Source: Escherichia phage P896
Length of the DNA stretch: 64,000 nucleotides
Sequence record: OL451225.1
Direction: 5' to 3' (one strand)
Under the pieces are notes generated by a model. The model ran no database searches. It saw only the letters and a list, made by a program, of their open reading frames with translations, and had not been told where the DNA came from. The position numbers and the translations under genes were made by a program. Positions 1-64,000 of the stretch are shown here, in pieces (positions within the stretch are counted from its first letter, which is position 1; every line of letters begins with the position of its first letter).

Positions 1-1151
1 TAACCGAAAAAGGATTTAAGGCATCGGTTTCTGTTGCTGACCGAATCTCCGGGATGTTGTTCAAATATACAATTACGGCAGCAGCCGAAGCAGCCAAGCT
101 TATTGGTGGATTATTGTTGTTGGTATTCGGTATCGATGCGATACGAGTTTACTTCCAATATTTCATGAAGCAATTCGAAAAAGGATGGGCCGAATTTAAT
201 GATAAGTTCAAAGAATGGGGACCGTTGCTCGAAGGACTAATGACTTGGGCTAAGAACGCCCAGGCGATGTTTAGTGAAAAGAATTGGTTGGGATTAGCTG
301 AAGCTATTATCCGTGGGATGGTCAACTTAACGAAGAACATGGCTCAACTTCTTATGCTTGGTATTTCGAAACTGATTTCAGCTATCTTAAGCAAAATCCC
401 TGGGATGGGCGATTTAGCAGATAATGTGGAAGCCTCAGCTTTGATGTCTTATCAGCAAAATACAGGGGCAACTCTGGATGATGAAGACCAAACCAAGATA
501 GCAAAATATCATGACAAACGTTCGGCTGAAGCAATGGAAGCTGCAGAGAAGATGAATAAGAAGTATAAGGATAAACCTGAACTAATTAATCAAGCCGAAA
601 AATATGGTAACCTTACCAAGGAACAAGCTGACCAGCTTCGCGCGGGTGGTATTGACACAAGCTTCAGAGACCTTCCGGAAGAAGAACGTCTGGACTATTT
701 CAAGAAGCGTGACAAAGCACAGGCTGATATTATTCGTTTGACCCAAACTGCGGATAACTTAATGAAGCCAGACGCAACCGATAAAAAGAATGCGATGGAA
801 ATGAGAGCTAACATTGAAAAACAATTAGCTGACCCAGCTATGGCAAAAGGTGGAGCTCCGAAAGACCTGAATATGCGCGCCCTGTTGGAAAAACTTGATA
901 AGTCTCTTGAGAAGTTCAAAGACGAACCGAAAGTTAAACCGCCGGATGTTAAGACTTCTCCGGATGCACAACAAGCTGCGAAGGTAGACGAAGGCATGAA
1001 GGCCAAAGAAAATAAATACAAGGATGCACCGGCTCAGGCACAAATTAACACGGTCAATAATATTCAGAAGACTTCCAGGACGCAATACAATATGCCTCCT
1101 CAAAGTTCAACCCCTGCCCCTGGCATGAGACAGGCCACGAGAATTAACTAA
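1..1151 (+). CDS. 29: Baseplate hub / tail-length determinator, C-terminal part (5' end lies outside window)
   Basis: Reading frame is open to position 1; Lys/Glu-rich coiled-coil-like tail; sits immediately upstream of 48 and 54 as in T4. Confidence 0.55.
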   Translation, partial: TEKGFKASVSVADRISGMLFKYTITAAAEAAKLIGGLLLLVFGIDAIRVYFQYFMKQFEKGWAEFNDKFKEWGPLLEGLMTWAKNAQAMFSEKNWLGLAEAIIRGMVNLTKNMAQLLMLGISKLISAILSKIPGMGDLADNVEASALMSYQQNTGATLDDEDQTKIAKYHDKRSAEAMEAAEKMNKKYKDKPELINQAEKYGNLTKEQADQLRAGGIDTSFRDLPEEERLDYFKKRDKAQADIIRLTQTADNLMKPDATDKKNAMEMRANIEKQLADPAMAKGGAPKDLNMRALLEKLDKSLEKFKDEPKVKPPDVKTSPDAQQAAKVDEGMKAKENKYKDAPAQAQINTVNNIQKTSRTQYNMPPQSSTPAPGMRQATRIN

Positions 1152-1159
1152 GGAATAAC

Positions 1160-2254
1160 ATGAAAGTAAAAGAACTCGATATTGATATTGCGAGTTTATT
1201 TAACGGAGGTTCTAAGACCTCCGCTGGGCAGTCAAAAGCTGCCCAGACTCAAGCTACTATTGTGGCGCAATATCCAGCAGAACGAGCTTCCGGTAATGAT
1301 TCTTCAGATGATATGCGAGTTAATGACCTTTATAAAAATGGTCTGTTATTCACGGCATACAATTTCAGTTCAAGAACATCTCCGGAATTACGCTCAGACA
1401 GGTCAAGCCAATTGACTTCATTAAAGAAAGTTTCCAATGGTGCTTCATTTAACCCGGTTAAAAGTTTAACATCTTTTACTAAATCGAAATTAACCGGCGC
1501 TGGCTCAACAGGTAAAAGTTTTGATTCGAACGCTGTTGCAAATATCCTATTGCCTCGTTCGAAGTCTGATGTAGAATCCGTGTCGCATCGATTCAATGAT
1601 GTTGGTGAGTCTCTTATTACGAAAGGCGGTGGCTCAGCTACTGGCATTCTTAGTAACATCGCATCGACTGCAGTTTTCGGCGCACTCGAATCAGTTACAA
1701 ACGGTGTAATGGCCGACCATGGCGAACAGATTTACACAACGGCAAGAAGCATGTATGCTGGTCCAGATAACCGGACAAAAGTTTACACATGGGAAATGAC
1801 TCCACGTTCGGCCCAGGACTTAATCCAGATAGTGAAGATATATGAGATTTTTAACTATTACTCCTATGGGGAAACCGGTAAAAGTTCGTTTGCTTCCGAG
1901 CTGAAAGAAAAAATCGATACATGGTATAAATCCACCTTCAAAAAAGAAGCAATCGATAACTTTGACGGCAAGTTGCTCGGTGAAGAGATAACAAGCTTCC
2001 TAACGAACGTTCTGGTGGTCTCTAACCCTACTATCTGGTATATCCGCAACTTCGGCGATACAAGCTCGTACGATGGTCGTGGGGAGCTATTTGGGCCGTG
2101 TCAGATTCAGAGCATAAGATTCGATAAATCCCCGGATGGTCATTTCGGTGGATTAGCTATTGCTCCTAACCTGCCATCGACTTTTGTACTTGAAATCACT
2201 TTCCGTGAAATCATTACGCTTAACCGTGGCTCATTATATGCGGAAGGTTTCTAA
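1160..2254 (+). CDS. 48: Baseplate tail-tube cap protein gp48
   Basis: 364 aa, same length as T4 gp48; position between 29 and 54; tight coupling to the next gene (stop/start overlap at 2254). Confidence 0.8.
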   Translation: MKVKELDIDIASLFNGGSKTSAGQSKAAQTQATIVAQYPAERASGNDSSDDMRVNDLYKNGLLFTAYNFSSRTSPELRSDRSSQLTSLKKVSNGASFNPVKSLTSFTKSKLTGAGSTGKSFDSNAVANILLPRSKSDVESVSHRFNDVGESLITKGGGSATGILSNIASTAVFGALESVTNGVMADHGEQIYTTARSMYAGPDNRTKVYTWEMTPRSAQDLIQIVKIYEIFNYYSYGETGKSSFASELKEKIDTWYKSTFKKEAIDNFDGKLLGEEITSFLTNVLVVSNPTIWYIRNFGDTSSYDGRGELFGPCQIQSIRFDKSPDGHFGGLAIAPNLPSTFVLEITFREIITLNRGSLYAEGF

Positions 2255-3195
2255 TGTTTACTTTACAAGAATTTCAAACACAAGCGATTAATATCGACTT
2301 GCAGAGGAATAACCTTTTTAGTGTGGTCTTCGCGACCGCACCTTCCTCTAAATCTCAGAATCTTCTGGACCAGTTTGGTGGCGCATTATTCAGCAACCTT
2401 CCTGTTAACTCAGATTGGTTCGGATTAACACAAGGTGACTTAACTCAAGGGATAACAACTCTTGTTACTGCCGGGACACAAAAGCTTATTCGTAAATCAG
2501 GGATAAGCAAATATCTTATCGGGGCAATGAGTAACCGTGTTGTGCAATCATTATTAGGTGAATTTGAGGTTGGTACTTACCTGCTTGATTTCTTTAATAT
2601 GGCTTATCCAACGGCTGGTCTATTAGTTCACTCTGTTAAGCTTCCGGATAACACATTGAACTACGAAATGGACCTTAACCATAATGCGCCAAATATCAAG
2701 ATAACAGGGAGAGAATATTCTCCGTTGGTATTGAGTTTTAGAATGGATTCAGAGGCGGGGAACTTCAGAGCATTTAACGATTGGGTTAACTCTGTACAGG
2801 ACCCAGTTACCCAGCTAAGGGCTTTGCCTGAAGACGTTGAAGCTGATATTCAGGTTAACCTTCATTCGCGTAATGGGTTACCGCATACGGTTGTTATGTT
2901 AACTGGTTGTGTTCCTGTGAGTGTATCAGCGCCTGAATTGAGCTATGAAGGGGATAATCAGATAGCTACATTTGATGTTACTTTTGCTTATCGTGTTATG
3001 TCAACTGGTGCGGTGGGAAGAACTGCAGCATTAGAATGGTTGGAAGATAAGGTTATTAAAGGTGTATCTGGTATTAGTTCAGATAACAACTTGAACTCAG
3101 AAGTTGCCAAATTGAGTCGCTTGTCTGGTGCTCAATCTGGATTAACAAGTCTATACAATACGTTCACTGGTTCTGGGAGTCAACGTATATTATAA
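2254..3195 (+). CDS. 54: Baseplate tail-tube initiator gp54
   Basis: 313 aa versus about 320 aa in T4; follows 48; ends at a strong terminator. Confidence 0.8.
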   Translation: MFTLQEFQTQAINIDLQRNNLFSVVFATAPSSKSQNLLDQFGGALFSNLPVNSDWFGLTQGDLTQGITTLVTAGTQKLIRKSGISKYLIGAMSNRVVQSLLGEFEVGTYLLDFFNMAYPTAGLLVHSVKLPDNTLNYEMDLNHNAPNIKITGREYSPLVLSFRMDSEAGNFRAFNDWVNSVQDPVTQLRALPEDVEADIQVNLHSRNGLPHTVVMLTGCVPVSVSAPELSYEGDNQIATFDVTFAYRVMSTGAVGRTAALEWLEDKVIKGVSGISSDNNLNSEVAKLSRLSGAQSGLTSLYNTFTGSGSQRIL

Positions 3196-3230
3196 AAAGA
3201 AAGGGACCCGAAGGTCCCTTTTTTATTTGC
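3196..3230. terminator. Bidirectional intrinsic terminator between convergent genes 54 (+) and the alt.-1-like gene (-)
   Basis: GGGACC-CGAA-GGTCCC hairpin (3203-3218) flanked by an A-run upstream and a T-run downstream, so it reads as a terminator on both strands. Confidence 0.7.
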
Positions 3231-3513
3231 GGAATGAAATGAAACCTGCTGCAGTCATGACAACTTCTTTCTTAGCAAAGACTGTAATTGCAATTGGTGC
3301 TTCGGACTCAAGTTGCCCAGTTACTACACCATTAAAAATATTTTCTGTTTGTTCAGAATTTACAAAGTTTTCAACAGGGCGAAGGTCAAACTTCTTATCT
3401 TCGCCAAACACGCGCCGCAGTTCATTACCCACCGCGCTGTCAAACTCTTCTGAAGCCGGGATAACATTCTCAACTACCAGTTCCTGACCATTAAAGCGAA
3501 AAGATGATTTCAT
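3223..3513 (-). CDS. Hypothetical protein (alt.-1-like position)
   Basis: ORF with GAGGAAAA Shine-Dalgarno before the internal ATG at 3513; the track ORF 3223..3546 is probably an N-terminal over-extension. Confidence 0.5.
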   Translation of the reverse strand: MKSSFRFNGQELVVENVIPASEEFDSAVGNELRRVFGEDKKFDLRPVENFVNSEQTENIFNGVVTGQLESEAPIAITVFAKKEVVMTAAGFISFRK

Positions 3514-3576
3514 TTTGTTTTCCTCATGTGCAATTGATATGAACATTGTATCGCACTTCCTTGTGCTTGTAAACCC

Positions 3577-5637
3577 CTACGAAAGGAATTTAGGAGGAAT
3601 AGCTTCCAAATTAATACAACTAGCAAGAATACCAAGACCTTGATTGACTTTCTTCGTTACCCCAGAGGATGCAAACGATGCAAAGTCAACAGATTCTGCT
3701 GGCTCTTCTGTTTCCTCGCCCTGATAAACGACAAGCTCACCAGTTTCCATCAACACATCACCATCATAGATAACTGCATTTTCATCCAGTTGGTCCGTAG
3801 TCTGGATATCAGCTTCCAGCATTTTGACGTTCGCGTTTCCTTGATACGAAGCATCAGTAATTTTGGTAATCTTAACTACAGTCCCACGAGGAAGAATAAC
3901 TTCCTGCTCGGACGGGTTGCTTGACAATTCCCCAGGAACAATTACGTTAATTAAGTCCGCCCCAGAAATTTTCCAACCAACATGCATCATTACGTGGTCG
4001 CGGCGTGCATCCGGCATATCTGGTAAAACAATTTCGTCATCAGCCTGGAAAGATGTCCCATCACGATAGTCCTGATGAACTGCAGCCATAGCAACGTTCG
4101 CCACCCAGCCACCAAAGATAATCGGTTTAAACGACGTTGATACATAGTTCCTGAAATAAAATAATTTAGATTTCTTAATTTTATCAAATGTAGGAACGTT
4201 TAAATATTGACCACGCCAAAGAGTTGTATTAGGCGGCAACTTATGTCCAATTTCAAAGGCCGAATCCAATTCCTTAATTGTTTCGACAACTCTGTCTAGA
4301 TTTAGGAATTCAGCTTCTTCTTCATAATATTTGCCCATCAAATAATTATTAATATCGGCATAGTTTGCTCCACAATAATCTGCAATTGCTTCTCGCTGGC
4401 CATAATGGAAACGGTTGTCAGTATACCCTGCTGTGAAATTAAGAGTATTTTCTGATGCTTCTTCGGCAAAGTCTTTAACTGCAACACGAATGGCGCTTGT
4501 GTATTCTTTTTCCCAGAGCGAGGCTGCATAAGTGGCTGCATCCAGGTTAGGAGGAGCATCATTCATTTTTCTTTCGATAAATGCGGCTTTGCGAAGGTTA
4601 AGAATCTCTGCGCATGATTCGGCAAAAATCTGCATCTGCTTCATACTACCAACCGGAGCACGTTTAAGTTCACGATGCATACGGTTAAAAATTGGGTCAG
4701 AGTCTTCAACACGAATTTCTTCTTTCCAAACACCATTTGCTCGCATAGCCTCATCTGCTGCACGCATACGAGCCATAGTATTCGTTTCAGAAGGTCGAAC
4801 AAAAATTTCCAGTTCTTCATAATCATCGATAAGTTCTGCCGTAGCCGGTCGACTAAACTTAGCAGCTTCTGCATCAATTTCGTCCCAACCGTCTGGTACG
4901 GAATCACTTGGAGCGTACTGGGCTTGTGCAATAGCTCGGCGACTGATTTTAGTTTTCTGGGCAACAGCAGCATCGGTCTTTTTGTTTGCTGCGTCAATCA
5001 GAACTTCGGCTGCGATTTCTTGTTTGGAGACTTGTGCGCCTGTATCTTTATTAGTGAATACATCGCCGACTTTAGTTTCAACTTTTTGATATTTCTCAGG
5101 GACCGGTGGCATACCATCAACCGAAAGCAGGTCAACACCCTTTTTGTACATAATTACATAAGCGTTCTTTTTACCGAGGCCGGAAGCATTCGGAAGAACA
5201 TGATAACGCCCGCTGGTTTTCATTTGAATCAGTCGATTCATAATACGAATAACAGCTTGGTCTTGTCCTTTCATCTTTTTGGATGGGAAACGGAACAAGA
5301 CTACATCAGGTTTGCCTAGTTTAATGCTTTCCCAGACTGTAACAAAAATCAGGTTAATCGCATCAAGAGGTTTTTCACCTAGACCACCCTTCAGAGGAAT
5401 AGCATGGCCATGTGAAGTCCCGGATAACAGGAATACCTCGGCAATTGCATCGCCACGTTTATATTGTTTAACTGTTTCTTTGCCCGTGAATTGCATCAAA
5501 CGGGCCATAAGAGAATTGGTCCCAGGAACACCGAATTGCCAAACCTGCGGGACCTTGTATTTTGGATTCATATTAATGACAGGATAACCGAAGGCTTCGA
5601 TATATTTGTCAAAGAGTTCATTTAATTGTTCAGACAT
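3577..5637 (-). CDS. alt: Alt-family mono-ADP-ribosyltransferase (head-packaged), copy 1
   Basis: 686 aa (T4 Alt is 682 aa); R/STS/E-x-E motifs (WRGQ..., YVSTSF, EQEVILPRGT); conserved N-terminal region shared with the adjacent paralog. Confidence 0.8.
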   Translation of the reverse strand: MSEQLNELFDKYIEAFGYPVINMNPKYKVPQVWQFGVPGTNSLMARLMQFTGKETVKQYKRGDAIAEVFLLSGTSHGHAIPLKGGLGEKPLDAINLIFVTVWESIKLGKPDVVLFRFPSKKMKGQDQAVIRIMNRLIQMKTSGRYHVLPNASGLGKKNAYVIMYKKGVDLLSVDGMPPVPEKYQKVETKVGDVFTNKDTGAQVSKQEIAAEVLIDAANKKTDAAVAQKTKISRRAIAQAQYAPSDSVPDGWDEIDAEAAKFSRPATAELIDDYEELEIFVRPSETNTMARMRAADEAMRANGVWKEEIRVEDSDPIFNRMHRELKRAPVGSMKQMQIFAESCAEILNLRKAAFIERKMNDAPPNLDAATYAASLWEKEYTSAIRVAVKDFAEEASENTLNFTAGYTDNRFHYGQREAIADYCGANYADINNYLMGKYYEEEAEFLNLDRVVETIKELDSAFEIGHKLPPNTTLWRGQYLNVPTFDKIKKSKLFYFRNYVSTSFKPIIFGGWVANVAMAAVHQDYRDGTSFQADDEIVLPDMPDARRDHVMMHVGWKISGADLINVIVPGELSSNPSEQEVILPRGTVVKITKITDASYQGNANVKMLEADIQTTDQLDENAVIYDGDVLMETGELVVYQGEETEEPAESVDFASFASSGVTKKVNQGLGILASCINLEAIPPKFLS

Positions 5638-5646
5638 TTTTAACCC

Positions 5647-7521
5647 TTAATTGAGAAGGTGTACAAGTTTTTCCATAGACAAATCATAAGAGATTCTGTC
5701 ATATTTTTTCAAAAGCGAATTTGATTCGTCTATCTGGTCATTTTCTAAGATAGAGCATTCAACGAGAATGTATTTACCCATCGAACCCATCATGCCAGCT
5801 GTAGCACCATAGACTTTATCAATCTTAAGCATTGTTCCACGTGGAAGAATAACTTCGGTTTCAACGGACCAGTTTGCCAGGTCACCAGGAATAACTACCT
5901 TGATATTTTCTGCACCTTTGATAATCATACCAATCTTGATTGTAGGTTTCGCCGAACCAGTTGCACTTTTAATAGTTGCATCGATTGCCCCATCATCGAT
6001 ATCACTCGATAATGCATTTGGGTCAAGGTTCGCAGCGGTGTGGCCCATACGACCGAAAATATTTGGCGCCAGAGATGTACTCGCAAACATAGGAAGATAC
6101 ATCGTTTTATTTTTGATGGAATTAATTGCCATATCGGTTGGCATGACTTGAGCACGGTAGATGATAGTTCCTTTTGGAAGCTTAACACCGTTTTCAAATA
6201 CTTTATCCATATCGGAAATCATTTTGATTTCGCTTTCTTTTGCGTCAGCTTTCCCTAGCAGGAAATTATTGATTGCAGTATATTTTCCGCGAGTATATGC
6301 CTTAATTGCTTCGGCCTGGTCTTCAGTTATTTCAGGGTTGTCGGAGATATGAAATAATGGTTGGATGGCCTTGGTGTAAATTTCATCTGCGATAATACGA
6401 ATAGCTTCTTTAGTCTTATCTTCGCGCGCCCAGGTCCCCACAATGGAGTCGTCAAGCAACATATCAGCAACTCTGCGCAATGTATCAACAGGATTCTTTG
6501 AGGCCCGCAGGACGTTCGAAAACTCACTTATTTTGTGTTCCATGCCAACTTCTTTAAGAGCATTAAACACATCCATGGCTACACGAGTTTTTGTCTTATC
6601 TTCACCAACACCACCTTGTGCAACTAAATCAAAATAGTCTGCATACTCATCACCCGCACGGTCGATTACTTTTATTGAAGCTTTAGCTATCTGACTTTCT
6701 CTGGCATCATCTGCTGAATGCACTGCGCTACTGGTCGAGAGTTTTGTATAAATCTCTTTGTGCTCTGGTGAGAATTTAGCAAGGCCAGTTGGTTCGTTCC
6801 CCGAATACAATGCGTTAATAGCTGCGCGTTTAGAAAACTTGGTTTTAACAACAACTGCCTGGTCTGTACGTTTTTCTTCAACCTTTGCAATAGAGGCCGC
6901 AATAGCTTCATTCTTGGTAACAGTTTCGCCGGTGGCTTTGTCTACATAAACATCACCGACTTTCGATTCCACTTTTGTGTACAATTCGGTATTGATGCCA
7001 GGAATTCCGGCGATAGATTCAATTGGTTTGGATTTACGATAAATCAATACGTAAGTATGTTTACCCGTGTACTGATACATATCATCCAGAACTTTGAACT
7101 GACCGCCGGCACGGGCCATAATAAGCCGAGCAAGAACACGCTGAATAGTTCGTTCTTGTCCCTTCATTTTGCGGGTCGGGAAGCGGAACATAATTGCATC
7201 CATTTTCATCAGTTTTACTTGTTCGTAAACTACATCAAAAATGGATTTAATTGCTCCAATCGGGTTATCACCAAGACCACCTTTAAGAATAGCTGGAGTA
7301 CCGTTTGAATTTAATGACATCAAAATAACGTGTGCATACTTATCGCCAGTTTTGACCTGTTTAATAGCATCGCCTTCGGATGCGTAAGACACCATACGAG
7401 CAATAAGATTATCATTCCCCGGGACCTGGATATTCCAAATCTGTGGAACTTTTGACTTTGAAAGGTTAATGGCCGGGATATTAGATTCCCCTTCAAAAAC
7501 CTCTGACAATAATTCGGTCAT
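5647..7521 (-). CDS. Alt-family mono-ADP-ribosyltransferase paralog, copy 2
   Basis: 624 aa; N-terminal region homologous to copy 1 (KVPQ.W..VPG, LKGGLG, FRFP..KMKGQ, KVE.KVGDV); R/STS/E motifs (YRAQ, FASTSL, ETEVILPRGT). Confidence 0.8.
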   Translation of the reverse strand: MTELLSEVFEGESNIPAINLSKSKVPQIWNIQVPGNDNLIARMVSYASEGDAIKQVKTGDKYAHVILMSLNSNGTPAILKGGLGDNPIGAIKSIFDVVYEQVKLMKMDAIMFRFPTRKMKGQERTIQRVLARLIMARAGGQFKVLDDMYQYTGKHTYVLIYRKSKPIESIAGIPGINTELYTKVESKVGDVYVDKATGETVTKNEAIAASIAKVEEKRTDQAVVVKTKFSKRAAINALYSGNEPTGLAKFSPEHKEIYTKLSTSSAVHSADDARESQIAKASIKVIDRAGDEYADYFDLVAQGGVGEDKTKTRVAMDVFNALKEVGMEHKISEFSNVLRASKNPVDTLRRVADMLLDDSIVGTWAREDKTKEAIRIIADEIYTKAIQPLFHISDNPEITEDQAEAIKAYTRGKYTAINNFLLGKADAKESEIKMISDMDKVFENGVKLPKGTIIYRAQVMPTDMAINSIKNKTMYLPMFASTSLAPNIFGRMGHTAANLDPNALSSDIDDGAIDATIKSATGSAKPTIKIGMIIKGAENIKVVIPGDLANWSVETEVILPRGTMLKIDKVYGATAGMMGSMGKYILVECSILENDQIDESNSLLKKYDRISYDLSMEKLVHLLN

Positions 7522-7546
7522 ATTGTTTTCCTTATAAAATATGATG

Positions 7547-7554
7547 TATTTATA
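7547..7554 (-). promoter_or_regulatory. T4-type late promoter (TATAAATA) upstream of the alt paralogs
   Basis: Exact TATAAATA on the minus strand about 26 nt upstream of the ATG at 7521. Confidence 0.55.
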
Positions 7555-7580
7555 CGAAAAAAGGACCGAAGCCCTTTTGT
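7555..7580 (-). terminator. Intrinsic terminator after DNA ligase
   Basis: Minus-strand RNA AAAAGGGC-UUCG-GUCCUUUU (one G.U pair) followed by a U-run; abuts the ligase stop codon. Confidence 0.55.
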
Positions 7581-9121
7581 TATTTTAATCCAGTCTTTGA
7601 CCAGTCGCCAAATACATCTTCGAATGTGTCTGCATGGTCTTTATCGAAACGGAACCCTTTGATAATCGGCAGGAACAATGCAACCGTATTATCTTTACGA
7701 GTCTCGGAAGTCAACCAACCATTACATTCACAGTCGGCAATCATTCCAACCAATTCGCCTTTACGGGCTTTAACCATCAAGGCTTCACGGTCCATTTCAT
7801 GACGCTCCTCAATCGGAATAGTAACCCATTTTTTGGTTTTCTTATCTTTAACTTGAGTTGTGTCTTTAAAACCAGAACCACAGTTATTTGTAATCTTACC
7901 ACAAGAAGAACGAAGCACAACACCACCAATCTTATTCGGGTCTTTATCGTGCTCGTAATATCCAATGATTTCCATTGCGATGTCAATTACTTCTTTGAAC
8001 TTGTACAAGTTCTTTGAGCGCTTGTTTTCCCAAATCGATGCCATGTTCTTAAGGATAATACCTTCAAGACCTTCATCCACATATTTCTTATAGATAACCT
8101 TCGCTTCATCGAGATTGTTAACAACATGGTTTTCAATCAGAATCATGCGGTCAAAACCATGCAGCACCACGTTATCTGCAATCATCTTTTCCAGAACAGC
8201 AAAACGCACATCGTATTTTAACGGATTGAGTATCTTAACATCAGAATAGACTTCAATCAATGGAACATAATCCCAAACCTGGAATTTCATGCAAGAAGCT
8301 TCTGCTGCAGAAATAGTTCCTTTCAATGATTTGTTTGCCAGACCATTTGAAAAGGTTCTTGATTCCGCGAATTCTGCGAATTCTTTTGCCTTACTAAGCT
8401 CAGGCATATCGTCAAAAAGGAAGCTCAAACCATCATTCTGGGGAGCTATTTTCTGTTCATGATATACTAACTCGCCGTCAATCAAAACGCCCTCAGGATG
8501 TCTCTCACGCGCTTCACGGGTAGCTTCAATCAATTCCTTTTTAAGGAGGTCAAGCTTGAGGTATTCGTTGCCAGCTCGGGATAACAATCGAACATCATCC
8601 AACTCATCGCCACGAACTTCTGCAAAACACCGAGCGCCGTCGGCTTTCAATTGTGCAAAGGCCGGGAACTTAATGTTCTTGGCAATACCGGCTTCATCAT
8701 AGGAAGAAGCGAGCATCTGCGGTTGTTCAGGAATTAAACCTTTCCAAACCTTATTTGCAATTGATACGGATGCCCCGCATTCCAGGTCACGCATCATAAC
8801 ACGCCGCAGGACTTCAACATCTGCTTTTTTACCATCAGCAATATAGCCAGATAATTCCTCGATTGCAGCATTACCTGTTAATTTACGAGAGGCTAATGTG
8901 AATTCAATAAAGTCAAGCATATCATCGATATTCAGCATACCAAAGCTTTGAGTCGTTGTCCCAGGTTTTGGCCATTTCTTAATATAGAACTGGATGCCTT
9001 TGGAATATGTCAAACGATACACACGTTTGAGGGTTTCATTGTCAGAATACGATTCCAGAATAGCTTGTTTCTCTTTAGTAGAATCGGTTGCAGCAATTTC
9101 ATTTAAAATATCTAAAATCAT
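7580..9121 (-). CDS. 30: ATP-dependent DNA ligase gp30
   Basis: 513 aa; N-terminus and body closely resemble T4 DNA ligase (ILNEIA...KRVYRLTYS, KADGARC adenylation motif, ...FEDVFGD). Confidence 0.95.
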   Translation of the reverse strand: MILDILNEIAATDSTKEKQAILESYSDNETLKRVYRLTYSKGIQFYIKKWPKPGTTTQSFGMLNIDDMLDFIEFTLASRKLTGNAAIEELSGYIADGKKADVEVLRRVMMRDLECGASVSIANKVWKGLIPEQPQMLASSYDEAGIAKNIKFPAFAQLKADGARCFAEVRGDELDDVRLLSRAGNEYLKLDLLKKELIEATREARERHPEGVLIDGELVYHEQKIAPQNDGLSFLFDDMPELSKAKEFAEFAESRTFSNGLANKSLKGTISAAEASCMKFQVWDYVPLIEVYSDVKILNPLKYDVRFAVLEKMIADNVVLHGFDRMILIENHVVNNLDEAKVIYKKYVDEGLEGIILKNMASIWENKRSKNLYKFKEVIDIAMEIIGYYEHDKDPNKIGGVVLRSSCGKITNNCGSGFKDTTQVKDKKTKKWVTIPIEERHEMDREALMVKARKGELVGMIADCECNGWLTSETRKDNTVALFLPIIKGFRFDKDHADTFEDVFGDWSKTGLK

Positions 9122-9396
9122 TTAATATCTCTTCTGGTCATAAAGATTCTATTATAAGCTACTTCATCTTGAAGCTCATTTAAAGTCTTTTGATATGTAT
9201 TAATCCAACGTCTACCACGAGAGGTTGTTACAAAATACTCGGAGATGTAAATAAATCCTTGTTCAACACATTCCATGAATATTTTTTCATATCTAGCTTG
9301 GTTGTATAAAGGCTTTGCTCGTAAGAACTGTGTCACATTCCCGTAATCATGGGTAGAACATCTTCCGTCTGAAATATCATGAACGACAAACATCAA
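9118..9396 (-). CDS. Hypothetical protein (30.1-like position)
   Basis: 92-aa ORF translationally coupled to its neighbours. Confidence 0.5.
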   Translation of the reverse strand: MMFVVHDISDGRCSTHDYGNVTQFLRAKPLYNQARYEKIFMECVEQGFIYISEYFVTTSRGRRWINTYQKTLNELQDEVAYNRIFMTRRDIK

Positions 9397-10217
9397 TTAC
9401 CCCCTTGGCCACCGGTCGGTTGGTTGTACCAATATTCAATGCCAGTACCTACGCGTGGACCATATTGATATGGATATGCTGGATTATAACCAGGAGTCCA
9501 TGGTTGACCTGGTTGCCAGCCTTGTTGCATTTGTTGTTGAAGACGGCGAGTTTCACGAAACAGCTCTTCCAGTTTACGGAGTTCATCAGGGGTGAATTCT
9601 GGTTTGACTGGTTCATCTTTGTGTTTCAGTTTAAGCTGCCCAGCTACATCGTCCCAATTAAAAACTTTGGAAGCTGTTTTAGGAATAGCATCACGTTCAC
9701 CACGAGCCATCCAATAAACCGGAATCTCAAGGATTTCACTCGCATGGTCGCAATGGTGTGCAAGGTCATCAATATAACAAACGACATTATATTTGGTCTT
9801 CGCCTTCTGGAATAACTCTTCTTTAGAAGCTGTATGGCCGCACATCATCACTTCTTTAAATGCACCAGGGAACAAAGCATTCAGGTTGAATTGACGATTC
9901 AGACGGGCGTCAATGGAATCACCCAGAGCCGTAACAGCCACAAAATCATATTGCTCTTTGAGGTTATTAATAACCCTTAACGCATCTGCGTAAGGAGACA
10001 AATAGCGAATAAAATCTGAACAGTTATATTTCTCAATCAACTGTGCTCCCAACTCTTCATCACAATTGAACAGTTTACCAGGGGTCACAAATTTTTCATC
10101 CTGAATCATCTTAAGGATATGTTCCAGGGGTAAATTATATTTTTGGGCGAAATAAGGCAAGCCAGACTGCCATGACAAACATACGCCATCAATATCTGTT
10201 AAAATAACGGGTTTCAT
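9393..10217 (-). CDS. HAD-like (DxDG) putative nucleotidase/phosphatase with Q/P/G/Y-rich C-terminal tail
   Basis: N-terminal ILTDIDGV motif typical of HAD phosphatases and 5'(3')-deoxyribonucleotidases; C-terminal about 60 aa are low complexity (QQQMQQGWQPGQPWTPGYNPAYPYQYGP...GGQGGN). Confidence 0.55.
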   Translation of the reverse strand: MKPVILTDIDGVCLSWQSGLPYFAQKYNLPLEHILKMIQDEKFVTPGKLFNCDEELGAQLIEKYNCSDFIRYLSPYADALRVINNLKEQYDFVAVTALGDSIDARLNRQFNLNALFPGAFKEVMMCGHTASKEELFQKAKTKYNVVCYIDDLAHHCDHASEILEIPVYWMARGERDAIPKTASKVFNWDDVAGQLKLKHKDEPVKPEFTPDELRKLEELFRETRRLQQQMQQGWQPGQPWTPGYNPAYPYQYGPRVGTGIEYWYNQPTGGQGGN

Positions 10218-10699
10218 AATGCATCTCTCAATTGGTTAAGTATGTCAATAAATTCTTGTTCAGTCAATATTGTATCATGAACAGTAAGGTGACTCGCCAT
10301 CGAATGCTTTAAAACTTTGCCCTTTGTAGCTTGTAATGCGTCGCGGAATCCTTTGTTTTGGAGCGCTGCTTCAAAATAAGCATTTGTATACAACTCTTTC
10401 CATGATGTAGAGTATCTTGAAAAGGGAATTCCAAGCCAGAAAAGCGTCCCACGGTCCGCAGCTCTCGCATAAGCTCTTCCACTTTGCTGGGCGGCCAGGC
10501 CGGACATCCCAAATATACGTTTTTGTTGTTCATGATTTCTCACCTTACACCCTTGCAGGAAGCCTTCAAGACCTCCAAACTGGATGCCCTCCATAACAAA
10601 AGGCCATTTAGCAAAGTTACTTAATGCACATGATGGCCATGGGAAATTGCTTCTGATTTCTAACTCAGACATCTTTGACACTGATAATCTTGGTTGCAT
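10214..10699 (-). CDS. Hypothetical protein (30.3-like position)
   Basis: 161-aa ORF in the conserved gene-30 downstream block. Confidence 0.5.
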   Translation of the reverse strand: MQPRLSVSKMSELEIRSNFPWPSCALSNFAKWPFVMEGIQFGGLEGFLQGCKVRNHEQQKRIFGMSGLAAQQSGRAYARAADRGTLFWLGIPFSRYSTSWKELYTNAYFEAALQNKGFRDALQATKGKVLKHSMASHLTVHDTILTEQEFIDILNQLRDAL

Positions 10700-10877
10700 A
10701 CCACATACCGTGGTCCGGTAATCTGGATTTAATTGACCGCCCGCGATATGTTTTTCGCATTACAACAGTCTTAATAGCATCTTCATCACAAGCATATGGA
10801 GGTGATAAATCAATAACACGATAAGTAACTTCAACCATTTCCAAGCCAAACAGCTTTTTAAATAATTTCTTAATCAT
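10665..10877 (-). CDS. Small hypothetical protein, tandem paralog A
   Basis: 70 aa; clearly homologous to the adjacent 70-aa ORF (shared EMVEVTYRV.D.SP ... SIK.RLP..G.W ... IISVKD). Confidence 0.5.
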   Translation of the reverse strand: MIKKLFKKLFGLEMVEVTYRVIDLSPPYACDEDAIKTVVMRKTYRGRSIKSRLPDHGMWYATKIISVKDV

Positions 10878-10886
10878 GAAGGTTCC

Positions 10887-11099
10887 TTAAATATCTTTGA
10901 CGCTGATAATATATACATCAGCCCAATGACCATAACCAGGTAGACGGTCTTTAATAGATAATCCACCGTCAGATTTCAGCATTTTAATTGTTTTAGTATA
11001 TGGTTCAATATTTCGGGCCCATGGACTCACGTCAGTTACGCGATAAGTAACTTCAACCATTTCTGTTCCCAAAATTTTCTGAATCAGTTTCTTAAACAT
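10887..11099 (-). CDS. Small hypothetical protein, tandem paralog B
   Basis: 70 aa; paralog of 10665..10877. Confidence 0.5.
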   Translation of the reverse strand: MFKKLIQKILGTEMVEVTYRVTDVSPWARNIEPYTKTIKMLKSDGGLSIKDRLPGYGHWADVYIISVKDI

Positions 11100-11100
11100 A

Positions 11101-11295
11101 TTATCCTCGCCTTAAACATTTGATTACAGACAGTTCACCGTCCATGCGAACGTCTTCTGTTCCGTCAACCCACAGGACTAGATACGCTTCTTTAATTACA
11201 ATACCACCGAATTTAAAAGCAGGCAAGACCTTAGAAATCATTCCAGGAATACCTACGCCTTTTAACTGGACAGTTTGCGATAGAAATAGTTTCAT
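11101..11295 (-). CDS. Hypothetical protein
   Basis: 64-aa ORF, coupled to flanking genes. Confidence 0.4.
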   Translation of the reverse strand: MKLFLSQTVQLKGVGIPGMISKVLPAFKFGGIVIKEAYLVLWVDGTEDVRMDGELSVIKCLRRG

Positions 11296-11612
11296 TAGAA
11301 CCTCATCTGGAAACCGTGTGATTTAACATTACCGCCATTAATATCAGACGAATTGACTTCACGTGCTGCAATTGGGTCAATATCAATGTCGCGGCTAAGC
11401 TTGGTGATTGCCAGCGTATCACGTCCATTAACAGTCCTGAATTCAACTGGGCAAACTATATCCACATAGTTTTTAATGGATTCTTTAGTTGGTTCACACC
11501 CAGCAGGAACATTAGGGCCTTTTTTAGAGAAAACAACTTCACAGAAATTTTTGCGTGTATCAAAGTAAGTAGTCATAAACATAGTATTTTCCTCAAGGGG
11601 CTTTCGCCCCAT
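11295..11612 (-). CDS. Hypothetical protein
   Basis: 105-aa ORF. Confidence 0.5.
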   Translation of the reverse strand: MGRKPLEENTMFMTTYFDTRKNFCEVVFSKKGPNVPAGCEPTKESIKNYVDIVCPVEFRTVNGRDTLAITKLSRDIDIDPIAAREVNSSDINGGNVKSHGFQMRF

Positions 11613-11618
11613 TTAAGA

Positions 11619-11984
11619 TTAGATATCAAATTCATTAAGAACTACATCAAAGATTGCTTCCAGGTGTTCAGGTTTTGCTTTGTTACCCAGGATATGACGA
11701 ATCCAAGTTTTAACCAACAGCTTGCGATTAACACCATTCCAACAAGGATGAGTACCTAAATCACGCTCGCGGAAATCATCATCTAAAGCAATTTTAAAGG
11801 TTGAACCAGTCATAGTGATTGAAAGAGTGATACCATTTTCAAATCGCATATAAACGTAGTTAGGAGTCATATACTGTTCAATTTCGCACACTGAACCATT
11901 TTTATGTTTCCACAGGCAAATAACTTCAGAAGAACCTGGGATGCAGTTAGAAACATATTTGCGTTCAAAGTTGATGTAGTTCAT
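11619..11984 (-). CDS. Hypothetical protein
   Basis: 121-aa ORF preceded by the conserved leader module ...TGGAGAATAAAATG. Confidence 0.5.
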   Translation of the reverse strand: MNYINFERKYVSNCIPGSSEVICLWKHKNGSVCEIEQYMTPNYVYMRFENGITLSITMTGSTFKIALDDDFRERDLGTHPCWNGVNRKLLVKTWIRHILGNKAKPEHLEAIFDVVLNEFDI

Positions 11985-12011
11985 TTTATTCTCCAGTTGT
12001 TTTCATTTGTT

Positions 12012-12052
12012 GGTACAGGTCTATAATATCATAACCTGTACCAAAGTAAACT
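12012..12052 (-). promoter_or_regulatory. Early-type promoter with an inverted repeat flanking the -10 region
   Basis: Minus strand GTTTAC (-35-like) then GGTACAGG-N15-CCTGTACC palindrome enclosing an AT-rich -10-like segment. Confidence 0.4.
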
Positions 12053-12055
12053 GTT

Positions 12056-12424
12056 TTATGCGACTTTAATCCAATTATCTAAATTTAATTCACCCTTAGC
12101 TTTCATTTTTTCAATCAAATCATCAGCAGTAGTGCGACCATTTTGATACCATGTAACATCTTCAGAATAACCAGTTTCTTCATCTTCATAGGTCTTACAG
12201 CGAATCTTACCAAGAATCAAAGTTTTCAGTTCGTAGGTATCACCAGTAAAAAAGTTTGTTACCATAATTTTCCAGGAGAAGTCATCAGAAGGACCTTCTG
12301 GAGTCATGCAAGAAACGAATTCAAATTGTTCTTTATACAAGTGCCATTGCATTTCTTTAGTTTCAATGGCTTTGTAACCGTCGTGGTCTTTACCTTTGAT
12401 GTATGAGTTAAGATTGATTTTCAT
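12056..12424 (-). CDS. Hypothetical protein
   Basis: 122-aa ORF with TGGAGAATAAAATG leader. Confidence 0.5.
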   Translation of the reverse strand: MKINLNSYIKGKDHDGYKAIETKEMQWHLYKEQFEFVSCMTPEGPSDDFSWKIMVTNFFTGDTYELKTLILGKIRCKTYEDEETGYSEDVTWYQNGRTTADDLIEKMKAKGELNLDNWIKVA

Positions 12425-12465
12425 TTTATTCTCCAGTGTTTTATTGTGTAACTCAGTATGGAATC

Positions 12466-12497
12466 ATTATGCACTGGACCAACCCTGTTGTAAACCC
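12466..12497 (-). promoter_or_regulatory. T4 early-type promoter (GTTTAC -35, CATAAT -10)
   Basis: Minus strand GTTTACAA-N-CATAATGATTCCATACTGAG; member of a repeated promoter-leader cassette family in this window. Confidence 0.5.
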
Positions 12498-12504
12498 CTT
12501 TATG

Positions 12505-12536
12505 GAAAATAAAAAAGGGACTCCGAAGAGTCCCTG
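12505..12536 (-). terminator. Intrinsic terminator
   Basis: Minus-strand GGGACUC-UUCG-GAGUCCC hairpin followed by UUUUUUAUUUU. Confidence 0.6.
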
Positions 12537-12539
12537 AAC

Positions 12540-12701
12540 TTATGCTTTCGGCTTACCAAAGCAAGCTGCATCGGCACGCAATACCGCACGAGCACGAGCC
12601 TGAAGTTTATCAGTTACCTGATTGATTCGCTTGTTGGACGCACGCTTGTAACCAGCGCGTTTGGAGGAGCCATCAACAACTTTAACTTCTTTCTTAGCCA
12701 T
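12540..12701 (-). CDS. Small basic protein (53 aa), hypothetical
   Basis: ORF below the track's 60-aa cutoff, MAKKEVKVVDGSSKRAGYKRASNKRINQ...; Lys/Arg-rich; followed directly by a terminator. Confidence 0.4.
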   Translation of the reverse strand: MAKKEVKVVDGSSKRAGYKRASNKRINQVTDKLQARARAVLRADAACFGKPKA

Positions 12702-12996
12702 ATTAAATTCTCTTTAAAATAGAATGCAGGACTTATTGACATTGCCTGCGCAAGCCCTCGAAGGGAACATTAGGTTTCGGATATTTAACGACAGGATAAC
12801 CATAAACCTCGTCATCATACCAACCACGACTTAGACAGATAACCTTTTTCTGACGCGTGATAGTACAAAATACATTCAAGAGGTACACCACAAAATTATC
12901 GGGGTCTAAAACTATAATGATTCGCAAATCATTAATCAGATAATTCGGTGGCTCCTCGATTTTCTAGCCGCACTAAGGTAGCGAATCACCTACAGC

Positions 12997-13251
12997 TTAC
13001 TTCAGGGTTACGACAAAATGGCGAACAGCTTTACGCGCAGCAGATGCCAGCGGCTTAGCAAATTTCAGTTCATCTTTTGCTTCGAGCACTGCGCGAAGGT
13101 CGGTTTGAATCGGGTTAAGATGTTTGAAATACTGCAGAATTTCCAGTGCTTCGGCTTCAACATCAATAGATGCGCCGTAGTTTTCGTGACCGTTATTCCA
13201 TGCAGTGCGTTGCAGTTCGAGAGCGTGTTGTAATTGTTTGTTTAAAGACAT
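12997..13251 (-). CDS. rIII: rIII-like lysis-inhibition accessory protein (start probably the internal ATG)
   Basis: About 84 aa from the internal Met (MSLNKQ...WNNGHENYGASIDVEAEALEILQYF...), matching T4 rIII in size and in position between the gene-30 block and gene 31. Confidence 0.45.
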   Translation of the reverse strand: MSLNKQLQHALELQRTAWNNGHENYGASIDVEAEALEILQYFKHLNPIQTDLRAVLEAKDELKFAKPLASAARKAVRHFVVTLK

Positions 13252-13405
13252 TTTAGAAGCCTCAATATGAGGTGAATATTTGGTGGACACGTTCTTCTGA
13301 ATTTCACTTCCTTTCGGCAAGTCTCTCAGTTGTAGTCCACCGTTTAGGATTAGCTAACCCAATACACCAGCAAAGCTCTGTATGACATCAACCAATCCAT
13401 ATTAT

Positions 13406-13413
13406 TATTTATA
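13406..13413 (-). promoter_or_regulatory. T4-type late promoter (TATAAATA) upstream of the rIII-like gene
   Basis: Exact TATAAATA on the minus strand between the gene-31 stop and the rIII-like start. Confidence 0.4.
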
Positions 13414-13422
13414 ACGCTAATT

Positions 13423-13770
13423 TTACTTATAAAGACAAGGAACAGCTTTATAATGACAGGTCACAAATTTCTGCTTAACTTCTTTAGCCTGCTTAAGTCC
13501 CAGAGCAACCAGAGGATGCGGAACGTTTGCAATCTTGCCAACCGGAAGAGGAGTCAAATCACCTACTTCACAGAAACCTTCAGGAACATCCGGACCAACC
13601 GAAAATACTTCACACATCTCCGGGATTTCACCCTGATGGAGTTTTCCGATAACGATACCTGATGCCGTAGTTTCTTCATCACCAGCTTGCTTTGGCTCAG
13701 AAACCAAAATAATATATTCACCTACTGCTTTAATTGGTAATTCCATATTTAATCCATGTTGTTTGGTCAT
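13423..13770 (-). CDS. 31: Co-chaperonin gp31 (GroES analogue)
   Basis: Strong similarity to T4 gp31 (...AVGEY.ILVSEP.QAGDEE...[20 protein letters not shown]...VPHP.VALGLKQ...[16 protein letters not shown]); exact start codon uncertain. Confidence 0.85.
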
Positions 13771-13801
13771 GTATTAATAATAACACGCATTGTTTGAAGC
13801 A

Positions 13802-14101
13802 TTAAAGGACAAGCAGTGTCTCGGTCTGCAGTCCATTCACGGAAATCAATTTATTGAAACAGAATGAACGCCATTCATTAAGCTTGGTATCAAATACCCG
13901 GATATAGCTAACTGGTTCTTTATGAGCTTCTGGCCCAGGGACCTGGATTTCTTTATACGGCAGCAGGTCCAGGTCGCGAGTACAAGTCATACGGCGGATG
14001 CTACCATCTGCTTTTTCAAACAGAACTTCGTGAAAACCAACAGACAAAATAGTCTTGACTTTTTCACGGAGACGAATTGTTTCTTGTTCAGTTAAAATCA
14101 T
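13802..14101 (-). CDS. Hypothetical protein (31.1-like position)
   Basis: 99-aa ORF. Confidence 0.5.
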   Translation of the reverse strand: MILTEQETIRLREKVKTILSVGFHEVLFEKADGSIRRMTCTRDLDLLPYKEIQVPGPEAHKEPVSYIRVFDTKLNEWRSFCFNKLISVNGLQTETLLVL

Positions 14102-14103
14102 AA

Positions 14104-14337
14104 TTATTCCAAAACAGTTTTAATGGTTGTTGCATTACGCTCTTTTAGAGCTCTTAATAGGCTATGGCAATTTTCAAGAATAGGCACCGTTTTATAGTTC
14201 ATTTCGGCGCGAGCCCACTCGGATTTATAGTACGATTTCCAACGAGAGAAAAAGTACTTTTTGTATTCTACTGAATAGGCTACCAGGTTTTCACCTTTTG
14301 AGTTCAGACCTGAAAACTTAACTAGACGAAATTTCAT
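14104..14337 (-). CDS. Hypothetical protein (31.2-like position)
   Basis: 77-aa ORF. Confidence 0.5.
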   Translation of the reverse strand: MKFRLVKFSGLNSKGENLVAYSVEYKKYFFSRWKSYYKSEWARAEMNYKTVPILENCHSLLRALKERNATTIKTVLE

Positions 14338-14918
14338 TATTCACCACAAAATTCGTTAATGTTTTCCCAGTTCAATTTGTCTAGACTGCGCTTAGGCACA
14401 TTGAACACCTCAATTCCCGCGTTCTTCAGGATATCATCCCAACCAGGAATATTCTTATCATACGTTTCACAGTAAACCAATTTCTTGATTCCTGATTGAG
14501 AAATTGCCTTTGCACAATCAGGACAAGGAGAAAGCGTCACATACATAGTAGCGCCTTCAATTGACGAACCCATTCTGGCTGCGAACAGAATCGCATTAAG
14601 CTCGGCATGAATTTCGTTGTTCTTTGACCATGCAGAATGTTCTTCGCGATGGGCTTTCGCCAATACAAAACGGTCAACCTTACTGAATCTCACACATTCT
14701 GGCTTATGACCAGGGACGAGAACAGGTTTAGGTTTATTCAGTAACCAACCTTGCTCTTCCGCATGCTCGCAACAGTTAACCCCACCTGCAGGGGAACCAT
14801 TATACCCTGTAGAAATAATGCGGCCATTCTTTTCAATAACAGCCCCCACTTTCCAGGAGCAACATTTGGATTCTTGAGATACAAGGTATGCGATTTGCAG
14901 AACAGTAGTTGGTTTCAT
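14337..14918 (-). CDS. cd: dCMP deaminase
   Basis: 193 aa; zinc-binding deaminase motifs (CAEHAE and PCPDCAKAI); T4 position and size. Confidence 0.9.
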   Translation of the reverse strand: MKPTTVLQIAYLVSQESKCCSWKVGAVIEKNGRIISTGYNGSPAGGVNCCEHAEEQGWLLNKPKPVLVPGHKPECVRFSKVDRFVLAKAHREEHSAWSKNNEIHAELNAILFAARMGSSIEGATMYVTLSPCPDCAKAISQSGIKKLVYCETYDKNIPGWDDILKNAGIEVFNVPKRSLDKLNWENINEFCGE

Positions 14919-15254
14919 TTACATCACCACGAGATAATTGGTTTTAATAGTTTCAACACGATATAATTCATGTCGCAATTTAGTAATGCTCTTAACATGT
15001 GTTGTAATTATACTATCACCGTCGCTGAAGCGTTTTTTCTTATCGCCAAAAATCACCCCAAACATTCGCTCACCAATTTCTACAGGAGCTTCTGTAATAA
15101 CAACCGCATCATAATTACTTGGGTGAATACTTTTAAACAGAGCATCATTCGCAAGCGTTACTTTGATAAATGCAGCTGTCTCCGGGTCCAACTTACGATG
15201 GTCACCCAAATCATTTTTAAGGGCTTCCTGGAAAATATCCATTAAATTCATCAT
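14919..15254 (-). CDS. Hypothetical protein (cd.x block)
   Basis: 111-aa ORF. Confidence 0.5.
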   Translation of the reverse strand: MMNLMDIFQEALKNDLGDHRKLDPETAAFIKVTLANDALFKSIHPSNYDAVVITEAPVEIGERMFGVIFGDKKKRFSDGDSIITTHVKSITKLRHELYRVETIKTNYLVVM

Positions 15255-15496
15255 TGAATATACACTCGCTGCGCTTCAACCAGACCATCAGAACCCAATT
15301 TCAGTTGGGTCAACTGGTCACCACCTTTTAGAGTAATTTTCGGATTAATGACAATCATAAAACTGCGTGCGGATTCCTGAATAACTTGCAAAGTCGCATT
15401 AGGGAATCGCTCTGATACGCGATTAATCATCGCTTGAGCGAATGCTTTCACTTTTTCGTGGAACTCTTCAACAGTAATTGGTGTTTCGCTAAGCAT
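15251..15496 (-). CDS. Hypothetical protein (cd.x block)
   Basis: 81-aa ORF. Confidence 0.5.
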   Translation of the reverse strand: MLSETPITVEEFHEKVKAFAQAMINRVSERFPNATLQVIQESARSFMIVINPKITLKGGDQLTQLKLGSDGLVEAQRVYIQ

Positions 15497-16038
15497 CAGA
15501 TTGTCTCCTGTTTTACTTGTTTAACGATAGAAGCTTTTGTGATATCGCCTTTGATAATATAGCAATCTTCTGCAGTACCACGGTTTAACAGACGCTCTGC
15601 CTCGCCTTCCGCATATTCTTTTGACACATGACGAGAGTTAATCTCAATCTTGCCATTTTTAACCACAAGCAATTTCCAAACTGATGCAAGTTTCACTGGC
15701 ACAGGTTCAACTTCTGGCTTAACGCCAACTTCCGCTTGGATGAAATAATCAAATTCATCAGACAATGGACCAGCAGAAACAAACATTGCCCCATGATGCC
15801 TGTTTTCTGCACCAGATATTTTTGCCAAATCCACAAAATTCTTTTCATCAATCAAACGAATCTCACAAACTTTTCTTCCACCGCTAGCAGTATCAGGGAC
15901 AATCTTAACTTCAAACGGAGTCATACCGATGTATTTGGCAATTTGGTAATTAGCTGCCCAGCCTCCGGCAATAAACTGTTTTTTGGCATTTTCAGATGCG
16001 AACTTGTAAAACTTGCCTTCTTCAAAGAAATTACTCAT
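15496..16038 (-). CDS. Hypothetical protein (cd.x block)
   Basis: 180-aa ORF. Confidence 0.5.
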   Translation of the reverse strand: MSNFFEEGKFYKFASENAKKQFIAGGWAANYQIAKYIGMTPFEVKIVPDTASGGRKVCEIRLIDEKNFVDLAKISGAENRHHGAMFVSAGPLSDEFDYFIQAEVGVKPEVEPVPVKLASVWKLLVVKNGKIEINSRHVSKEYAEGEAERLLNRGTAEDCYIIKGDITKASIVKQVKQETI

Positions 16039-16098
16039 TTTGTTTTCCTCATGTGTTGATGAAATTCATTATACACCATCCGTGGTGAAAGTAAACAC

Positions 16099-16377
16099 TT
16101 AAATTGCTTCGACAACTACCGTTTGTTTCTGGAAGTCCATTTTGCATGAAATAGCCAAAATGTGGTTATCAATTTTAAACGGAACAATTGCAAATGCTGC
16201 ACCAGGCGTGAGTTGAACAGTGATTGCATCAACTGCATCCGGGAACATGATTTCCAGAATAGCAGACAAACGACCATGCACTTTTAGTTCAGTCGACACG
16301 TCGACGCTTTCGTATAGATAATCAGATACAATCTGACTAAAAACTACTTTAACAATTTCAGAATACGTAGGAAACAT
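16099..16377 (-). CDS. Hypothetical protein (cd.x block)
   Basis: 92-aa ORF. Confidence 0.5.
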   Translation of the reverse strand: MFPTYSEIVKVVFSQIVSDYLYESVDVSTELKVHGRLSAILEIMFPDAVDAITVQLTPGAAFAIVPFKIDNHILAISCKMDFQKQTVVVEAI

Positions 16378-16425
16378 TTTCTTTTCTCGCTTAGTTATTT
16401 GGGGTATCCAAAGGACCTAGACCCC

Positions 16426-16449
16426 ATTATAACATAAAATTTTTAAAGC
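16426..16449 (-). promoter_or_regulatory. Candidate MotA-dependent middle promoter
   Basis: Minus strand cGCTTTA (MotA-box-like), then about 11 nt, then TATAAT. Confidence 0.3.
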
Positions 16450-16450
16450 G

Positions 16451-16666
16451 TTAATGAACGGTATGCACCTTGACATTAACGATAAATCGGTCAATGACTT
16501 CAGTCAGCGGAACGAATTCAACATAATATTCGCCCTTGTATCGTTCGTTGATATCATTGCGCAGTGCAGCCAGGTTGTTGATAAGAGCAGGAGACATATT
16601 CTGCCCTACCAGTTTCTGAAGCTCTTTATAAGCTTCTTCTTCAACTTCATGGTGTTTGTTATACAT
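16451..16666 (-). CDS. Hypothetical protein
   Basis: 71-aa ORF. Confidence 0.45.
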   Translation of the reverse strand: MYNKHHEVEEEAYKELQKLVGQNMSPALINNLAALRNDINERYKGEYYVEFVPLTEVIDRFIVNVKVHTVH

Positions 16667-16868
16667 AATGTTCTTCCAAGAAGGCTAAGAGTTCTGGAGC
16701 GGATTTAAAGATACCGCCATCAACCTTGTCTTCACTATCATAATCCATTACATCCAGGCCAATACGTCCATCAGTTAAAGGCCATACGCCGAAGAAAAAG
16801 CATTTACGTTTTTCAATTTCTTCGATTGTACGAAAAATCTTTTCGATATTATTCATAGGGGTTTCCAT
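16659..16868 (-). CDS. Hypothetical protein
   Basis: 69-aa ORF. Confidence 0.45.
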   Translation of the reverse strand: METPMNNIEKIFRTIEEIEKRKCFFFGVWPLTDGRIGLDVMDYDSEDKVDGGIFKSAPELLAFLEEHYV

Positions 16869-17572
16869 TTTCTACCTAGTTGCCAATCGGGGTGGCTCAA
16901 TCTAGGGTCATTTTCATCGGTGGTAGAAGATTTCTTGCCTGAAATATGGATAAGCCATTTTCTAGACTTAGCTACTCTTGAATAATTGGCTTTTGCCTCA
17001 TCTGAACGAATCTTACCTTTGTTCGATTCAGATATTTTATTGCCCCATTCAATAATAGCTTCTTCACTCATAAAATCTTTTACATTTTTACCGTACACTG
17101 GATTATTTTCGCCTTTAAATGAATTACCATTTTTAAGGCGGCTTTTTTTGGATTTAAGCCCACTACCAGGCAATCTCTTGCCTTTATTCCATGGTATAAC
17201 ACCGTTTTTGTATCTTTGCTTTTGTGATTCTGAAATTTTTAACGAAGTTTCGGGACTCGAGTTAACATTAATACGATTTTCATTAATGTACTCCCAACCT
17301 CCTTCTCCACCGGGCTTCAAATTGTAATTAGTATCCAATTTTATAAATTCTTTAGTTACTAATTCGGCTTCTAAATCATATGCTTCTTGTTTAGTTTCAA
17401 ATATTTTTATGATTTCTTTAATAAAAGAATCTTTACCATATTTTGATTCAGCATTTTTAAAAGCTGTACCGGAACCTAAATAAGAATCGTTTTCTTCCAA
17501 GGTCTTATGAACCCCTATATAAATTTTATTATTAACCAAACATGTAGTTTTATATACAGTATATTTTTCCAT
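16853..17572 (-). CDS. GIY-YIG homing endonuclease (Seg-like), free-standing
   Basis: N-terminal GIY-YIG module (YTVYK...NNKIYIGV); C-terminal basic repeats (IPWNKGK, NPVYGKN) typical of Seg-type DNA-binding regions; likely start is the second ATG (MEKYTVYK), preceded by GGAGGUGA. Confidence 0.75.
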   Translation of the reverse strand: MEKYTVYKTTCLVNNKIYIGVHKTLEENDSYLGSGTAFKNAESKYGKDSFIKEIIKIFETKQEAYDLEAELVTKEFIKLDTNYNLKPGGEGGWEYINENRINVNSSPETSLKISESQKQRYKNGVIPWNKGKRLPGSGLKSKKSRLKNGNSFKGENNPVYGKNVKDFMSEEAIIEWGNKISESNKGKIRSDEAKANYSRVAKSRKWLIHISGKKSSTTDENDPRLSHPDWQLGRKWKPL

Positions 17573-17581
17573 TAGAATCAC

Positions 17582-17611
17582 CTCCATAGATATTTATACT
17601 TATCTATGGAG
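17582..17611 (-). promoter_or_regulatory. Hairpin sequestering the endonuclease RBS, with an embedded late promoter (TATAAATA at 17591-17598)
   Basis: CTCCATAGATA-N8-TATCTATGGAG perfect inverted repeat; the 3' arm contains GGAG and the first AUG; TATAAATA lies across the loop and the start of the 3' arm. Confidence 0.55.
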
Positions 17612-17619
17612 ATTTCTAA

Positions 17620-18838
<1,219 letters not shown>

Positions 18839-18842
<4 letters not shown>

Positions 18843-19321
18843 ACACCAAGCTCCTTATAAAGTTCTTCGCGACAGGTTTTAAGGATTTTACCAGTTTCAT
18901 AAGCTGCACTTTCAGAAACATCACCAAGTGCAGCGGCAGATTGCATTTGTCCATGGCGTTTAGCTGCATATTCAAAACTTTTCACCAATTCACGAATACG
19001 TTCTTTTTCATTGTACTCTTCAATGAATTCAGGGTATTCCCAAACAGGTCGCATCATACGATACCAATGCTGAATAGTAATATAATTACTTCCATCCAGA
19101 TTAATAATTTGCGAAGGCTTAATAGACCCTGGGGCATAAAAAGTTACCTGTCTTACTACATCAATACCGTCCACCATAGCCCAAGCAAAATCGAAAGTTG
19201 CCTTCTTTTCAATTGGTGTGCTTGCACAGGACCCTAATTTTAAGAGCTTTTGTAATACAGGAGATTTAACACCTGAAATGTATTCAGGATTAGCTACAAA
19301 AGAATTGTCACGTAAAGTCAT
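18839..19321 (-). CDS. Hypothetical early protein (about 160 aa)
   Basis: ORF with GAGGAAA Shine-Dalgarno and its own early promoter; the track ORF 18839..19438 is an upstream over-extension. Confidence 0.5.
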
Positions 19322-19357
19322 AGTCATTTCCTCAAATATTTTATAATCCGTAGGAGC

Positions 19358-19390
19358 ATTATACTCTGCTCCCATGAGTTTGTACACTAC
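19358..19390 (-). promoter_or_regulatory. T4 early-type promoter with an inverted repeat around the -10
   Basis: Minus strand GTGTACAAA-N-GGAGCAGAGTATAATGCTCC; the palindrome GGAGCA/TGCTCC encloses TATAAT. Confidence 0.5.
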
Positions 19391-19490
19391 TTTCCAAAAA
19401 GACCCTGAACACATAAAGTGGCCGCAATTCCAAAACAAAAACAGAATGCACCAAATCTAACAATATCCCAACCAAGGCTACAGGTCTCAA

Positions 19491-19781
19491 TCATTTGCAA
19501 CGTTCCTCTTTTAGTTCAGAACGATAATAACATAACATACCTTTTTGGTCACGTACATATCTTTTTACATCATTCATCCAAATCCTGAATTCTTGCGATG
19601 CTTCAAAAGGCATACCAACCCAGGCTTGACCATCAATTACCTTCACTTCCCATTGCTGCTTATAATCAGCCAATGCAACAGGCCAATTAGGATGAACTTG
19701 GATTGTGGGCTCCACAACGGGCTTCTGGGCGCATGAAACGAGTCCAATAGCCAAACATACTGCCATGATAGATTTCATCAT
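19491..19781 (-). CDS. Outer-membrane lipoprotein spanin (o-spanin; pseT.2-like)
   Basis: 96 aa; signal peptide with lipobox LVSC; followed directly by the i-spanin candidate, as in T4 pseT.3/pseT.2. Confidence 0.55.
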   Translation of the reverse strand: MMKSIMAVCLAIGLVSCAQKPVVEPTIQVHPNWPVALADYKQQWEVKVIDGQAWVGMPFEASQEFRIWMNDVKRYVRDQKGMLCYYRSELKEERCK

Positions 19782-20131
19782 TTGGTGAGCTCCTGGAAGT
19801 CCTGGGCGAACTTATCAAAAGACTGATTAATCTGTTTTTCAACTAATTTAGGCTTCGCTGCCACAACCTTAGTACGTTTTGCATCTGCGCGAAGTTTATC
19901 ATTTTCCTTCTGCAGGTGTTCAACATATTCCTGGCGCTGTTGGTCAAGGAGATTAATTTGATTAACCTGGTCTTTTATTGATTGCAGATTTTTCGCATTA
20001 TCTTCTGCGACTTTGGTGACTTCCGCCACCGCTGTCTTGAGATTATCCACTTTTGCTTTTAGATAGAAACCACTACCAGCAGTTACTACCAGGGCGAGCA
20101 TAAGCCCTGTGGTGAGATTACTTATTTGCAT
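19778..20131 (-). CDS. Inner-membrane spanin (i-spanin; pseT.3-like)
   Basis: 117 aa; N-terminal transmembrane helix followed by a long charged coiled-coil region. Confidence 0.55.
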   Translation of the reverse strand: MQISNLTTGLMLALVVTAGSGFYLKAKVDNLKTAVAEVTKVAEDNAKNLQSIKDQVNQINLLDQQRQEYVEHLQKENDKLRADAKRTKVVAAKPKLVEKQINQSFDKFAQDFQELTK

Positions 20132-20625
20132 AACTTGATGATTACCTCAACAATATCATCCTGGGATAAACCATTCAGGAGGATGTGATTTGTACTGTCA
20201 GATGCTGAAATGCGGAACTGATTACCAACTTCATCCGCCATATCATCCTGGGTTAACACTGGGTGTTTAATTCCCAGGCGGTGTTGAAGTGTCAGGGGTT
20301 CAACCACAACATAACAAACACATCCATTGATATGCACATTAGGTTGGGTCTGATTGATGAACACTTCTGCATCATATTTAACCAAATGGTTCTTTAAGAA
20401 GTCAACCATTTCAGGAACAGATTCATGCAGTGCTTCTTTCCGCTCTTCTGATTTCTTATCACGATATTCTTTTTGTTTCGCCTTCAACTTATTATCAGAC
20501 GCCAGTTTCTTTCTTAAGTCAGTAAGGAACCCAACATTTTTGGAACCTTTATAAACATAGATTCCGTCATGGCGGTCACCATATACATCAACAATCATTT
20601 CATTTGAAATCAGTTGCATATTCAT
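20122..20625 (-). CDS. Hypothetical protein at the position of T4 alc (167 aa from the internal ATG)
   Basis: GAGGAAAA Shine-Dalgarno before MNMQLISNEM; 167 aa equals T4 Alc length and the position between rnlA and the spanins matches; identity not verified. Confidence 0.35.
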   Translation of the reverse strand: MNMQLISNEMIVDVYGDRHDGIYVYKGSKNVGFLTDLRKKLASDNKLKAKQKEYRDKKSEERKEALHESVPEMVDFLKNHLVKYDAEVFINQTQPNVHINGCVCYVVVEPLTLQHRLGIKHPVLTQDDMADEVGNQFRISASDSTNHILLNGLSQDDIVEVIIKLCK

Positions 20626-20638
20626 AATATTTTCCTCA

Positions 20639-20872
20639 TTAGTAGCGGTTGTAACCTCTAGGACCAAAAGAGTTGGCACCCAGGCGTTCATCTTTCTTTT
20701 TGGCTCTTGCTCTAAACCCAGAATCACCTGTTTGAGCTTTCAGTTCTTTTAACAATTTGGCCTTCAGGTCAGTAATGAAACCAATCCGGCGGTCTCCCTT
20801 GTAGACATAGATTCCGTCATTACTGTCACCATATGCCTGTGTAACTCTTTCATTTGTAATTAAGTTTAACAT
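20639..20872 (-). CDS. Hypothetical protein, paralog of the N-terminal region of the downstream ORF
   Basis: 77 aa; shares L(I/T).NE.V...YGD..DGIYVYKG....GF.TDL..KL with 20122..20625; own promoter and Shine-Dalgarno. Confidence 0.45.
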   Translation of the reverse strand: MLNLITNERVTQAYGDSNDGIYVYKGDRRIGFITDLKAKLLKELKAQTGDSGFRARAKKKDERLGANSFGPRGYNRY

Positions 20873-20903
20873 GTTTTAGTCCTCATCAGTAGTTGATGGA
20901 ACC

Positions 20904-20935
20904 ATTATGTATAGAAAGAAGGGGCTTGTACACCC
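20904..20935 (-). promoter_or_regulatory. T4 early-type promoter
   Basis: Minus strand GTGTACAAG-N-CATAATGGTTCCATC; overlaps the AAGGGG/CCCCTT hairpin. Confidence 0.45.
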
Positions 20936-20942
20936 CTTTTTA

Positions 20943-22079
20943 TTATTCAGGAAGGATTACTTCCGCTTGGTAGTCCGACGGAATGTAAAGTTTATGATTT
21001 TTAAGGAAAACTTTATTGATTTGAGCAATCGTTTGTTCGGTTTCCTGGGGGCGTTGATAGGTGTTCATTAATACGGAGAACAATCCCGGGTACGGTTTAC
21101 ACAACTCTTGACCTTTAATCGCAAACTCGCGACGGTCTTTTCCTGCCAGTTGTTTCTGGGCGTCAAGCAACAATCCCAGCGTATTGGACAGATAATCCAG
21201 ATGTACAATGGTAAAGGCATTAACTTTTTCGCGAGCATAATCATCACCAGTAAACATGGCAATAACATCATCAGCCCCGCCGGCAACAACAACTTCAAAC
21301 AAACGCTCATTATTATTAATGGAGTCTTTAGTATGGTGCAGAGCACAATACCATTCTGTTTTCAGCTTGAACTTCTGACCACTTGCCAGCTCGTAGACGA
21401 AGCCTTCAATCTCTTTCATACCACGAACATTCTCAATGCTCACCAGGTCATATGCTTCAACCAGGAAAGGACGGAGTGCAGCATCTTTGAACAGTTCCTG
21501 GTATGGGATATATTCGCCAGTTTCATTATGACGAACGTTCAGTAAAATCAGGTCACGTTCCTGGTAAGGCAAAACAATGCGGTTGGTTGGTGCAACATAT
21601 TCCATATTGCATGCATAACCAGCTTCAGTGATTTCAGTCACACGAGCCCTGAACGCTTCACGGTGCGGTTGTTTAAACACCTGCAGAGATTCAGCAGCTT
21701 GGGAACTTTTAATCGACCCTTTGGATTTAAAAGCAATATTAGTCTGGTCCATATAAGTAGAAACCAAGCTACCATCAGCTTTTGCAGTAACCAGGACAAC
21801 TTCATCAAGGTTAAGGTCCATGGTCATTGGGTTCTCACCCAGATTAAAGAATTTTTCCATAGGACGGGCAGCAATGCGAACTGGACCATTGTCATCCATT
21901 TCAAACATAATGCCGCGGCACTCCAGTGCGTCATCAAGAAGCCAATCACTATAGGAAGCATAGTTATAGCTAAAGATGCGGAACTTAGTTTCAAATGGAG
22001 AAACAAAATCCGTATAGAAAAACTTACCTTTATCGGATTCGGCGCAAAGCTTCATTAAGTTATCATATAATTCAATCAT
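20943..22079 (-). CDS. rnlA: RNA ligase 1
   Basis: 378 aa (T4 Rnl1 is 374 aa); ligase motif I KADGSL; conserved N-terminal ...FRIFSYNYASYSDWLL.DALECRGIMFEMD... Confidence 0.85.
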   Translation of the reverse strand: MIELYDNLMKLCAESDKGKFFYTDFVSPFETKFRIFSYNYASYSDWLLDDALECRGIMFEMDDNGPVRIAARPMEKFFNLGENPMTMDLNLDEVVLVTAKADGSLVSTYMDQTNIAFKSKGSIKSSQAAESLQVFKQPHREAFRARVTEITEAGYACNMEYVAPTNRIVLPYQERDLILLNVRHNETGEYIPYQELFKDAALRPFLVEAYDLVSIENVRGMKEIEGFVYELASGQKFKLKTEWYCALHHTKDSINNNERLFEVVVAGGADDVIAMFTGDDYAREKVNAFTIVHLDYLSNTLGLLLDAQKQLAGKDRREFAIKGQELCKPYPGLFSVLMNTYQRPQETEQTIAQINKVFLKNHKLYIPSDYQAEVILPE

Positions 22080-22492
22080 TTCTTCACCTTATGTTGGTAA
22101 TTCCACGGGGGATTAAAAAGCTTGATGAACATCGGCTCTTCCAGAGACATCGTTTCGACTGACATCGTACCAAGTTCATTGGTCATTGACAGATTGAAAC
22201 ATTGTCGTGCATAGAATACCACCTTTTTACCTTCTTGTAAAGCTTCATGTATCATCCGGGATTTGTTTGAATCACTCGTCTGTTCGATTCGGTTAATTGC
22301 AGTCCGGTAATAGTTGATACGCTTCTTAAGGTTGTTCGTCTTACCAATATACACTAGTTCATCATCAACCGAAATAGCATAGATAACATTTTTCTTATTT
22401 GCGAGAGTAAGGATAGGGATTTTACCATCGACTAACTCCAACTCCGCGTATTTTATAAAACTGTATTCATCAGCGATTTGTTTCATGGGCAA
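22076..22492 (-). CDS. denA: Endonuclease II (GIY-YIG family)
   Basis: 138 aa (T4 EndoII is 136 aa); GIY-YIG motif VIYAISVDDELVYIGKT; position between nrdB and rnlA. Confidence 0.8.
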   Translation of the reverse strand: MPMKQIADEYSFIKYAELELVDGKIPILTLANKKNVIYAISVDDELVYIGKTNNLKKRINYYRTAINRIEQTSDSNKSRMIHEALQEGKKVVFYARQCFNLSMTNELGTMSVETMSLEEPMFIKLFNPPWNYQHKVKK

Positions 22493-22512
22493 AAAGGGCC
22501 GAAGCCCTTTCC
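22493..22512 (-). terminator. Intrinsic terminator after nrdB
   Basis: Minus-strand GGGC-UUCG-GCCC hairpin followed by UUUUUG, between the nrdB stop and the denA start. Confidence 0.5.
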
Positions 22513-23691
22513 TTATAGATATTTACGGAAACCAGCAAGAACATTCTCATCGACGTCATTGTCAATCTGGGCTACCAGGTAAGCAGACAACTCAACTTCT
22601 TGCGGTGCAGATTGCACATTATCAGAGTTAAGATATTCACGAATCCATGGAATCGGGTGCTTAGTAGATTCTAACACGATTTCACAAGGGAGACCGCATT
22701 GCTTCATACGAGAAACTGTCAGGTAATCGATGAAGCAGTTAAGAATCTCGACGCTCAACCCAGGGAGTCCACCATCTTTAAACAGATGTACGGCCCATTC
22801 TTTTTCCTGGCGATTAACTTCCATGAAAATAGCTGCGGCTTCTGCTTCGCATTCGTGAGCGATTTTAACCCATTCGTCACCGTCAACACCAGTCTGCAGC
22901 TGACGAAGAATATATTGGGTCCCCTTAAGGTGGAGCTGTTCATCACGGGCGATGAACTTCATTATCTTCGCATTACCTTCCATGATTTCCATGTTCTTAT
23001 GGAAGTTGAAAGTACATGCGAAAGATACATAAAAACGAATAGCTTCCAGGGCGTTAATAACATGCAGGCAGAGATAAAGAGACTTCATCAATGCTCGTTT
23101 GGCGATAGCTTCTTGTTTGATAGCTCGTTCCAAACGTTCGTCCGCTTCGGGAGTTTCTTTGGCCAGTTCAACAAAAGCAATCTGGTTTTGCCATTGACGA
23201 GTTTTATTCAGAACATCATCATAGTAATGACCAATGGATTCTGCGCGCTTCATGATTGCATCATCTAACAGGATTTCGTCGAATACCTTCGCCGGGTCCG
23301 TATAGAGATTTCGCATGATGTGCGTATAAGAACGAGAGTGAATTGTCTCGCTGAATGTCCAGGTCTGAATCCATGTATCAAGGCTCGGGTCAGAAACTAA
23401 TGCGGCTAATGCTGCAGCTGGAGCACGCCCCTGGATACTATCCAGAAGTGATTGGTATTTCAGGTTGTTGGTAAAAATATTTTGTTGATGTTCAGGAAGC
23501 TTATTAAATTGGGCTCCATCCATCATCAGGTTTACTTCCTCTGGTCGCCAGAAGAATGATAATTGCTTTTCTGTTAATTCTTCGAAAACTTTATGGCGCT
23601 GGATATCATAACGGGCGATGCCCAATCCTGAGCCAAAAAACATAGGCTCGGCTAAAACATCCACTGGAGTGGTATTAAAAACTGTACTCAT
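22513..23691 (-). CDS. nrdB: Ribonucleotide reductase small subunit (uninterrupted)
   Basis: 392 aa continuous ORF with class Ia R2 features; no intron. Confidence 0.95.
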   Translation of the reverse strand: MSTVFNTTPVDVLAEPMFFGSGLGIARYDIQRHKVFEELTEKQLSFFWRPEEVNLMMDGAQFNKLPEHQQNIFTNNLKYQSLLDSIQGRAPAAALAALVSDPSLDTWIQTWTFSETIHSRSYTHIMRNLYTDPAKVFDEILLDDAIMKRAESIGHYYDDVLNKTRQWQNQIAFVELAKETPEADERLERAIKQEAIAKRALMKSLYLCLHVINALEAIRFYVSFACTFNFHKNMEIMEGNAKIMKFIARDEQLHLKGTQYILRQLQTGVDGDEWVKIAHECEAEAAAIFMEVNRQEKEWAVHLFKDGGLPGLSVEILNCFIDYLTVSRMKQCGLPCEIVLESTKHPIPWIREYLNSDNVQSAPQEVELSAYLVAQIDNDVDENVLAGFRKYL

Positions 23692-23729
23692 TTTATTTCC
23701 TCAATAGCTCATCCATGAGCATAATTATA

Positions 23730-25985
23730 TCAAAGTTTGCAGGCGGAGCAGTCTTCTGCTTTAGGAGCTTCGATTTCGTAATCGTCTGTTCCGGAACCAT
23801 CTCTAGTGTTATGATAATAAAGGTTTTTTCCACCAAAATACCAGAAGTACATCAAGTCGTCAAGCATAACTGACATTGGAACTTTTCCTTTCGGATAATT
23901 CTGCGGGTCATAATACGTATTTGCCGATGCTGACTGACAAATCCATTTCAACATAATCGCGACTTGGGTCAGATAAGGTTTGTTACCCTGCTTAGCTAGC
24001 ACCCATGCGTAATCGTACAATCCTTTATTGTGCTCAATATTGGGCACGACTTGATTAAAGGAACCCTCTTTTGACTCTTTAATAGAGACTGGTCCACGCG
24101 GAGGTTCGATACCGTTTGTACTGTTAGAAACTTGGGAAGATGACTCACAAGGCATAAGTGCTGATAATGTGCTATTACGGATGCCATGTTCAACCAGGTC
24201 TTCCCGCAACTGCGCCCAGTCACAAACGTAGTTTGGAGCTGCGATTTGGTCAATCTTTTTATTGTACCAGTCGATAGGTAATTCGCCTCGAGCCCAACGA
24301 GTGTCTGAATAATATTCGCAAGGTCCTTTTTCTTTGGCGAGCTTGATTGATGCTCGGATAAGGCCATATTGTAATCTCTCGAACAGTTCATGTGTTAAAT
24401 CATTTGCATCAGCATAGGAAGCGAAATTGCTTGCCAGCCATGCAGCATAGTTAGTAACCCCAACACCCAGGTTGCGGCGTTTTTTGGCTTTCAGAGCTTC
24501 TTTAACCGGATAACCCTGATAGTCCAACAGGTTATCAAGAGCACGAACTTGAACTTCAGCCAGCTCGTTAATCTTATCTTGGTCCTGCCAGTCAAAACTA
24601 TCCAGAACAAATGCCGACAATGTGCACAATCCGATTTCAGCGTCTTCGCTGTTCACATCAGTAGTCGGGATTGCAATTTCGCAGCAAAGGTTTGATTGAC
24701 GAATCGGAGCCTTATCACGGATGAACGGAGTGTAGTCATTCACGTTATCGACGAACTGCGGATAAACCCTGGCTGTACCGGAACGTTCAGTCATGAATAA
24801 TTCGAATACATCTTTTGCTTTGATACGTTTCTTGCGAACTGTCGGGTCTTTTTCTAAGGCTTCATATAACTCGCGGAATTTATCCGGGTTATCAAAATAT
24901 GAATAATACAATTCACCGCCAGCTTCGTGCGGACTAAACAGAGTGATGTAATCATTCTTAGCCAGTCGTTCCATCATCAGGTTATTCAGCTGGACGCCAT
25001 AGTCCATATGTCTGATGCGGTTTTCTTCAACGCCCTTGTTGTTCTTCAGAACGAGTAAATTTTCAACTTCCAAATGCCAAATAGGATAATAAGCAGTAGC
25101 AGCGCCGCCACGGATTCCACCTTGTGAACATGATTTAACAGCCGTTTGGAAATGTTTCCAGAACGGAATAACACCAGTATGCTTAACTTCGCCCATACCG
25201 ATTTTCGAACCTTCGGCACGAATCATGCCAACGTTGATACCAATACCTGCGCGCTTACTGATATATTCGATGATTGAATTAGCAGTCTTATTAATTGACT
25301 TCAGGGAGTCAGCCGCTTCGATAACCACGCATGAACTGAACTGCCTGGTAGGTGTTCTGGCGCCCGCCATGATTGGCGTGGGCAACGAAACCTGTCGAGT
25401 GGATACTGCATCATAAAAACGGCAAACGTGCTTCAGACGGTCCGTTGGTTCATCCTGGTGCAGTGCCATGCCGATAGCCATGATTGCGAATTGCGGAGTC
25501 TCGTAGATTTTCCCAGTGGTTTTATCTTTAACCAGGTATTTTTCTTTAAGCTGCATCGCGCCTGCATAAGTCAAGTCAAAATCACGTTCGTGTTTGATAC
25601 GAGATTCCAGATAAGTAATCTCTTCGGCCGAGTAGCTTGACAACAGTTCCGGGTCGTATTTGCCTTCATTGACACAATAAGAAATCTGGTCAATAAAAGA
25701 ACGCGGTTCGAACTGGCCATAAACATCTTTACGCAGAGCAAACATCGTAGCCTTCGCTGCAACGTATTGGTAATCTGGTTCTTCAACCGAGATAAGCCCA
25801 GCAGACACTTTGATGATAACCGTCTGAATATCGCGAGTAGTCATACCATCGCGCAGGTGTGGTTTGATTGTTTCGTATAATTCATACGGGTCGATATTGG
25901 TTCCTTCACATGACCAGGAAAGAACTTTAATAATTTTCTGGCCATCAAAATCTTGAGATACGCCACTACTTTTTTGTACTTGCAT
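23730..25985 (-). CDS. nrdA: Ribonucleotide reductase large subunit
   Basis: 751 aa; class Ia R1 (ATP-cone N-terminus, C-terminal CxxC tail ...CSACKL). Confidence 0.95.
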   Translation of the reverse strand: MQVQKSSGVSQDFDGQKIIKVLSWSCEGTNIDPYELYETIKPHLRDGMTTRDIQTVIIKVSAGLISVEEPDYQYVAAKATMFALRKDVYGQFEPRSFIDQISYCVNEGKYDPELLSSYSAEEITYLESRIKHERDFDLTYAGAMQLKEKYLVKDKTTGKIYETPQFAIMAIGMALHQDEPTDRLKHVCRFYDAVSTRQVSLPTPIMAGARTPTRQFSSCVVIEAADSLKSINKTANSIIEYISKRAGIGINVGMIRAEGSKIGMGEVKHTGVIPFWKHFQTAVKSCSQGGIRGGAATAYYPIWHLEVENLLVLKNNKGVEENRIRHMDYGVQLNNLMMERLAKNDYITLFSPHEAGGELYYSYFDNPDKFRELYEALEKDPTVRKKRIKAKDVFELFMTERSGTARVYPQFVDNVNDYTPFIRDKAPIRQSNLCCEIAIPTTDVNSEDAEIGLCTLSAFVLDSFDWQDQDKINELAEVQVRALDNLLDYQGYPVKEALKAKKRRNLGVGVTNYAAWLASNFASYADANDLTHELFERLQYGLIRASIKLAKEKGPCEYYSDTRWARGELPIDWYNKKIDQIAAPNYVCDWAQLREDLVEHGIRNSTLSALMPCESSSQVSNSTNGIEPPRGPVSIKESKEGSFNQVVPNIEHNKGLYDYAWVLAKQGNKPYLTQVAIMLKWICQSASANTYYDPQNYPKGKVPMSVMLDDLMYFWYFGGKNLYYHNTRDGSGTDDYEIEAPKAEDCSACKL

Positions 25986-26006
25986 GTTTTCCTCTGTTAT
26001 AAAATG

Positions 26007-26055
26007 GGGTCATGCTTATAATAACGCATGACCCTGAAGCGGAATCGTATTTATA
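26007..26055 (-). promoter_or_regulatory. Late promoter (TATAAATA at 26048-26055) plus a 9-bp-stem hairpin in the nrdA leader
   Basis: Exact TATAAATA on the minus strand; GGGTCATGC-N10-GCATGACCC hairpin at 26007-26034, just upstream of the nrdA Shine-Dalgarno. Confidence 0.4.
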
Positions 26056-26115
26056 GAAGGAAGTTAAGCCCAACCATTACGACCAAAAATAAAATGCCAG
26101 CAATTTGAATATTCA

Positions 26116-27892
<1,777 letters not shown>

Positions 27893-27902
27893 TATATTTT
27901 CC

Positions 27903-28142
27903 TCACGCTTTCTTAGCAACTTTCCAGTCAGCTTTAAATTGGTCAACGTCAGAGTGATGAATCCAGAAACCAGATGAGCTACCATCTTCATAAAGAGGAC
28001 AACCATCACACTCATCTTTCCAACCCATCGCGCATAAAGTTTCTTCAGCTTTTTCCAGAGCTTCTGGATTGTTACCCTGGATTGTGAAGTACCATTTGCC
28101 TTTAACTTCTGAATCTTTGATGCTCTCACGTTGTAATTTCAT
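27903..28142 (-). CDS. Hypothetical protein (cysteine-containing, 79 aa)
   Basis: ORF with TGGAGAATAAAATG leader; CDGC motif. Confidence 0.5.
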   Translation of the reverse strand: MKLQRESIKDSEVKGKWYFTIQGNNPEALEKAEETLCAMGWKDECDGCPLYEDGSSSGFWIHHSDVDQFKADWKVAKKA

Positions 28143-28184
28143 TTTATTCTCCAGGGTTTTAGTTGTTAACTCAGTATGGGACCA

Positions 28185-28220
28185 TTATGTCATAGCCCCA
28201 TTTGGTTGTACACTACTTTT
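28185..28220 (-). promoter_or_regulatory. T4 early-type promoter
   Basis: Minus strand AAAAAGTAGTGTACAAC-N-CATAATGGTCCCATACTGAG. Confidence 0.5.
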
Positions 28221-28486
28221 TAAATTTTATCAAGCCATTTGCCAAGTTTAATCATTTCCTTGGTGGCTTTTTCCATACTTCTGAACTTAACTAATAAAGG
28301 ATGAGTATCAACACCCATAACAAGATTGGTTGCAAGACTGTGCTCACCCACAAGCCACAATGAGTATGTTTGAACATCGAGACCATAATTTCTGTCTTTA
28401 TGAACTCGTACACCCATTACTTCAAATTGCTTGCTTGCTTTTTCTACTGCATCCAGGAAATCATCTTTAGTCATATTAGACCCCAA
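28220..28486 (-). CDS. Hypothetical protein
   Basis: 88-aa ORF. Confidence 0.5.
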   Translation of the reverse strand: MGSNMTKDDFLDAVEKASKQFEVMGVRVHKDRNYGLDVQTYSLWLVGEHSLATNLVMGVDTHPLLVKFRSMEKATKEMIKLGKWLDKI

Positions 28487-28889
28487 AAGTTGCTTTAATC
28501 AGGGCAATAACTTCCGCGGCATTTTTATGATTTACCTGCACATGAATGGTTTGGGTATCAACATCAGGAGCATCGCCATCAACTTCCAGGAAGTGACAGA
28601 ATTCCCATTCAGCGAGTTCAAAGTACTCATCAACATCACCCATACTATTCAGGATGGTGCCATCTTTCATTTCAACTTTTTCAACAAAATAATCACCTTC
28701 AATATAACACATATCCAGGACTTTGAAGGAATTGCCATGCTGTTCCATTAACTTGACCATGCACGAATTATCATCAGGACTACCAGCGATGAATTGTTTT
28801 TTAGCAGCAGGGTCTAATACGTAAAATTTACCAGTTTCCATCATTTTAATTTCCTCATGTAGTTGATGGGTCCATAATAACATAATCAT
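28476..28889 (-). CDS. Hypothetical protein, paralog pair member 1
   Basis: 137 aa; shares ...DEYFELAEWEFCHF... with the next ORF. Confidence 0.5.
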   Translation of the reverse strand: MIMLLWTHQLHEEIKMMETGKFYVLDPAAKKQFIAGSPDDNSCMVKLMEQHGNSFKVLDMCYIEGDYFVEKVEMKDGTILNSMGDVDEYFELAEWEFCHFLEVDGDAPDVDTQTIHVQVNHKNAAEVIALIKATFGV

Positions 28890-28906
28890 AGACCCGTTGT
28901 AAACTG
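28872..28906 (-). promoter_or_regulatory. T4 early-type promoter
   Basis: Minus strand GTTTACAAC-N18-TTATTATGGACCCATCAACTAC. Confidence 0.45.
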
Positions 28907-29269
28907 CTATTTGAAAGCTTTTTGTAGAAGTTCAATGATTTGGTCGACGTTATTAGCATCCACAACACAATTAATAGAAACCGCCCCCGAAGGTGTTTTT
29001 GTATAATTGGAGTATTCACGGAAGCAATAAAACTCTTCTTCACTAAGTTCAAAATAATCGTCACCCATGCCATCATCATTATAGATTGCACCATTAGCAC
29101 AAATGATTTCGGTTACATAATCATAGCCGTCTGCACTTGATATTGATTTAACTTCAAACCAACCGCCATTTTCTTGGATGATGTCGACCATACTAGCATT
29201 CGATGAACTAATATCAATGAAAGATTTAATACGATGTGGATTGAACTCATATTTTTTGCCGATTTCCAT
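28907..29269 (-). CDS. Hypothetical protein, paralog pair member 2
   Basis: 120 aa; ...DDYFELSEEEFYCF... homologous to 28476..28889. Confidence 0.5.
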   Translation of the reverse strand: MEIGKKYEFNPHRIKSFIDISSSNASMVDIIQENGGWFEVKSISSADGYDYVTEIICANGAIYNDDGMGDDYFELSEEEFYCFREYSNYTKTPSGAVSINCVVDANNVDQIIELLQKAFK

Positions 29270-29307
29270 TTTTATTTCCTCAGTTGTTATCAGTAGTTGA
29301 TGGAATC

Positions 29308-29340
29308 ATTATGCCTTAGCTCAAAGGACTTGTACACTAC
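29308..29340 (-). promoter_or_regulatory. T4 early-type promoter
   Basis: Minus strand AAAAAGTAGTGTACAAG-N-CATAATGATTCCATCAACTAC. Confidence 0.5.
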
Positions 29341-29349
29341 TTTTTGAAA

Positions 29350-29376
29350 ATAAAAAAGGGACCCGAAGGTCCCCTT
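29350..29376 (-). terminator. Intrinsic terminator after gene 32
   Basis: Minus-strand GGGACC-UUCG-GGUCCC followed by UUUUUUAUUUU, directly after the gp32 stop codon. Confidence 0.7.
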
Positions 29377-29379
29377 ATA

Positions 29380-30291
29380 TTAAAGGCCAGCCAGAAGGTC
29401 GTCAAGACCATCATCAGAAGGCTCTGGAGTGCTTGGAGCAGTCGCAGTGCGTTCAGACTTAGCAGGTTTGCTGGAAGTGAAGTCTTCCATATCTTTATCG
29501 AAATCGTCCAGGTCAGCGCCCAGTTTATCAGCTTGTGCAGCGGCTTTAGAAGCAGCCCCGCCAAGAGCAGCCGTACCCATTACTTTAGAGAATTTCTTCT
29601 GATTCTCTTCAAGGGATTTAAATACCAGCAATTCATTCAGGTCAGACATTTCGTCCCAAAGTTTTTTCTGGAATGCTTCATCATTGATACCAGCGATTTC
29701 AGACTGGTTCATGAATTTGGAATCATCGTAGTTTTTATAACCGGAAACCAGTTTGGATTTCAGTACAAAGTTTGCACCTTCAAAAGGACAAGTTACATCA
29801 ATAGCTGTTTCGCCCATGTCAACATCGACTTCAACCATCTGGTTAATTTTGTCCATGATTTTCTTGCCGAAGCGATATTTGAATACTTGACCTTCGTTAG
29901 ACGGAACAGCAGGGTCTTTAATGACCAGGATGTTAGCCCAGTAAGAAGTATTACGCTTCAGTTTACGATATTCGGATTCGTTTGTGTTGTACAGGTCATT
30001 CTTGTTCATGTACGCACACACAGGGCAGTTTTCATAATCGCCGTGGGTAGAAGTACAGTTTTCAATATACCATTGACCGCCATTTTTAAAGCCGTGGTTA
30101 ACGAGCTTGATGAACGGAGATGGATTTTCTTCATTCTTGGAAGGCAGGAAACGAATAACCGCAGAACCGACGCCATCAGTATCTTTCAGTTTCCATTCTT
30201 TTTTATCGTCAGAAGAGAAACCAGAACCACCTTTCAGAGCATTAAGGGAAGCAGCCAGGTCAGCAGGGTTTTTACGTTTAAACATAGACAT
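29380..30291 (-). CDS. 32: Single-stranded DNA-binding protein gp32
   Basis: 303 aa; strong similarity to T4 gp32 (MFKRK...VIRFLPSK, zinc-site region ...HGDY..CPVCAY..., acidic C-terminus). Confidence 0.95.
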
Positions 30292-30372
30292 ATGATTTTC
30301 CTTAGATTATTTGATTTTTAGCAGTTGTTTTGATTACATATTAATTATACTTCAAAGTGCTTGAAGCGTTAT
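30292..30372 (-). promoter_or_regulatory. Gene 32 5' leader: hairpin plus AU-rich unstructured region (candidate autogenous translational operator)
   Basis: CTTCAA-N5-TTGAAG hairpin, then a long A/U-rich stretch ending in AAGGAAAAUCAUAUG. Confidence 0.3.
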
Positions 30373-31020
30373 TTGACAGTTTTTAACGGTCTCGATGAAC
30401 AATTTACGAGCTTCAAGAGAATCGATATTTAAGATTTTCTTATAGGCATTTAGTTTGGTTGAATACTTTTCCCAAACCAAGTCGTTAGTCTGTTCATCAT
30501 GTTTATTTATAATATCTAAAAATGAATCAAGCAAACAAAACGTTTCAAATGAGATAACATTCGATTGGAGAAGTTTGAAAATATAACTTGTGTTTACTTT
30601 AGTATTATACTCGAAAATCTCTTGAAGCGATTTGACTTCGACTTTCTTACTGAAGTAATAGATATTCTTTATATCATCTTCGTATACTTGTCTAATTCTT
30701 TTAAGTCTGCCAATGTATTCTCTATAAAATATCAGAGCATCGGCATCACTTATATCGCCTATCCATGCATCCTGGTTTGCAACCAGGTTTGACATGAATA
30801 TTAACGTTAATTCTTTAAGAGTGTACTTATCACTAAGCTTTTCGAAAAAATACTTATCGCGGCGTTTTTGATAAGCACTATCGGAGATTCGCATGGTCCA
30901 GTTATATTTGATAATATCATAACGACCCGAAAAATGCTGTTTGATGGATAAGTACAGTTGATATACTGATTTACCATTTATATATCGGTTGTTATTTGGA
31001 GGCATGCGAATCGTAATCAT
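30352..31020 (-). CDS. 59: Helicase loader gp59
   Basis: 222 aa; closely matches T4 gp59 (...YKLYL.IKQH..G.YD.IKYNW.MR.SD.AYQKRRDKYFF.KLS.KY.LKEL...). Confidence 0.9.
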   Translation of the reverse strand: MITIRMPPNNNRYINGKSVYQLYLSIKQHFSGRYDIIKYNWTMRISDSAYQKRRDKYFFEKLSDKYTLKELTLIFMSNLVANQDAWIGDISDADALIFYREYIGRLKRIRQVYEDDIKNIYYFSKKVEVKSLQEIFEYNTKVNTSYIFKLLQSNVISFETFCLLDSFLDIINKHDEQTNDLVWEKYSTKLNAYKKILNIDSLEARKLFIETVKNCQITLQAL

Positions 31021-31310
31021 AACAAAAAGTCCAGCGTATTAGTTTTCTGTGTACGAGACATACTCGGACGAAGCAGGTTATCATCATATGCTTCATTCAT
31101 AATCTTATCGACGATTCCCGCAGGGATATATCGAGCAAAATTACCTTCGGGAATTCCACGTTCTTCCAACCAGGCAGTCGCAGCTTCCAGATAAGACATT
31201 TCAGTTGTCTCGACCATGGCTTCAATATCAAGCCCGTTTTGCTGCTTACTAATCGCCCCGGAAGGCGATTCAGTTTTCTGTGTATCAAAATTAACTAAAG
31301 AGGACATCAT
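31017..31310 (-). CDS. 33: Late transcription co-activator gp33 (start at internal ATG)
   Basis: Conserved C-terminal region (...MSYLEA.TA.LEE..IPE..FA..IP.GI..KI..EA.D.NLLRPS......NTLDFLL); GGAG Shine-Dalgarno before the ATG at 31310; the track ORF is over-extended. Confidence 0.75.
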   Translation of the reverse strand: MMSSLVNFDTQKTESPSGAISKQQNGLDIEAMVETTEMSYLEAATAWLEERGIPEGNFARYIPAGIVDKIMNEAYDDNLLRPSMSRTQKTNTLDFLL

Positions 31311-31560
31311 AGAGCTCCACAGCTTCGGTTTTTTCATCTTCAAAACGCTCACGAGTACCTTTATGATACAGACCGAGCTGTGTATTGAACATCTTACCGT
31401 CAACGCCTAATTCAGTTTTTGCCTTATCTTTAAGGTCTTTAATTTCGTCTGCATATGCTTCCATTTTTAATTTGGTATCGGAAGCAGCTTTAATCAGCTT
31501 GGCCAGTTCAGCACCATGAGTATCAGGACAAAATTCAACTTTCACTTTTTTCTCTTTCAT
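31291..31560 (-). CDS. dsbA: dsDNA-binding protein DsbA
   Basis: 89 aa, same as T4 DsbA; position between rnh and 33. Confidence 0.7.
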   Translation of the reverse strand: MKEKKVKVEFCPDTHGAELAKLIKAASDTKLKMEAYADEIKDLKDKAKTELGVDGKMFNTQLGLYHKGTRERFEDEKTEAVELYDVLFS

Positions 31561-31568
31561 AATATACC

Positions 31569-32513
31569 TTAATAAAATTCGGCAATGTTTGCAGTTAGTT
31601 TAGACAGACCAGACTTAACAAAGTAAGGATAAACTTTACTTTTGGCTGGGATAACGTAGTTATTATATCGTTCTAAGATTGAAGCGGATATTTCCGTTGG
31701 GATAAAGTCCATATCAATCAGCAATTGGTTTTCACAGAATCTATTATATTGCTCTTCTGTTAAAAGCGTTTTCAGCACGTCATGGTCGTAATAGTTGAGC
31801 GCAATTTGTTCAAGTTCAGCAGCGCGGGTCGGTGGAGTGCGTTCACCTTCTTCGTGAGTGTAATAAAAATCACCACGAACCTTGATGCTTGACACGTTAT
31901 CTTTTTTGTCACCTTTAACAACCTTTGTCACGCAATCCATAAGGGCATCGCCTGATTTAGTTTTGACATATTTTTTCTGCATCGGGGACCATTGTTTCAC
32001 CCCAGGGAATTTATGCAACTGGGTAAAGTCGCCATCTGAAGAAACAACCATAATCGGATGGCCGAGACCAGTGAGCAATTTTGTTAATACTGCAATATGG
32101 TCATCAGCCTCGACTTTATCTATATTCATCACGATGTAAGGCATATGTTTTTCCATTTCATCGATGATGATGTGCATAGCAGCATGTAGACCTTCCCAAT
32201 CAAATTGAGACTCTTCACGAGCTTTCGCACGGTTTTTCTTATAATAATAAGATTTTGTGCGGCGCCAATAGCCATTCTTCGAGTTATCAACACAAATAAT
32301 TGGAATTGTATAACCAAGCTTCTTGAACTGCACAATATTTTTTCGGATAGAGTTCAGAACCAGATGTCTAGTCATTGCAGTTGTTACCTTCGGAAAGCCT
32401 GCGTCTTTGCCGAATTCCTGGAAGGCGGCTGCCATAATAAGCTGGCTAAAATCGAGTAACAGAAAACCATCTTTTTGACGGTCTTCTTCGGGGAGTAAAA
32501 AATCTAAATTCAT
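31569..32513 (-). CDS. rnh: RNase H (FEN-1 family 5'-3' exonuclease)
   Basis: 314 aa; conserved blocks shared with T4 RNase H (...LNSI..N.....LGYT......DN...GYWRR...YYYKKNR.KAREES..DWEG..., ...ADDHIAVL..., ...SSDGDFTQLHK.P.VKQWSPM.KK.VK.KSG...). Confidence 0.9.
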   Translation of the reverse strand: MNLDFLLPEEDRQKDGFLLLDFSQLIMAAAFQEFGKDAGFPKVTTAMTRHLVLNSIRKNIVQFKKLGYTIPIICVDNSKNGYWRRTKSYYYKKNRAKAREESQFDWEGLHAAMHIIIDEMEKHMPYIVMNIDKVEADDHIAVLTKLLTGLGHPIMVVSSDGDFTQLHKFPGVKQWSPMQKKYVKTKSGDALMDCVTKVVKGDKKDNVSSIKVRGDFYYTHEEGERTPPTRAAELEQIALNYYDHDVLKTLLTEEQYNRFCENQLLIDMDFIPTEISASILERYNNYVIPAKSKVYPYFVKSGLSKLTANIAEFY

Positions 32514-32569
32514 ATGAACCTCTGTTCAATTAGTTGACTCGATTATATTAGCATAAAATTTTTAAAGCA

Positions 32570-32577
32570 ATATAAAT
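32570..32577 (+). promoter_or_regulatory. T4 late promoter (TATAAATA) for gene 34
   Basis: Exact TATAAATA 31 nt upstream of the gene 34 ATG, in the divergent rnh/34 intergenic region. Confidence 0.7.
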
Positions 32578-32608
32578 ACACGTATACCAATCAATAAGGA
32601 TAAAGCAC

Positions 32609-35600
32609 ATGGCCGATATTTTAAAACCAGCATTCAGAGCAACATCCGGTCTCGATGCTGCTGGTGAGAAAGTCATTAATGTCGCGAAAGCTGATTACTC
32701 AGTTTTATCAGACGGCGTTAACGTAGATTTCTTTATAGAAGAAAACACAGTTCAACAATATGATGCGACACGAGGATACAAAAAGAACTTTGCAGTTATT
32801 AACGATAACCGTATTTGGGTTGCTCAACGTGATATCGCGGCTCCGGCAGGGACATTTACCCCTCAGTATTGGTTAGCAACCCGTACTGACCCGAAATGGG
32901 AAACTGTTGCATCTCCAACTCGTCAGCTTAGCTCGGGTGAATTTATCGCGGTCGACTCAGCTGCAAGCTTTACCACATTTACATTGCCTCCGAACCCGAC
33001 TGATGGTGATACCATCGTTATTAAAGATATCGGTGGCAATACCGGTTATAATGAAATCAAAGTTCAATCGAGCAATGTACCTGGTCAAGGTAACCAAAAG
33101 ATTGTTCGTTTCGGTAACCAATTTACTGAAATATTAATCAGTAAGCCGTTCTCTTACAACATGCTTATTTTCTCCAACCGCTTATGGCAGTTCTGGGAAG
33201 CAGGTAACGAAGAACGCGGAATAAGAATTGAACCAAGCTCTGGCAAATATCGAACTCAAGCATCAGATTTTATTATGCGTCATTATACGACTGCAGAAAA
33301 AATTACATTTATTCTTCCTAAGTATGCTAACCAAGGTGATATTATTAAATCTGTTGATATAGATGGATTAGGCCCATTATATCACCTGGATGTTGAAACG
33401 TTTGACGAGTCAAGTTCTCTGGGTAAACAAGGCCAACACAGTATGGAATTCCGTACTACTGGTGATGGTTTCTTCGTTTATAATGCCACCGAAAAATTGT
33501 GGGTGACCTGGGACGGTGATAATAAAACTCGTTTGCGTGTAATTCGTGACAATGTGAAATTGTTACCAAACGAAAGTATCATCGTGTTCGGTAATGATAA
33601 CAACACTGCGCAGACAATTAACATCGACCTTCCGACGGGTGTTCGTCCAGGTGATGTTGTTAAGATTGCTCTGAACTATCTCCGTAAGGCACAGACTGTT
33701 AATATTAAAGCTTCGGGTACTGATAAAATTGCATCTTCTGTTCAGTTGCTTCAGTTCCCGAAACGTTCGGAATATCCGCCGGATACTGAATGGGTACTGG
33801 TTGACTCTTTGACTTTCAATGGTAACATAAGTTATACTCCGGTTATTGAATTAAGTTACATGGAAGATACAGATAAAGGAATTAACTATTGGGTTGTTGC
33901 TCAGAACGTTCCGACTGTTGAGCGTGTTGACTCGAAGGATGATTTGACCCGTGCTCGCCTGGGTGTTATTGCATTGGCTAACCAGGCTCAGGCTAACGTT
34001 GACCATGAAAATAACCCTGAAAAAGAATTAGCAATTACTCCGCAGACTTTAGCTAACCGTGTGGCTACTGAATCACGTCGTGGTATTGCACGAATTGCTA
34101 ACACTGCCCAGGTAAACCAGGATACGACTTTTGCTTTCCAGGATGATATTATTATCTCTCCGAAAAAGTTAAACGAACGTACAGCTACTGAAACAAGACG
34201 TGGGCTTGCAGAAATCGCCACACAGCAAGAAACTGATGCAGGCACAGATGATACTACCATCATCACTCCACGTAAGCTACAAGCTCGTCAGGGCTCAGAA
34301 AGCCTATCTGGTATCGTTAAGTATGTTCCTACTACCGGGACTACTCCAGCAGCAAGCCGTATAACTGTTGGGACCAACGTTTATAATAAAAATACAACTA
34401 CTCTGGTAATTTCTCCGAAAGCTTTGGACCAATATAAAGCTGACCAGAACAACCAAGGTGCTGTATATTTGGCCACACAGTCAGAAGTTAACGCGGGGGC
34501 AACAAATACAGGATTCAGTAACTCGGTCGTGACTCCGGAAACATTAGGTGCACGCAGAGCAACAGATTCAAACCATGGTTTAATCGAGATTGCAACTCAG
34601 GCTGAAACTAATGCCGGAACCGATTATACCAGAGCTGTGACTCCTAAAACGTTGAATGACCGTAAAGCATCAGAATCATTATCCGGCATAGCCGAGATTG
34701 CTACGCAATCAGAATTTGATACTGGCACGGATGATACTCGTATCGCAACGCCATTAAAAATTAAAACTAGACTTAATAATACTGCTCGTACTTCTGTTAT
34801 TGCAGCAAGTGGTTTAGTAGAAACAGGGACGCTCTGGGACCATTATACGCTGAATATTCTTGAAGCAAATGAGACTCAACGTGGCACTGCAAGACTGGCT
34901 ACTCAACTTGAAGTTAATACCGGTACTGACGATAAAACAATCGTTACTCCGCTTAAGTTGATGTCGAAAAAAGCCACAGAAAGTACAGAAGGTATTGTTC
35001 GCATCGCTACTCGTGCAGAAACTATCACAGGAACAAGTTCGATTCTTGCTGTTTCTCCGGTTAGTCTGAAATGGATTGCACAGTCCGAACCAACATGGGC
35101 AGCAACCACGACGACCCGCGGTTTTGCTAAGATGTCCGAAGGCGCAATTACTTTTGTCGGTAATGCAACTGCAGGTTCGACCCAGGCTCTTGACCTGTAC
35201 GAGAAAAATAGCTATGCTATCTCTCCGTACGAGTTAAACAAAACTCTTGGTAACTTCCTGCCGCGGCTGGCTAAAGCAGCAGACTCGGATAAACTGGATA
35301 ACCTGGATAGCACGCAGTTTATTCGTCGTGATGTAGCACAAGATATTAATGCTAATATGACATTCAAACAGCCTGTTAGAATTGAAAGTACTTTAACAGT
35401 TACCGGCGTAGTTAATTTGAGTGGTTCTGTTACTTCAAATAATACTACATTAACCGGTGCTACTGCAATCAATAGCAATTCTACTGTAGGTGCTTTGAAT
35501 TACATTGAGTTCACTTCAGAATCTCAAGGTGCGGGTACTTGGAACTCTCAACATGATAGTAATGTTAAAGCTCCTGTATTTTTAAATATAACTACTCCGT

Positions 35601-36484
35601 CTGGCTCATCTAAATACGTTCCTTTAATTAAGCAACGTTATAAAGATGGGACATTTACCTTTGGTACATTGATAAATGAACCTACCTCAAATGATGAAGG
35701 TGCTTTTGTTCTTCATTATATAGATGCAGTAAAAACCCAGCGTAAATGGACCTTTAGACGGAATGGTGATTTAGAAATAACTGCAGGTAATTTCGTTATT
35801 GGTAATGGGTCTGCTGTAATTAATGGTGGTCTTAATGTTACTAAAGCTTCTGGTATTACAACCACTGGGCTAGTTGCCAATAGTGAATCCAGATTCGAAG
35901 GTGCTGTTGCTATTAACAACTTCCTTACGGTAAGCAACAAAGCTACACTTAACAACGGCTTAGCTGTTCAGAAATATGCAAGGGTTACAGGCGATAAGAC
36001 TTCTGACATCTATAACAGAAAACCTACAATGGATACTGTCGGCTTCTGGTCCGTTGATATCGATGACCCTGCTACATATAATCAGTTCCCGGGCTATTTC
36101 AAAATGGTCGAAAAGACTAACGAAGTAACTGGTCTGCCTTATTTGGAGCGTGGTGAAGAAGTTAAATCACCTGGCACATTGACTCAGTTTGGCAACACGC
36201 TGAATTCACTCTATCAAGACTGGATTACTTATCCGAATACTGCTAATGCCAGCACCACTCGTTGGACTCGTACATGGCAGCAGAACAAAAACGCGTGGTC
36301 TGGTTTTGTTCAGGTCTTTGATGGAGGTAACCCACCTCAGCCGTCGGATATTGGTGCATTGCCTGCTGATAACGCTTCGATGAGTAACCTGACTATCAGG
36401 GATTGGTTAAGAATCGGTAACGTACGTATTGTTCCGGACCCAGTAACCAAATCCGTTAAATTCGAATGGATTGATACACCATAA
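32609..36484 (+). CDS. 34: Long tail fiber proximal subunit gp34
   Basis: 1291 aa (T4 is 1289 aa); repeated ...ATQ.E.N.GTD.T...TP..L... fiber repeats; first gene of the 34-35-36-37-38 cluster. Confidence 0.9.
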   Translation: MADILKPAFRATSGLDAAGEKVINVAKADYSVLSDGVNVDFFIEENTVQQYDATRGYKKNFAVINDNRIWVAQRDIAAPAGTFTPQYWLATRTDPKWETVASPTRQLSSGEFIAVDSAASFTTFTLPPNPTDGDTIVIKDIGGNTGYNEIKVQSSNVPGQGNQKIVRFGNQFTEILISKPFSYNMLIFSNRLWQFWEAGNEERGIRIEPSSGKYRTQASDFIMRHYTTAEKITFILPKYANQGDIIKSVDIDGLGPLYHLDVETFDESSSLGKQGQHSMEFRTTGDGFFVYNATEKLWVTWDGDNKTRLRVIRDNVKLLPNESIIVFGNDNNTAQTINIDLPTGVRPGDVVKIALNYLRKAQTVNIKASGTDKIASSVQLLQFPKRSEYPPDTEWVLVDSLTFNGNISYTPVIELSYMEDTDKGINYWVVAQNVPTVERVDSKDDLTRARLGVIALANQAQANVDHENNPEKELAITPQTLANRVATESRRGIARIANTAQVNQDTTFAFQDDIIISPKKLNERTATETRRGLAEIATQQETDAGTDDTTIITPRKLQARQGSESLSGIVKYVPTTGTTPAASRITVGTNVYNKNTTTLVISPKALDQYKADQNNQGAVYLATQSEVNAGATNTGFSNSVVTPETLGARRATDSNHGLIEIATQAETNAGTDYTRAVTPKTLNDRKASESLSGIAEIATQSEFDTGTDDTRIATPLKIKTRLNNTARTSVIAASGLVETGTLWDHYTLNILEANETQRGTARLATQLEVNTGTDDKTIVTPLKLMSKKATESTEGIVRIATRAETITGTSSILAVSPVSLKWIAQSEPTWAATTTTRGFAKMSEGAITFVGNATAGSTQALDLYEKNSYAISPYELNKTLGNFLPRLAKAADSDKLDNLDSTQFIRRDVAQDINANMTFKQPVRIESTLTVTGVVNLSGSVTSNNTTLTGATAINSNSTVGALNYIEFTSESQGAGTWNSQHDSNVKAPVFLNITTPSGSSKYVPLIKQRYKDGTFTFGTLINEPTSNDEGAFVLHYIDAVKTQRKWTFRRNGDLEITAGNFVIGNGSAVINGGLNVTKASGITTTGLVANSESRFEGAVAINNFLTVSNKATLNNGLAVQKYARVTGDKTSDIYNRKPTMDTVGFWSVDIDDPATYNQFPGYFKMVEKTNEVTGLPYLERGEEVKSPGTLTQFGNTLNSLYQDWITYPNTANASTTRWTRTWQQNKNAWSGFVQVFDGGNPPQPSDIGALPADNASMSNLTIRDWLRIGNVRIVPDPVTKSVKFEWIDTP

Positions 36485-36492
36485 GAGGTATT

Positions 36493-37629
36493 ATGGAAAG
36501 ATTTATGGCTGAATTTGGACAGGGATATGTCCAAGTTCCCGTGCTTTCTGAAAATAACGCAGTAAGATATAAATTGTCGATTGCTGGGACTTGTACCAAA
36601 TCGCCAAACTATCCCTACGTTAAGTTTCAAGATGAGGCCTTCGGGCCTCAGAACTTCCAGAATGGATTAAACCTTATTGAGATTGACCCTGTAACAAATA
36701 CAATCACTGCAACCAAAAGTTATGGCTTCACAAAAGACTACGATGTTATTTCGCAGGCTTTTGTGGCTTATATTAATTCCATCCCGGCGGGTAGGATTGT
36801 TTGTTTGATATCACAGGGGAAATTGAATGCTTCTCAAACTTTAATTGATTGGTTCAGAACACACGGCTCGACTGCATTCCCGGATAAGTGGCTGATTGAC
36901 CAAGTTGATACTTCATATTCGGCATTTTATATAACTGGTCGAAATGCAATCGTTAAAGAGCATGTGTTGTATAATGACGGGAAAACTGTTGAGGATGTAT
37001 TGACTCCATTGGAAATGGTGTATGACAACTTTGCTGATGTGGGCGGCACAGGGTTCCCTCTGCGCATCGTGGAAGACGAAAACACATATTACAGTAATAG
37101 TACACAAGAAATAAAACGTTTCCCCACAGACTCTCCTATCACTCCTGCGGCCGATTATAATATGGCCCCTGGTGATACTTTTTACCTGAAGTTTCAGCTG
37201 ACATATGACCAGGCACTTAAAGACCTTGGAACAACTCAGATGTCTGTTCGATTCTTTAATGGTCAGACGATGATTCAGTCAAACGATTATGATATCCCAT
37301 CTTCAGGACAAGCAAGCCCACCGGCTGGTGCATGGATGACGTTTGAACGTTATGTAGTTGTTCCACCGAATGCTGATGGATTTACACTGTACGCAAGGAA
37401 GACTGTTACTGCTGGACAAGGTGGAGTAAGGAATATTTTCTTTACAGAAATCGCGCGACAAGAAACACAAGCTAAATCCGCGGAAATCGGTGTCAACGGT
37501 ATAAGAATGGTTGTAGCTGGAGAACCAGGAAATCTTGGTAATGTCATTGCACAATTGAATGATAAAAATGCAACTAAAGCAAGTCAGTCTGGATTTGTAT
37601 TTGCCGCAGAATTCCGTGAAAAAGAATAA
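36493..37629 (+). CDS. 35: Long tail fiber hinge connector gp35
   Basis: 378 aa (T4 is 372 aa); position between 34 and 36. Confidence 0.85.
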   Translation: MERFMAEFGQGYVQVPVLSENNAVRYKLSIAGTCTKSPNYPYVKFQDEAFGPQNFQNGLNLIEIDPVTNTITATKSYGFTKDYDVISQAFVAYINSIPAGRIVCLISQGKLNASQTLIDWFRTHGSTAFPDKWLIDQVDTSYSAFYITGRNAIVKEHVLYNDGKTVEDVLTPLEMVYDNFADVGGTGFPLRIVEDENTYYSNSTQEIKRFPTDSPITPAADYNMAPGDTFYLKFQLTYDQALKDLGTTQMSVRFFNGQTMIQSNDYDIPSSGQASPPAGAWMTFERYVVVPPNADGFTLYARKTVTAGQGGVRNIFFTEIARQETQAKSAEIGVNGIRMVVAGEPGNLGNVIAQLNDKNATKASQSGFVFAAEFREKE

Positions 37630-37650
37630 GGACCTTCGGGTCCTTTTTTC
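37629..37650 (+). terminator. Intrinsic terminator after gene 35
   Basis: AGGACC-TTCG-GGTCCT hairpin followed by TTTTTTCATT. Confidence 0.65.
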
Positions 37651-37652
37651 AT

Positions 37653-37660
37653 TATAAATA
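37653..37660 (+). promoter_or_regulatory. T4 late promoter (TATAAATA) for gene 36
   Basis: Exact TATAAATA about 25 nt upstream of the gene 36 ATG. Confidence 0.7.
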
Positions 37661-37685
37661 CTCTTATCTAATAAAGGGGAATAAT

Positions 37686-38333
37686 ATGGCCGATTTAAGA
37701 GTAGGCTCAACGACTGGAGGCTCAGTTATCTGGCACCAGGGTAACTTTCCGTTGACGCCAGTAAGCAATGATTTATTTTACAAAACATATAAAGTATATA
37801 CAGAATTCAATAAACCACAGGCAGCAGATAACGACTTTGTTTCAAAGGCTCTTGGTGGTAATTATAAAGCAAACGTATATTTCGAGCAAGGTCTGACCTT
37901 TAACGATACAAATGGTTATGGCATTAAACTCGGAGCAAGAACTGGTGGTGCACCATTTACGGCTTCATTCCGTATAAAAGGTCCGTTTGGTTTCGAAACC
38001 GAAACAGGCACGCCATTTATTATTTTTGACCCTGATACTACAACCGGAGCCAAAAGATTCACGGTTATGGGTGATACGCTGGCTCGTCAAGTTTATGATG
38101 ATTCGGGTCGTGTATTTTCCCCAGGGAATACTCCGTCAAAAGCACAAGTTGGATTAAGTGATGTGGATAACGCAAAACAGGTCCAAATAAATAATAGTAA
38201 CATACAATCTATGGCTGGCGTTCTTTCAGCCCCCAATTTTATATCTAGGAGCCCAGGTACATTGAACGAACACGTTCCTCGTATTGACCAGGTTGTTCTT
38301 AGAGGTACATCTGAAGATTTTGGATATTATTAA
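37686..38333 (+). CDS. 36: Long tail fiber distal connector gp36
   Basis: 215 aa (T4 is 221 aa); position between 35 and 37. Confidence 0.85.
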
Positions 38334-38341
38334 GAGGCATT

Positions 38342-41300
38342 ATGGCTACTTTAAAATCGATACAATTTAAAAGAAGTAAAACACCAGGAGCCAAGCCTAC
38401 TGCAGCTCAGTTAGATGAAGGCGAACTGGCTATTAACTTGCGTGACCGTACTATTTTTACCAAGTCAGACCAGGGACAGATTATTGATTTAGGCTTTGCT
38501 AAAGGTGGTACTATTGATGGTGATGTGACTATTAATGGTAAATTTACTTTAAATGGTGCGCATGTTCAGACATTAGGTGGTATTAATACTACTGGCGGAA
38601 TTTATTCCGGCGCGGATGTGAGTGCATTGATTTATCGTGCTCGAAATGGTTCGTTTTATTCTAGAGCGTCGAATGATACTTCTAATGCTCATTTGTGGTT
38701 TGAAAATACCAACGGTTCTGAACGCGGTGTTTTATATGCCAAACCCCAGCTTGAAAATGAAGGCGTAATTACCATGCGCGTTCGCCAGGGTACTGCTGCC
38801 GGTGCGCAAAATTCAGAGTTCCATTTTATTTCTAATGATGGTGGTATTTTCCAGGCACGCAAATTAACTGCTTTAACTTCTATTAGTACACCAACTATTA
38901 GTGTTAATTTAATTAATCATGATTCAAAAACATTTGGACAATACGACAGTCAATCTTTAGTTAACTACGTATATCCAGGCACCGGCGAAACAAATGGTGT
39001 AAACTATCTTCGTAAAGTTCGAGCTAAATCAGGCGGAACCATTTATCATGAAATTTGTACGGCTCAAACAGATCAGGCAGATGAGGTTTCTTGGTGGTCC
39101 GGTAATACACCATCATTTAAATTATATGGTATTCGTAATGACGGCCGAATGATCGTCCGCAATAGCGTAGCCATCGGGACCGTGACTGCAGGATACCCGT
39201 CAAGCGACTATGGTAATGGTGCCGCTTTAGGATTCGGTGTTTATTTAGCTCTAGGCGATAACGGGACGGGGCTGTCATACAAAAAAACCGGTGTATTTGA
39301 TTTAGTTGGTTCAGGGAATTCTGTCGCATCTATTACTCCAGATAGTTTCCGTAGTACTCGTAAAGGTATATTTGGTTGTTCAGAAGACCAAGGCACCACA
39401 TGGATTATGCCTGGCACTAATGCCGCTTTCTTGTCTGTTCAAACACAAGCTGATAATAACAATGCTGGAGACGGACAAACTCATATTGGATACAATGCTG
39501 GCGGTAAAATGAGTCATTATTTCCGCGGTAAAGGCAAAACTAATATTAATACTCAGGAAGGTGTAGACGTTAACCCTGGTATATTGAAGTTAACCACCGG
39601 CAGTGAAAGTATTAGCTTTAATGCCGCAACTGGAAGTATTAATTCTACATTAGCTTTTCGTCTTAATAAAGGCATAATTATTGACGGACCTGATAATCAG
39701 GGATTCCAGTTTAACGCCCCGACGGCCGCAGATGGTACTAGAAGTATATACTGGAATAGTGGTACTCTCGCAGGTCAAAACAAAAACCCTGTTACAGTTA
39801 AAGTGTGGGGTAATTCATTTAACGCATCTGGTGATCGTAATCGTGAAACCGTTTTTGAAGTAGCTGATGGGCAAGGTTATTATTTTTACGCTCAACGTAC
39901 TAATCCTGCATCAGGTCAAACGGTAGGTCCGGTCAACTTTAAATTTAACGGAACTGTCGAAACAGGTCATATCATAGGCCTTGGAAATATAAGTGCCTCC
40001 GGTACAGGTTCTTTCGGTGGCAATGTTACCATGTCTAATGGTTTGTTTGTCCAAGGTGGTTCTTCTATTACTGGACAAGTTAAAATCGGCGGAACAGCAG
40101 ATGCATTAAGAATTTGGAATGCTGAATATGGCGCTATTTTCCGTCGTTCAGAAAGTAACTTTTATATTCTTCCAACCAATCAAAATGAAGGCGAAAGTGG
40201 AGACATTCACAGCTCTTTGAGACCTGTGAGAATAGGATTAAACGATGGCATGGTTGGGTTAGGAAGAGATTCTTTTATAGTAGATCAAAATAACGCTTTA
40301 ACTACAATAAACAGTAACTCTCGCATTAATGCCAACTTTAAAATGCAATTGGGACAGTCGACATACATTTATGCAGAATGTACTGATGCTGTTCGTCCAG
40401 CAGGGTGTGGTTCCTTTGCATCACAGAATAATGAAAACGTCCGTGCTCCGATTTATATGAATATAGAGCGTACTGCTACTTCTGAATATATTCCTATTGT
40501 TAAACAGCGGTATGTTAAGGGTAACGGTTGCTATTCATTAGGGACTTTAATTAATAATGGTAACTTTAGAGTTCATTATCATGGTGGCGGAGATAATGGT
40601 TCAACAGGACCACAGACAGCTGATTTTGGATGGGAATTTATTAAAAACGGTGATTTTATTTCTCCTGGTAGAATTATTGCCGGTGCTGCTATTCTTGGCA
40701 CTGATGGTAATATCACCGGTGGCTCTGGTAACTTTGCTAACTTAAACAGTACAATTGAATCACTTAAAACTGATATTGTTTCAAGTTATCCTATTGGAGC
40801 CCCAATTCCATGGCCAACGGATACTCCTCCTAATGGTTATGCTTTGATGGAAGGTCAGACCTTTGATACTGCAGCTTATCCTAAGCTCGCTATCGCATAT
40901 CCTACAGGTACTATTCCGGATATGCGTGGACAAACTATCAAGGGTAAGCCAAGTGGGCGTGCTGTGTTGAGTGCAGAAGCTGATGGTATTAAGTCCCATA
41001 CCCATGGTGCATCTGCTTCGAGTACTGACTTGGGCACTAAAACCACATCAAGCTTTGATTATGGCACTAAAACATCTTCAAGCTTTGATTATGGTACTAA
41101 AACTACCAACACCACAGGTAACCATAACCATAGTGTTAGTGGTAATACCAACACCACAGGTAACCATAGCCATAGAGATGGACGTCGATTTAACCCCAGT
41201 ATTTTTAAAGATACTTATCAATATGGTTATACAAGCTCAGGTCAAAATAACTGGGGTGTACAAGGCTCAGTAGGTATGTCTATGGGGTGGTTAGCGAATA

Positions 41301-41530
41301 CCAGTACAGATGGTAATCATAGCCACTCGTTCTCGGCTACTACTAACACAACAGGTAACCACGCTCATACTGTTGGTATCGGTGCCCATACTCACACTGT
41401 AGGTATCGGCGCTCACACTCACACGGTAGCGATTGGTTCACATGGACACTCTGTTACCATTAACAGCACCGGTAATACAGAAAACACGGTTAAAAACATT
41501 GCTTTTAACTATATCGTTCGTTTAGCATAA
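38342..41530 (+). CDS. 37: Long tail fiber distal subunit / receptor-binding protein gp37 (T4-type tip)
   Basis: 1062 aa; C-terminal His-x-His box repeats ([42 protein letters not shown]) and terminal ...[12 protein letters not shown] as in T4 gp37. Confidence 0.9.
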
Positions 41531-41534
41531 GGAG

Positions 41535-41550
41535 AGGGGCTTAGGCCCCT
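41535..41550 (+). promoter_or_regulatory. Hairpin between genes 37 and 38 (weak terminator or structure)
   Basis: AGGGGC-TTAG-GCCCCT stem-loop with a poor downstream T-run. Confidence 0.3.
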
Positions 41551-41557
41551 TCTGAAT

Positions 41558-42103
41558 ATGAAAATTTATCATTTTTATTTTGACACAAAAGAATTTTACA
41601 AAGAAGAAAATTATAAACCAGTTAAAGGCCTTGGTCTCCCGGCCCATTCAACAGCTAAAAAGCCTTTAGAACCTAAAGAAGGATATGCAGTTGTATTTGA
41701 TGAACGCATTCAAGATTGGATTTATGAAGAAGACCATCGAGGCAAACGTGCATGGACTTTTAATAAAGAAGAAATCTTAATAAATGACATAGGAAGCCCA
41801 GTCGGTATAACTTTCGATAAACCTGGCGAGTTTGATATATGGACAGATGATGGCTGGAAAGAAGATGAAACATATAAACGAGTGATGATTCGCAATCGAA
41901 AAATTGACGATTTGTATAAAGAATTCCAGGTATTAAGTAATATGGTTGAAGCCTCAGTCGCCGATAAGAAAGAAAAATTCTATCACCAGAATCTTAAACG
42001 TTTCTTTGCTCTTTTAGAAAAACACGAACACCTCGGTGGTGAATTCCCGGCTTGGCCAGAAAAAGAGAAAAAATCATTCTTCAAAAGATGGTTTAAAAAA
42101 TAG
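41558..42103 (+). CDS. 38: Tail fiber assembly chaperone gp38 (T4-type, not an adhesin)
   Basis: 181 aa; near-identical pattern to T4 gp38 (MKIYH.YFDTKEFYKEENYKPVKGLGLPAHST.KKPLEPKEGYAVVFDER.QDWIYEEDHRGKRAWTFNKEEI...). Confidence 0.9.
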   Translation: MKIYHFYFDTKEFYKEENYKPVKGLGLPAHSTAKKPLEPKEGYAVVFDERIQDWIYEEDHRGKRAWTFNKEEILINDIGSPVGITFDKPGEFDIWTDDGWKEDETYKRVMIRNRKIDDLYKEFQVLSNMVEASVADKKEKFYHQNLKRFFALLEKHEHLGGEFPAWPEKEKKSFFKRWFKK

Positions 42104-42117
42104 TAGCACAAAAGCAT

Positions 42118-42125
42118 TATAAATA
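42118..42125 (+). promoter_or_regulatory. T4 late promoter (TATAAATA) for holin t
   Basis: Exact TATAAATA about 18 nt upstream of the t ATG. Confidence 0.65.
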
Positions 42126-42143
42126 TCTTTAAAGGAGAAAAGT

Positions 42144-42797
42144 ATGGAACCAAAAGTAGGATTTTCATTATCAGACCTACTTTTTGGACTTCTTGATAGA
42201 ATTTTTAAAGATAATGCGACCGGGAAAGTTGTTTTTTCCCGGGTACTAGTTATTGTTCTATTATTTTTAATGGCGGTAATCTGGTATAAAGGTGATGCAA
42301 TTTTAGATGCGTACAGGGATGCTTCATATGCCTCGTACACAGAAATGATAAGGCAAGACCAGGATAACAGATTTAAAATTGCAGCTATCGAGCAAATCCA
42401 GATAGTTCACTCATCAAGCGGGGCTGACTTCACGGCGATATATTCTTTTAGACCAACTAACCTTAACTACTTTGTGGATATGGTAGGGTACGAGGGGATA
42501 TTACCTGAATCAGTTGATGAAAAAAATTTGGGTGGGTTTCCAATAGATAAGACTTCAGCAGAATATTTGGCGGGGGTTAATGGTAATTATTTTGAATCCA
42601 GTACGGAATCTGTATTCTTACCAACAAAGAAAAAAAGCAGCTTCGCATATATGTTTAGCTGCCCATTCTTTAATTTGGAAAACGTTTATGCAGGTACAGT
42701 CTCGCTGTACTGGTATAAGCAAAAACCTATCCTTGGTTTTGATAGGCTTTCTGCTATGTGTGGACAAGCAGGTCGTACGCTTGGGCGTACACGTTAG
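42144..42797 (+). CDS. t: Holin T
   Basis: 217 aa; T4 holin pattern (...SDLLFG.LDR.FKDNATGKV..SRV.V..LLF.MA..WY.GD..., ...LGGFP.DKT..EY...NG..., ...YMFSCPFFNL.N.YAGT...YWY...). Confidence 0.9.
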   Translation: MEPKVGFSLSDLLFGLLDRIFKDNATGKVVFSRVLVIVLLFLMAVIWYKGDAILDAYRDASYASYTEMIRQDQDNRFKIAAIEQIQIVHSSSGADFTAIYSFRPTNLNYFVDMVGYEGILPESVDEKNLGGFPIDKTSAEYLAGVNGNYFESSTESVFLPTKKKSSFAYMFSCPFFNLENVYAGTVSLYWYKQKPILGFDRLSAMCGQAGRTLGRTR

Positions 42798-43069
42798 AAT
42801 CCGGAGGTATACATCATAAGATAACGGTGTATATCTTCGAATCCTTCGTTAAATTGTTCAATGATTTGTTCAATTTCATCTTCAGATAAACTTTTAAACA
42901 ACTTGTTAAACGATACATTGTTTAACTCATTACCATTCTCATTCCTCAATCCCAACTCATTCAAAAACGCGATAAACACATCACGCTTCATCGTAATATC
43001 TTCCCGGTCGGTTTTAATCAAAATTGAAGTTACAGTAACAATTTCAGAAACGATTTCAAATTTAGTCAT
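42794..43069 (-). CDS. asiA: Anti-sigma70 factor AsiA
   Basis: 91 aa; T4 AsiA-like (...EI.TV.SILIK..REDI...R..FIAFLNE.G......LN..SF.K.......E....I..FNEGFE...RYL.MYT..); converges on t with overlapping stop codons. Confidence 0.75.
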   Translation of the reverse strand: MTKFEIVSEIVTVTSILIKTDREDITMKRDVFIAFLNELGLRNENGNELNNVSFNKLFKSLSEDEIEQIIEQFNEGFEDIHRYLMMYTSGF

Positions 43070-43118
43070 TTTAATTTACTCAAGTATTCAATAAGACATT
43101 CAATTATTCAGTAAGGAT

Positions 43119-43150
43119 ATTGTACTATTATTCCTCTGGGTTGTACACAT
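43119..43150 (-). promoter_or_regulatory. T4 early-type promoter upstream of asiA
   Basis: Minus strand GTGTACAAC-N17-TACAAT. Confidence 0.45.
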
Positions 43151-43292
43151 GATTTTCCATCTGTACAACATATTCCTGATACATCTGTTCAACTGGTTCC
43201 TGGAACTTAAAATCAGCTCCAAGGAATTCCTCAAAGCAAGACTGTTCGTGTGTACGTTGGCCAGTGATGGTGTTCTCTAAGTTATGACTCAT
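43128..43292 (-). CDS. Small hypothetical protein (54 aa)
   Basis: ORF below the track cutoff, MSHNLENTITGQRTHEQSCFEEFLGADFKFQEPVEQMYQEYVVQMENHVYNPEE, with GAGGA Shine-Dalgarno; acidic. Confidence 0.35.
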   Translation of the reverse strand: MSHNLENTITGQRTHEQSCFEEFLGADFKFQEPVEQMYQEYVVQMENHVYNPEE

Positions 43293-43301
43293 AACGATTC
43301 C

Positions 43302-43583
43302 TCAATCAATATAATATTCTAGACCAAAATCATCAATTTCTTCTTGAATTTCTCTTAATACTTGTTCTTCATCTAGACCAGACCCAAAAGTTACTTTAGC
43401 ATAACCTGGACGTTCACAAGAGAACCGAATTGTGTATTCCGGTTGGATATATCCAAAACTACTATCCAAATCACAAAGAATTTCTGCATAGATTTCGTCG
43501 CCGACAGCAGCATGAATTTTAAAAAGTTCATCAATGAGAATAACTAGTTCAGTTGCTTCGTACGTATGGAGTTTAGTAATCAT
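43302..43583 (-). CDS. arn: Small acidic protein, Arn-like (anti-restriction DNA mimic) by size, charge and position
   Basis: 93 aa (T4 Arn is 92 aa); strongly acidic; next to asiA as in T4. Not verified by alignment. Confidence 0.35.
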   Translation of the reverse strand: MITKLHTYEATELVILIDELFKIHAAVGDEIYAEILCDLDSSFGYIQPEYTIRFSCERPGYAKVTFGSGLDEEQVLREIQEEIDDFGLEYYID

Positions 43584-43672
43584 AACCTTTACCCTTATGT
43601 TTCTGTTTACGATTAGATTCTTTAAAGTTTTTCTTCTTATCCTTATGGACAGACGCCTTATTGAAATCGTGT

Positions 43673-43951
43673 TTAGCTACCAGGTTGTTCATGTAATTTC
43701 CTTAATTGGTATTCAAGAGAGCTAATAATTTCTTTATTAGTCGCAATATACATATCACGCAGGAAGGGCTTCAGACCTTCTCTAACTCTATATGTGTTAT
43801 CACTAATATCCTTTATATATTCATGGTCTAGGGCATCCCAACCTGGCTGGTTAACATAAGTTCCCCAGTTGTCTTCCATCATGGTATTCAGATGTTTGAT
43901 ATGATTAATATGGTTTTCAATCGCATCAATTTGGAGTTGTTTAAGGTTCAT
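43673..43951 (-). CDS. Hypothetical protein
   Basis: 92-aa ORF. Confidence 0.5.
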   Translation of the reverse strand: MNLKQLQIDAIENHINHIKHLNTMMEDNWGTYVNQPGWDALDHEYIKDISDNTYRVREGLKPFLRDMYIATNKEIISSLEYQLRKLHEQPGS

Positions 43952-44421
43952 TAGTAAAGGTCCTCTGAATAAAGTTCTTTCTCACTGCCGCCACGTTCAA
44001 TGTGCACCTGATTTGCATAAGTCGCAATAATCATTGCTTCTTCGCGGGTCCAGTAATTGCTGTATTGGTCAATAAATCCTTGATTATCACCACAAACATG
44101 GTCTGACACAAGTTTATCACTTACCTGGTCAAGCACTTCTGCCATATCCTTGGAATAATGTCTGGCGCCGGGAATAACCAGAGTCCCGCCATCTTTCAAC
44201 TTAAAGCGGTTGGCTGCACACACAATCCTGCGCTGATATTTTTCATTGTTGTTCCAATGAGCAATCTGCCAACAGATTTCAGGAACTTCCTTTAGAATAT
44301 CTTCTTCTGTGCATTTATAACCATGTGCTTTAAATTTTTCAGCAAGACTTTCTGGAGTCTCACGAGATAAAGGAACATTCAGCATTTTTAAACGATTAAT
44401 AAATGGATTCATTTGAACCAA
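43951..44421 (-). CDS. Hypothetical protein
   Basis: 156-aa ORF. Confidence 0.5.
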
Positions 44422-44741
44422 CCTTTAACACGTTGCCACAGACTTTTCTGTTGAGCTTTATTAACACCAATTGAGCGAATAACTGGTTGTGATTCCTGGT
44501 ATTCTTTGTAGTCAGCTTTATATACTTCATATGCTGCTGGAACAAAGGCACCAATCGCTGCCATGAAGTTCTTGCGTGCACCAAACGGAGCTACTGCATC
44601 ATCCTGACGATGGATAAGATACTGGCCAGCTTTGACCTTGACAATAGTTCCAAGGTAAGCGCCATGATACCAAACATCCCAACCTTCTTGAGTAGGTTCC
44701 ACACAAGCGCGTAATTCATTAACAATATTCAGCTTATTCAT
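44409..44741 (-). CDS. Hypothetical protein
   Basis: 110-aa ORF. Confidence 0.5.
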
Positions 44742-44748
44742 AATTTCC

Positions 44749-45357
44749 TCACTTTAAGATGTTAATAACATGTTGAATGTTTTCAGTTGACATAACGTTG
44801 TCAATGTAGGTATTCAATCCACCTACTTTAACGCTAAATCCCACGTCTGTAAACTGTTTTACTATCTTTTGTTCAGTATTATACGCATGCACACGAATCT
44901 GACCATCACGACGTACATCAATCTGTTTTAATGTCTTGATACGTTTGAACTTCACAATCAGATTGCTGCGGTCTTCTGAAATGCTCTTAAAGTCAATACC
45001 AATAGACAACAATTGCTCTTTGATATATTCTGCAGTCGCTTCCATTTCATCAGTCACACCGCGTTTTGTTCTTGTCTTTTTCACTTCCAGAAGGTCAGGA
45101 TTATTTTCATTCGCCCAAAGTTCAGCTGCATCCAGAATAAGGTCAACGCCTTTTTCTGTAACCATCAAACCATCACCAGAAGCTTCAACATAGTTGTTAT
45201 TCAACAAGGTCTGTACGCTATCAATTGATGTGTTCTGCTGGTCTAAAACAACCTCTGGACTCACGAAGTTGTTTTTGTATACAAACACCAGAGCATTGAC
45301 ATCAGTCTCATGCAGCGCGTTCTGGGAGCATTTAACGATATAATTTAACTTGTTCAC
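44749..45357 (-). CDS. motA: MotA-like middle-transcription activator (tentative)
   Basis: 202 aa (T4 MotA is 211 aa); position between the arn block and gene 52 matches T4; similarity not verified. Confidence 0.4.
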   Translation of the reverse strand: MNKLNYIVKCSQNALHETDVNALVFVYKNNFVSPEVVLDQQNTSIDSVQTLLNNNYVEASGDGLMVTEKGVDLILDAAELWANENNPDLLEVKKTRTKRGVTDEMEATAEYIKEQLLSIGIDFKSISEDRSNLIVKFKRIKTLKQIDVRRDGQIRVHAYNTEQKIVKQFTDVGFSVKVGGLNTYIDNVMSTENIQHVINILK

Positions 45358-45359
45358 AA

Positions 45360-45587
45360 TTATCCCTTAATAGATTTCATGTAATTTGATGCATATGATT
45401 GTACCACAGTACGTTTCATATGGGAAGTAGAAACAATCACATCAATCGCTTGTTTACGTTCTTCTTTAGAATTCGCCAGTTTGAACATGTCAAAGTAATA
45501 ATAGCAAGCTTCTTTGTTAGATTTGAATTTAGCGTTGATGTATTCTTGACCTTCATTCTGTTGTGCAGTAAACATTTTATTCTCCAA
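45360..45587 (-). CDS. Hypothetical protein
   Basis: 75-aa ORF with TGGAGAATAAAATG leader and its own early promoter. Confidence 0.5.
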   Translation of the reverse strand: MENKMFTAQQNEGQEYINAKFKSNKEACYYYFDMFKLANSKEERKQAIDVIVSTSHMKRTVVQSYASNYMKSIKG

Positions 45588-45624
45588 AGTTTTTGTGATT
45601 CAGTGTGTAACTCAGTATGGAATC

Positions 45625-45660
45625 ATTATGCCTCATGACCATCTGGTTGTACACTACTTT
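45625..45660 (-). promoter_or_regulatory. T4 early-type promoter
   Basis: Minus strand AAAAAAGTAGTGTACAACC-N-CATAATGATTCCATACTGAGTTAC. Confidence 0.5.
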
Positions 45661-45667
45661 TTTAAAA

Positions 45668-45692
45668 TAAAAAAGGACCCCGAAGGGTCCTA
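45668..45692 (-). terminator. Intrinsic terminator
   Basis: Minus-strand GGACCC-UUCG-GGGUCC followed by UUUUUUAUUUU. Confidence 0.65.
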
Positions 45693-45788
45693 GTCTTTAT
45701 CTATCTTATTACCAATAAACATACCAACAATCACACCTGCGATTGCCGCAAAAATACAAAGCAATGCAAACTCAACTCCAAAACTCAT
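45690..45788 (-). CDS. Small hydrophobic protein (32 aa), coupled to gene 52
   Basis: MSFGVEFALLCIFAAIAGVIVGMFIGNKIDKD; its ATG overlaps the gene 52 stop (ATGA). Confidence 0.4.
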   Translation of the reverse strand: MSFGVEFALLCIFAAIAGVIVGMFIGNKIDKD

Positions 45789-47164
45789 AGAGCCTCCAAA
45801 TCATTAAGGTATTCAGTTTTAACATCAGTTGTCTTCCAGTACTCATGCTCAGCTTTCTTAGCCTTTGCTTCGTCTGCAAGCTTCTTGGCTTCATCAGAGG
45901 TCATATGGTAGATGTTCATCGCCACTAACTTCTCTGCATAATCGCCATATATTTCACTCGCCTGGAGTTCCTCAATCAACTTCTTACGAGGTTTCCCCTG
46001 GATAACAACCTTACCATCAATCACTTCTTTAATAAAGAAGACTTTCGCGCGGGCCAGTTTAAATGCCGCTTCAGTTTCTTTAATCTTACTGTCAATTCGC
46101 ACTTGAACATAAGTCTTACGGACATCAACGAAATCGCGAATCAGGTCAAGCGTGTTGGTGTATTCAGCCAGCTTGCCTTTGTGATTAAGCACCGTTAAGT
46201 TCTGGGAGAGCTTCTCAATCAGACCGAAGTCTTTCATGATTTTCTCATGATTCTCTTCTTCAGTACCATCCAGCTTGTATTCTTTGCGGAATTTAATCTT
46301 AAACCCGAAACCATGCTCGCCGCAGTTATCTTTCCAGGTGATAAAACCTTTCTCTTCCAGTGGGTCCAGAATTTTACTTATATACTTTTCCAGGTTCCAT
46401 TGGACCGGGATTTCAGTAATTTCCATTTGAGTCCTGGAGGTCATTTTGTATGTGCCATGAAGCTCATACTTGCCAGGCTCTTCCAATTCAACAACTTTGC
46501 CACGGAATTCTGGATATTTTACTTTCGGAGCAACCGGCTCACGACCTTCCACGATAGCTTTAACAGCTTCCTTGACGTCCTGGAACGAATGAGGAAGAAT
46601 ATCAGTAGCGAAGCCAACAGCAATCCCAGAAGTGGCGTTAAGTAATACAGTAGGAATAACAGGAAGATAAAAAGCAGGAGGCTTATGTTCTTCATCAGGA
46701 TGGACCGGAGCATATTCTGTATCCTTAAACAAGTTATAAAAGTTCTTTGAAACCCTTGCGAATACATAACGAGCTGATGATGCTTCTGGCACCATTCTGG
46801 AACCAAAGTTACCTTGCCCATCAAACATGGGGTATTCATTTTTATATGTTGCAACCAGACCAGAAGTTGCTTCTTCCGCTGATGCTTCGCCATGGTGATA
46901 ACCATAATCAGCTACGCCACCTGCAATGGATGCAACCTTATGGAATTTATTCTTATCACCGCGCGCCAGGTCTAATGCTCTCGCCATAACAAATCTGTGA
47001 ACTGGTTTAAAACCATCAATCATGTTTGGGATGGCACGACCTTCCACAGTGTATATAGCATATGACAATGCTTCCACATCAATAATGTCTTTTAGACTGC
47101 GTGGGTTAAGGGTCCCCATGGAATCACTGAACTGTTTGGACATCATACTTAAAACGTCAGACAT
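45785..47164 (-). CDS. 52: DNA topoisomerase II medium subunit gp52 (GyrA-like cleavage core)
   Basis: 459 aa (T4 is 442 aa); GyrA N-terminal features (...AIPNMIDGFKPVHRFV..., active-site region ...SSARYVFARVS...). Confidence 0.9.
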   Translation of the reverse strand: MSDVLSMMSKQFSDSMGTLNPRSLKDIIDVEALSYAIYTVEGRAIPNMIDGFKPVHRFVMARALDLARGDKNKFHKVASIAGGVADYGYHHGEASAEEATSGLVATYKNEYPMFDGQGNFGSRMVPEASSARYVFARVSKNFYNLFKDTEYAPVHPDEEHKPPAFYLPVIPTVLLNATSGIAVGFATDILPHSFQDVKEAVKAIVEGREPVAPKVKYPEFRGKVVELEEPGKYELHGTYKMTSRTQMEITEIPVQWNLEKYISKILDPLEEKGFITWKDNCGEHGFGFKIKFRKEYKLDGTEEENHEKIMKDFGLIEKLSQNLTVLNHKGKLAEYTNTLDLIRDFVDVRKTYVQVRIDSKIKETEAAFKLARAKVFFIKEVIDGKVVIQGKPRKKLIEELQASEIYGDYAEKLVAMNIYHMTSDEAKKLADEAKAKKAEHEYWKTTDVKTEYLNDLEAL

Positions 47165-47172
47165 ATATCACC

Positions 47173-47313
47173 TTACCAGATTAACGAATGTACTGCCATT
47201 ATAGCATCAGAAATAAAAAGCACAACCTGCACTAATGCAAATACAACTCCATAATACAGCGCTACCAATAATGCAGCAAGGGCTAACGAGTAGCCCAGGA
47301 TTTTCTTAATCAT
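47173..47313 (-). CDS. Small membrane protein (46 aa)
   Basis: MIKKILGYSLALAALLVALYYGVVFALVQVVLFISDAIMAVHSLIW; overlaps the next gene by ATGA. Confidence 0.4.
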   Translation of the reverse strand: MIKKILGYSLALAALLVALYYGVVFALVQVVLFISDAIMAVHSLIW

Positions 47314-47474
47314 CTATTAACCACAGAAATCATAAATTTAACAAAAGCGTCAGTTACAAACCATCCACATAAGAAATAAACAAACCCCATAGGCGGAACA
47401 AAGACACCTGCAAGAAAAAGCGTTACCAAAACAACTACTGCTATCATATAAATGAACGAAAAGACCGTTGACAT
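47310..47474 (-). CDS. Small membrane protein (54 aa; ac-like position)
   Basis: MSTVFSFIYMIAVVVLVTLFLAGVFVPP...; GAGGAAAAT Shine-Dalgarno; the track start at 47495 is a TTG upstream extension. Confidence 0.45.
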   Translation of the reverse strand: MSTVFSFIYMIAVVVLVTLFLAGVFVPPMGFVYFLCGWFVTDAFVKFMISVVNR

Positions 47475-47481
47475 ATTTTCC

Positions 47482-47562
47482 TCAGGGGCGTCCAAAGACG
47501 CCAGTTAATTTCAGATTATGACGATGCCATTGCATCACATGTTCATTATGGAAATTACTCAT
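47482..47562 (-). CDS. stp: Stp peptide (26 aa; inhibitor of type I restriction / activator of the PrrC anticodon nuclease)
   Basis: Hand-translated 26-aa [29 protein letters not shown]; size, sequence and position next to ndd match T4 stp. Confidence 0.65.
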
Positions 47563-47563
47563 A

Positions 47564-48013
47564 TTAATAGCTCTGCAAAATGAATTTAAAGTTATCAGCA
47601 AGCATGCGATTCATTTCTGAAAGGGTCTGACAATCAGAACTATGTGAGCGAGTGAACGCCATCGCAATTTGACCTTTACCATAACCAGTTGTCAGAGATT
47701 TCATTTTAGAAACTGGGACAAACAGGACTTCATAGATAACACCATTGTTCGCCATTGTGCGAGACAGTTGAGAACGCTGTTTGCGGATGTGACTTAACAC
47801 AGTGTCAAACCCTTGTTGTGAACGTTGGTTACCAACATAAAAACGTGCCGCAACAATACGTGATTCACCTTCACCTTTAACCACGAAATAAAAACCTGGC
47901 TGGGCGATAGCTTCTTTAGTTGGACGCCCTGCAACATAATTACCATTATGGATGTAAGCAACAGTGGTAGCGCCGGCATTCAGTACGTCACGACGGGTCA
48001 TGTAAGTAGTCAT
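47564..48013 (-). CDS. ndd: Nucleoid disruption protein Ndd
   Basis: 149 aa (T4 Ndd is 151 aa); position after stp. Confidence 0.7.
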
Positions 48014-48057
48014 ATTAATTTCCTCAGTAAGTTAAAGTTTTGTGCTCCAGTGGGGTC

Positions 48058-48090
48058 ATTATACTCTGACCCCAAGAGTATGTACACTAT
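48058..48090 (-). promoter_or_regulatory. T4 early-type promoter with a palindrome around the -10
   Basis: Minus strand GTGTACATA-N-GGGGTCAGAGTATAATGACCCC (GGGGTCA/TGACCCC inverted repeat). Confidence 0.5.
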
Positions 48091-48431
48091 TTTTGAAGTT
48101 GTTCTAAAATAAATCCGCTGGTGTAAAGGCTTGCATTATACAGGCGGTCAAGAGACAACGAATCCAATCCATAAGCTTCGCGAATTGCATTGATAGCACT
48201 CTCATAACTTGTATAATAAACATCGCGATAATCGCGGTCCATAGTCATGCGGAACTTAATAAATTTGTAGAAACCAGTTTCAGGGTCCTGATAGAATGCA
48301 AATTCTGCAGACATCAAATTTTTAAGGTTAACAGCTTTTGTACCACCTGAATAACTTAAATCAAATGCTTCTGATATGCTAATCTGTTTAAAGAACATAA
48401 TGTTGCGATTACCAAAAAAGATTTTAGACAT
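48087..48431 (-). CDS. Hypothetical protein
   Basis: 114-aa ORF. Confidence 0.5.
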   Translation of the reverse strand: MSKIFFGNRNIMFFKQISISEAFDLSYSGGTKAVNLKNLMSAEFAFYQDPETGFYKFIKFRMTMDRDYRDVYYTSYESAINAIREAYGLDSLSLDRLYNASLYTSGFILEQLQK

Positions 48432-48470
48432 AATGATTTCCTCAGTTAAATTTTATTATCCACTGGGAAC

Positions 48471-48503
48471 ATTATACTCTGCTCCCAAGAGTTTGTACAC
48501 TAT
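48471..48503 (-). promoter_or_regulatory. T4 early-type promoter with a palindrome around the -10
   Basis: Minus strand GTGTACAAAC-N-GGGAGCAGAGTATAATGTTCCC. Confidence 0.5.
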
Positions 48504-48745
48504 TCTACATCAACTGCGTCATCCCACAAGTCAACTTCTTCTGATGATTCCATCAGTTCATCAACTGTGAAGCACTCAGTATTATTTTCAATTGCAAAAC
48601 GCTTCTGATAAAAAGGATAATCCAAACAGTTTTCAGTGCGCACGGGGCGTTCACTGTTATCCATTAAAGGCGAAATGCGAATCAGTTGTTGACCATTACC
48701 CAGGACAAATTTTTCACCAACTGCAATGTCTTTAAAAAGTTTCAT
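48500..48745 (-). CDS. Hypothetical protein
   Basis: 81-aa acidic ORF. Confidence 0.5.
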   Translation of the reverse strand: MKLFKDIAVGEKFVLGNGQQLIRISPLMDNSERPVRTENCLDYPFYQKRFAIENNTECFTVDELMESSEEVDLWDDAVDVE

Positions 48746-48948
48746 TGCTTAGCTCCATTCCAAATTACATCAACAACAGACTTCAAACCATTATCCTGGA
48801 TTTGTGTGAATACTTCAGCAGCAATCCAGACCTGGAAACCAATCATTGCAATGGCACCAATGAAAATCAGGATAATCATCGCCACAATAAACTTGAACAT
48901 AAAGTCAAAGCGACGATTGGATTTCTGAAAGTGTGAATTGTAATTCAT
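48742..48948 (-). CDS. Small membrane protein (68 aa from internal ATG)
   Basis: GAGGA Shine-Dalgarno before MNYNSHF...; one clear transmembrane helix. Confidence 0.45.
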   Translation of the reverse strand: MNYNSHFQKSNRRFDFMFKFIVAMIILIFIGAIAMIGFQVWIAAEVFTQIQDNGLKSVVDVIWNGAKQ

Positions 48949-48958
48949 AATATTATCC

Positions 48959-49075
48959 TCAAAAGAAATAGTTAAAGTAAACACGCACATGGTCAATCAT
49001 AAAAACAATTGGGAAAATGCTCAGGACAACAAACAGTACAAACATGTTCCAAATGGCTTTAAGTAACTTTTTCAT
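48959..49075 (-). CDS. Small membrane protein (38 aa)
   Basis: MKKLLKAIWNMFVLFVVLSIFPIVFMIDHVRVYFNYFF; GGAGA Shine-Dalgarno. Confidence 0.35.
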   Translation of the reverse strand: MKKLLKAIWNMFVLFVVLSIFPIVFMIDHVRVYFNYFF

Positions 49076-49100
49076 AATCATCTCCAGTAGTTGATAGGTT

Positions 49101-49132
49101 CATTATACTACAACCACCGGAGATGTACACTT
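49101..49132 (-). promoter_or_regulatory. T4 early-type promoter
   Basis: Minus strand GTGTACATC-N16-TATAATGAACCTATCAACTAC. Confidence 0.45.
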
Positions 49133-49220
49133 TTTTATGCAAGTTTCATTAATAATAAACTAAAACAAACGCAAATTACTGGGATACACAACATCCAGAT
49201 AAGACACCAGGTTTTGCTGC

Positions 49221-49487
49221 TCAAAATATCACCTCTTTGATTTCAATCAGACCCCTGTGCAATGCGGTGCGAAGGTCATAAAGAATATCTATGCCATCAA
49301 CATTATCCAGTTTTCCATCAATAAGCTTTTTTAAATCATGCTTTGATGCAACTAGCGGGCGAAGAAATTTACATTCAGAAAGAGACAATTCTGTAGTAAT
49401 ATCATCACCATCACCTGACGCATCATACATGGCAGCAACAACCATACCTGTAACTTTGTGCTTGGCGTAATATAATTTGATATCCAT
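49221..49487 (-). CDS. Hypothetical protein (start at internal ATG)
   Basis: GAGGAAAA Shine-Dalgarno before MDIKLYYAK...; 88 aa. Confidence 0.45.
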   Translation of the reverse strand: MDIKLYYAKHKVTGMVVAAMYDASGDGDDITTELSLSECKFLRPLVASKHDLKKLIDGKLDNVDGIDILYDLRTALHRGLIEIKEVIF

Positions 49488-49497
49488 TTTGTTTTCC

Positions 49498-49704
49498 TCA
49501 ATAATCAGCAAGCAAATCAACAATACAATCGCGAAGACATTTGTTTGCAATACGTTTAAGAGCAATTTCAGTTTCTGGAGCATTTTGAATAATCAAGGAA
49601 TTCAATTCAGCTTCAGCAAATTGCAATTCTTTAACCAGTTCAGCTTTATGCTTGCCTTCGCCTTGTTTTGCTTTAGCACGTTTTAATTCAGCAGTAGTCG
49701 ACAT
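49498..49704 (-). CDS. Hypothetical protein
   Basis: 68-aa ORF with TGGAGAATAAAATG leader. Confidence 0.5.
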   Translation of the reverse strand: MSTTAELKRAKAKQGEGKHKAELVKELQFAEAELNSLIIQNAPETEIALKRIANKCLRDCIVDLLADY

Positions 49705-49738
49705 TTTATTCTCCAGTTTGGTAACTCAGTATGGAATC

Positions 49739-49770
49739 ATTATGCACTGACTCCATACTGATGTACACTA
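49739..49770 (-). promoter_or_regulatory. T4 early-type promoter
   Basis: Minus strand AAAAAGTAGTGTACATC-N-CATAATGATTCCATACTGAGTTAC. Confidence 0.5.
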
Positions 49771-49778
49771 CTTTTTAA

Positions 49779-50144
49779 TTAATTGTGCATTTGTTCTTTA
49801 ACTTCTTTATATGCGCCAACTGCATTCACGACCCCAGTAAAATCTGCAGTCCCACGATAGAGATAGAAAGCAATTTCAGTCAGGTGGTAGACTTCAAATT
49901 CTGAAAGATAAACGATAACGTCATAATATGCAACTTGGCCCTGGACTTCGTTGAATACCACATCAAAAATTTCATGGGTTGGAAAATTGATGTTGTTGTT
50001 TTTGAGTGCTTGAATAAGAATTTGTTTGATGTTGTGAGTAGTAACGTGTTCCATGATAATGTCCTCATTTGTTGGTGTGAGGACATTATTCCATAGTTGG
50101 TTCAGCTTGTAAACCGGTGATAGGGAAATTTTTCTTCTGAACAA
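49779..50144 (-). CDS. Hypothetical protein
   Basis: 121-aa ORF. Confidence 0.5.
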   Translation of the reverse strand: MFRRKISLSPVYKLNQLWNNVLTPTNEDIIMEHVTTHNIKQILIQALKNNNINFPTHEIFDVVFNEVQGQVAYYDVIVYLSEFEVYHLTEIAFYLYRGTADFTGVVNAVGAYKEVKEQMHN

Positions 50145-50695
50145 GAACGGAGGTACCAGCCATCCCCTTGTGACTTCTGCACAAGACCAGACTCAGGAAC
50201 GAAAGCACCAGGTCCAGCAAGGAATTTTGGTTTAAATCTATAACCTTTGAGAGTCTCTTTTACATCGAGCATAATCATAAGGTCAGCAAGCTTGTGTTGC
50301 ATAAAAGGACCAAGATTGACCCCGTAACCATGCGGATAATCGCCCTGGTGACCAGTATGCACGGATATCCATTTGGAACCGGACTGATGAGTCTTGACTT
50401 CAATTCTTACGCCTTCTTTCGAAACTACATCAAATGCAAAGGAATAAGGATTATCGTAATCTTCATCACCGCCGCATAAAAAACCGGAGGTCCATTTGGC
50501 AATAGCTTGTTCAGCCATTGTGGCCACCATACATCTTTGCATGACTTGCTCACGGTCCTGACCTGGGTCTTTACGCAATGAATACCTGGCCGTGTCTACA
50601 ATCTTCTGCAGGGATTCAGGGGTTAAGTCTTCCTTCGTATAAAGAAAGGAGGGCATCTTTTTCAGATGCTCCCATGTTTTACTCTTCTGAATCAT
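50102..50695 (-). CDS. Hypothetical protein (possible denB / endonuclease IV position)
   Basis: 197 aa; lies in the ndd-rIIB interval where T4 carries denB; identity not verified. Confidence 0.3.
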   Translation of the reverse strand: MIQKSKTWEHLKKMPSFLYTKEDLTPESLQKIVDTARYSLRKDPGQDREQVMQRCMVATMAEQAIAKWTSGFLCGGDEDYDNPYSFAFDVVSKEGVRIEVKTHQSGSKWISVHTGHQGDYPHGYGVNLGPFMQHKLADLMIMLDVKETLKGYRFKPKFLAGPGAFVPESGLVQKSQGDGWYLRSCSEEKFPYHRFTS

Positions 50696-50948
50696 TTACG
50701 ACCTCATCGATGCCGACGATTCCCCGGATATGAAGCTCGCCATAGTACAAACGGTCATTAGCATCAAATGTATCAGAATCCGGGTCAGGGAATTCCCCAA
50801 CAACTACTTCATCACATTCCAACCAGCCATAGTGAACATCACCTTCATGCTTGATGAGCTTACCGCAGTAAACTATTCCTGCGTAATGGTGACCCCGGAG
50901 ATTTGAAACTTTGATGTCACGGTCTGACACATTGAAATGCTTAATCAT
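50679..50948 (-). CDS. Hypothetical protein
   Basis: 89-aa ORF. Confidence 0.45.
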   Translation of the reverse strand: MIKHFNVSDRDIKVSNLRGHHYAGIVYCGKLIKHEGDVHYGWLECDEVVVGEFPDPDSDTFDANDRLYYGELHIRGIVGIDEVVNDSEE

Positions 50949-50951
50949 AAT

Positions 50952-51149
50952 TTATTCACCAAAATAAGAGATACGAGTTGCCAGTACATGAGCATATGCG
51001 CCCATCGCGTCAAGTTGTGAAATCAAAAAACCTTGTTGACGAGCATCGAGAGTTTCAAAAACACCGCCCTTAATAAATTCTTCAAGAGCATTAATTTTCA
51101 AAACCAGCTGGTCATGTTCTTCAACTACACGTGCTTGGAAACCTAACAT
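50952..51149 (-). CDS. Hypothetical protein
   Basis: 65-aa ORF. Confidence 0.45.
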   Translation of the reverse strand: MLGFQARVVEEHDQLVLKINALEEFIKGGVFETLDARQQGFLISQLDAMGAYAHVLATRISYFGE

Positions 51150-51182
51150 AAAGCCTCATTAGGGGCCGAAGCCCCGATTAAT

Positions 51183-52157
51183 TTAGAATTGTTCAGTTAC
51201 ATCATCAAGGACTAAGTAACCACACACCCTCATTTTTGCATTATTATAATCCACCGGGATACTTACAACATCACGCGGGTGAACTTTACAGGATACGATG
51301 CGTCCATCACCATGACCAAAACCACTTCCGATATAACCTTTAGAGCAAACATGCAACCCAGTCGAACAAGTCTGTTCGTCATTGTCATTCACACGAGAGC
51401 GCGGCATTTTAACATATTGACCAGGGCTGTTGTCAAATGTGTTTGAGTGGCAATCTTTGTAAGTTGCACGAACCATTTTCCATGCGATGAAATGACCGTC
51501 TTCGGTGATTTCGATATCGTTCGCAACCAGGAAGTCAAACAAACGCTGTACAGCTTTCTCACTCGGGTTCTCAAGGAGATTCTCGAGGAATGGCAGATAG
51601 AATTCAAAGTCTTCGCCATTTTGCATTGAATCAATGATACGAGTAACCAGGCCAGAGCGCAGTTCAATTCCCTGATAGAACAGGCTACCACCTTCAATAC
51701 GCACATCGCCTTTCACATATTTTTGTACTGCAGCTTTGATTGAGATAAACTCGATAGCATCATCAAAACGAGATTCAATCAATGCCTGAATAATATCATT
51801 AAAGTGTTTATGGTCTTTTGTTGCGTTCCAAACCGTACGACCTTCGGTGATGGAAACGAATTTGCTTGATGCATTCCATACGATTTCTGGGCGGCTACCG
51901 CCGATTGTATCTTCAACAACCGGAACTTCAACCGTTACTGCCACTGGAGCATTAATCGCCACCCCGACATCGGCTTTCAATGATGCAGAAATGGTTTTAG
52001 CTAATTTTGATTCTTTATCATTTTTCAAAACACGGCGAATGGTGTCAACCGATACACCGAAATTATCTGCTAGTTCCTGTTGGGTATAATTACCAGTTTT
52101 ATAAAGAGAAACTACCTGATTTTGGTCAAATTTGGATAAAGCTTTAATATTAAACAT
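51183..52157 (-). CDS. rIIB: Rapid-lysis protein rIIB
   Basis: 324 aa (T4 is 312 aa); strong match to T4 rIIB (...GNYTQQELAD..GVSVDTIRRVLKN..., ...GDVRIEGGSLFYQ.IELRSGLV.RI.DSM..GE.FEFY.PFLENLLENPS.KAV.RLFDFLVANDIEITEDG...). Confidence 0.9.
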   Translation of the reverse strand: MFNIKALSKFDQNQVVSLYKTGNYTQQELADNFGVSVDTIRRVLKNDKESKLAKTISASLKADVGVAINAPVAVTVEVPVVEDTIGGSRPEIVWNASSKFVSITEGRTVWNATKDHKHFNDIIQALIESRFDDAIEFISIKAAVQKYVKGDVRIEGGSLFYQGIELRSGLVTRIIDSMQNGEDFEFYLPFLENLLENPSEKAVQRLFDFLVANDIEITEDGHFIAWKMVRATYKDCHSNTFDNSPGQYVKMPRSRVNDNDEQTCSTGLHVCSKGYIGSGFGHGDGRIVSCKVHPRDVVSIPVDYNNAKMRVCGYLVLDDVTEQF

Positions 52158-52158
52158 A

Positions 52159-54393
52159 TTATTCCTTATTGGTCGCTTCCACGGCCTTCATGATTTGAGC
52201 AACGTTCTGCACTTGTTCAGTTGACATGGCGTTACGGTTATATAAAAAGTGTGAAACAATCGGGTGATTCTTTTCAAATTCAAAAACCATTTTATCGCTT
52301 GTTACCGAAGCGTTTTTGGTCAGGTCGTCATAAATCTTATTACAAAGGACCAGCGTTTCCTGCATGGTCTTATCAACCGTTCCACTGTTATATGCGTTAT
52401 AGGCAAAGAACTTATTGAACTGCATTAGTTCGGCATAGTCAGTATTCACATCTTTCTGAACATCTTTCGCATAAAAATACTTGAACATAAAATTCAGTTC
52501 TGCATATTCAGACAGGATAGGAATATAATAACGCGAACGGCTTGAAGCGGCAATGTACTGGTCCGCATCAACCGCATCAATCAATTCCACATAACGATTG
52601 ACTGCAGCTTCAATCAAACAATCACACTGTGCCAGCTTGGTAACCTTTTTCTGAAGCTGTGGACGAATAACACAGAATTCATTGATTTCCAACAGGTTTG
52701 CCAGTTTACACAATGTCTGGGTCCCGAAGGTCGTGGTGCCATATTCTTGATTCAACGGGGAAATGCTACTGCGGTTAATGAATACAGCATAACCATCGAT
52801 TTCCTCTGCATCAGCTGCACATGTAAATTCTTCAACAGACTGCCATTTGCCGTTGGTTTTAGTCCAACGAATCAATGATGGAGTCTTTGACTTAACGCGC
52901 GCTTTCGGGTCGGCAACCGGAATCCAGTCTTTTACAAGGGCAATCAGTTCAGACGTACGATAGATATTAACCGTATCGCCTTCAAATCGTTCCTGGAGTT
53001 GAACCATCAACCGTGTTTGAATTTCGCTGGTTGGGTCAACGAACAATAGACTACTACCTTGTACAGTCGGAACTTTACCAGATGCTTTGAGCTTTTTGGC
53101 TTTCGCGCTGGTGTCATACAGCATTGAACTGATACCACGAATCATCGCAATTCGCCCTTTAGCATCGTCAATAACAATATTCAAGGTATCATTATGAATA
53201 CCAAACATGCTTGTCAGGCTTGCAGTATTCGTGTTCGAGCTTGAGTTGCGCAGACGTTTCAGACGAGTAGTGCTATAGATATCATAGACAACCCCGGCAT
53301 TAACAAGGTCTTTGTCCAGCTCGAACATTTCGTACATCTGGTTAAAAGTCAATTGTGATTTTGTAAATTTCGTTTCAGCATTACGAGCTTTCAGAAAATT
53401 ACGAGCTTCATAATTCAAACTCTGCAATTCGCGATACGTATGGCGGATGCATTCTGATTCCTGCCATTTCTTACAATCATCTTCCATGACCTTCTTATCA
53501 AGGGATTCAATACGTTCAACGATATTTGCGACCGTACGTTTGTCCAGTGATAATGCTTCGCGAGAAGGTGCAATATCCAACGAACCCATCGGGAACTTAA
53601 TAAAGACAACATCATTTTTGGCAGTCATCCAGGTTTTCTTTGTATAACCGTCACCAATCGGATAAACAATACCACCGTAAATTGCATAAAGTCCATAACG
53701 TTCTGGACTGCTATAATTAATACGCGCTGGAGCATAATAATCATCAAATTCCGGGAAGTATTCAATTTCGCCAGCGCCTTGCACTTCAGCCAGCCCGGCA
53801 AATGGACGCATGATATATGCAATCTCGTGGCGGAACTTACCGAAATCATTACTATCAACCGGGACAACAACTTCAATCCCTGTGCGGTCACCAGGTTTCA
53901 TTGGTTCGCTAAAGGTTGGCTTAATCTGTGGACCATCGCCATCCATATAAGCGACATAACCATTAACTTGTCCATCATGATATGAAATCAGGCTAAACGT
54001 CTCTGTATAACTGAACGGAGATTTAGAACCCAGGCCAAAGCCACCAATAAAATCGTTGGATTCAGCCTTGGATGATGCAAAGAAACTGTTATACAGACCT
54101 GGAGTATTTTCATCACCACGAATCTGGAAATCACTCATACCCGGACCAAAGTCACGACATACAAAACGTGGGTCCAGTTCACCAGGAGCTTGCACAATGA
54201 ATTTATCCTGACAGCCATTGAGCATATGAGCATCAATCATATTGGTAATCAGCTCACGAACAACTGCGCGCACCTTATTTGTGTAAAGGTCGCTGGTCAG
54301 AATCTTAAACACCTTTGGAGATGCCTGGATTGTGAATGCTGACGCCTTGGCACCATTACCAAGGATTGTTTCCTTTTCAGTTTCTAAAATCAT
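52159..54393 (-). CDS. rIIA: Rapid-lysis protein rIIA (GHKL-type ATPase fold)
   Basis: 744 aa (T4 is 725 aa); N-terminus ...EKETILGNG.K..AF.I.ASPKVFKIL.SDLYTNK.RAVVRELITNMIDAH.LNG...RFVCRDFGPGMSDF...GGFGLGSKSPFSYT as in T4 rIIA. Confidence 0.9.
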   Translation of the reverse strand: MILETEKETILGNGAKASAFTIQASPKVFKILTSDLYTNKVRAVVRELITNMIDAHMLNGCQDKFIVQAPGELDPRFVCRDFGPGMSDFQIRGDENTPGLYNSFFASSKAESNDFIGGFGLGSKSPFSYTETFSLISYHDGQVNGYVAYMDGDGPQIKPTFSEPMKPGDRTGIEVVVPVDSNDFGKFRHEIAYIMRPFAGLAEVQGAGEIEYFPEFDDYYAPARINYSSPERYGLYAIYGGIVYPIGDGYTKKTWMTAKNDVVFIKFPMGSLDIAPSREALSLDKRTVANIVERIESLDKKVMEDDCKKWQESECIRHTYRELQSLNYEARNFLKARNAETKFTKSQLTFNQMYEMFELDKDLVNAGVVYDIYSTTRLKRLRNSSSNTNTASLTSMFGIHNDTLNIVIDDAKGRIAMIRGISSMLYDTSAKAKKLKASGKVPTVQGSSLLFVDPTSEIQTRLMVQLQERFEGDTVNIYRTSELIALVKDWIPVADPKARVKSKTPSLIRWTKTNGKWQSVEEFTCAADAEEIDGYAVFINRSSISPLNQEYGTTTFGTQTLCKLANLLEINEFCVIRPQLQKKVTKLAQCDCLIEAAVNRYVELIDAVDADQYIAASSRSRYYIPILSEYAELNFMFKYFYAKDVQKDVNTDYAELMQFNKFFAYNAYNSGTVDKTMQETLVLCNKIYDDLTKNASVTSDKMVFEFEKNHPIVSHFLYNRNAMSTEQVQNVAQIMKAVEATNKE

Positions 54394-54400
54394 GTTTTTC

Positions 54401-54610
54401 TCACTTTATGTTACGTTTGATTAATTCTGCAACTTCAAGAAGTTCATCCTTTGTTGCGGTGTCTGAAGCTATTTTATTACGGATTTCTTTGAAGCGTTCT
54501 TTAAACTCTTCGGCTTCTCTTATATCAAAAAATCGTTGGATAACGCGGTATTCTTTATGAACAGCTTTATCAAACAGCTCCATATTAACTTTGAAGTTCG
54601 TCATTTCCAA
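54401..54610 (-). CDS. Hypothetical protein (rIIA.1-like position)
   Basis: 69-aa ORF. Confidence 0.45.
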   Translation of the reverse strand: MEMTNFKVNMELFDKAVHKEYRVIQRFFDIREAEEFKERFKEIRNKIASDTATKDELLEVAELIKRNIK

Positions 54611-54869
54611 TCTCCTGTAATATTTTTCTCATACTACGCATGGTAGCTTTATGTTCTTGGTCATGGTATATCAATGCAAGGAGTGCTTCAATTCGCTCCT
54701 CAGGGACCTTCTGGCCAGCCTTAATACTCATGGCTGTTGTTCTTACAGCTAATAAGTAACTTCGCTTCCTGTCGCTGTCTGGGAGCTCCTGCACCTTCCT
54801 CAGACCAGCTTCCATAATACAACGAGCAACATTTTGCAGATTAACTAAACTTCCGTCAGACATAATCAT
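54585..54869 (-). CDS. Hypothetical protein
   Basis: 94-aa ORF with GAGGTGA Shine-Dalgarno. Confidence 0.45.
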   Translation of the reverse strand: MIMSDGSLVNLQNVARCIMEAGLRKVQELPDSDRKRSYLLAVRTTAMSIKAGQKVPEERIEALLALIYHDQEHKATMRSMRKILQEIGNDELQS

Positions 54870-54886
54870 ATTTTCACCTCAAAGAC

Positions 54887-54918
54887 ATCTTAACACACTT
54901 TTTGTGGCTTGTACATAA
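54887..54918 (-). promoter_or_regulatory. Early-type promoter variant (TGTACA -35, TAAGAT -10)
   Basis: Minus strand TGTACAAGCC-N-GTTAAGATG; same architecture as the promoter at 63849-63880. Confidence 0.35.
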
Positions 54919-54944
54919 TAAAAAGGTCTCCCGAAGGAGACCAA
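54918..54944 (-). terminator. Intrinsic terminator
   Basis: Minus-strand GGUCUCC-UUCG-GGAGACC followed by UUUUUAUUAU. Confidence 0.65.
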
Positions 54945-54947
54945 ATT

Positions 54948-55100
54948 TTATTCTACTTTATAGACCTGACCATACGCCATGAAAGTTTCACCTTCCCAGG
55001 TTTCGCACGTGATTGTCACAAATTCTGCAAACAAAGGTTTTTTCTCTGCCCAGAGAAAACCATATTCACCGGTAGCGAGTGTAATCCAGTATTTAGTCAT
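54948..55100 (-). CDS. Small hypothetical protein (50 aa) with late promoter
   Basis: AGGAGACAAU Shine-Dalgarno before MTKYWITL...; the track ORF is extended upstream into the promoter and the topoisomerase stop. Confidence 0.4.
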   Translation of the reverse strand: MTKYWITLATGEYGFLWAEKKPLFAEFVTITCETWEGETFMAYGQVYKVE

Positions 55101-55137
55101 ATTGTCTCCTAGTAGCGGGAGAATATTCTCCCACATC

Positions 55138-55145
55138 TATTTATA
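55138..55145 (-). promoter_or_regulatory. T4 late promoter (TATAAATA) overlapping the gene 39 stop codon
   Basis: Exact TATAAATA on the minus strand, about 37 nt upstream of the ATG at 55100. Confidence 0.45.
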
Positions 55146-56973
55146 GCGTCGCATTCATCCAATCTTTACGCTGTTGGGAATCTTTACCGAATAGCATTTC
55201 GAACAGTTCTTTCCAGTTATCAGGCAATTGAACAACTTCGAATACCGGCTCGAGCAATACGCGTTTGTACTCAGAATCTTCCAAAGAACCAAGCCCCTTG
55301 ATATATCGGATGGTGTGCTTCGGAAGTTTATCCTTAGCTTCTTCATAGTCAGGAAGAGAATAGAACCATTCTTGTTTGTCTTTGAGCTGCGCAATAATAA
55401 CAGGAGTTTTCACAAAGCGAATTCGTCCTTCATGGAACAGCTCTGGCCAGTTACTGAAAAACGCCAATAACGATGGATAGATACTACCGACACCATCCAC
55501 ATCCGCATCTGTCATGATAGCAATGTTTCGGTAATTCATATTCTTGGCCGGTTGTCCAATCGTTAACCCAGTAATTGCACACACATCAAAGGCTTCAGCG
55601 TTCTTCATAACTTCAACAGCTTTCAGACCCCATGTGTTTTTAAACTTACCACGTAATGGATAAGCACCTTGCAATTCACGGTCGCGAACCTTAATAAATG
55701 GCCCTGTTGCAGAATCACCTTCGGTCAGGAACAGAGTCGTTTCCAACTTATCATTGCCCCATTCGTTGGCTTTGATATGCTTTTGTACCTTGGCCTTTGA
55801 AGCTTTCTTATTTGCTTTAGTCTCTGCTGCTTTCTCTGCAGCCAATTTACGGGCTAATGCAGCTTCAACAATCGGCATAATCAGCGGTTCATTTTTCAGA
55901 ATAGCTTGTGCGATTTTCTTGGCATCAATCTTGATGTGATTTCGAATTTCACCGGCCGGAGAAGTCAATCGCTCCTTAGTCTGGGAATCAAATCGCATAT
56001 TGCTCATATCGCGGATGAACATAAGCATGGTGAGGCATTCTTTAACTCGTGCCTTGGTCACCTCAATGCCTTTATATTTGCGCTTAATCGCTGGTTGAAG
56101 ATGTTCGCAGATATCATCCATAACACATTCAACGTGGTGCCCGCCATTCTTTGTATGAATGTTGTTGACATAAGTCAACTGACGAAAACCATCCGGGCTA
56201 GTCGTAAAGGCCATCGATACCGTATCAGTTTCCTGGATAACAACTTCGGTTCCAAATTGCTTGGAGAACTTCTTGAAGTTGCCATCAACCTTTTTACCAT
56301 TAAAGGTAAACTGAATATCCGGATAAACAACTGCAAGAGTCTGTAGACGGTCCAATGTAATATCCAGATAAATCTGGGACAGACTATTTTCTTCAAAGTG
56401 ACTAAAGTCTGGAATAAATATAACAGTCGTACCTTTACCCTTTGATTTCTTAGTCGACCAACATTTGTTTTCCATACCGTTGGAGCAGTTAACAGTGATT
56501 TCATTTGCACCATCAGCGGTAATCCCGGTGAACAATACAGAGAAAATATTAGTCAGAGAAGACCCGACGCCATTCATCCCGCCAGTTTTACGTTCAGCAT
56601 CATCGCCAAAGTTGCCACCTGCTTTTGGAATAGTCCATGCTGCAACAGGGCCAGGGATTTGTTCACCGTTTTGGTCTGTAACCATTGCTTGTGGAATACC
56701 ACGGCCATTATCAGAAACCGAAATCTGATTATCTTTAATTTGGACATCAATTTTATTGGCAAATTTAAAACTGGTGCGAATTGCTTCATCAACAGAGTTA
56801 TCGATAATTTCATCAATCAGTTTTACAATACCAGGAACATAGCTTACGGACTTATATTCACCAAACAAGAATCGCTCATGCGCTTCATTTGAACTGGAAC
56901 CAATATACATCCCGGAACGTTTTTTGATATGCTCGACGTCCGAGAGTACTTTAATTTCATTATTAATCATCAT
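55141..56973 (-). CDS. 39: DNA topoisomerase II large subunit (GyrB-like), single uninterrupted ORF covering the gene 39 + gene 60 equivalent
   Basis: 610 aa continuous ORF with GHKL ATPase motifs (...DNGRGIP..., GGMNGVGSS...) and a Toprim region; no separate gene 60 and no mobA between it and rIIA. Confidence 0.85.
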   Translation of the reverse strand: MMINNEIKVLSDVEHIKKRSGMYIGSSSNEAHERFLFGEYKSVSYVPGIVKLIDEIIDNSVDEAIRTSFKFANKIDVQIKDNQISVSDNGRGIPQAMVTDQNGEQIPGPVAAWTIPKAGGNFGDDAERKTGGMNGVGSSLTNIFSVLFTGITADGANEITVNCSNGMENKCWSTKKSKGKGTTVIFIPDFSHFEENSLSQIYLDITLDRLQTLAVVYPDIQFTFNGKKVDGNFKKFSKQFGTEVVIQETDTVSMAFTTSPDGFRQLTYVNNIHTKNGGHHVECVMDDICEHLQPAIKRKYKGIEVTKARVKECLTMLMFIRDMSNMRFDSQTKERLTSPAGEIRNHIKIDAKKIAQAILKNEPLIMPIVEAALARKLAAEKAAETKANKKASKAKVQKHIKANEWGNDKLETTLFLTEGDSATGPFIKVRDRELQGAYPLRGKFKNTWGLKAVEVMKNAEAFDVCAITGLTIGQPAKNMNYRNIAIMTDADVDGVGSIYPSLLAFFSNWPELFHEGRIRFVKTPVIIAQLKDKQEWFYSLPDYEEAKDKLPKHTIRYIKGLGSLEDSEYKRVLLEPVFEVVQLPDNWKELFEMLFGKDSQQRKDWMNATL

Positions 56974-56995
56974 CTTTCCTCTTGTGTATGGAGGT

Positions 56996-57022
56996 ATTAT
57001 AAGTCACATATTTTAAAGCAAA
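56996..57022 (-). promoter_or_regulatory. MotA-dependent middle promoter candidate for gene 39
   Basis: Minus strand tTTGCTTTA (MotA box), 12 nt, then TATAAT, about 25 nt upstream of the gene 39 ATG. Confidence 0.45.
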
Positions 57023-57040
57023 AAGGCCCGAAGGCCTTAT
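57019..57040 (-). terminator. Intrinsic terminator after the lipoprotein gene
   Basis: Minus-strand AAGGCC-UUCG-GGCCUU followed by a U-run; overlaps the upstream stop codon. Confidence 0.5.
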
Positions 57041-57297
57041 TCAAATCGGATGGTACTGTTCTTGAACAATAATCCAGAACAAACAGTTCCTTCAACTTTC
57101 TTACCAGTTGGCCCCACGGCTGTAAAACCTGTGTGTTGAAAATCATCTTTACCACAAGAGAACCAGTTATATCCGGTGATTTGGATTTGCTCATAGCCGT
57201 TTGCATCTAATACCCGAATGGCATTATCTGCATCAGTACAACCTGCCAATGAAACCGCCAGCACCAGCGCGGCAATAGAACGATTAATGTATTTCAT
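57037..57297 (-). CDS. Small secreted lipoprotein (86 aa)
   Basis: Signal peptide with lipobox LAGC (MKYINRSIAALVLAVSLAGCTD...); two further Cys residues in the mature part. Confidence 0.55.
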   Translation of the reverse strand: MKYINRSIAALVLAVSLAGCTDADNAIRVLDANGYEQIQITGYNWFSCGKDDFQHTGFTAVGPTGKKVEGTVCSGLLFKNSTIRFE

Positions 57298-57303
57298 AAT
57301 TTC

Positions 57304-57480
57304 TCACTTAGTCAGCAGGTCATAGAACCCGCCGTTAACATGTTTAGGAGCTGAAACTAACCGAACAGCCAGCCGATGGCAATCAGGACAAACATCATTA
57401 TCTCTTTCAGAGATTTTCTTGATTTTTTCGTATTCTTTCGCGCAGTCTTCGGATTGGCATTTGTAGTCATAAAGTGGCAT
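57304..57480 (-). CDS. Zinc-ribbon protein (58 aa, FmdB-like CxxxxC...CPxC)
   Basis: Hand-translated: MPLYDYKCQSEDCAKEYEKIKKISERDNDVCPDCHRLAVRLVSAPKHVNGGFYDLLTK. Confidence 0.5.
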   Translation of the reverse strand: MPLYDYKCQSEDCAKEYEKIKKISERDNDVCPDCHRLAVRLVSAPKHVNGGFYDLLTK

Positions 57481-57481
57481 G

Positions 57482-57856
57482 TTATTCCTTAAAGTGTGCT
57501 TTCAACATCTGGTAAACGGTCCAGGCTTCAGAGTTATTAGAAATGGTGATTTTAGTCAAAGGGAATTCGCTTGGTTCAAATGCTTCATCAGCGTCTTCGC
57601 ATTCGTCTTCAGTATCGTCATCTTTTTCTTCTTCAAAGAAACGACGCTCATCTTCCTTTATGAATATTCTCTCCATTCCACCGGTCGAAAATTCTATCCG
57701 ATATACATCACCGCCTTCAATTCCGACTGGTCTAAATCCTTCACCATTGATTATAGCATCAGCTATATTATCATTATCAGAGCATAACAAACGAAATCTG
57801 CTTTCAGCAACATTATCTTTAAAATAATACCATTTATCAGTTTCAAATTTCAACAT
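57482..57856 (-). CDS. Hypothetical acidic protein (start at internal ATG)
   Basis: AAGGAG Shine-Dalgarno before MLKFETDKWYY...; acidic C-terminal stretch EEEKDDDTEDECEDADE. Confidence 0.45.
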   Translation of the reverse strand: MLKFETDKWYYFKDNVAESRFRLLCSDNDNIADAIINGEGFRPVGIEGGDVYRIEFSTGGMERIFIKEDERRFFEEEKDDDTEDECEDADEAFEPSEFPLTKITISNNSEAWTVYQMLKAHFKE

Positions 57857-58073
57857 GATAAGTCTCCTTCCAAAAATCTGTACCATCTTCTGATTCTTCG
57901 CGGAACAGTGCATAGCTAGGTAATTCCGCACCTTCATACGCATACACATAAATGATATCAGTGGTGCAAAGAAATTCATTGATGTTTTTCTTCACAATCA
58001 CTTTATCACTTTCAGCGGTTTCCCAGAACTCTTCAGCGGTCAGGGAAGTGGTCACACAATCTTCATTAAACAT
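57843..58073 (-). CDS. Hypothetical protein
   Basis: 76-aa acidic ORF. Confidence 0.45.
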   Translation of the reverse strand: MFNEDCVTTSLTAEEFWETAESDKVIVKKNINEFLCTTDIIYVYAYEGAELPSYALFREESEDGTDFWKETYHVEI

Positions 58074-58120
58074 AATATTCTCCTCATTGATAGGGCAAAT
58101 TACCCTATCATTTTTATAAT

Positions 58121-58612
58121 TTAGGCAAAATGAATATCAGCATACTCAACGATAAAGCTTTCAGGAACAACCTTAAAGGTTCCAAGGAACACAATATTAT
58201 ACAATTTAACCCCTTCTTCAACCCACTGGTCGGTGATGTAACCGGACATACTAGTGGTTTCATAAGTCGGACCATACATGCAATTGTATTCAAACGGTTT
58301 AGGTGAAACAAAAAAGACACCTTTGCCCAATTTCCATTTAAAATCAACCCCAACATGAGACTGGTCAATGGTTTCAACGTCTTCGGCCACAGGAGCGATG
58401 TACCCAGTAAATTCGGTTGATTCCAGGAATTTAGGATGCACATAAGCCAATTGAGTTTCAGTCTGACCATGTTTAGGAATAATACGCACTTTAACTTCTT
58501 TAATTCCGCCTACTAAATTAGTGCGAAGACTCACAACCTCAACAAAACGACCAGCCGCTTTAGAACGAGATTCTTTAGAAACACGTACAATATCACCAGC
58601 TTCAACTTTCAT
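58121..58612 (-). CDS. Hypothetical protein (MotB-sized, 163 aa), paralog of the next gene
   Basis: C-terminus YITDQWVEEGVKLYNIVFLGTFKVVPESFIVE is homologous to the C-terminus of 58689..59444; size and position resemble T4 motB. Confidence 0.45.
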   Translation of the reverse strand: MKVEAGDIVRVSKESRSKAAGRFVEVVSLRTNLVGGIKEVKVRIIPKHGQTETQLAYVHPKFLESTEFTGYIAPVAEDVETIDQSHVGVDFKWKLGKGVFFVSPKPFEYNCMYGPTYETTSMSGYITDQWVEEGVKLYNIVFLGTFKVVPESFIVEYADIHFA

Positions 58613-58654
58613 AATTTTCTCTCTTGGTTAATAAATTTATTCTCCAGTGGGGTC

Positions 58655-58686
58655 ATTATACTCTGACCCCAAGAGTTTGTACACAA
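58655..58686 (-). promoter_or_regulatory. T4 early-type promoter with a palindrome around the -10
   Basis: Minus strand GTGTACAAAC-N-GGGGTCAGAGTATAATGACCCCAC; near-identical to the promoter at 48058-48090. Confidence 0.5.
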
Positions 58687-58688
58687 AT

Positions 58689-59444
58689 TTAATTAAAAAT
58701 TTCAACAACCATGGAACGTGGTACAACAGTAAATTCACCAGCATGGACAACGTTCAGGAGTTCAACACCATCTTCAATCCACTGGTCTGTTACCCAACCA
58801 CAAATGGAACTATTAAATGGACGTTTGATTTGAACTGGTTTGCACAACAAGTCAATAGGGTCACCCAGTTCGCTAACTTCTTTCAGCAGTACAGATTCAC
58901 GCGGATAAAGGATAGCTTCAAGATTGTCACCTGATTCATTGACTGCAGTAAATTCAAAGATGCTTTGGTGATTGTGGTACTTAACTGTTTTAACGGTAAA
59001 TGGAGTAAATCCAAAAATACCTTTTAGTACACGCCAACCAGCATGCATTGCAACGGTCTTTCCAAACTGACTGGCATCTTCAATAAGCTGATAGGTTTTA
59101 CCAACTTTGATAGGAGTTTCTTCAACTTCTTTGAAGAGTTCAATCTCAGCTTCATAAACCATAATTTTTTCTACTTCATTTGTATCAAGGCGACGTGCAT
59201 GTAGAATATATGCTTTATCAAACCAGTTACTTTTTACAAAAGTTTCAACAATAAATTCACCTTCGCCTAAAGCATCAGTCAGAGTATTATACCCAGAAAC
59301 CATAGCTGCATTTTGAATAATAGGTTCAATCAGTTGATAAGTTTTGTTAATTTCAATAGTCATATTTTGTTTCTCAAGTTTTAATGGTTTAATTGGGCGA
59401 ACATACATACTTACAACATCAAAGTCAATAAATTCTGGTTTCAT
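58689..59444 (-). CDS. Hypothetical protein with internal duplication, paralog of 58121..58612
   Basis: 251 aa; two internal KTYQLIE-containing repeats; C-terminus WVTDQWIEDGVELLNVVHAGEFTVVPRSMVVE. Confidence 0.5.
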   Translation of the reverse strand: MKPEFIDFDVVSMYVRPIKPLKLEKQNMTIEINKTYQLIEPIIQNAAMVSGYNTLTDALGEGEFIVETFVKSNWFDKAYILHARRLDTNEVEKIMVYEAEIELFKEVEETPIKVGKTYQLIEDASQFGKTVAMHAGWRVLKGIFGFTPFTVKTVKYHNHQSIFEFTAVNESGDNLEAILYPRESVLLKEVSELGDPIDLLCKPVQIKRPFNSSICGWVTDQWIEDGVELLNVVHAGEFTVVPRSMVVEIFN

Positions 59445-59749
59445 TATGCAACCTTATTGAACATCGCCAGTTGATTAGGTTGTACAACCATAATTTCACG
59501 ACGACCTTTTGTATTTGACACGTTCAGGTAGATGCCTTTGTTCATGTCTGTTTCTTTATCATATACCGCAATTTTATTGACAGTAAAGATTTTACCACGA
59601 ATATTTGCAAATGCACATTCAAACGCTTTAGTCAGACCTGCTTCAGCAGCTTGAAGAGCGGACATTTCATATTGTTGGCCAATTTCAAAAGAAGTAATCA
59701 TTTTGTTGTCCTCATCAGTAGTTGATGAGATGATTATGTCTCTTTCCAT
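59444..59749 (-). CDS. Hypothetical protein
   Basis: 101-aa ORF. Confidence 0.5.
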   Translation of the reverse strand: MERDIIISSTTDEDNKMITSFEIGQQYEMSALQAAEAGLTKAFECAFANIRGKIFTVNKIAVYDKETDMNKGIYLNVSNTKGRREIMVVQPNQLAMFNKVA

Positions 59750-59765
59750 TGGCCTTGTACACTAC
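59733..59765 (-). promoter_or_regulatory. T4 early-type promoter
   Basis: Minus strand AAAAAGTAGTGTACAAGG-N-CATAATCATCTCATCAACTAC. Confidence 0.5.
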
Positions 59766-59768
59766 TTT

Positions 59769-60452
59769 TTATCGTTTTTTCGGCAAAGATAATGGGTCTG
59801 CATCTTCTTCGGAAGGAACTTCATCTAAACCAAGGGCATAGCGCTGGGCATACTTCAACATCAAAATATCTTTCGCGCAGTCATGTACCGAATCGTGCGC
59901 CACGAATCCATCTAAAGTCCCCTTTGGTAATGGAGTTTCACACATTTTACGGACGAGTGACAGGGCTTCGATTGCTGTTCTGATATCTCGCTGGTTCCAG
60001 AATACAACCGGCTCCAGGTTATAGGTATTCAATTCGCGCTCAGGAATCCCCTCATTGCGCTGTAGGTCACGGATAAGGTCAACAAACAACGGGAAGTCAA
60101 AAGACATTCCACGACACCACATAAGGCTTTCGTATTTGTTAATTCCATTACCATTCAGATAATCAATTGCCTGTTGGATACCAGTTAAAGTATCAACATC
60201 TTGCGCAGAAGGGACCAGGTTAACACGTGCTTCTGCTGATTGCTTTTTCCACCAATCCATGGTTGTTGTATCGAACAGACGCTTACCTTTTTGGTATTCA
60301 AGGCTGAACTTGATACGTTTGCCGCGATTAACTAGGGTTTCGAATGATTCCACAATAGCAGGGTCAGATTCGAATGTAATCAGAGCCAGGTCAATAACGG
60401 CTCCCTTCGAGCCGTTTCCCAGAGTTTCAAAGTCAATAATAGCATCAATCAT
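59769..60452 (-). CDS. dexA: Exonuclease A (DEDD 3'-5' exonuclease)
   Basis: 227 aa, same as T4 DexA; N-terminal exo I motif IIDFETLG. Confidence 0.85.
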   Translation of the reverse strand: MIDAIIDFETLGNGSKGAVIDLALITFESDPAIVESFETLVNRGKRIKFSLEYQKGKRLFDTTTMDWWKKQSAEARVNLVPSAQDVDTLTGIQQAIDYLNGNGINKYESLMWCRGMSFDFPLFVDLIRDLQRNEGIPERELNTYNLEPVVFWNQRDIRTAIEALSLVRKMCETPLPKGTLDGFVAHDSVHDCAKDILMLKYAQRYALGLDEVPSEEDADPLSLPKKR

Positions 60453-60720
60453 CGCACATCTCTTTTAATTTCTGAATTTCACCAGCAACATAGTCGGAGA
60501 TAAAAATCCCTGGCTCTTCATTGTTAAAATATTCAATCGCGGCCATACGTTTCCGAATAAGATTCAGTTCCAGTAAAACGTAATTACCCTGCACGACGAT
60601 AGTCGGATTATCTTCGAAAAATTCAACCGCGTCCTGAATACCATAGATGAGATTATCTAAATCTTCTTTATGTACCTTATACATAATATGCGTCGTACCT
60701 CGCTCGTGTGATTCCAACAT
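60445..60720 (-). CDS. Hypothetical protein
   Basis: 91-aa ORF. Confidence 0.45.
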   Translation of the reverse strand: MLESHERGTTHIMYKVHKEDLDNLIYGIQDAVEFFEDNPTIVVQGNYVLLELNLIRKRMAAIEYFNNEEPGIFISDYVAGEIQKLKEMCDD

Positions 60721-62005
60721 AAGCTAACTGGCTCGCTAATGAAGCTTCGGCCATATGGATGCATGGAGTATAGATGAATGCTTTGTCCACTGAAACACCC
60801 TGTGCCTTATGGATTGTACTGACCGGAAGAGCACGAACTTTCAAGAAGGTCCGGCGAGCTTTCCAGAAGTCTTTCCATTCTGGACGTTTACCAGCGGCTT
60901 TCATCTGTTTGTATGTGTCAGCAACTTTAGCCAGGTATGCCTGGAATTTTGGTTGCTGGTCTTCTGGTAAAACTTTGATGCGGTCAACCTGATATTCTTC
61001 ATCTTCATCAATTGACTCAACTTCCAGGTCCCAGTAATTAATCACCAACTGGTGCGATTCGCCTTTACAACGGAGAATTGTGGAAGTGTATTTGCAATCC
61101 TTGATGCGAACCAACTGACCATTATTAAAAATGGTTTCGCTGAATTTCTTGCCTTCAAATTCCAGCTCTTTCATGTGTGGCTCTTGCATAACCAGGACTT
61201 CATACGGTAAAAATGCTTTATCTGTTTCATAGAGCTTGCGACGAATAATATTGTTCAGTTTTTCAACTGATTTATTCGTGTACGCATACATCCTGTTTTC
61301 CATCAACATATCAGCATCTTTTACAATACCGAAATAGTTTATCATGAAATCCTTTAAAGCGGTTTGTGAGGTAAAACCCTGCACACCATGACCATCATAC
61401 ATACAGTCGCGGAACCAACCACCATTGCGAATTTCTGTCGCCACTTCAATGATAGGAGCATTGCTTCGCATGACTTCAGTCAGATGAATCTGTTTGAACT
61501 TAGGATGCGTAAAGAATGGGCTTATCTTTTGTTGTGTGCTTCCTGGGTCAACTGGCTGCAGCTGGTGCATATCACCAATCCCAAGAATAGTACACCATTC
61601 AGGAACAGAGTTAAGAATAATCTTAAACAGAGACCCGTCATACATACTCGCTTCATCACAAACCAGAACATTACATTTTGACATATCAGGCATTTCGCGC
61701 TGTTCAAAAACGTTTTGGTCTTCATATGTGGTCGGGTTAATCTTCAAGATACTATGGATTGTATTCGCTGTTTGACCAGACAATTTAGATAAAACTTTTT
61801 TCGCCTGGTGAGTTGGTGCAGCAAGCACAATTCCCATAACTCCATTACGCACTAAATGGTCAATGACAAATTTTGTCAGAGTAGTTTTACCTGTACCAGC
61901 TGGACCATTCAGAGTGATACATTCCCCTGAACGTCGCTGAATAGCTTCAGTGATATAATCAAAAGCTTCTTTTTGTCCTGTGTTCAAGTCTTCAAATTTA
62001 ATCAT
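60677..62005 (-). CDS. dda: Dda DNA helicase (SF1B)
   Basis: 442 aa (T4 is 439 aa); Walker A LNGPAGTGKTT, Walker B VLVCDEASM, SF1 motifs. Confidence 0.9.
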   Translation of the reverse strand: MIKFEDLNTGQKEAFDYITEAIQRRSGECITLNGPAGTGKTTLTKFVIDHLVRNGVMGIVLAAPTHQAKKVLSKLSGQTANTIHSILKINPTTYEDQNVFEQREMPDMSKCNVLVCDEASMYDGSLFKIILNSVPEWCTILGIGDMHQLQPVDPGSTQQKISPFFTHPKFKQIHLTEVMRSNAPIIEVATEIRNGGWFRDCMYDGHGVQGFTSQTALKDFMINYFGIVKDADMLMENRMYAYTNKSVEKLNNIIRRKLYETDKAFLPYEVLVMQEPHMKELEFEGKKFSETIFNNGQLVRIKDCKYTSTILRCKGESHQLVINYWDLEVESIDEDEEYQVDRIKVLPEDQQPKFQAYLAKVADTYKQMKAAGKRPEWKDFWKARRTFLKVRALPVSTIHKAQGVSVDKAFIYTPCIHMAEASLASQLAYVGITRARYDAYYV

Positions 62006-62301
62006 GCCAATTTTACTCGCTTAACATATAAAGTATCTAAAACTAATTTCAATTCTCGTGCGTGTTCTTCAGTAGGAAAAACAGTTTTTGTTTCCCGCTT
62101 ATCAAACCACCATTTTCTGGGAGTACACCGTGTTTCTATACGTCCCATACTTAAATATCTTTTTGTATTATATAAATAGCCAGCCATTTCATAATCTGCG
62201 ACAGCTTTTGTGGCGTATAAGGTCACCTTTCCATCATACTCCAATGGGCGTTCAAAACCATCTTTATCTTTGTGGACCAGCACATATGCGTAGTACATCA
62301 C
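62002..62301 (-). CDS. Hypothetical protein (dda.1-like position)
   Basis: 99-aa ORF. Confidence 0.5.
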   Translation of the reverse strand: MMYYAYVLVHKDKDGFERPLEYDGKVTLYATKAVADYEMAGYLYNTKRYLSMGRIETRCTPRKWWFDKRETKTVFPTEEHARELKLVLDTLYVKRVKLA

Positions 62302-62302
62302 A

Positions 62303-63046
62303 TTAACCTCTAATCAGTTTAAAAATTGACGCGTTCAAAGGTAGACCTTTTTTCAGTTTAAGGCGGTCAATGAATGACAACTTATCTAAACGCTCCAGAC
62401 CTTGAATAATTTTATCATACATATCGTAACGCGTTTCAGCGTCAGATGATTTCATTTTCAGACGCCAGTCAGGACCGCCCATAACCATTTTCAGTCCACG
62501 TTGACTAGTTCCGATGGAAGCCATTTGTCCATGGATACGAGCCTTGACTGCAATCACAGAAGGGGTGGTATCTTTAGCGCCACTTTTATAAAGCTCTTTT
62601 AAATGTTTTTGACGCTTCTTGATTCCACGTTCGGTATCTTTAATATTTTTAACAATTTTGCGAATTTTATAATAGTCAGCAGGAGTTACTTTAAAACTAT
62701 TGGGCATCTTAGAACCACCATTAATACGCACCGCCAAACGAGTCTGTGCACGTTTAAGTTCATCAAGAGATAAATCAGCACGTAAACCGTTGTACTTAGT
62801 TTTGACAGGGATAACATTGCCTTCAATATAACCTATATCATTGTTAAAGCGTTCAAAGGAAACTTTATCTTGAGTTGAATTTTCATCAAAACGTTCACCA
62901 GAATACGCACAGAATTCTTGTTTCAAAAGATTGGCGATATACTTACTAGACAGATTGAAATCCTTGTTACGACGTTTTGCAGACGTTTTGGTATGCTCGC
63001 GACGTTTGTAAACTTTTAATTCAAACTCTTCTTTTGACATATTCAT
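62303..63046 (-). CDS. srd: Srd-like protein (tentative)
   Basis: 247 aa, the size of T4 Srd, at the T4 position between dda.1 and modA; basic; identity not verified. Confidence 0.4.
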   Translation of the reverse strand: MNMSKEEFELKVYKRREHTKTSAKRRNKDFNLSSKYIANLLKQEFCAYSGERFDENSTQDKVSFERFNNDIGYIEGNVIPVKTKYNGLRADLSLDELKRAQTRLAVRINGGSKMPNSFKVTPADYYKIRKIVKNIKDTERGIKKRQKHLKELYKSGAKDTTPSVIAVKARIHGQMASIGTSQRGLKMVMGGPDWRLKMKSSDAETRYDMYDKIIQGLERLDKLSFIDRLKLKKGLPLNASIFKLIRG

Positions 63047-63092
63047 GATATTTTTCTCATCTTACGGACGATTGAAAACTCAGTATGGATTC

Positions 63093-63124
63093 ATTATACA
63101 CTATTCATCTTTTATGTACACTAC
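63093..63124 (-). promoter_or_regulatory. T4 early-type promoter
   Basis: Minus strand AAAAAGTAGTGTACATAA-N16-TATAATGAATCCATACTGAG. Confidence 0.5.
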
Positions 63125-63202
63125 TTTTTAGCCTTTAACGCTTTTATTTTTACTGTGTATAATGGTTCTAAGGTCTTTGGCCTTTTGTTAACCCAGAATA
63201 CT

Positions 63203-63817
63203 TCAGTAAGAAAGAACGGAAAGATTCCATAATTTATAGTCTTCCCATCTATAAATGCTCTCAATAGAGTCCACGCGTAGCGTAGTTCCCGCAGGGAACA
63301 TCATCTCATCTTCATCATTTACTAATTGTAAGTTTGAAGAACGAGTTATTTCAGGATATAGTCCGTTGAACTCTTCAGGAGGTGCCGCACAAATCATTTT
63401 AAAAATCGCTTCCTGATAATCAAATGCGAATGGTGCATCATTAATACAGAAAATATTTTTGGTTCCATAGAAGCTAAAGGAAGCAAAGTTACGCGCAACA
63501 CTGAAATCTTTGGAGAAACTCATTACACGGTCAAACTCAATCGTAGCACCAACACATCCTACGGTTTCAAGATATGCCAAAGTTTTCTTAGAAATCCCGC
63601 GATATAACTTACCAGGCACAACAGAAGTCAAATTCTTACGAATAATTTTGTTCAAAGTTTCCTGGATAGTGTCTGGCTTATTTTCCATGCACTGCCAGAG
63701 TGTACTCTGTTCCAACTCAGAGTAAATTTCATCAATTTCAATCTGGGTATTTTCGCGAAAATATTCACATTTAACTGCATTGATGTACTCTGCTAATTGG
63801 TGACTTGCGTACAGCAT
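63203..63817 (-). CDS. modA: ModA/ModB-family mono-ADP-ribosyltransferase
   Basis: About 204 aa from the internal ATG with GAGGA Shine-Dalgarno; ART motifs (LYRGIS, MSFSKDF, DEDEMMFPAGTTL); T4 position after srd. Confidence 0.65.
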   Translation of the reverse strand: MLYASHQLAEYINAVKCEYFRENTQIEIDEIYSELEQSTLWQCMENKPDTIQETLNKIIRKNLTSVVPGKLYRGISKKTLAYLETVGCVGATIEFDRVMSFSKDFSVARNFASFSFYGTKNIFCINDAPFAFDYQEAIFKMICAAPPEEFNGLYPEITRSSNLQLVNDEDEMMFPAGTTLRVDSIESIYRWEDYKLWNLSVLSY

Positions 63818-63848
63818 TTTATTATCCTCATCAGTAGTTGATAGGAAC

Positions 63849-63880
63849 ATCTTAACATGTCTTATTGTGCTTGTACACAG
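63849..63880 (-). promoter_or_regulatory. Early-type promoter variant (TGTACA -35, TAAGAT -10)
   Basis: Minus strand GTGTACAAGCACAATAAGACATGTTAAGATG. Confidence 0.35.
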
Positions 63881-64000
63881 TCAAGAACATAATAATCACC
63901 AACAAATCCAGCATCAACTATCACGAATTTCTGGTCAACTGGAACAAACCATTCAAGCTCAGAATCAATCATGTCCATGTATTCTTCACGTCTTAACGTT
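63862..64000 (-). CDS. C-terminal part of a gene truncated by the window end (possibly a second Mod-family protein)
   Basis: Open frame to the window edge, ending ...EWFVPVDQKFVIVDAGFVGDYYVLDCVQAQ; position matches T4 modB. Confidence 0.3.
   Translation of the reverse strand, partial: TLRREEYMDMIDSELEWFVPVDQKFVIVDAGFVGDYYVLDCVQAQ

Follow-up and report, generated by a model that had tools for sequence, protein, structure and literature searches.

Probable composite early promoter cassettes with stem-loops in a T4-like coliphage

Escherichia phage P896 carries a family of repeated intergenic units, which combine the strong early promoters of this T4-like coliphage with small stem-loops and ribosome-binding sites. 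The window, meaning the whole stretch of 64,000 nucleotides that was analysed (sequence record OL451225.1), is that of a Gaprivervirus-type T4-like coliphage (VR7/DK-13 group). The reading we favour, at a probability of about 75%, is that these are sigma-70-dependent early promoters built as composite cassettes, that their sense-strand helix acts in read-through RNA, and that the cassettes exchange. Cassettes of this kind, about 70-120 bp long, have already been described in T4-type phages; the finding is real and largely ordinary.

Copies and layout of the cassettes

An nhmmer profile made from 15 cassette copies gave 16 matches in the window at E<1e-3, every one of them intergenic and on the minus strand. 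This bears out the original prediction of at least 16 intergenic sites, and strong copies were found by the profile in such positions only. About five weaker promoter-like relatives lie at 3573, 43147, 50113, 54915 and 63877. Shorter pieces recur as well: AAAAAGTAGTGTACA with up to three mismatches has 13 matches against 3.6 expected, a number reached in 0 of 100 shuffles (13/13 on the minus strand; six copies exact), while with up to two mismatches YATAATGRTYCCAT has 25 against 4.5 and TGGAGAATAAAATG has 8 against 1.4, five of the eight being exact. In an independent repeat finder, cassette pieces ranked first among the dispersed direct repeats of the entire window (families D1-D7, D10, D17).

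Each copy is a single composite cassette and takes up the 70-120 bp that separate two early genes of the same direction (Table 1). It begins with the upstream stop codon in an A-rich, UP-like tract, followed by the −35 (G)TGTACA, a spacer of 16-17 bp, the −10 (C/T)ATAAT, a conserved stretch of start region plus leader, CCAT[CAACT]ACTGA..., and last the Shine-Dalgarno sequence with its ATG. The −35 to −10 sites proposed earlier all hold (12494-12466, 28212-28184, 29336-29308, 45653-45625, 49767-49739 and 63120-63093). The downstream genes had been described as mostly small and of unknown function, which is true of some; the others include motB, ndd, ndd.4, srd, asiA, modA, frd.1, frd.2, 30.7, 30.8 and the motA operon.

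Table 1. Cassettes and related promoters in the window, all on the minus strand (SD, Shine-Dalgarno; D numbers, dispersed repeat families)
Downstream gene	Span	−35	−10	Start codon	Other elements
modA (weak member)	63815..63884	TGTACA 63877-63872	TAAGAT 63854-63849	63817	leader ATCAACTACTGATGAGGATAATAAAATG; D6, D10
srd	63044..63129		TATAAT 63098-63093	63046	AAAAAGTAGTGTACA 63129-63115; 16-nt spacer; leader CCATACTGAG; no stem-loop
85-aa ORF	59699..59771	59761-59756	CATAAT 59738-59733	59701	upstream stop TAA 59771; leader hairpin CTCATCA/TGATGAG
motB	58610..58691	58683-58678	TATAAT 58660-58655	58612	hairpin TGGGGTCA/TGACCCCA 58671-58648 around −10, z −3.8; degenerate SD module copy TGGAGAATAAATTT 58646-58633
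(weak member)	54867..54942	TGTACA 54915-54910	TAAGAT 54892-54887	54869	canonical TTCG-loop terminator 54942-54925 directly upstream; D10
(weak promoter)	50052..50113	TTTACA	AATAAT		−35 to −10 50113-50085, 17 nt between; embedded in hairpin TAATGTCCTC/GAGGACATTA 50088-50057
68-aa ORF	49702..49781	49767-49762	CATAAT 49744-49739	49704	upstream stop TAA 49781; GGAGAATAAAATG; 14-bp hairpin 49761-49726 around −10, z −5.9
ndd.4	49073..49138	49129-49124	TATAAT 49107-49102	49075	hairpin of ~17 bp 49125-49079, just past −35 to SD GGAG, −10 and +1 in loop; z −5.7
114-aa ORF	48429..48502	48499-48494	48476-48471	48431	TAG abutting −35 is upstream gene's stop (48502); hairpin TGGGAGCA/TGTTCCCA 48487-48464, one G·U pair
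ndd	48011..48095	48086-48081	48063-48058	48013	upstream stop TAG 48089; hairpin TGGGGTCA/TGACCCCA 48074-48051
orf71-motA operon (121-bp cassette)	45573..45691		CATAAT 45630-45625	45575	TTCG-loop terminator 45691-45674; T-run; AAAAAGTAGTGTACA; leader; GGAGAATAAAATG
asiA (weaker promoter)	43067..43147	TGTACA 43147-43142	TACAAT 43124-43119	43069	site also in JS98
frd.2-like ORF	29267..29376	29336-29331	CATAAT 29313-29308	29269	terminator 29376-29355; leader CCATCAACTACTGA
second frd.2-like ORF	28839..28912	TTTACA 28903-28898	TATTAT 28879-28874	28844 or 28841	nhmmer E 3.5e-4; 11-bp hairpin 28895-28868 overlapping −10, z −3.8
frd.1	28140..28222	28212-28207	CATAAT 28189-28184	28142	upstream stop TAA 28222; GGAGAATAAAATG; 10-bp hairpin 28201-28176 with G·U pairs
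77-aa ORF	20870..20945	20932-20927	CATAAT 20909-20904	20872	terminator-like hairpin AAGGGG/CCCCTT 20938-20919, −35 in loop, then CTTTCT
160-aa ORF	19319..19395	19386-19381	19363-19358	19321	upstream stop TAG 19389; hairpin TGGGAGCA/TGCTCCTA 19374-19351, z −3.5
180-aa ORF	16036..16101	TTTACT 16095-16090	TATAAT 16073-16068	16038	short spacer hairpin CACCA/TGGTG
30.8	12422..12535	TTTACA 12494-12489	CATAAT 12471-12466	12424	terminator 12535-12516; GGAGAATAAAATG
30.7	11982..12058	TTTACT 12050-12045	TATTAT 12028-12023	11984	GGAGAATAAAATG; hairpin TTGGTACAGGT/ACCTGTACCAA 12044-12010, z −5.5; orthologous hairpin in T4 and JS98
alt.-3 (related promoter)	3511..3579	TTTACA 3573-3568	TACAAT 3550-3545	3513	outside range of original prediction; spacer hairpin GCAC/GTGC; D6

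As read from the sequence, this layout matches both the early-promoter architecture of T4 and the published PeSL (promoter-early stem-loop) cassettes, among them those with a stem-loop overlapping the −10. The window is syntenic with the early regions of T4, VR7 and JS98. T4 early promoters have extra consensus regions ('uber' UP/−35/TGn/−10; Hinton 2010, PMC2988021), and they share with the present copies genomic positions (30.7, cd.3, frd genes, asiA, motA, ndd.4), strand bias, the A-tract, a GTTTAC-like −35, the 17-bp spacer and the common leader ATCAACTACTGA. They differ in that the −35 is here mostly TGTACA instead of TTTACA and the −10 (C/T)ATAAT instead of TACTAT, and in that a second leader variant, CCATACTGAGTTA, lacks CAACT.

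PeSLs are known from RB49/phi1 (Arbiol et al. 2010, PMC2839356) and from PST/T4 and nt-1/KVP40 (Comeau et al. 2014, PMC4122927), where their definition came with five places for the stem-loop, with G-T pairs and with assays of terminators and promoters. The likeness suspected in the original prediction extends to every sequence-level defining feature: the same composite intergenic unit, in which the upstream gene's stop codon, lying in an AT-rich tract, precedes sigma-70-like −35/−10 elements, a Shine-Dalgarno sequence and an initiation codon, the same variable stem-loop positions (also overlapping the −10) with G-T pairs, and the same many-fold repetition in early, plastic regions, where some gene indels end in cassettes. 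The consensus is lineage-specific, being TAGTGTACA, 17 nt, (C/T)ATAATG(A/G)T(T/C)CCAT here, whereas RB49 has TTGACA/TATAAT and PST/T4 has TTTACW/TAYWAT; the present stems are not of the G-run/C-run type.

Stem-loops and their predicted action in read-through RNA

About half of the cassettes have a helix of 8-17 bp, one arm lying within the spacer, the other at −7 to +3 or farther, and the −10 in the loop. The palindromic sites named earlier stand (12050-12010, 19386-19351, 48086-48051, 48499-48464 and 58683-58648), but the set is larger: there are nine strong cases, with stems of up to 17 bp, and the sites at 49744, 28189, 28879 and 49107, previously considered plain or not listed, form significant hairpins around the −10 with stems of 10-17 bp. 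The hairpins reach significant z values of −2.6 to −6.3. Elsewhere, a canonical TTCG-loop terminator lies directly upstream (3-5 cassettes), the loop of a terminator contains the −35, or the spacer forms a small hairpin. Stem-loops placed as known from PeSLs are thus present in most cassettes; 4-5 have none, so the hairpin seems dispensable for promoter function and its role may vary. In a terminator scan the TTCG-loop hairpins passed and none of the −10 hairpins did. As the latter lack a T-run, they are not canonical terminators, and the termination demonstrated for a single RB49 PeSL stem-loop may not apply to them.

In five cassettes the Shine-Dalgarno module is GGAGAATAAAATG, an exact copy of the strong RegB RNase site consensus (PMC3014915) and hence a perfect strong predicted RegB/S1 cleavage site. 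GGAGRAYARAA has 5 matches in the window against 0.4 expected, and all five are this module. As with the RegB/S1 sites of T4 early mRNAs (consensus GG*AGRAYARAA), the five sites are intergenic among early genes, GGAGAATAAAA serving as Shine-Dalgarno sequence and matching exactly. The regB gene is outside the window and was seen only in the relative VR7. This module and the strand-specific G·T bias described below are what the present analysis adds to the PeSL picture.

Promoter activity, timing and the position of +1 are predictions from sequence motifs. Host RNA polymerase would start about 7 nt past the −10, and the downstream gene would be transcribed immediately after infection. Since the 5' arm lies upstream of this start site, the −10 helix would be confined to read-through RNA coming from the upstream gene. 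There it may serve as a 3'-end structure which attenuates, insulates or stabilises the upstream message, and RegB, by cutting at the downstream GGAG, would make it a 3'-terminal hairpin. At ndd.4 and the HNH-like ORF at 50054 the hairpin may also mask the Shine-Dalgarno sequence, leaving translation to the promoter-proximal RNA alone.

Such masking could be imagined as the general function of the hairpins, the promoter-embedded 5' arm covering the downstream ribosome-binding site in read-through RNA and each gene being translated solely from RNA of the early promoter in front of it. The T4 e, soc, 49 and I-TevI leaders follow this logic: in them the ribosome-binding site is sequestered in a hairpin containing an internal promoter (PMC3014915). 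The structure fits ndd.4 in the window, JS98 and T4, as well as the HNH-like ORF (50054-49779), whose Shine-Dalgarno sequence and AUG are paired by the hairpin 50088-50057 in read-through RNA (−18.7 kcal/mol, z −5.3; only −2 kcal/mol for RNA from the predicted +1). In both cases, as in the T4 leaders, the promoter is inside the hairpin, the Shine-Dalgarno sequence is in the 3' arm, and RNA from the internal promoter would lack the 5' arm. The internal promoter, however, is here of the early sigma-70 type and not the late TATAAATA, so that a gate would favour immediate-early over late expression, and no more than 2 of about 21 cassettes would be masked. When accessibility of the translation-initiation region was compared by partition function with shuffled-upstream controls in 17 cassettes, it dropped clearly only at ndd.4 (0.71 to 0.29); the effect at 30.8 was nominal, with a fold no better than shuffles, and at orf68, frd.1, 30.7 and orf71 the region was as open as in the controls, or more so. 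We consider gating unlikely as a general explanation.

Pairing and strand of the −10 helix

The pairing is maintained beyond what promoter sequences produce by chance. Among 119 distinct promoter variants, 26% enclose the −10 in an unbroken Watson-Crick stretch of 7 bp or more, compared with 1.8% of spacer-shuffled controls, a 14-fold enrichment. Across 52 distinct copies, pairing in register holds for 69% of cells and drops to 29-44% once the partners are slid; the covariation score of 0.293 compares with 0.152 at most, and 0 of 500 shuffles attain the observed value, although both controls are inflated by the shared descent of the copies and by the derivation of the structure from the same sequences. 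Compensatory double changes occur (one pair has AU 19 and GC 15, another UA 10, CG 7 and GC 3), and among motB orthologues the arms change together, as GGGGTCA/TGACCCC, GGGGCC/GGCCCC and GGGGCCA/TGGTCCC (variants in DK-13 and UPEC01). In 66 helices, defined irrespective of strand, the internal mismatches on the sense strand are 20 G·T/T·G and 0 A·C, thus the helix is read on the sense strand. Folding energies of the sense strand are also below those of its complement. Most probably the −10 helix is an RNA hairpin in read-through transcripts.

The original prediction had instead offered a protein-binding site or a cruciform-prone element. A palindrome working on duplex DNA, either as an operator through which a dimeric phage or host protein shuts off the promoters or as a cruciform occluding or exposing the −10, would sit where it should, as the inverted repeat is centred on the hexamer at which initiation would be governed; T4 early promoters are indeed shut off a few minutes post-infection by an incompletely understood mechanism (PMC2988021). 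Yet the arms vary widely among copies (TGGGGTCA, TGGGAGCA, GGTACAGGT, TCAGTATGGAGTCA, TCTCCGGTGGTTG) while pairing is kept, which is the signature of a nucleic-acid helix and not of a sequence-specific protein site. A hairpin of the complementary strand would have unpaired A·C at the G·T positions, extrusion of a cruciform with loops of 8-24 nt would be costly, and the palindrome is present in only about half of the promoters. A duplex-DNA role is therefore quite improbable. Coliphage N4 early promoters, hairpin promoters recognised by the phage virion RNA polymerase on the template strand (5-7 bp, 3-nt loops), also have an inverted repeat near −10 or −12; this is a resemblance only, as the present sites have full sigma-70 −35/−10 elements, long loops and a sense-strand bias.

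Very improbable, too, is that the stem-loops are functionless by-products of inter-cassette recombination or of promoter constraint on the spacer and start region. It would agree with the cassettes devoid of any stem-loop, with the swapping of spacers between cassettes, and with the overlap of the 3' arm with positions conserved anyway (TATAATG..CCA). Against it stand the 14-fold enrichment, the compensatory changes at several pairs, and the absence of A·C mismatches, as G·T alone is unexpected under neutral decay. Moreover, the same architecture with unrelated arm sequences is found at orthologous sites of T4, JS98 and P896: the ndd.4 arrangement recurs with other arms in JS98 (z −6.3) and T4 (z −5.1), and the T4 sites 30.7, cd.3, frd.2 and ndd.4 have the same −10-enclosing helices, that at cd.3 belonging to Pe133295, a promoter annotated in the T4 record at the orthologous junction.

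Exchange between cassettes

Exchange between cassettes is visible at the motA operon, where the flanks are orthologous while the 17-nt spacer has exactly the sequence found in a cassette that VR20 and VR25 carry at a different locus. This spacer is a mosaic, with a paralogous cassette as its source. At another locus, in an otherwise unrelated context, there is a further copy of a 121-nt terminator-promoter-leader unit, and the frd.3 and extra frd.2 indels terminate inside cassettes. Long identity among copies would make the cassettes substrates for homologous exchange, by which spacers may be swapped and, occasionally, a flanked gene gained or lost.

The proposed modular shuffling is upheld by these few clear events and not by statistics: in comparison with five related phages, about 5-6 of some 30 indels are cassette-bounded and about 22% of junctions have a cassette, which is no clear enrichment and a difference from other PeSLs. 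That the copies are alike only through convergent constraint from RNA polymerase, the cassettes being neither exchanged nor mobile, would suit this figure and the known extended consensus of T4 early promoters beyond −35/−10 (PMC2988021), but is extremely improbable given the mosaic spacer, the recurring 121-nt unit, the indels ending inside cassettes and the replacement, throughout the lineage, of TTTACA/TACTAT by TGTACA/CATAAT at many orthologous positions, hard to reach by independent point mutations. At the position of the frd.1 cassette, the relatives have frd.3 and a second cassette.

A dispersed family of early promoter cassettes on the minus strand

The original prediction was of repeated promoter-leader units on the minus strand, and it was borne out by motif counts, by a profile search and by an independent repeat finder, for which pieces of the cassette (an intergenic unit of 70–120 bp with an early promoter, a leader, a Shine-Dalgarno sequence and ATG) are the main dispersed repeats of the window. 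The motif AAAAAGTAGTGTACA, with up to 3 mismatches, gave 13 matches in the window, on the minus strand only, where 3.6 were expected, and a simple -35/-10 regular expression matched 17–19 times on the minus strand and 0–4 times on the plus strand. There were 25 matches to the -10 plus start-region motif (4.5 expected) and 8 to the Shine-Dalgarno/start module (1.4 expected). A profile made from 15 copies found 16 matches in the window at E<1e-3, every one of them intergenic and on the minus strand. About five weaker relatives of the family lie at alt.-3, asiA, modA and two weak sites referred to here as 50113 (a promoter at 50113-50085) and 54915. The proposed motif search thus recovered the family in the window, and the same architecture is present in T4 and JS98 at the orthologous junctions of 30.7, cd.3, frd.2 and ndd.4. 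A scan with the generic sigma-70 consensus did not set the family apart (71 sites vs 56 expected; 54 vs 50), but it nonetheless detected the cassette promoters at 9–10 of 12 positions. The family is defined by an extended motif, beyond the generic sigma-70 consensus.

All 16 strong copies carry sigma-70-like hexamers, T[GT]TAC[AT], 16–17 nt, (C/T)AT(A/T)AT. The -35 is TGTACA in 13 copies and TTTAC(A/T) otherwise, while the -10 reads (C/T)ATAAT or TATTAT after a spacer of 16–17 nt. In 11 of 15 cassettes the upstream gene ends with its stop codon in an AT-rich tract, 0–11 nt ahead of the -35, and in three cassettes this stop codon is the TAG of AAAAAGTAG, which directly precedes TGTACA. The start region is G(A/G)T(T/C)CCAT, and transcription would start about 7 nt past the -10. 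Leaders are 20–43 nt long, occur in two variants differing by a 5-nt block (CCAT[CAACT]ACTGA) and end in GGAG or GAGG, followed by the ATG of the downstream gene, which may be motB, ndd, ndd.4, srd, asiA, modA, frd.1, frd.2, 30.7, 30.8, the motA operon or an unnamed small ORF. In the leader variant ATCAACTACTGAT(GAG), a small hairpin, up to CTCATCA/TGATGAG, is possible at the extreme 5' end of the predicted transcript, where it may act as a 5' stabiliser. Degenerate Shine-Dalgarno/start modules that have lost the ATG, TGGAGAATAAATTT and TGGATAATAAAATT, were also seen at 58633-58646 and 48449-48462 (minus strand). Each follows the promoter but precedes the genuine ribosome-binding site, that of motB in one case and that of orf114 (an unnamed ORF, like orf68 and orf160 named by its length in amino acids) in the other; they resemble scars left by past fusions of cassettes.

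A 5-kb probe of the window matched the Gaprivervirus phages DK-13, VR26, UPEC01, VR7 and SP18 at 93–98% identity with small gaps. The gene order is that of T4, with a minus-strand block (gp48/54, alt, 30, cd, pseT, nrd, td, 32, rnh), a plus-strand block (tail-fibre genes 34-38, t) and a second minus-strand block (asiA, motA, 52, ndd, denB, rIIB, rIIA, 39, motB, dexA, dda, srd, modA). The cassette motif therefore sits where a T4-type genome has its classical early regions.

Judged by sequence features, the family has all the attributes of promoter-early stem-loop cassettes (PeSLs) and of T4-type early promoters (Pe). The resemblance to PeSLs that had been proposed holds at this level: the hexamers, the stop codon in an AT-rich tract, the stem-loop and the Shine-Dalgarno sequence with its start codon are there, and so are many conserved copies in the window. 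The extended consensus of T4 Pe (A-tract, GTTTAC-like -35, -10 and start region) is likewise found at window junctions orthologous to T4 Pe sites. In middle promoters of T4 the -35 is replaced by a MotA box, (a/t)(a/t)TGCTT(t/c)A, with its centre at -30; we rejected this identity, as no cassette copy has TGCTT at -30. A textbook middle promoter does lie upstream of gene 39 (57022-56996, minus strand; MotA box TTTGCTTTA, 12 nt, TATAAT), directly after a TTCG-loop terminator at 57038-57023. The sigma-70-type promoter cassettes of the window form a dispersed family built like T4 Pe and PeSLs, and would be immediate-early in activity. Apart from a remark on JS98 (PMC2839356), we found no open paper on the promoters of the VR7/JS98 group. 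For a phage of the Gaprivervirus type, which phage-therapy collections make use of, the result is a clean map of promoters and cassettes that shows which accessory genes are likely immediate-early and at which sites gene cassettes can be swapped.

Stem-loop classes and terminators

Stem-loop classes were assigned by folding each cassette. Strong helices that hold the -10 in their loop were found in nine cassettes, those of motB, orf68, ndd.4, orf114, ndd, the second frd.2-like ORF, frd.1, orf160 and 30.7, with z-scores from -2.6 to -5.9; the motA-operon cassette has one weak helix of this type. Canonical TTCG-loop terminators stand directly upstream of the 30.8, frd.2 and motA-operon cassettes and of the weak 54915 site. 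Upstream terminators amount to three to five copies, spacer hairpins occur in two cassettes, and four or five cassettes have no stem-loop at all. The hairpin at 20938-20919 is terminator-like and holds the -35 in its loop, the sole case of a hairpin over the -35. All these positions correspond to the positional subclasses listed for PeSLs (PMC2839356). Hairpins with a G+C-rich stem followed by a T-run are collected in the table with the other mapped features.

Upstream of cd.3 (16380-16454, minus strand) the promoter has another build (TTAACG, 17 nt, TATAAT with TG), and its hairpin, GGGGT...ACCCC, is downstream of the -10, which is the fifth PeSL stem-loop position. In the T4 orthologue of this promoter, annotated in the T4 record as Pe133295, the hairpin encloses the -10 instead. 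The window also holds a second repeated module, made of short G+C-rich hairpins (AAAAAGGSCCGAAGSCCTTT) with A-runs and T-runs on both flanks, which are probably bidirectional terminators.

Coordinates of hairpins and predicted RegB sites (window positions unless another genome is named)
Feature	Location	Strand	Remark
Terminator-type hairpin	45691-45674		terminator scan
Terminator-type hairpin	29376-29355		terminator scan
Terminator-type hairpin	12535-12516		terminator scan
Terminator-type hairpin	54942-54925		terminator scan
Terminator-type hairpin	20938-20919		terminator scan
AAAAAGGSCCGAAGSCCTTT hairpin module	7549-7583
AAAAAGGSCCGAAGSCCTTT hairpin module	22482-22516
AAAAAGGSCCGAAGSCCTTT hairpin module	57011-57045
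ATCAACTACTGAT(GAG) leader hairpin	59714-59734	minus	overlaps Shine-Dalgarno sequence
ATCAACTACTGAT(GAG) leader hairpin	20885-20905	minus	overlaps Shine-Dalgarno sequence
ATCAACTACTGAT(GAG) leader hairpin	63830-63850	minus	overlaps Shine-Dalgarno sequence
GGAGAATAAAA module	11984-11994	minus	predicted RegB site
GGAGAATAAAA module	12424-12434	minus	predicted RegB site
GGAGAATAAAA module	28142-28152	minus	predicted RegB site
GGAGAATAAAA module	45575-45585	minus	predicted RegB site
GGAGAATAAAA module	49704-49714	minus	predicted RegB site
ndd.4 hairpin	49079-49125	minus
ndd.4 hairpin, L005 (T4 or JS98)	47425-47484
ndd.4 hairpin, L006 (T4 or JS98)	47748-47807

A covarying sense-strand helix around the -10

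Covariation was assessed in 52 distinct copies taken from the window, VR7, DK-13, VR26, UPEC01, JS98, pieces of VR20 and VR25 and a few metagenomic relatives. In these copies, which share descent and from which the structure itself was derived, 69% of the nine-pair register is paired, against 29–44% with slid partners, and a covariation score of 0.293 compares with 0.152 at most; none of 500 shuffles attained the observed values. Single pairs of the helix change from copy to copy, some being AU or GC and others UA, CG or GC; the arms of the motB orthologues, for example, read GGGGTCA/TGACCCC, GGGGCC/GGCCCC and GGGGCCA/TGGTCCC. Internal mismatches in 66 helices, which were defined from Watson-Crick seeds only, comprise 20 G·T or T·G, no A·C and 6 others, and go back to some twelve independent events. 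Of 119 distinct promoter variants, 26% have a perfect run of at least 7 bp around the -10, compared with 1.8% when the spacer is shuffled. The covariation, the presence of G·T but not A·C mismatches and the excess of perfect runs thus indicate that the -10 structure is read on the sense strand. Transcription is predicted to start downstream of the 5' arm, so the helix can form only in read-through RNA or in single-stranded DNA of the sense strand.

Strong RegB/S1 sites have the consensus GG*AGRAYARAA, as quoted in PMC3014915, and the Shine-Dalgarno module GGAGAATAAAA fits it exactly. GGAGRAYARAA occurs 5 times in the window, where 0.4 matches are expected, each time as the Shine-Dalgarno site of a cassette. 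The regB gene is encoded by the relative VR7, and the corresponding region is outside the window.

In read-through RNA, the -10 helix might serve as an attenuator, as an insulator, or as a 3'-end stabiliser after cleavage by RegB or another RNase. Our tentative reading, to which we give a probability of about 0.3, is that the helix is a dedicated RNA element of read-through transcripts and that the RegB-consensus Shine-Dalgarno sequence 20–40 nt downstream helps to delimit each cistron. RegB would cut GG^AG, and the hairpin, encoded inside the promoter of the next gene, would then protect the upstream message as its 3' end. The spacer of T4-type early promoters would then be under dual selection, for polymerase binding as DNA and for base-pairing as RNA, and this would explain their hitherto unexplained 'extra consensus'. 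At ndd.4 and at an HNH-like ORF, translation would depend on the promoter that made the RNA. If confirmed, the G·T signature and the RegB match would mean that the spacers of T4-type promoters serve the upstream message too, by encoding RNA structure for it, and would partly explain promoter conservation far beyond the needs of RNA polymerase. Beyond the literature, the strictly sense-strand (G·T-only) signature and the exact RegB match of the Shine-Dalgarno module are modest additions.

Another role considered for the hairpins is sequestration of ribosome-binding sites. The ndd.4 promoter lies inside a 12–17 bp hairpin that begins immediately past the -35 and reaches the Shine-Dalgarno GGAG, and its arms are unrelated in sequence across three genera (T4, JS98 and the window phage). 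With the Shine-Dalgarno sequence paired in this way, translation of this tiny membrane protein would be confined to its own early transcript. At 50052-50113 (minus strand), a 10-bp perfect inverted repeat, TAATGTCCTC/GAGGACATTA, overlaps the weak promoter at the denB end and buries the Shine-Dalgarno sequence and AUG of the HNH-like ORF 50054-49779; the hairpin has -18.7 kcal/mol (z -5.3), but only -2 kcal/mol if the RNA begins at the predicted +1. A paired Shine-Dalgarno/AUG with a 5' arm before an internal start was thus found for ndd.4 and the 50113 site. The logic is that of T4 e, soc, 49 and I-TevI, except that here an early and not a late promoter is inside the hairpin, and the 50113 hairpin resembles the translational control of T4 homing-endonuclease genes. 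As a general role, however, sequestration was rejected: besides the separate 50113 site, the partition-function test was positive for ndd.4 alone, and the 30.8 signal was no better than that of shuffles.

Canonical intrinsic terminators can be dismissed as the identity of the -10 hairpins, which have no T-run and, for that reason, were not reported by the terminator scan of the window. Strong -10 hairpins and upstream terminators never occur in the same cassette among 19 sites, a mutual exclusion that is only suggestive.

Cassette change and exchange among relatives

At the junctions shared with T4 and JS98, the cassettes differ in their hexamers. The copies of both phages have TTTACA and TACTAT (the hairpin at the 30.7 junction reads GGTACAGG.../...CCTGTACC), whereas most window copies have TGTACA and (C/T)ATAAT, and this type is present even at frd.3 and frd.1, where VR7 keeps the T4-like one. 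The change, from TTTACA to TGTACA in the -35 and from TACTAT to (C/T)ATAAT in the -10, is lineage-wide and affects many orthologous junctions, which suggests either that one cassette type was spread by conversion or that the promoters co-adapted to a changed polymerase modifier.

Direct evidence of exchange between cassettes comes from the motA operon. Its cassette has orthologous flanks, terminator and leader at this locus in five relatives, while the 17-nt spacer is that of a paralogous cassette at another VR20/VR25 locus, which shares only 121 nt with the window. An IMG/VR scan for TAGTGTACA-N17-YATAATG gave, among the matches listed, mostly chance ones in unrelated contigs; the useful ones among them were only pieces of VR20, VR25 and VR26 and a few T4-like fragments.

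The cassettes had been likened to agents of modular shuffling, with a check on whether the genes they flank differ among relatives. We compared indels between the window and VR7, DK-13, VR26, UPEC01 and JS98. The frd.3 indel ends inside cassettes, relatives having two and the window one fused cassette; an extra frd.2 paralogue has a cassette on each flank; the orf68 indel has one edge in a cassette and the other at Shine-Dalgarno/ATG; and 30.8 is replaced relative to JS98 in a cassette-bounded manner. These genes do vary, but about 25 further indels lie away from cassettes. By a rough count, about 5–6 of some 30 events are cassette-bounded, against about 22% of junctions that have a cassette, so enrichment of indels at cassettes is not evident. 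The link to shuffling is therefore upheld for a few cassette-bounded events and the mosaic spacer, and not as a general tendency of indels.

Duplications of other kinds were also observed. Two alt-like ADP-ribosyltransferase genes lie in tandem on the minus strand (3577-5637 and 5647-7521; repeat family D8); JS98 also has two in tandem, and VR7 has one. Two pairs of small early genes are tandemly duplicated as well (10810-10877 / 11032-11099 and 20546-20610 / 20796-20860; repeat families D11 and D13), with 75% identity over 65–68 nt.

Follow-up and report, generated by a model that had tools for sequence, protein, structure and literature searches.

A Seg-type GIY-YIG homing endonuclease gene between pseT and cd.4 of Escherichia phage P896, with a start-site hairpin and a predicted late promoter

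The pseT–cd.4 locus and its endonuclease

In the window analysed here, a 64-kb stretch of Escherichia phage P896 DNA, a free-standing Seg-type GIY-YIG homing endonuclease gene (16853..17572; 239 aa plus stop) lies between the stop codon of pseT (17620..18525) and the start codon of cd.4 (16659..16856, 65 aa). All of these features, including the endonuclease leader, are on the minus strand. The three genes are co-oriented; pseT is located upstream in the same transcription unit, 47 nt from the endonuclease gene, and the endonuclease stop codon and the cd.4 ATG overlap in CTATGA. The pseT product is a polynucleotide 5'-kinase/3'-phosphatase (Pfam HAD_PNKP, 6e-56; AAA_33, 7e-21) with 96-97% protein identity to PseT of SP18 and EAWsc9, while cd.4 is identified by PHROG 2360 (7e-37), by alignment and by its annotation as cd.4 in SP18 and JS10. 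Each of the two flanking genes is intact and keeps the collinear arrangement of gene-less relatives. In T4, pseT is an early gene. An Rfam scan of 16400-18900 matched no family and no intron.

The open reading frame as listed spans 16853..17587; translation truly begins at the ATG of position 17572 (MEKYTVYK...), in agreement with the N-termini of all orthologues. The resulting protein is identical to UHS65164.1, the GenBank "homing endonuclease" of Escherichia phage P896. Together with its leader, the gene forms a selfish cassette of ~765 bp in a Gaprivervirus genome, at a site held by cd.5 in T4 and DK-13.

The borders of the cassette are marked on both sides. According to the alignments, the last 21 nt of pseT (GTCGCCGCGGGCGATTTTTAG, 17620..17640) constitute a variable tract that travels with the cassette and is unlike the HEG-less and HNH-bearing alleles; only in this terminal tract does the identity of P896 pseT to SP18 fall. 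Gene-bearing genomes end pseT with ...GTCGC..GG.GA.TTTTAG, gene-less genomes with ...GT(T/A)(A/G)(A/C)C.CATGG.GA.TTTTAA. At its 3' end the cassette has ATGGAAACCCCT (16857..16868), a sequence shared with the 3' end of DK-13 cd.5 (the small ORF there belongs to the cd.5 family, Pfam T4_Y13H); the native ribosome binding site of cd.4 is probably retained in it.

The original prediction had recognized a GIY-YIG module and Seg-like basic repeats in the protein, and the profile and BLAST searches bear out its identity as a GIY-YIG/Seg protein. Pfam GIY-YIG (PF01541) matches residues 3-72 (E=5e-7; 30.3 bits versus a cut-off of 22.6), with the motifs YTVY...KIYIGVH, and PHROG 314 ("homing endonuclease") matches at 2.5e-43; TIGR01453 ("group I intron endonuclease") stays below threshold (33.3 versus 56). 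Within the T4 Seg family, blastp identifies SegB (41% identity over 137 aa, residues 4-140, 4e-31), SegC (45%, 2e-29), SegE (43%, 3e-26), SegD (47% over 89 aa, residues 3-91, 2e-24), SegA (6e-18) and SegF (1e-8), and gives no match to SegG. The Pfam match and the homology to SegA-E thus delimit an N-terminal catalytic domain (residues ~3-140, 17153..17566). The PNJ-9 and Providencia phage copies are labelled SegD; orthology to SegD was rejected, since SegD matches residues 3-91 only and is outscored by SegB, SegC and SegE, and the locus is pseT/cd.4, not the segD site between genes 23 and 24.

Residues Y4, Y7, Y18, G20, E68 and N84 are invariant among the orthologues (E68 and N84, the latter within YNLKPGG, in seven of them). 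In a MAFFT alignment of low identity, E68 and N84 line up with the E and YN of the T4 Seg proteins and I-TevI and would be equivalent to I-TevI E75 and N90; a clear equivalent of I-TevI Arg27 was not found in this alignment, the Seg proteins having H-x-T or GSG there. Similarity to I-TevI and I-TevII beyond the GIY-YIG motifs is not detectable by blastp (E 0.09-0.6), and hhalign of the orthologue profile against I-TevI aligned only the first 22 residues (probability 7%). A PDB sequence search gave no match at E<=1, and an AF2 model from the single sequence, with no alignment, reached a mean pLDDT of 36.

The basic C-terminal half (residues ~141-239, 16856..17152) may contain NUMOD3-like repeats and presumably binds DNA. 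Basic repeats are visible by eye; the NUMOD3 profile gives a weak match that narrowly exceeds its cut-off (20.8 versus 20.4 bits), yet no single stretch passes. This half is conserved among the orthologues and has no significant blastp match to the C-terminus of any T4 Seg or I-Tev protein; it is specific to the pseT-linked lineage.

Leader hairpin and late-promoter box

The 11-bp perfect inverted repeat originally noticed upstream of the reading frame is real. Its 5' arm CTCCATAGATA (17601..17611) contains the anti-Shine-Dalgarno sequence CUCC, its 3' arm TATCTATGGAG (17582..17592) contains the GGAG of the Shine-Dalgarno sequence and an in-frame AUG at 17587, and the loop has 8 nt. Perfect inverted repeats of at least 11 bp with loops of 3-12 nt occur at two loci in the window, compared to 0.15 in dinucleotide shuffles. 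The stem extends to a hairpin of 20 bp (17571..17620; 13 bp, a 2-nt bulge and 7 bp) whose 5' end coincides with the final base of the pseT stop codon. In this extended form, the anti-Shine-Dalgarno arm GUUAGAAAUCUCCAUAGAUA pairs with the Shine-Dalgarno sequence GGAGG (17581..17585), which precedes the ATG at 17572 by 8 nt, and with the A and U of that ATG. The proposed pairing of the ribosome binding site is thus retained, while the first AUG, which had been assigned to the same stem, is probably not the start codon.

Folding of the leader in a 101-nt context gives -31.6 kcal/mol (z = -5.3; 0 of 200 shuffles as stable), and the isolated hairpin -22 kcal/mol. A 55-nt window on the hairpin ranks 14th among 25,578 windows on both strands. 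The idea of an intrinsic terminator of pseT was dropped because a scan of 16400-18900 identified no terminator-like site.

An exact T4-type late promoter box, TATAAATA (17591..17598), ends 18 nt before the ATG. Its predicted position inside the hairpin can be refined: six of its bases lie in the loop, and the other two open the 3' arm. Across the window the octamer is present in 10 copies versus 4.3 expected, a number reached by 3 of 100 shuffles; with such mild enrichment, the box alone is weak evidence, and the late-promoter assignment draws its weight from position and conservation. The 18-nt spacing is also found at the holin t gene of the window and at T4 I-TevII, and P896, PNJ-9 and WFbE185 have the box unchanged although nearby stem bases vary.

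Because T4 late promoters keep a usual distance between box and start, late transcription is predicted to begin at about 17585 (+/-2 nt, 17583..17587), inside the 3' arm. The late RNA would have a leader of ~13 nt beginning at or beside GGAGG and would not contain the 5' arm. At the level of sequence, this geometry is identical to that of T4 I-TevII, in whose leader CCTCGTATAAATATGAATACGAGGTGAAACGATG the ATG likewise comes 18 nt after the end of the box, with a predicted late leader of 13 nt. The modelled mean unpaired probability over positions -13..+3 is 0.62 in the short late RNA versus 0.21 in the long RNA; the T4 controls change in the same direction from long to short RNA (I-TevI, 0.25 to 0.49; I-TevII, 0.33 to 0.88; segB, 0.13 to 0.41). 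A leader of 13 nt with the Shine-Dalgarno sequence at its extreme 5' end is short, a point against the proposed switch.

Occupancy of the site and spread of the gene

The cassette is sporadic and absent from nearly all close relatives: the region is covered to at least 80% in only one of 371 matching records, and in only two of about 149 Mosigvirus-level records. Four alternative states are found at the pseT/cd.4 site, namely empty, cd.5, the GIY-YIG gene and a MobE-like gene (about 18, 7, 2 and 7 of the relatives listed, respectively; classes were assigned by match span, and one representative per class was checked by annotation). T4 carries cd.5 there, overlapping pseT, and has no endonuclease at this site, as the original prediction had stated. 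SP18, the nearest backbone to P896, carries the unrelated MobE-like gene on the opposite strand. Relatives with an empty site have the pseT-cd.4 junction TTTTAATG without a hairpin; the leader hairpin belongs to the cassette.

Between P896 and PNJ-9 (Mosigvirus), the endonuclease gene is 90% identical at the nucleotide level, and pseT about 73%. Compared to the near-identical TH58, whose site is empty, PNJ-9 contains a foreign tract that runs from the final ~40 nt of pseT through the endonuclease gene into cd.4, of which it includes the first ~90 nt; this cd.4 portion is 100% of the P896/SP18 type. By this alignment pattern, the tract is recognizable as the footprint of an inter-genus co-conversion. 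Sporadic presence and co-conversion of the flanks occur together, as in Seg-type mobility. Neither of the refuting outcomes named in the original prediction, a profile search without a GIY-YIG match or a gene at this locus in all close relatives with no trace of mobility, was obtained. In Klebsiella phage EI, the copy is broken into fragments.

Eleven distinct orthologue lineages were found (36-92% identity), from at least six genera and from IMG/VR contigs, and in all of them the gene directly follows pseT. The IMG/VR orthologues were found by an alignment-based scan; a single-protein query of IMG/VR returned no related loci, and a look-up of contigs encoding the exact protein gave none. All four Gualtarvirus-type genomes retrieved carry the gene. 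No description of a pseT-tied Seg lineage was found in the searched literature.

A start-site hairpin over the Shine-Dalgarno sequence and/or the AUG is present in 11 of the 11 lineages, with inner stem sequences that are unrelated. In the outer stem, one lineage (L033) has a compensatory change of G:C to A:U. In the closest orthologues, PNJ-9 and WFbE185, substitutions weaken the stem (-11 and -15 versus -22 kcal/mol) with no compensation. Either TATAAATA or the I-TevI-type octamer AATAAATA is present in seven of the 11 lineages, and its place is in each case the 5' arm or the loop; an exact late-promoter octamer is absent in four distant orthologues.

Conservation of the junction motif TTAGAAATCnCC extends to leaders in which it lies outside the Shine-Dalgarno hairpin. 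Its sequence repeats the final 12 nt of pseT in inverted form, though imperfectly. In a more speculative reading, the motif might act as a recognition or operator element, or belong to a switch linked to ribosomes as they terminate on pseT.

Proposed switch, alternatives and related systems

A hairpin that sequesters the Shine-Dalgarno sequence and contains a late promoter has been described for I-TevI, I-TevII, I-TevIII, segB and Aeh1 mobE, and a hairpin translational block is also documented for T4 gene e (PMC2988022; PMC3014915); the regulatory logic that had been likened to that of I-TevI and the seg genes is therefore a published one. As proposed for P896, early or middle read-through RNA of T4 I-TevI and I-TevII folds into the hairpin, and the internal late promoter gives a short translatable RNA (PMC2988022). 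The leader of the Ent31 orthologue (AATAAATACCTCC...GAGGTATTTATG) is nearly that of I-TevI (AATAAATACTTC...GAGGTATTTATG). Unlike the intron-encoded I-TevI and I-TevII, the P896 gene is located outside any group I intron. In this it resembles the T4 seg genes, which are also free-standing between genes; SegB, SegC, SegE and SegD share 41-47% identity with its catalytic domain, and segB has a comparable hairpin with a predicted late promoter. The differences are the locus, as T4 has no seg gene at pseT/cd.4, and the C-terminal half, which is without a T4 Seg counterpart. Aeh1 mobE and T4 genes e, soc and 49 use the same pairing of the ribosome binding site to block late functions on long early transcripts, but their protein families and loci differ from those of the P896 endonuclease.

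With good confidence, the locus is interpreted as a selfish Seg-type homing cassette with a switch composed of hairpin and late promoter. The gene shares the orientation of the early/middle pseT-cd transcription unit, and on read-through transcripts the 20-bp hairpin would pair GGAGG and the AUG with the anti-Shine-Dalgarno arm right after the pseT stop; it is proposed that the nuclease is not translated early because of this pairing. Late in infection, gp55-RNA polymerase would initiate at TATAAATA in the loop, and the transcript, beginning within the 3' arm, would be devoid of the 5' arm and could be translated. The enzyme presumably cuts gene-less alleles of co-infecting relatives at or near the 3' end of pseT, or in cd.5, and double-strand-break repair would then copy the cassette together with flanking markers. 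Such intronless homing in the Seg style, with co-conversion of the flanks, suits the P896 cassette.

Retention of one locus across very divergent genera and strong full-length conservation might instead point to a fixed, domesticated or inactive relic, not currently mobile and kept for a useful function of the cassette, which might provide cd.4-cd with a late promoter, cd.4 with its ribosome binding site, or the phage with a nuclease directed against competitors or defences. The occurrence in every retrieved Gualtarvirus-type genome, the exact overlap of the cassette stop with the cd.4 start and the retained cd.5-derived ribosome binding site would agree with such a relic. It is nevertheless improbable, given the sporadic distribution in Gaprivervirus and Mosigvirus, an endonuclease gene that is closer between genera than its flanking genes, and the co-conversion tract in PNJ-9. 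Decay of the EI copy is what a homing cycle predicts, and the motifs common to the active SegB, SegC and SegE are intact. A different doubt concerns the hairpin, which could mainly serve the 3' end, stability or processing of pseT mRNA, or be a protein-bound DNA palindrome (e.g., for an endonuclease autorepressor), with occlusion of the ribosome binding site being incidental. The overlap of its first base with the pseT stop codon and the properties of TTAGAAATCnCC described above (conservation outside the hairpins, resemblance to the end of pseT) are in line with this, and I-TevI does bind an operator overlapping its own late promoter (PMC2988022). Gene-less relatives, however, have no hairpin after pseT, the terminator scan of 16400-18900 was empty, and the stem covers the Shine-Dalgarno sequence and/or AUG in every orthologue despite a differing inner sequence, which fits selection on RNA pairing and not on a fixed protein-binding sequence; an incidental occlusion is thus decidedly improbable.

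It is very unlikely that TATAAATA is only a chance AT-rich match in a promoter-less gene that the hairpin damps at all times and that is expressed in a trickle by read-through. Seven T4 free-standing endonuclease genes have been described as promoter-less cassettes (PMC2988022), with 10 octamers in the window and 4.3 expected by chance, single ones can be fortuitous, and four distant orthologues have no exact box; against this stand the invariance of the box amid varying stem bases in P896, PNJ-9 and WFbE185, the presence of this box or of AATAAATA in seven of 11 lineages and only in the 5' arm or loop, and a spacing that matches I-TevII and the holin gene.

The favoured homing-cassette reading leaves the current understanding unchanged, as the protein is already annotated as a homing endonuclease and its regulation follows a known logic. 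It adds a comparative example to the textbook case of late-only translation of phage homing endonucleases from a hairpin containing a late promoter, and it defines a pseT-tied Seg lineage. The four states of the site and the tract exchanged between genera make this a convenient natural setting in which to study how endonucleases compete and markers are exchanged beside an anti-defence gene. A speculative extension, to which little credence is given, is that the pseT-linked Seg proteins form an old, locus-faithful lineage in which repeated invasion of the pseT 3' end in at least six genera, rivalry with MobE-like genes and co-conversion would have driven intergeneric exchange of the pseT end and of cd.4/cd.5.

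The neighbouring pseT is a tRNA-repair gene that counters anticodon nuclease. According to a recent report, adjacent anti-defence tRNA genes are amplified with the help of SegB (PMC13096335); by analogy, the pseT-linked Seg protein might, under pressure from defences, favour amplification or sweeps of the pseT module.

A locus shared by endonucleases of different classes is known from SegH/mobC and Hef/mobE (Sandegren et al. 2005, to the extent cited in PMC2988022). The pseT site is similar in being held by the GIY-YIG gene in P896, PNJ-9 and WFbE185 and by the MobE-like gene in SP18, VR25 and others. A DNA-binding domain shared by the two was considered and rejected, as the GIY-YIG protein has no similarity to the SP18 MobE-like protein. 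Unlike in the SegH/mobC and Hef/mobE cases, the two genes at the pseT site have opposite orientations, the MobE-like gene overlapping pseT at its 3' end; each of them has its own TATAAATA.

The pseT-linked endonuclease gene and its protein family

The Seg-type endonuclease gene lies on the minus strand directly downstream of pseT (17620..18525, minus strand; Pfam HAD_PNKP 6e-56, AAA_33 7e-21). Its stop overlaps the start of the next gene within CTATGA; that gene (16659..16856; PHROG 2360, 7e-37) is cd.4 by annotation in the phages SP18 and JS10. The open reading frame is listed as 16853..17587 (minus strand), while the most likely start, as judged from the alignment, is the ATG at 17572, which lines up with the N-termini of all orthologues. 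The resulting 239-aa product (MEKYTVYK...) corresponds exactly to UHS65164.1 from Escherichia phage P896, already annotated in GenBank as 'homing endonuclease'.

The GIY-YIG module read from the sequence in the original prediction is recovered by Pfam (GIY-YIG, residues 3-72, E=5e-7, with a score of 30.3 bits that exceeds the cut-off of 22.6; weaker matches to SegE_GIY-YIG and NUMOD3) and by PHROG 314 'homing endonuclease' (2.5e-43 for the 239-aa protein). The predicted Seg relationship is likewise seen in blastp comparisons with T4 proteins taken from NC_000866: SegB (41% over 137 aa, E 4e-31), SegC (45% identity, E 2e-29), SegE (43% identity, E 3e-26), and SegD (47% over 89 aa, E 2e-24) are followed by SegA (E 6e-18) and SegF (E 1e-8), with no significant match to I-TevI or I-TevII. 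Orthology implied by the 'SegD' label of the copy in Mosigvirus PNJ-9 is unsupported by blastp against the T4 Seg proteins. The basic, repeat-like region of residues ~141-239, which makes up the C-terminal half, has no blastp counterpart among the T4 proteins compared. A single-sequence AF2 model of the 239-aa protein gave no usable fold (pLDDT 36). No other Seg-type gene occurs in the window.

Occupancy of the pseT/cd.4 site and traces of transfer

Up to ~16850 and from ~17650, the sequence matches that of the Gaprivervirus Shigella phage SP18 at 98-100% identity. At the empty site of EAWsc9, the pseT-cd.4 junction reads GACTTTTAATGAAT, and P896 carries ~765 bp extra. Four states of the site occur among relatives: empty (EAWsc9, JS10, and many others); a 66-aa ORF of the cd.5 family (Pfam T4_Y13H) in DK-13, which is also the T4 arrangement; a gene for a MobE-like endonuclease, which runs on the opposite strand and overlaps the 3' end of pseT (SP18, VR25); and the GIY-YIG gene (P896, and the Mosigviruses PNJ-9 and WFbE185). 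By match span, with annotation checked for representatives only, the 34 distinct relatives listed comprise ~18 empty sites, seven with cd.5, seven with the MobE-like gene, and two with the GIY-YIG gene. Among matches to the PNJ-9 region, the gene is found in two records, while ~149 are at least 90% identical in the flanks. Such a distribution, with the gene present in few relatives and the site otherwise empty or held by cd.5 or the MobE-like gene, is in line with the mobility expected for a homing endonuclease.

In SP18 and VR25, the nearest relatives in the backbone, the MobE-like gene (1982-2741 and 2012-2737 of the respective loci) has a 3' end that covers the final ~87 nt of pseT, and a TATAAATA of its own lies 26 nt 5' of its ATG. 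Its protein matches NUMOD3 alone in Pfam and has no sequence relationship to the GIY-YIG protein at the same site. The stretch from pseT to the spanin genes pseT.2/pseT.3 is a second variable spot, with gene content differing among SP18, EAWsc9, DK-13, VR25, and Mosigviruses; upstream of pseT in P896, a 199-aa ORF (18839-19438, minus strand) matches no Pfam family at E<=0.01.

The endonuclease genes of P896 and PNJ-9 share ~90% nucleotide identity, as against ~73% for their pseT genes. PNJ-9 and the empty Mosigvirus TH58 agree at 100% in successive blocks, and a single exceptional tract takes in the final ~40 nt of pseT, the endonuclease gene, and ~90 nt at the start of cd.4. Within cd.4, this tract is 100% of the P896/SP18 type and only ~50% like TH58. 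Homing from a Gaprivervirus-like donor would leave such a tract by co-conversion. A distinct version of the last ~20 nt of pseT is common to all gene-bearing alleles, which points to a possible target or immunity polymorphism there. In Klebsiella phage EI (1501-2214 of the retrieved locus), the copy is broken, with at least two partial CDS annotated (119 and 51 aa) and tblastn matches in four pieces, and still has an I-TevI-like leader hairpin; it appears to be decaying, as would fit the decay stage of the homing cycle. Intronless homing with co-conversion and distinct endonuclease classes aimed at one gene have both been described in the literature. Neither the review PMC2988022 nor a full-text literature search yielded a description of a pseT-adjacent Seg.

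Leader hairpin and predicted late promoter

In RNA sense, the 47-nt gap between pseT and the endonuclease gene reads UAG-UUAGAAAU-CUCCAUAGAUA-AGUAUAAA-UAUCUAUGGAG-GU-GA-UUCUA-AUG. The perfect 11-bp inverted repeat proposed earlier is present (17601-17611 and 17582-17592, minus strand), and the full helix is even longer (17571-17620; 13 + 7 bp, interrupted by a 2-nt bulge). The predicted helix takes in the Shine-Dalgarno GGAGG together with the first two bases (A and U) of the start codon, consistent with the proposed sequestration. The hairpin is well beyond chance: perfect inverted repeats of at least 11 bp with a short loop occur at two loci in the window versus 0.15 in shuffles, the fold in its 101-nt context has z = -5.3, and its 55-nt window ranks 14 of 25,578. 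No terminator-like site or Rfam family was found by scanning 16400-18900.

The T4-type late promoter box TATAAATA (17591-17598, minus strand) runs through the loop and into the 3' arm by two bases. With 10 copies in the window versus 4.3 expected, the octamer shows no more than mild enrichment, so that the evidential weight of the box rests on where it lies and on its conservation. Its end is 18 nt 5' of the endonuclease ATG, a spacing shared with T4 I-TevII. The late holin gene t of P896 (42118-42797, plus strand; Pfam Phage_holin_T 5e-68) also has TATAAATA exactly 18 nt 5' of its ATG which makes it an in-phage benchmark for a short late leader that works. T4 late promoters have a usual distance from box to RNA start, and its application here would place the late start at ~17585, giving a leader of 13 nt that lacks the 5' arm. 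The modelled unpaired probability at -13..+3 rises from 0.21 in the long RNA to 0.62 in the late RNA; identical modelling of T4 controls gives 0.25 to 0.49 for I-TevI, 0.33 to 0.88 for I-TevII, and 0.13 to 0.41 for segB. The modelling agrees with the suggestion that late transcripts would free the ribosome binding site. The regulatory device itself is known from I-TevI, I-TevII, I-TevIII, segB, Aeh1 mobE, and the T4 genes e, soc, and 49 (PMC2988022; PMC3014915). Overall, the original observation is confirmed and its interpretation supported; the protein's presumed cleavage activity and its target are inferences, as are the late start and the timing of expression.

Leader designs in related cassettes and other hairpins of the window

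Full-length relatives found by tblastn and in IMG/VR are all located immediately 3' of pseT: Karamvirus Ent31, EnC07, and KMB20 (75% protein identity), Marfavirus EI (67%), Gualtarvirus PSTRCR_127, PSTRCR_121, MP1, and PM2 (58%), Ishigurovirus ZPAH1 (39%), and the IMG/VR contigs L015-17, L018, L019, and L033 (36-46%). A hairpin covers the translation start in every orthologue lineage, in two designs. In Design A (P896, PNJ-9, WFbE185, L015, L018, L019, and L033), a conserved junction motif UUAGAAAUCUCC is paired with GGAG(A/G)UUUCUAA; the inner stems are unrelated in sequence (AUAGAUA, UAAAGC, AUAAUGAA, and ACUAGCAUUAAAGA). A double change in L033 turns a G:C pair into A:U. In Design B (Ent31, EI, and PSTRCR_127/MP1), the late-promoter octamer forms the 5' arm, (A/T)ATAAATACCTC with GAGGTATTTATG, and the leaders are almost identical to that of T4 I-TevI. 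Either TATAAATA or the I-TevI-type AATAAATA is found in the 5' arm or loop in 7/11 lineages. In the closest pair, PNJ-9 and WFbE185, stem substitutions weaken the helix and none is compensating, so support for the structure comes from distant comparisons.

Directly 3' of the pseT stop, the motif TTAGAAATCnCC (junction at 17609-17640, minus strand, and the corresponding junction in the retrieved loci L007-L011, L015-L019, and L033) is kept in all pseT-linked Seg cassettes, including those where it lies outside the Shine-Dalgarno hairpin or is not the anti-Shine-Dalgarno arm. This motif repeats the final 12 nt of pseT imperfectly and in inverted orientation. At its start, the endonuclease gene resembles the native junction of the pseT end with the next gene, GGnGAyTTTTAATG (13/14 positions for L033 versus TH58).

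The only other perfect inverted repeat of at least 11 bp with a short loop (50056-50089; 12-bp arms, 10-nt loop; -18.7 kcal/mol on the minus and -20.8 kcal/mol on the plus strand) sits at the junction of the ORFs 49779..50144 and 50102..50695, both on the minus strand. Of all local structures in the window, a GC-rich double hairpin at 1196-1255 is the most stable (-33 kcal/mol on the plus strand, with a stable fold on the minus strand as well); it resembles a bidirectional terminator. Strong minus-strand hairpins at 49071-49130 and 49716-49770 (-24.8 and -25 kcal/mol; z -5.2 and -6.4) both start with AAAAAGU(A)GUGUACAUC and have UAUAAU or CAUAAU in the loop; in the former, GGAGAUG is paired directly 5' of an AUG. 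Both look like sigma70/T4-early-type promoters (GTGTAC, 17 nt, TATAAT) within hairpins sequestering the Shine-Dalgarno sequence, and would then represent the same promoter-in-hairpin device with an early instead of a late promoter.

What the first reader, a model, noticed from the sequence alone, without database searches (positions are those of the whole stretch)
18839..19490. Unassigned 160-aa early gene with its own promoter, preceded by about 90 bp of non-coding sequence
This gene lies between the spanin pair and the pseT.1-like gene, where to my recollection T4 has only one small gene. It has a dedicated palindromic-type early promoter and a strong Shine-Dalgarno sequence. It is a candidate accessory or host-takeover gene.
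Basis: inference. Interest (0 to 1): 0.35.

Follow-up and report, generated by a model that had tools for sequence, protein, structure and literature searches.

The report
Conserved orphan early gene, T4-like phage
This is a real 160-codon gene of unknown function with its own repeated early-promoter cassette; many T4 relatives carry it between the lysis (spanin) genes and the RNA-repair kinase gene, T4 itself lacks it, and it is already catalogued as a hypothetical protein, so it is ordinary.

Summary
The 160-aa ORF is real: 18839-19321 on the minus strand, ATG at 19321, GAGG eight bases upstream. It matches the uncharacterised family phrog_4482 over its full length (E 8e-73). It occurs in 259 phage records, and in every locus I inspected it lies between the o-spanin gene pseT.2 and pseT. 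It evolves under purifying selection (dN/dS about 0.1). T4 has only pseT.1 at this position and has no homologue anywhere in its genome.

A sigma-70/T4-early-type promoter (TGTACA-N17-TATAAT, 19386-19358) is present. Its -10 box lies in the loop of an 8-bp stem. It belongs to a cassette of about 80 nt found four times in the window (none expected by chance), with compensatory stem changes. The cassette resembles the published PeSL elements.

Two details of the finding are wrong. The gap to the o-spanin gene is 169 bp, and 108 bp of it is a conserved 35-codon membrane-peptide gene, so only 65 bp is non-coding. The downstream 106-aa gene is not a PseT.1 homologue.

AlphaFold gives a confident model (pLDDT 92): a basic alpha/beta N-domain plus an acidic helical hairpin. 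It has no match in PDB, Pfam, NCBIfam or PADLOC. The N-domain is swapped as an allele between otherwise near-identical phages. A Gre-factor-like hairpin tip did not survive a broader family profile. Function remains unknown; the most likely role is a non-enzymatic binding protein made early in infection.

The parts
18839..19321 (-). 160-aa protein-coding gene (phrog_4482 family; 97.5% identical to VR20 gp200). Soluble, 18.3 kDa. Residues 1-92 form a basic alpha/beta domain; residues 93-160 form an acidic helical hairpin.
   Evidence: ORF and sequence. phrog_4482 E 8e-73, full length. 259 phage records. VR20 annotation. dN/dS about 0.06-0.14 in both halves. AlphaFold2 pLDDT 92.3. pI and hydropathy.
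19327..19333 (-). Shine-Dalgarno sequence GAGGAAA. The GAGG core ends 8 nt before the ATG at 19321. An in-frame ATG at 19327 is too close to it to be the likely start.
   Evidence: Sequence read directly. The same GAGGAAA-N-ATG arrangement is seen in relatives and in the other cassette copies.
19358..19386 (-). Sigma-70 / T4-early-type promoter: -35 TGTACA (19386-19381), 17-nt spacer, -10 TATAAT (19363-19358). The -35 reads TTTACA in Dhakavirus relatives.
   Evidence: T4-type early consensus TTTACW-N17-TAYWAT as given in PMC4122927. Activity not tested.
19351..19374 (-). 8-bp stem (UGGGAGCA / UGCUCCUA) whose 8-nt loop GAGUAUAA carries most of the -10 box.
   Evidence: Across the four cassette copies, 100% of cells are paired and 2 pairs change on both sides.
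19316..19395 (-). One copy of a repeated regulatory cassette of about 80 nt (-35, conserved spacer, -10 within the stem, ACNGGA-A-rich tract, Shine-Dalgarno, ATG). The other copies have their -35 at 48086, 48499 and 58683 (minus strand), each in front of an orphan ORF.
19387..19494 (-). 35-codon ORF MIETCSLGWDIVRFGAFCFCFGIAATLCVQGLFGK, a single hydrophobic helix. Its ATG overlaps the o-spanin stop (ATGA) and its stop TAG abuts the -35 box. It fills most of the supposed non-coding gap.
   Evidence: 72 T4-like genomes, all full length, 60-100% identity; annotated in some; dN/dS 0.1-0.46; always 35 codons; Kyte-Doolittle 2.15.
19015..19321 (-). Exchangeable N-domain segment (codons 1 to about 102). 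It is only about 40-50% identical in DNA to the JS98-type allele, while the promoter upstream (95%) and the hairpin-coding part downstream (80-98%) are conserved.
   Evidence: EcWhh-1 and JS98 have identical 35-aa peptides but different N-domain alleles of the 160-aa gene.
18522..18842 (-). Downstream 106-aa gene (phrog_2364), coupled by ATGA to the 160-aa gene. It sits in the pseT.1 slot but is unrelated to PseT.1.
19491..19781 (-). Upstream neighbour: the o-spanin gene (pseT.2 homologue).
   Evidence: (phrog_812, E 4e-40).

Best explanation
The locus is a genuine, conserved, dispensable ('accessory') gene of the T4-like phages outside the T4 genus. It sits between the o-spanin gene and the pseT.1/pseT slot.

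In this lineage (Gaprivervirus/Dhakavirus) it is expressed from its own host-sigma-70 (T4 early-type) promoter. That promoter is part of a repeated promoter + stem-loop + Shine-Dalgarno cassette of the PeSL kind.

The product is a soluble 18-kDa protein with no recognisable catalytic motif. It has a basic alpha/beta N-terminal domain joined to an acidic antiparallel helical hairpin.

Inference: it most likely acts early in infection as a non-enzymatic binding protein (inhibitor or adaptor) for a host or phage macromolecule. On this view the conserved hairpin is a constant interaction or oligomerisation module and the N-domain is the specificity module. The N-domain exists in at least two strongly diverged alleles. 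These are exchanged by recombination between the conserved promoter cassette and the conserved hairpin-coding segment.

Shown: gene reality, family membership, synteny, absence from T4, the promoter motif and its repetition, stem covariation, the predicted fold and the mosaic structure.

Inferred: promoter activity and early timing, binding rather than catalysis, and a host-takeover or counter-defence role.
For: - Coding and conserved: full-length phrog_4482 match; 259 phage records; 26 clusters at 50% identity among 1.84 billion proteins, with most strong matches 154-168 aa long; dN/dS about 0.1.
- Constant position between the o-spanin gene and pseT in Gaprivervirus, Dhakavirus, Jiaodavirus, Winklervirus, Kagamiyamavirus and two phages without a genus in their records.
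- Absent from T4: synteny; whole-genome tblastn best E 2.4 and profile search best E 1.1.
- Promoter cassette. PeSL precedent with measured promoter and terminator activity: PMC2839356 and PMC4122927.
- Structure: pLDDT 92.3, helices 93-131 and 137-158. No structural match in PDB (best E 0.12). The only matches are uncharacterised proteins of T4-like phages.
- No hit reaching a curated threshold in Pfam or NCBIfam and only a marginal one in PADLOC. No transmembrane segment; N-domain pI 9.2 and C-domain pI 5.0.
- The hairpin is a separable module. Stand-alone proteins of 59-89 aa exist, one of them encoded immediately downstream of the full-length gene in phage EcS1.
- Allele swap with sharp boundaries at the start codon and at about codon 102.
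Against: - There is no expression data. Promoter use and early timing rest on consensus and analogy.
- The promoter is lineage-specific, so independent early expression is not a family-wide property.
- 'Binding protein' is argued from the absence of catalytic signatures and from modularity, which is weak evidence.
- dN/dS gives no sign of positive selection within an allele type, so an arms-race reading is not directly supported.
- No partner is identified.
Confidence: 0.5

Rival explanations
1. The helical hairpin is a Gre-factor-like coiled coil whose acidic tip (G133-D134...E137...Y141) enters the secondary channel of host RNA polymerase. The protein would then be a phage-encoded transcription modulator, for example excluding DksA.
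For: - The tip motif GDVSESAAY has the same spacing as GreA G40-D41...E44...Y48.
- GreA is the top sub-threshold hit in two libraries. In Pfam, GreA_GreB_N hits 5 of 24 members, best E 0.011. In NCBIfam the GreA hit has E 0.057.
- hhalign of the close-family profile against Gre N-terminal domains: probability 42%, P 2.6e-4.
- There is precedent for phage-encoded secondary-channel binders (lambda Orf73, PMC9239242), and DksA lowers T4 transcription (PMC6024815).
- The gene lies near alc.
Against: - All scores are far below the curated cut-offs (16.4 bits or less against 24.5).
- With a broader family profile the hhalign probability falls to 2.9% and the alignment shifts.
- Distant family members carry NGFIS..PEPYL or PNPGP at the tip instead of the acidic motif.
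- No Gre, DksA or Gfh1 structure appears among the top 50 Foldseek PDB hits.
- The comparison was chosen post hoc after scanning about 25,000 families.
Confidence: 0.04
2. The basic N-domain is an Sm-like RNA-binding fold. The protein would act on RNA (mRNA stability or tRNA), possibly together with the neighbouring RNA-repair enzymes PseT and RnlA.
For: - About half of the top 50 Foldseek PDB hits are Sm/LSm proteins.
- The N-domain has pI 9.2.
- The secondary-structure order (helix, then bent strands) is Sm-like.
- The gene lies between rnlA and pseT.
Against: - The Foldseek E-values are 0.12 or higher, the target-normalised TM-scores for the Sm/LSm hits about 0.23-0.32 and rmsd mostly 7-9 A, so none is significant.
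- Gene order in this region is inherited from the T4-like backbone and mixes unrelated functions (alc, spanins), so neighbourhood says little.
Confidence: 0.07
3. The gene belongs functionally to the lysis/envelope cluster. It would work with the i-spanin, the o-spanin and the 35-aa membrane peptide encoded just upstream.
For: - It follows the spanin pair directly in every genome inspected.
- In four phages of other genera only a hairpin, and in KpV477 only a 22-bp spacer, with no promoter in either case, separates it from the spanin unit, which suggests co-transcription.
Against: - The protein has no signal peptide or transmembrane segment.
- It is translationally coupled to the downstream genes (ATGA to the 106-aa gene, then pseT), not to the upstream ones.
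- T4 lyses normally without it (the normal lysis of T4 is established knowledge).
Confidence: 0.07
4. The TGTACA-N17-TATAAT/stem element is not mainly a promoter. It would be a recombination hotspot or an RNA-level signal (attenuator or processing/stability hairpin), and the gene would be expressed by read-through from upstream.
For: - Stem pairing is maintained by compensatory changes, which a plain promoter does not need.
- Other genera have a UUCG hairpin at the same place without promoter hexamers.
- The mosaic boundary coincides with the cassette.
- PeSL stems terminate transcription and mediate recombination (PMC2839356).
Against: - The hexamers and the 17-nt spacing are perfectly kept in all four copies and in all Gaprivervirus/Dhakavirus relatives.
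- The two roles are not exclusive.
- The stem is not followed by a T-run.
- The fold of the 91-nt region is not exceptional (z = -1.5).
Confidence: 0.15
5. The ORF is a chance or decaying reading frame rather than a functional gene.
For: Not annotated in JS98 or in CUA3 (a partial genome with runs of N across this gene). No known domain.
Against: - Full-length conservation in 256 of 259 matching records.
- dN/dS about 0.1 with many synonymous changes.
- A confident fold.
- The JS98 frame is intact.
Confidence: 0.01

Closest known systems
phrog_4482 / VR20 gp200 (YP_009207412.1), described as 'similar to VR7 gp239'
   Same: Full-length match (E 8e-73). 97.5% amino-acid identity to VR20 gp200. 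Same position and same upstream cassette.
   Different: Nothing of substance. This is the same gene in a closely related phage, and its function is unknown there too.
PeSL (promoter-early stem-loop) regulatory cassettes of T4-like phages (Arbiol et al. 2010, PMC2839356; Comeau et al. 2014, PMC4122927)
   Same: A repeated composite of a sigma-70-like early promoter, a G/C-armed stem-loop and a Shine-Dalgarno/start codon. It lies in front of orphan ORFs and coincides with a recombination boundary.
   Different: In the PeSLs described for phage PST the stem-loop lies just upstream of the promoter. Here the stem brackets the -10 box. Promoter and terminator activity and mini-circle formation were not tested here.
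T4 PseT.1 (NP_049835.1; Pfam PF26888 in precomputed annotations)
   Same: It occupies the neighbouring slot between pseT.2 and pseT. It is small, of unknown function, and probably helical.
   Different: No sequence similarity (BLASTP none; hhalign probability 0.07%). True PseT.1 homologues coexist with the 160-aa gene in CHI14, KpV477 and HMGUkp2.
GreA/GreB N-terminal coiled coil (PF03449)
   Same: An antiparallel helical hairpin with a G-D-x-x-E-x-A-x-Y tip in the close subfamily.
   Different: Sub-threshold scores. The motif is not family-wide and the similarity is lost with a broader profile. The domain order is reversed: here the globular domain is N-terminal.

Membership tests
phrog_4482 (uncharacterised family of T4-like phage proteins) | Significant full-length match to the family profile | tested here: met
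   E 8e-73; residues 1-160 against profile positions 1-162 of 162.
phrog_4482 (uncharacterised family of T4-like phage proteins) | Conserved genomic position between the o-spanin gene and pseT | tested here: met
T4 PseT.1 family (PF26888) | Sequence or profile similarity to PseT.1 | tested here: not met
   BLASTP found no alignment for either the 160-aa or the 106-aa product. hhalign of A1 against A2: probability 0.07%, E 0.67.
PeSL regulatory cassette | Sigma-70-like -35 and -10 hexamers about 17 nt apart | tested here: met
   TGTACA-17-TATAAT, 10 of 12 matches.
PeSL regulatory cassette | Adjacent stable stem-loop with G-rich and C-rich arms | tested here: inconclusive
   An 8-bp stem with GGG/CCC arms is present and covaries. 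However, it encloses the -10 box instead of lying upstream of the promoter as described for PST PeSLs.
PeSL regulatory cassette | Repeated in the genome, preferentially before orphan ORFs and at indel or replacement boundaries | tested here: met
   Four copies against 0 expected, each before an orphan ORF. The mosaic boundary lies at the cassette.
PeSL regulatory cassette | Measured promoter and terminator activity | not testable with these tools
   Needs reporter assays or transcript mapping.
GreA/GreB N-terminal domain (PF03449) | Profile score above the gathering threshold | tested here: not met
   Best score 16.4 bits against a cut-off of 24.5; 5 of 24 members hit at E below 10. hhalign 42%, falling to 2.9% with the broader profile.
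GreA/GreB N-terminal domain (PF03449) | Conserved acidic residues at the coiled-coil tip | tested here: not met
   D134 is replaced by N or F within the close family. The motif is absent from distant members.
Sm/LSm fold | Significant structural superposition | tested here: not met
   Foldseek E 0.12 or higher; target-normalised TM-score for the Sm/LSm hits about 0.23-0.32.
YxiJ-like (PF14176) | Profile score above the gathering threshold | tested here: not met
   Best score 18.9 bits against a cut-off of 27; 11 of 24 members sub-threshold.
Known anti-phage defence components (PADLOC) | Any significant profile match | tested here: not met
   Only SduA at E 0.032, 11.6 bits.

The most novel reading that the evidence does not exclude
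The conserved hairpin with its G-D-x-x-E-x-A-x-Y tip is a functional analogue of the Gre/DksA coiled coils. The protein would then be a T4-like-phage-encoded factor for the RNA polymerase secondary channel, with the exchangeable N-domain docking on the polymerase rim.
Probability: 0.04. Interest if true: 0.6.

Novelty: already known. Interest (0 to 1): 0.22.

Why it matters
As a gene it adds little. It is a catalogued hypothetical protein of T4-like phages.

Three points have modest value:
- The annotation can be corrected. The start codon should be the ATG at 19321 rather than the ATG inside the -10 box. The 'intergenic' gap holds a conserved 35-codon membrane-peptide gene. The downstream gene is not pseT.1.
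- The locus is a clean example of PeSL-type modular exchange. A promoter cassette and a conserved 3' gene segment flank a swapped N-domain allele.
- The confident, unmatched fold and the T4-negative distribution make the gene a reasonable candidate for screens of accessory or counter-defence functions in Dhakavirus/Gaprivervirus phages used for therapy.

Tried and rejected
- Homology of the C-terminal hairpin to T4 PseT.1. This was suggested by weak BLASTP hits between KpV477 proteins. hhalign rejected it (probability 0.07%).
- Gre-factor homology. This was raised by sub-threshold Pfam and NCBIfam hits and by hhalign at 42%. It is not supported with the broader family profile (2.9%) or by tip conservation.
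- YxiJ-like similarity. It is sub-threshold and the literature search gave nothing usable.
- Matches of the family profile to two Ig-repeat proteins of more than 1,200 aa (P0052 and P0054). These are summed weak hits to Big_7/PKD repeats and are judged spurious.
- PDB sequence search, PDB Foldseek, NCBIfam and PADLOC, and Rfam on 18400-19900: nothing significant.
- Literature search for pseT.1, pseT.2 and pseT.3: only spanin papers, nothing on this gene.
- The RNA fold of the leader region is not exceptional (z = -1.5).

Full report
**Setting**

The window comes from a T4-like phage closest to the Gaprivervirus phages VR20 and VR26 (about 96% DNA identity over 17500-20800). All genes in this stretch are on the minus strand. 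In order they are:
- rnlA, 20943-22079
- a 77-aa partial alc duplicate, 20639-20872
- alc, 20122-20625
- i-spanin pseT.3, 19778-20131
- o-spanin pseT.2, 19491-19781
- a 169-bp gap
- the 160-aa ORF, 18839-19321
- a 106-aa ORF, 18522-18842
- pseT, 17620-18525

**The observation**

The ORF is real and its limits are 18839-19321.
- The ATG at 19321 is preceded by GAGG at 19333-19330, a spacing of 8 nt.
- An in-frame ATG at 19327 lies only 2 nt from GAGG and is unlikely to be the start.
- The family profile phrog_4482 matches from residue 1 to residue 160 (E 8e-73).
- Apart from the over-extended gene calls, the 23 aligned homologues begin at or within two residues of the same position.
- The 172-aa and 178-aa versions in databases start further upstream. 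The 172-aa form starts at the ATG inside the -10 hexamer (TATAATG). In this window that frame is closed by a stop.

The promoter is present.
- TGTACA-17 nt-TATAAT at 19386-19358 is the best sigma-70-type site in a 5-kb scan. Such sites overall are no commoner there than in shuffled sequence (15 against 13.5).
- The specific pattern TGTACA-N16-18-TATAAT occurs 6 times in the window against 0.06 expected.
- The extended 34-nt motif occurs 4 times against 0 expected.
- The arms GGAGCA/TGCTCC bracket the -10 box. As RNA they extend to an 8-bp stem with an 8-nt loop.

The four copies align over about 80 nt, from the -35 box to the start codon.
- In that alignment every stem cell is paired.
- Two base pairs change on both sides (A-U to G-C, and G-C to U-A).
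- Sliding the 3' arm by 1-3 columns drops pairing to 38-55%.
- With only four copies this is supportive, not conclusive.

In the relatives inspected:
- The Gaprivervirus/Dhakavirus relatives all keep the cassette. The Gaprivervirus relatives VR20 and MN01 read TGTACA at -35; the Dhakavirus relatives WG01, EcWhh-1, dhabil and JS98, and also CUA3, read TTTACA.
- EcS1, MY742, CHI14 and HMGUkp2 instead have a UUCG-tetraloop hairpin at the same place. It is followed by the same (A/T)CGGAT...TTTGAGGAA leader, with no -35 or -10 elements.
- KpV477 has only a 22-bp spacer.

The element fits the published PeSL cassettes: an early promoter plus a stem-loop plus a Shine-Dalgarno sequence, repeated before orphan ORFs, and mediating modular exchange (PMC2839356; PMC4122927). 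The difference is that here the stem encloses the -10 box, whereas the PeSLs described for phage PST have the stem just upstream of the promoter.

The 169 bp between the o-spanin stop and the ATG are not all non-coding.
- A 35-codon ORF lies at 19387-19494. Its product is MIETCSLGWDIVRFGAFCFCFGIAATLCVQGLFGK.
- It starts with an ATG that overlaps the o-spanin stop (ATGA). It ends with a TAG that abuts the -35 box.
- It is intact at full length in 72 T4-like genomes, at 60-100% amino-acid identity. Two further full-length matches, at E about 9 in unrelated 77-kb phages, are probably chance.
- It is annotated in WG01, EcWhh-1 and dhabil.
- It is always 35 codons long, with dN/dS of 0.1-0.46 across diverged pairs.
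- It is strongly hydrophobic.
- Analogous 32-33-codon hydrophobic ORFs follow the o-spanin gene in MY742 and CHI14.

Only 65 bp (19322-19386) are non-coding, and the promoter, stem and Shine-Dalgarno sequence fill them.

**Comparison with T4**

- T4 has pseT, pseT.1 (75 aa), pseT.2, pseT.3 and alc, with overlapping ends and no room for another gene.
- Neither the 160-aa nor the 106-aa product resembles PseT.1.
- The reassembled T4 genome (168,903 bp) has no homologue of the 160-aa, 106-aa or 35-aa products. The best tblastn E-values are 2.4, 7.3 and 1.4, and the family profile gives a best E of 1.1.
- True PseT.1 homologues lie directly downstream of the 160-aa gene in CHI14 (51% identity to T4), KpV477 and HMGUkp2.

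So the 160-aa gene is an extra gene between pseT.2 and pseT.1. In this window the pseT.1 slot holds an unrelated gene (phrog_2364).

**Distribution and selection**

- tblastn finds the gene in 259 phage records, 256 of them at 80% coverage or more. The records are named for Klebsiella, Escherichia, Enterobacter, Serratia, Salmonella, Citrobacter, Yersinia, Erwinia, Edwardsiella and other hosts.
- An exhaustive profile search of 1.84 billion representative proteins finds only 26 clusters. Most strong matches are 154-168 aa long, and a few are short forms that contain only the hairpin.
- Two long Ig-repeat proteins among the weakest hits are spurious.
- Within the window-type allele, dN/dS is 0.06-0.14 in both halves. 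This is ordinary purifying selection.

**Structure**

AlphaFold2 on the 24-sequence alignment gives pLDDT 92.3 and pTM 0.74.
- Residues 1-92 form a small alpha/beta domain (pI 9.2).
- Residues 93-131 and 137-158 form a long antiparallel helical hairpin (pI 5.0).
- No transmembrane segment is predicted.
- Foldseek against PDB gives nothing significant. The best E is 0.12, and many of the marginal hits are Sm/LSm proteins with target-normalised TM-scores of about 0.23-0.32.
- Foldseek against viral models returns only uncharacterised proteins of T4-like phages. These include longer relatives (Proteus phage Pm5461, 234 aa; Erwinia phage Cronus, 243 aa). They also include stand-alone hairpins of 59-89 aa.
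- In EcS1 one such 59-aa hairpin gene lies immediately downstream of the full-length gene.
- Nothing reaches a curated threshold or a convincing score in Pfam, NCBIfam, PADLOC or the PDB sequence search.

**Mosaic structure**

Against JS98, DNA identity changes sharply along the locus:
- 95% across the promoter (19401-19342)
- about 40-50% across codons 1 to about 102 (19320 to about 19015)
- 80-98% from about 19012 through the hairpin-coding part, the 106-aa gene and pseT

The two N-domain types are still homologous, sharing GSC..TP.E.KA.F...YAP. The alleles do not follow taxonomy:
- The Dhakavirus phages WG01 and EcWhh-1 carry the window type.
- The Dhakavirus phages JS98 and dhabil carry the other type.
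- EcWhh-1 and JS98 nevertheless have identical 35-aa peptides.

This is cassette replacement between the conserved promoter element and the conserved 3' segment, as the PeSL model predicts.

**Function: leads tested**

(a) PseT.1-like hairpin: rejected.

(b) Gre-like hairpin.
- The tip LGDVSESAAY matches the spacing of GreA HGDLKENAEY.
- GreA is the top sub-threshold hit in Pfam and NCBIfam.
- hhalign gives 42% probability.
- However, a broader family alignment shows that the tip motif is confined to the close subfamily; the other members have NGFIS..PEPYL.
- With that broader alignment the probability falls to 2.9%.
- I keep this only as a low-probability analogy.

(c) Sm-like and YxiJ-like N-domain: not significant.

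**Most likely mechanism**

The gene is expressed from a host-polymerase promoter at the start of infection (inferred). The protein is cytoplasmic and shows no catalytic signature. It most likely acts by binding. The conserved hairpin would be the constant interaction or oligomerisation module, and the exchangeable N-domain the variable one. It is dispensable for the T4 life plan, which fits an accessory host-interaction or counter-defence role (inferred).

My estimates:
- real gene: about 0.97
- functional own promoter: about 0.75
- accessory: about 0.8
- non-enzymatic binder: about 0.5
- host-takeover or counter-defence role: about 0.35

**Verdict**

The finding is a correct description of a known hypothetical gene, with two inaccuracies. 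It is not surprising to a specialist. Its value lies in annotation fixes and in being a tidy example of PeSL-type modular exchange.

Noticed in passing
window 19387-19494 (-): A conserved 35-codon ORF for a single-helix hydrophobic peptide (motif GWD..FG..CFCFGI....C..G.FGK). It is coupled by ATGA to the o-spanin stop and is unannotated in VR20, JS98 and MN01. It is intact in 72 related T4-like genomes and dN/dS is 0.1-0.46. Analogous small hydrophobic ORFs follow the o-spanin gene in MY742 and CHI14. It may be an accessory to the lysis or envelope genes.
   Followed up: partly
window 18522-18842 (-): The 106-aa gene in the pseT.1 slot (phrog_2364) is unrelated to T4 PseT.1 and absent from T4. 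True PseT.1 homologues occupy this slot in CHI14, KpV477 and HMGUkp2.
   Followed up: partly
window 48008-48095, 48426-48508, 58607-58692 (-): Three more copies of the same cassette of about 80 nt (promoter, stem, Shine-Dalgarno). They lie in front of orphan ORFs of 149, 114 and 163 aa.
   Followed up: partly
window 20904-20938 (-): A different arrangement upstream of the 77-aa alc-like ORF. The hairpin AAGGGG-TGTACA-AGCCCCTT (20938-20919) carries a -35-like TGTACA in its loop. A CATAAT follows 17 nt later. The site doubles as a terminator-like site after rnlA.
   Followed up: no
window 20639-20872 (-): A 77-aa ORF that is a partial duplicate of the N-terminal part of Alc (PF17527, E 7e-11). 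It lies just upstream of the full-length alc (20122-20625) and is also annotated in VR20.
   Followed up: partly
window 16853-17587 (-): A 244-aa GIY-YIG + NUMOD3 (Seg-like) homing-endonuclease ORF immediately downstream of pseT. VR20 has cd.4 directly after pseT, and DNA similarity to relatives stops near 17620-17640. This looks like a mobile insertion.
   Followed up: partly
L009 (EcS1) 2983-3162; proteins P0038, P0047, P0049: Stand-alone copies (59-87 aa) of the C-terminal helical hairpin exist as separate proteins in some T4-like phages. In EcS1 one such gene lies directly after the full-length gene, suggesting tandem duplication of the module.
   Followed up: partly
L006, L007, L008, L009 upstream of the homologous gene: In MY742, CHI14, HMGUkp2 and EcS1 the promoter/stem is replaced by a GC-rich hairpin with a UUCG tetraloop (for example GAGCC-TTCG-GGCTC). 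The same (A/T)CGGAT...TTTGAGGAA leader follows it. The stem is therefore older than the promoter in this position, or the reverse.
   Followed up: no
database proteins P0001-P0005, P0024, P0028: Gene callers extend this gene to 165-178 aa. The 165-aa and 172-aa forms start at the ATG inside the -10 box (TATAATG). This is a systematic over-extension if the promoter is used.
   Followed up: yes
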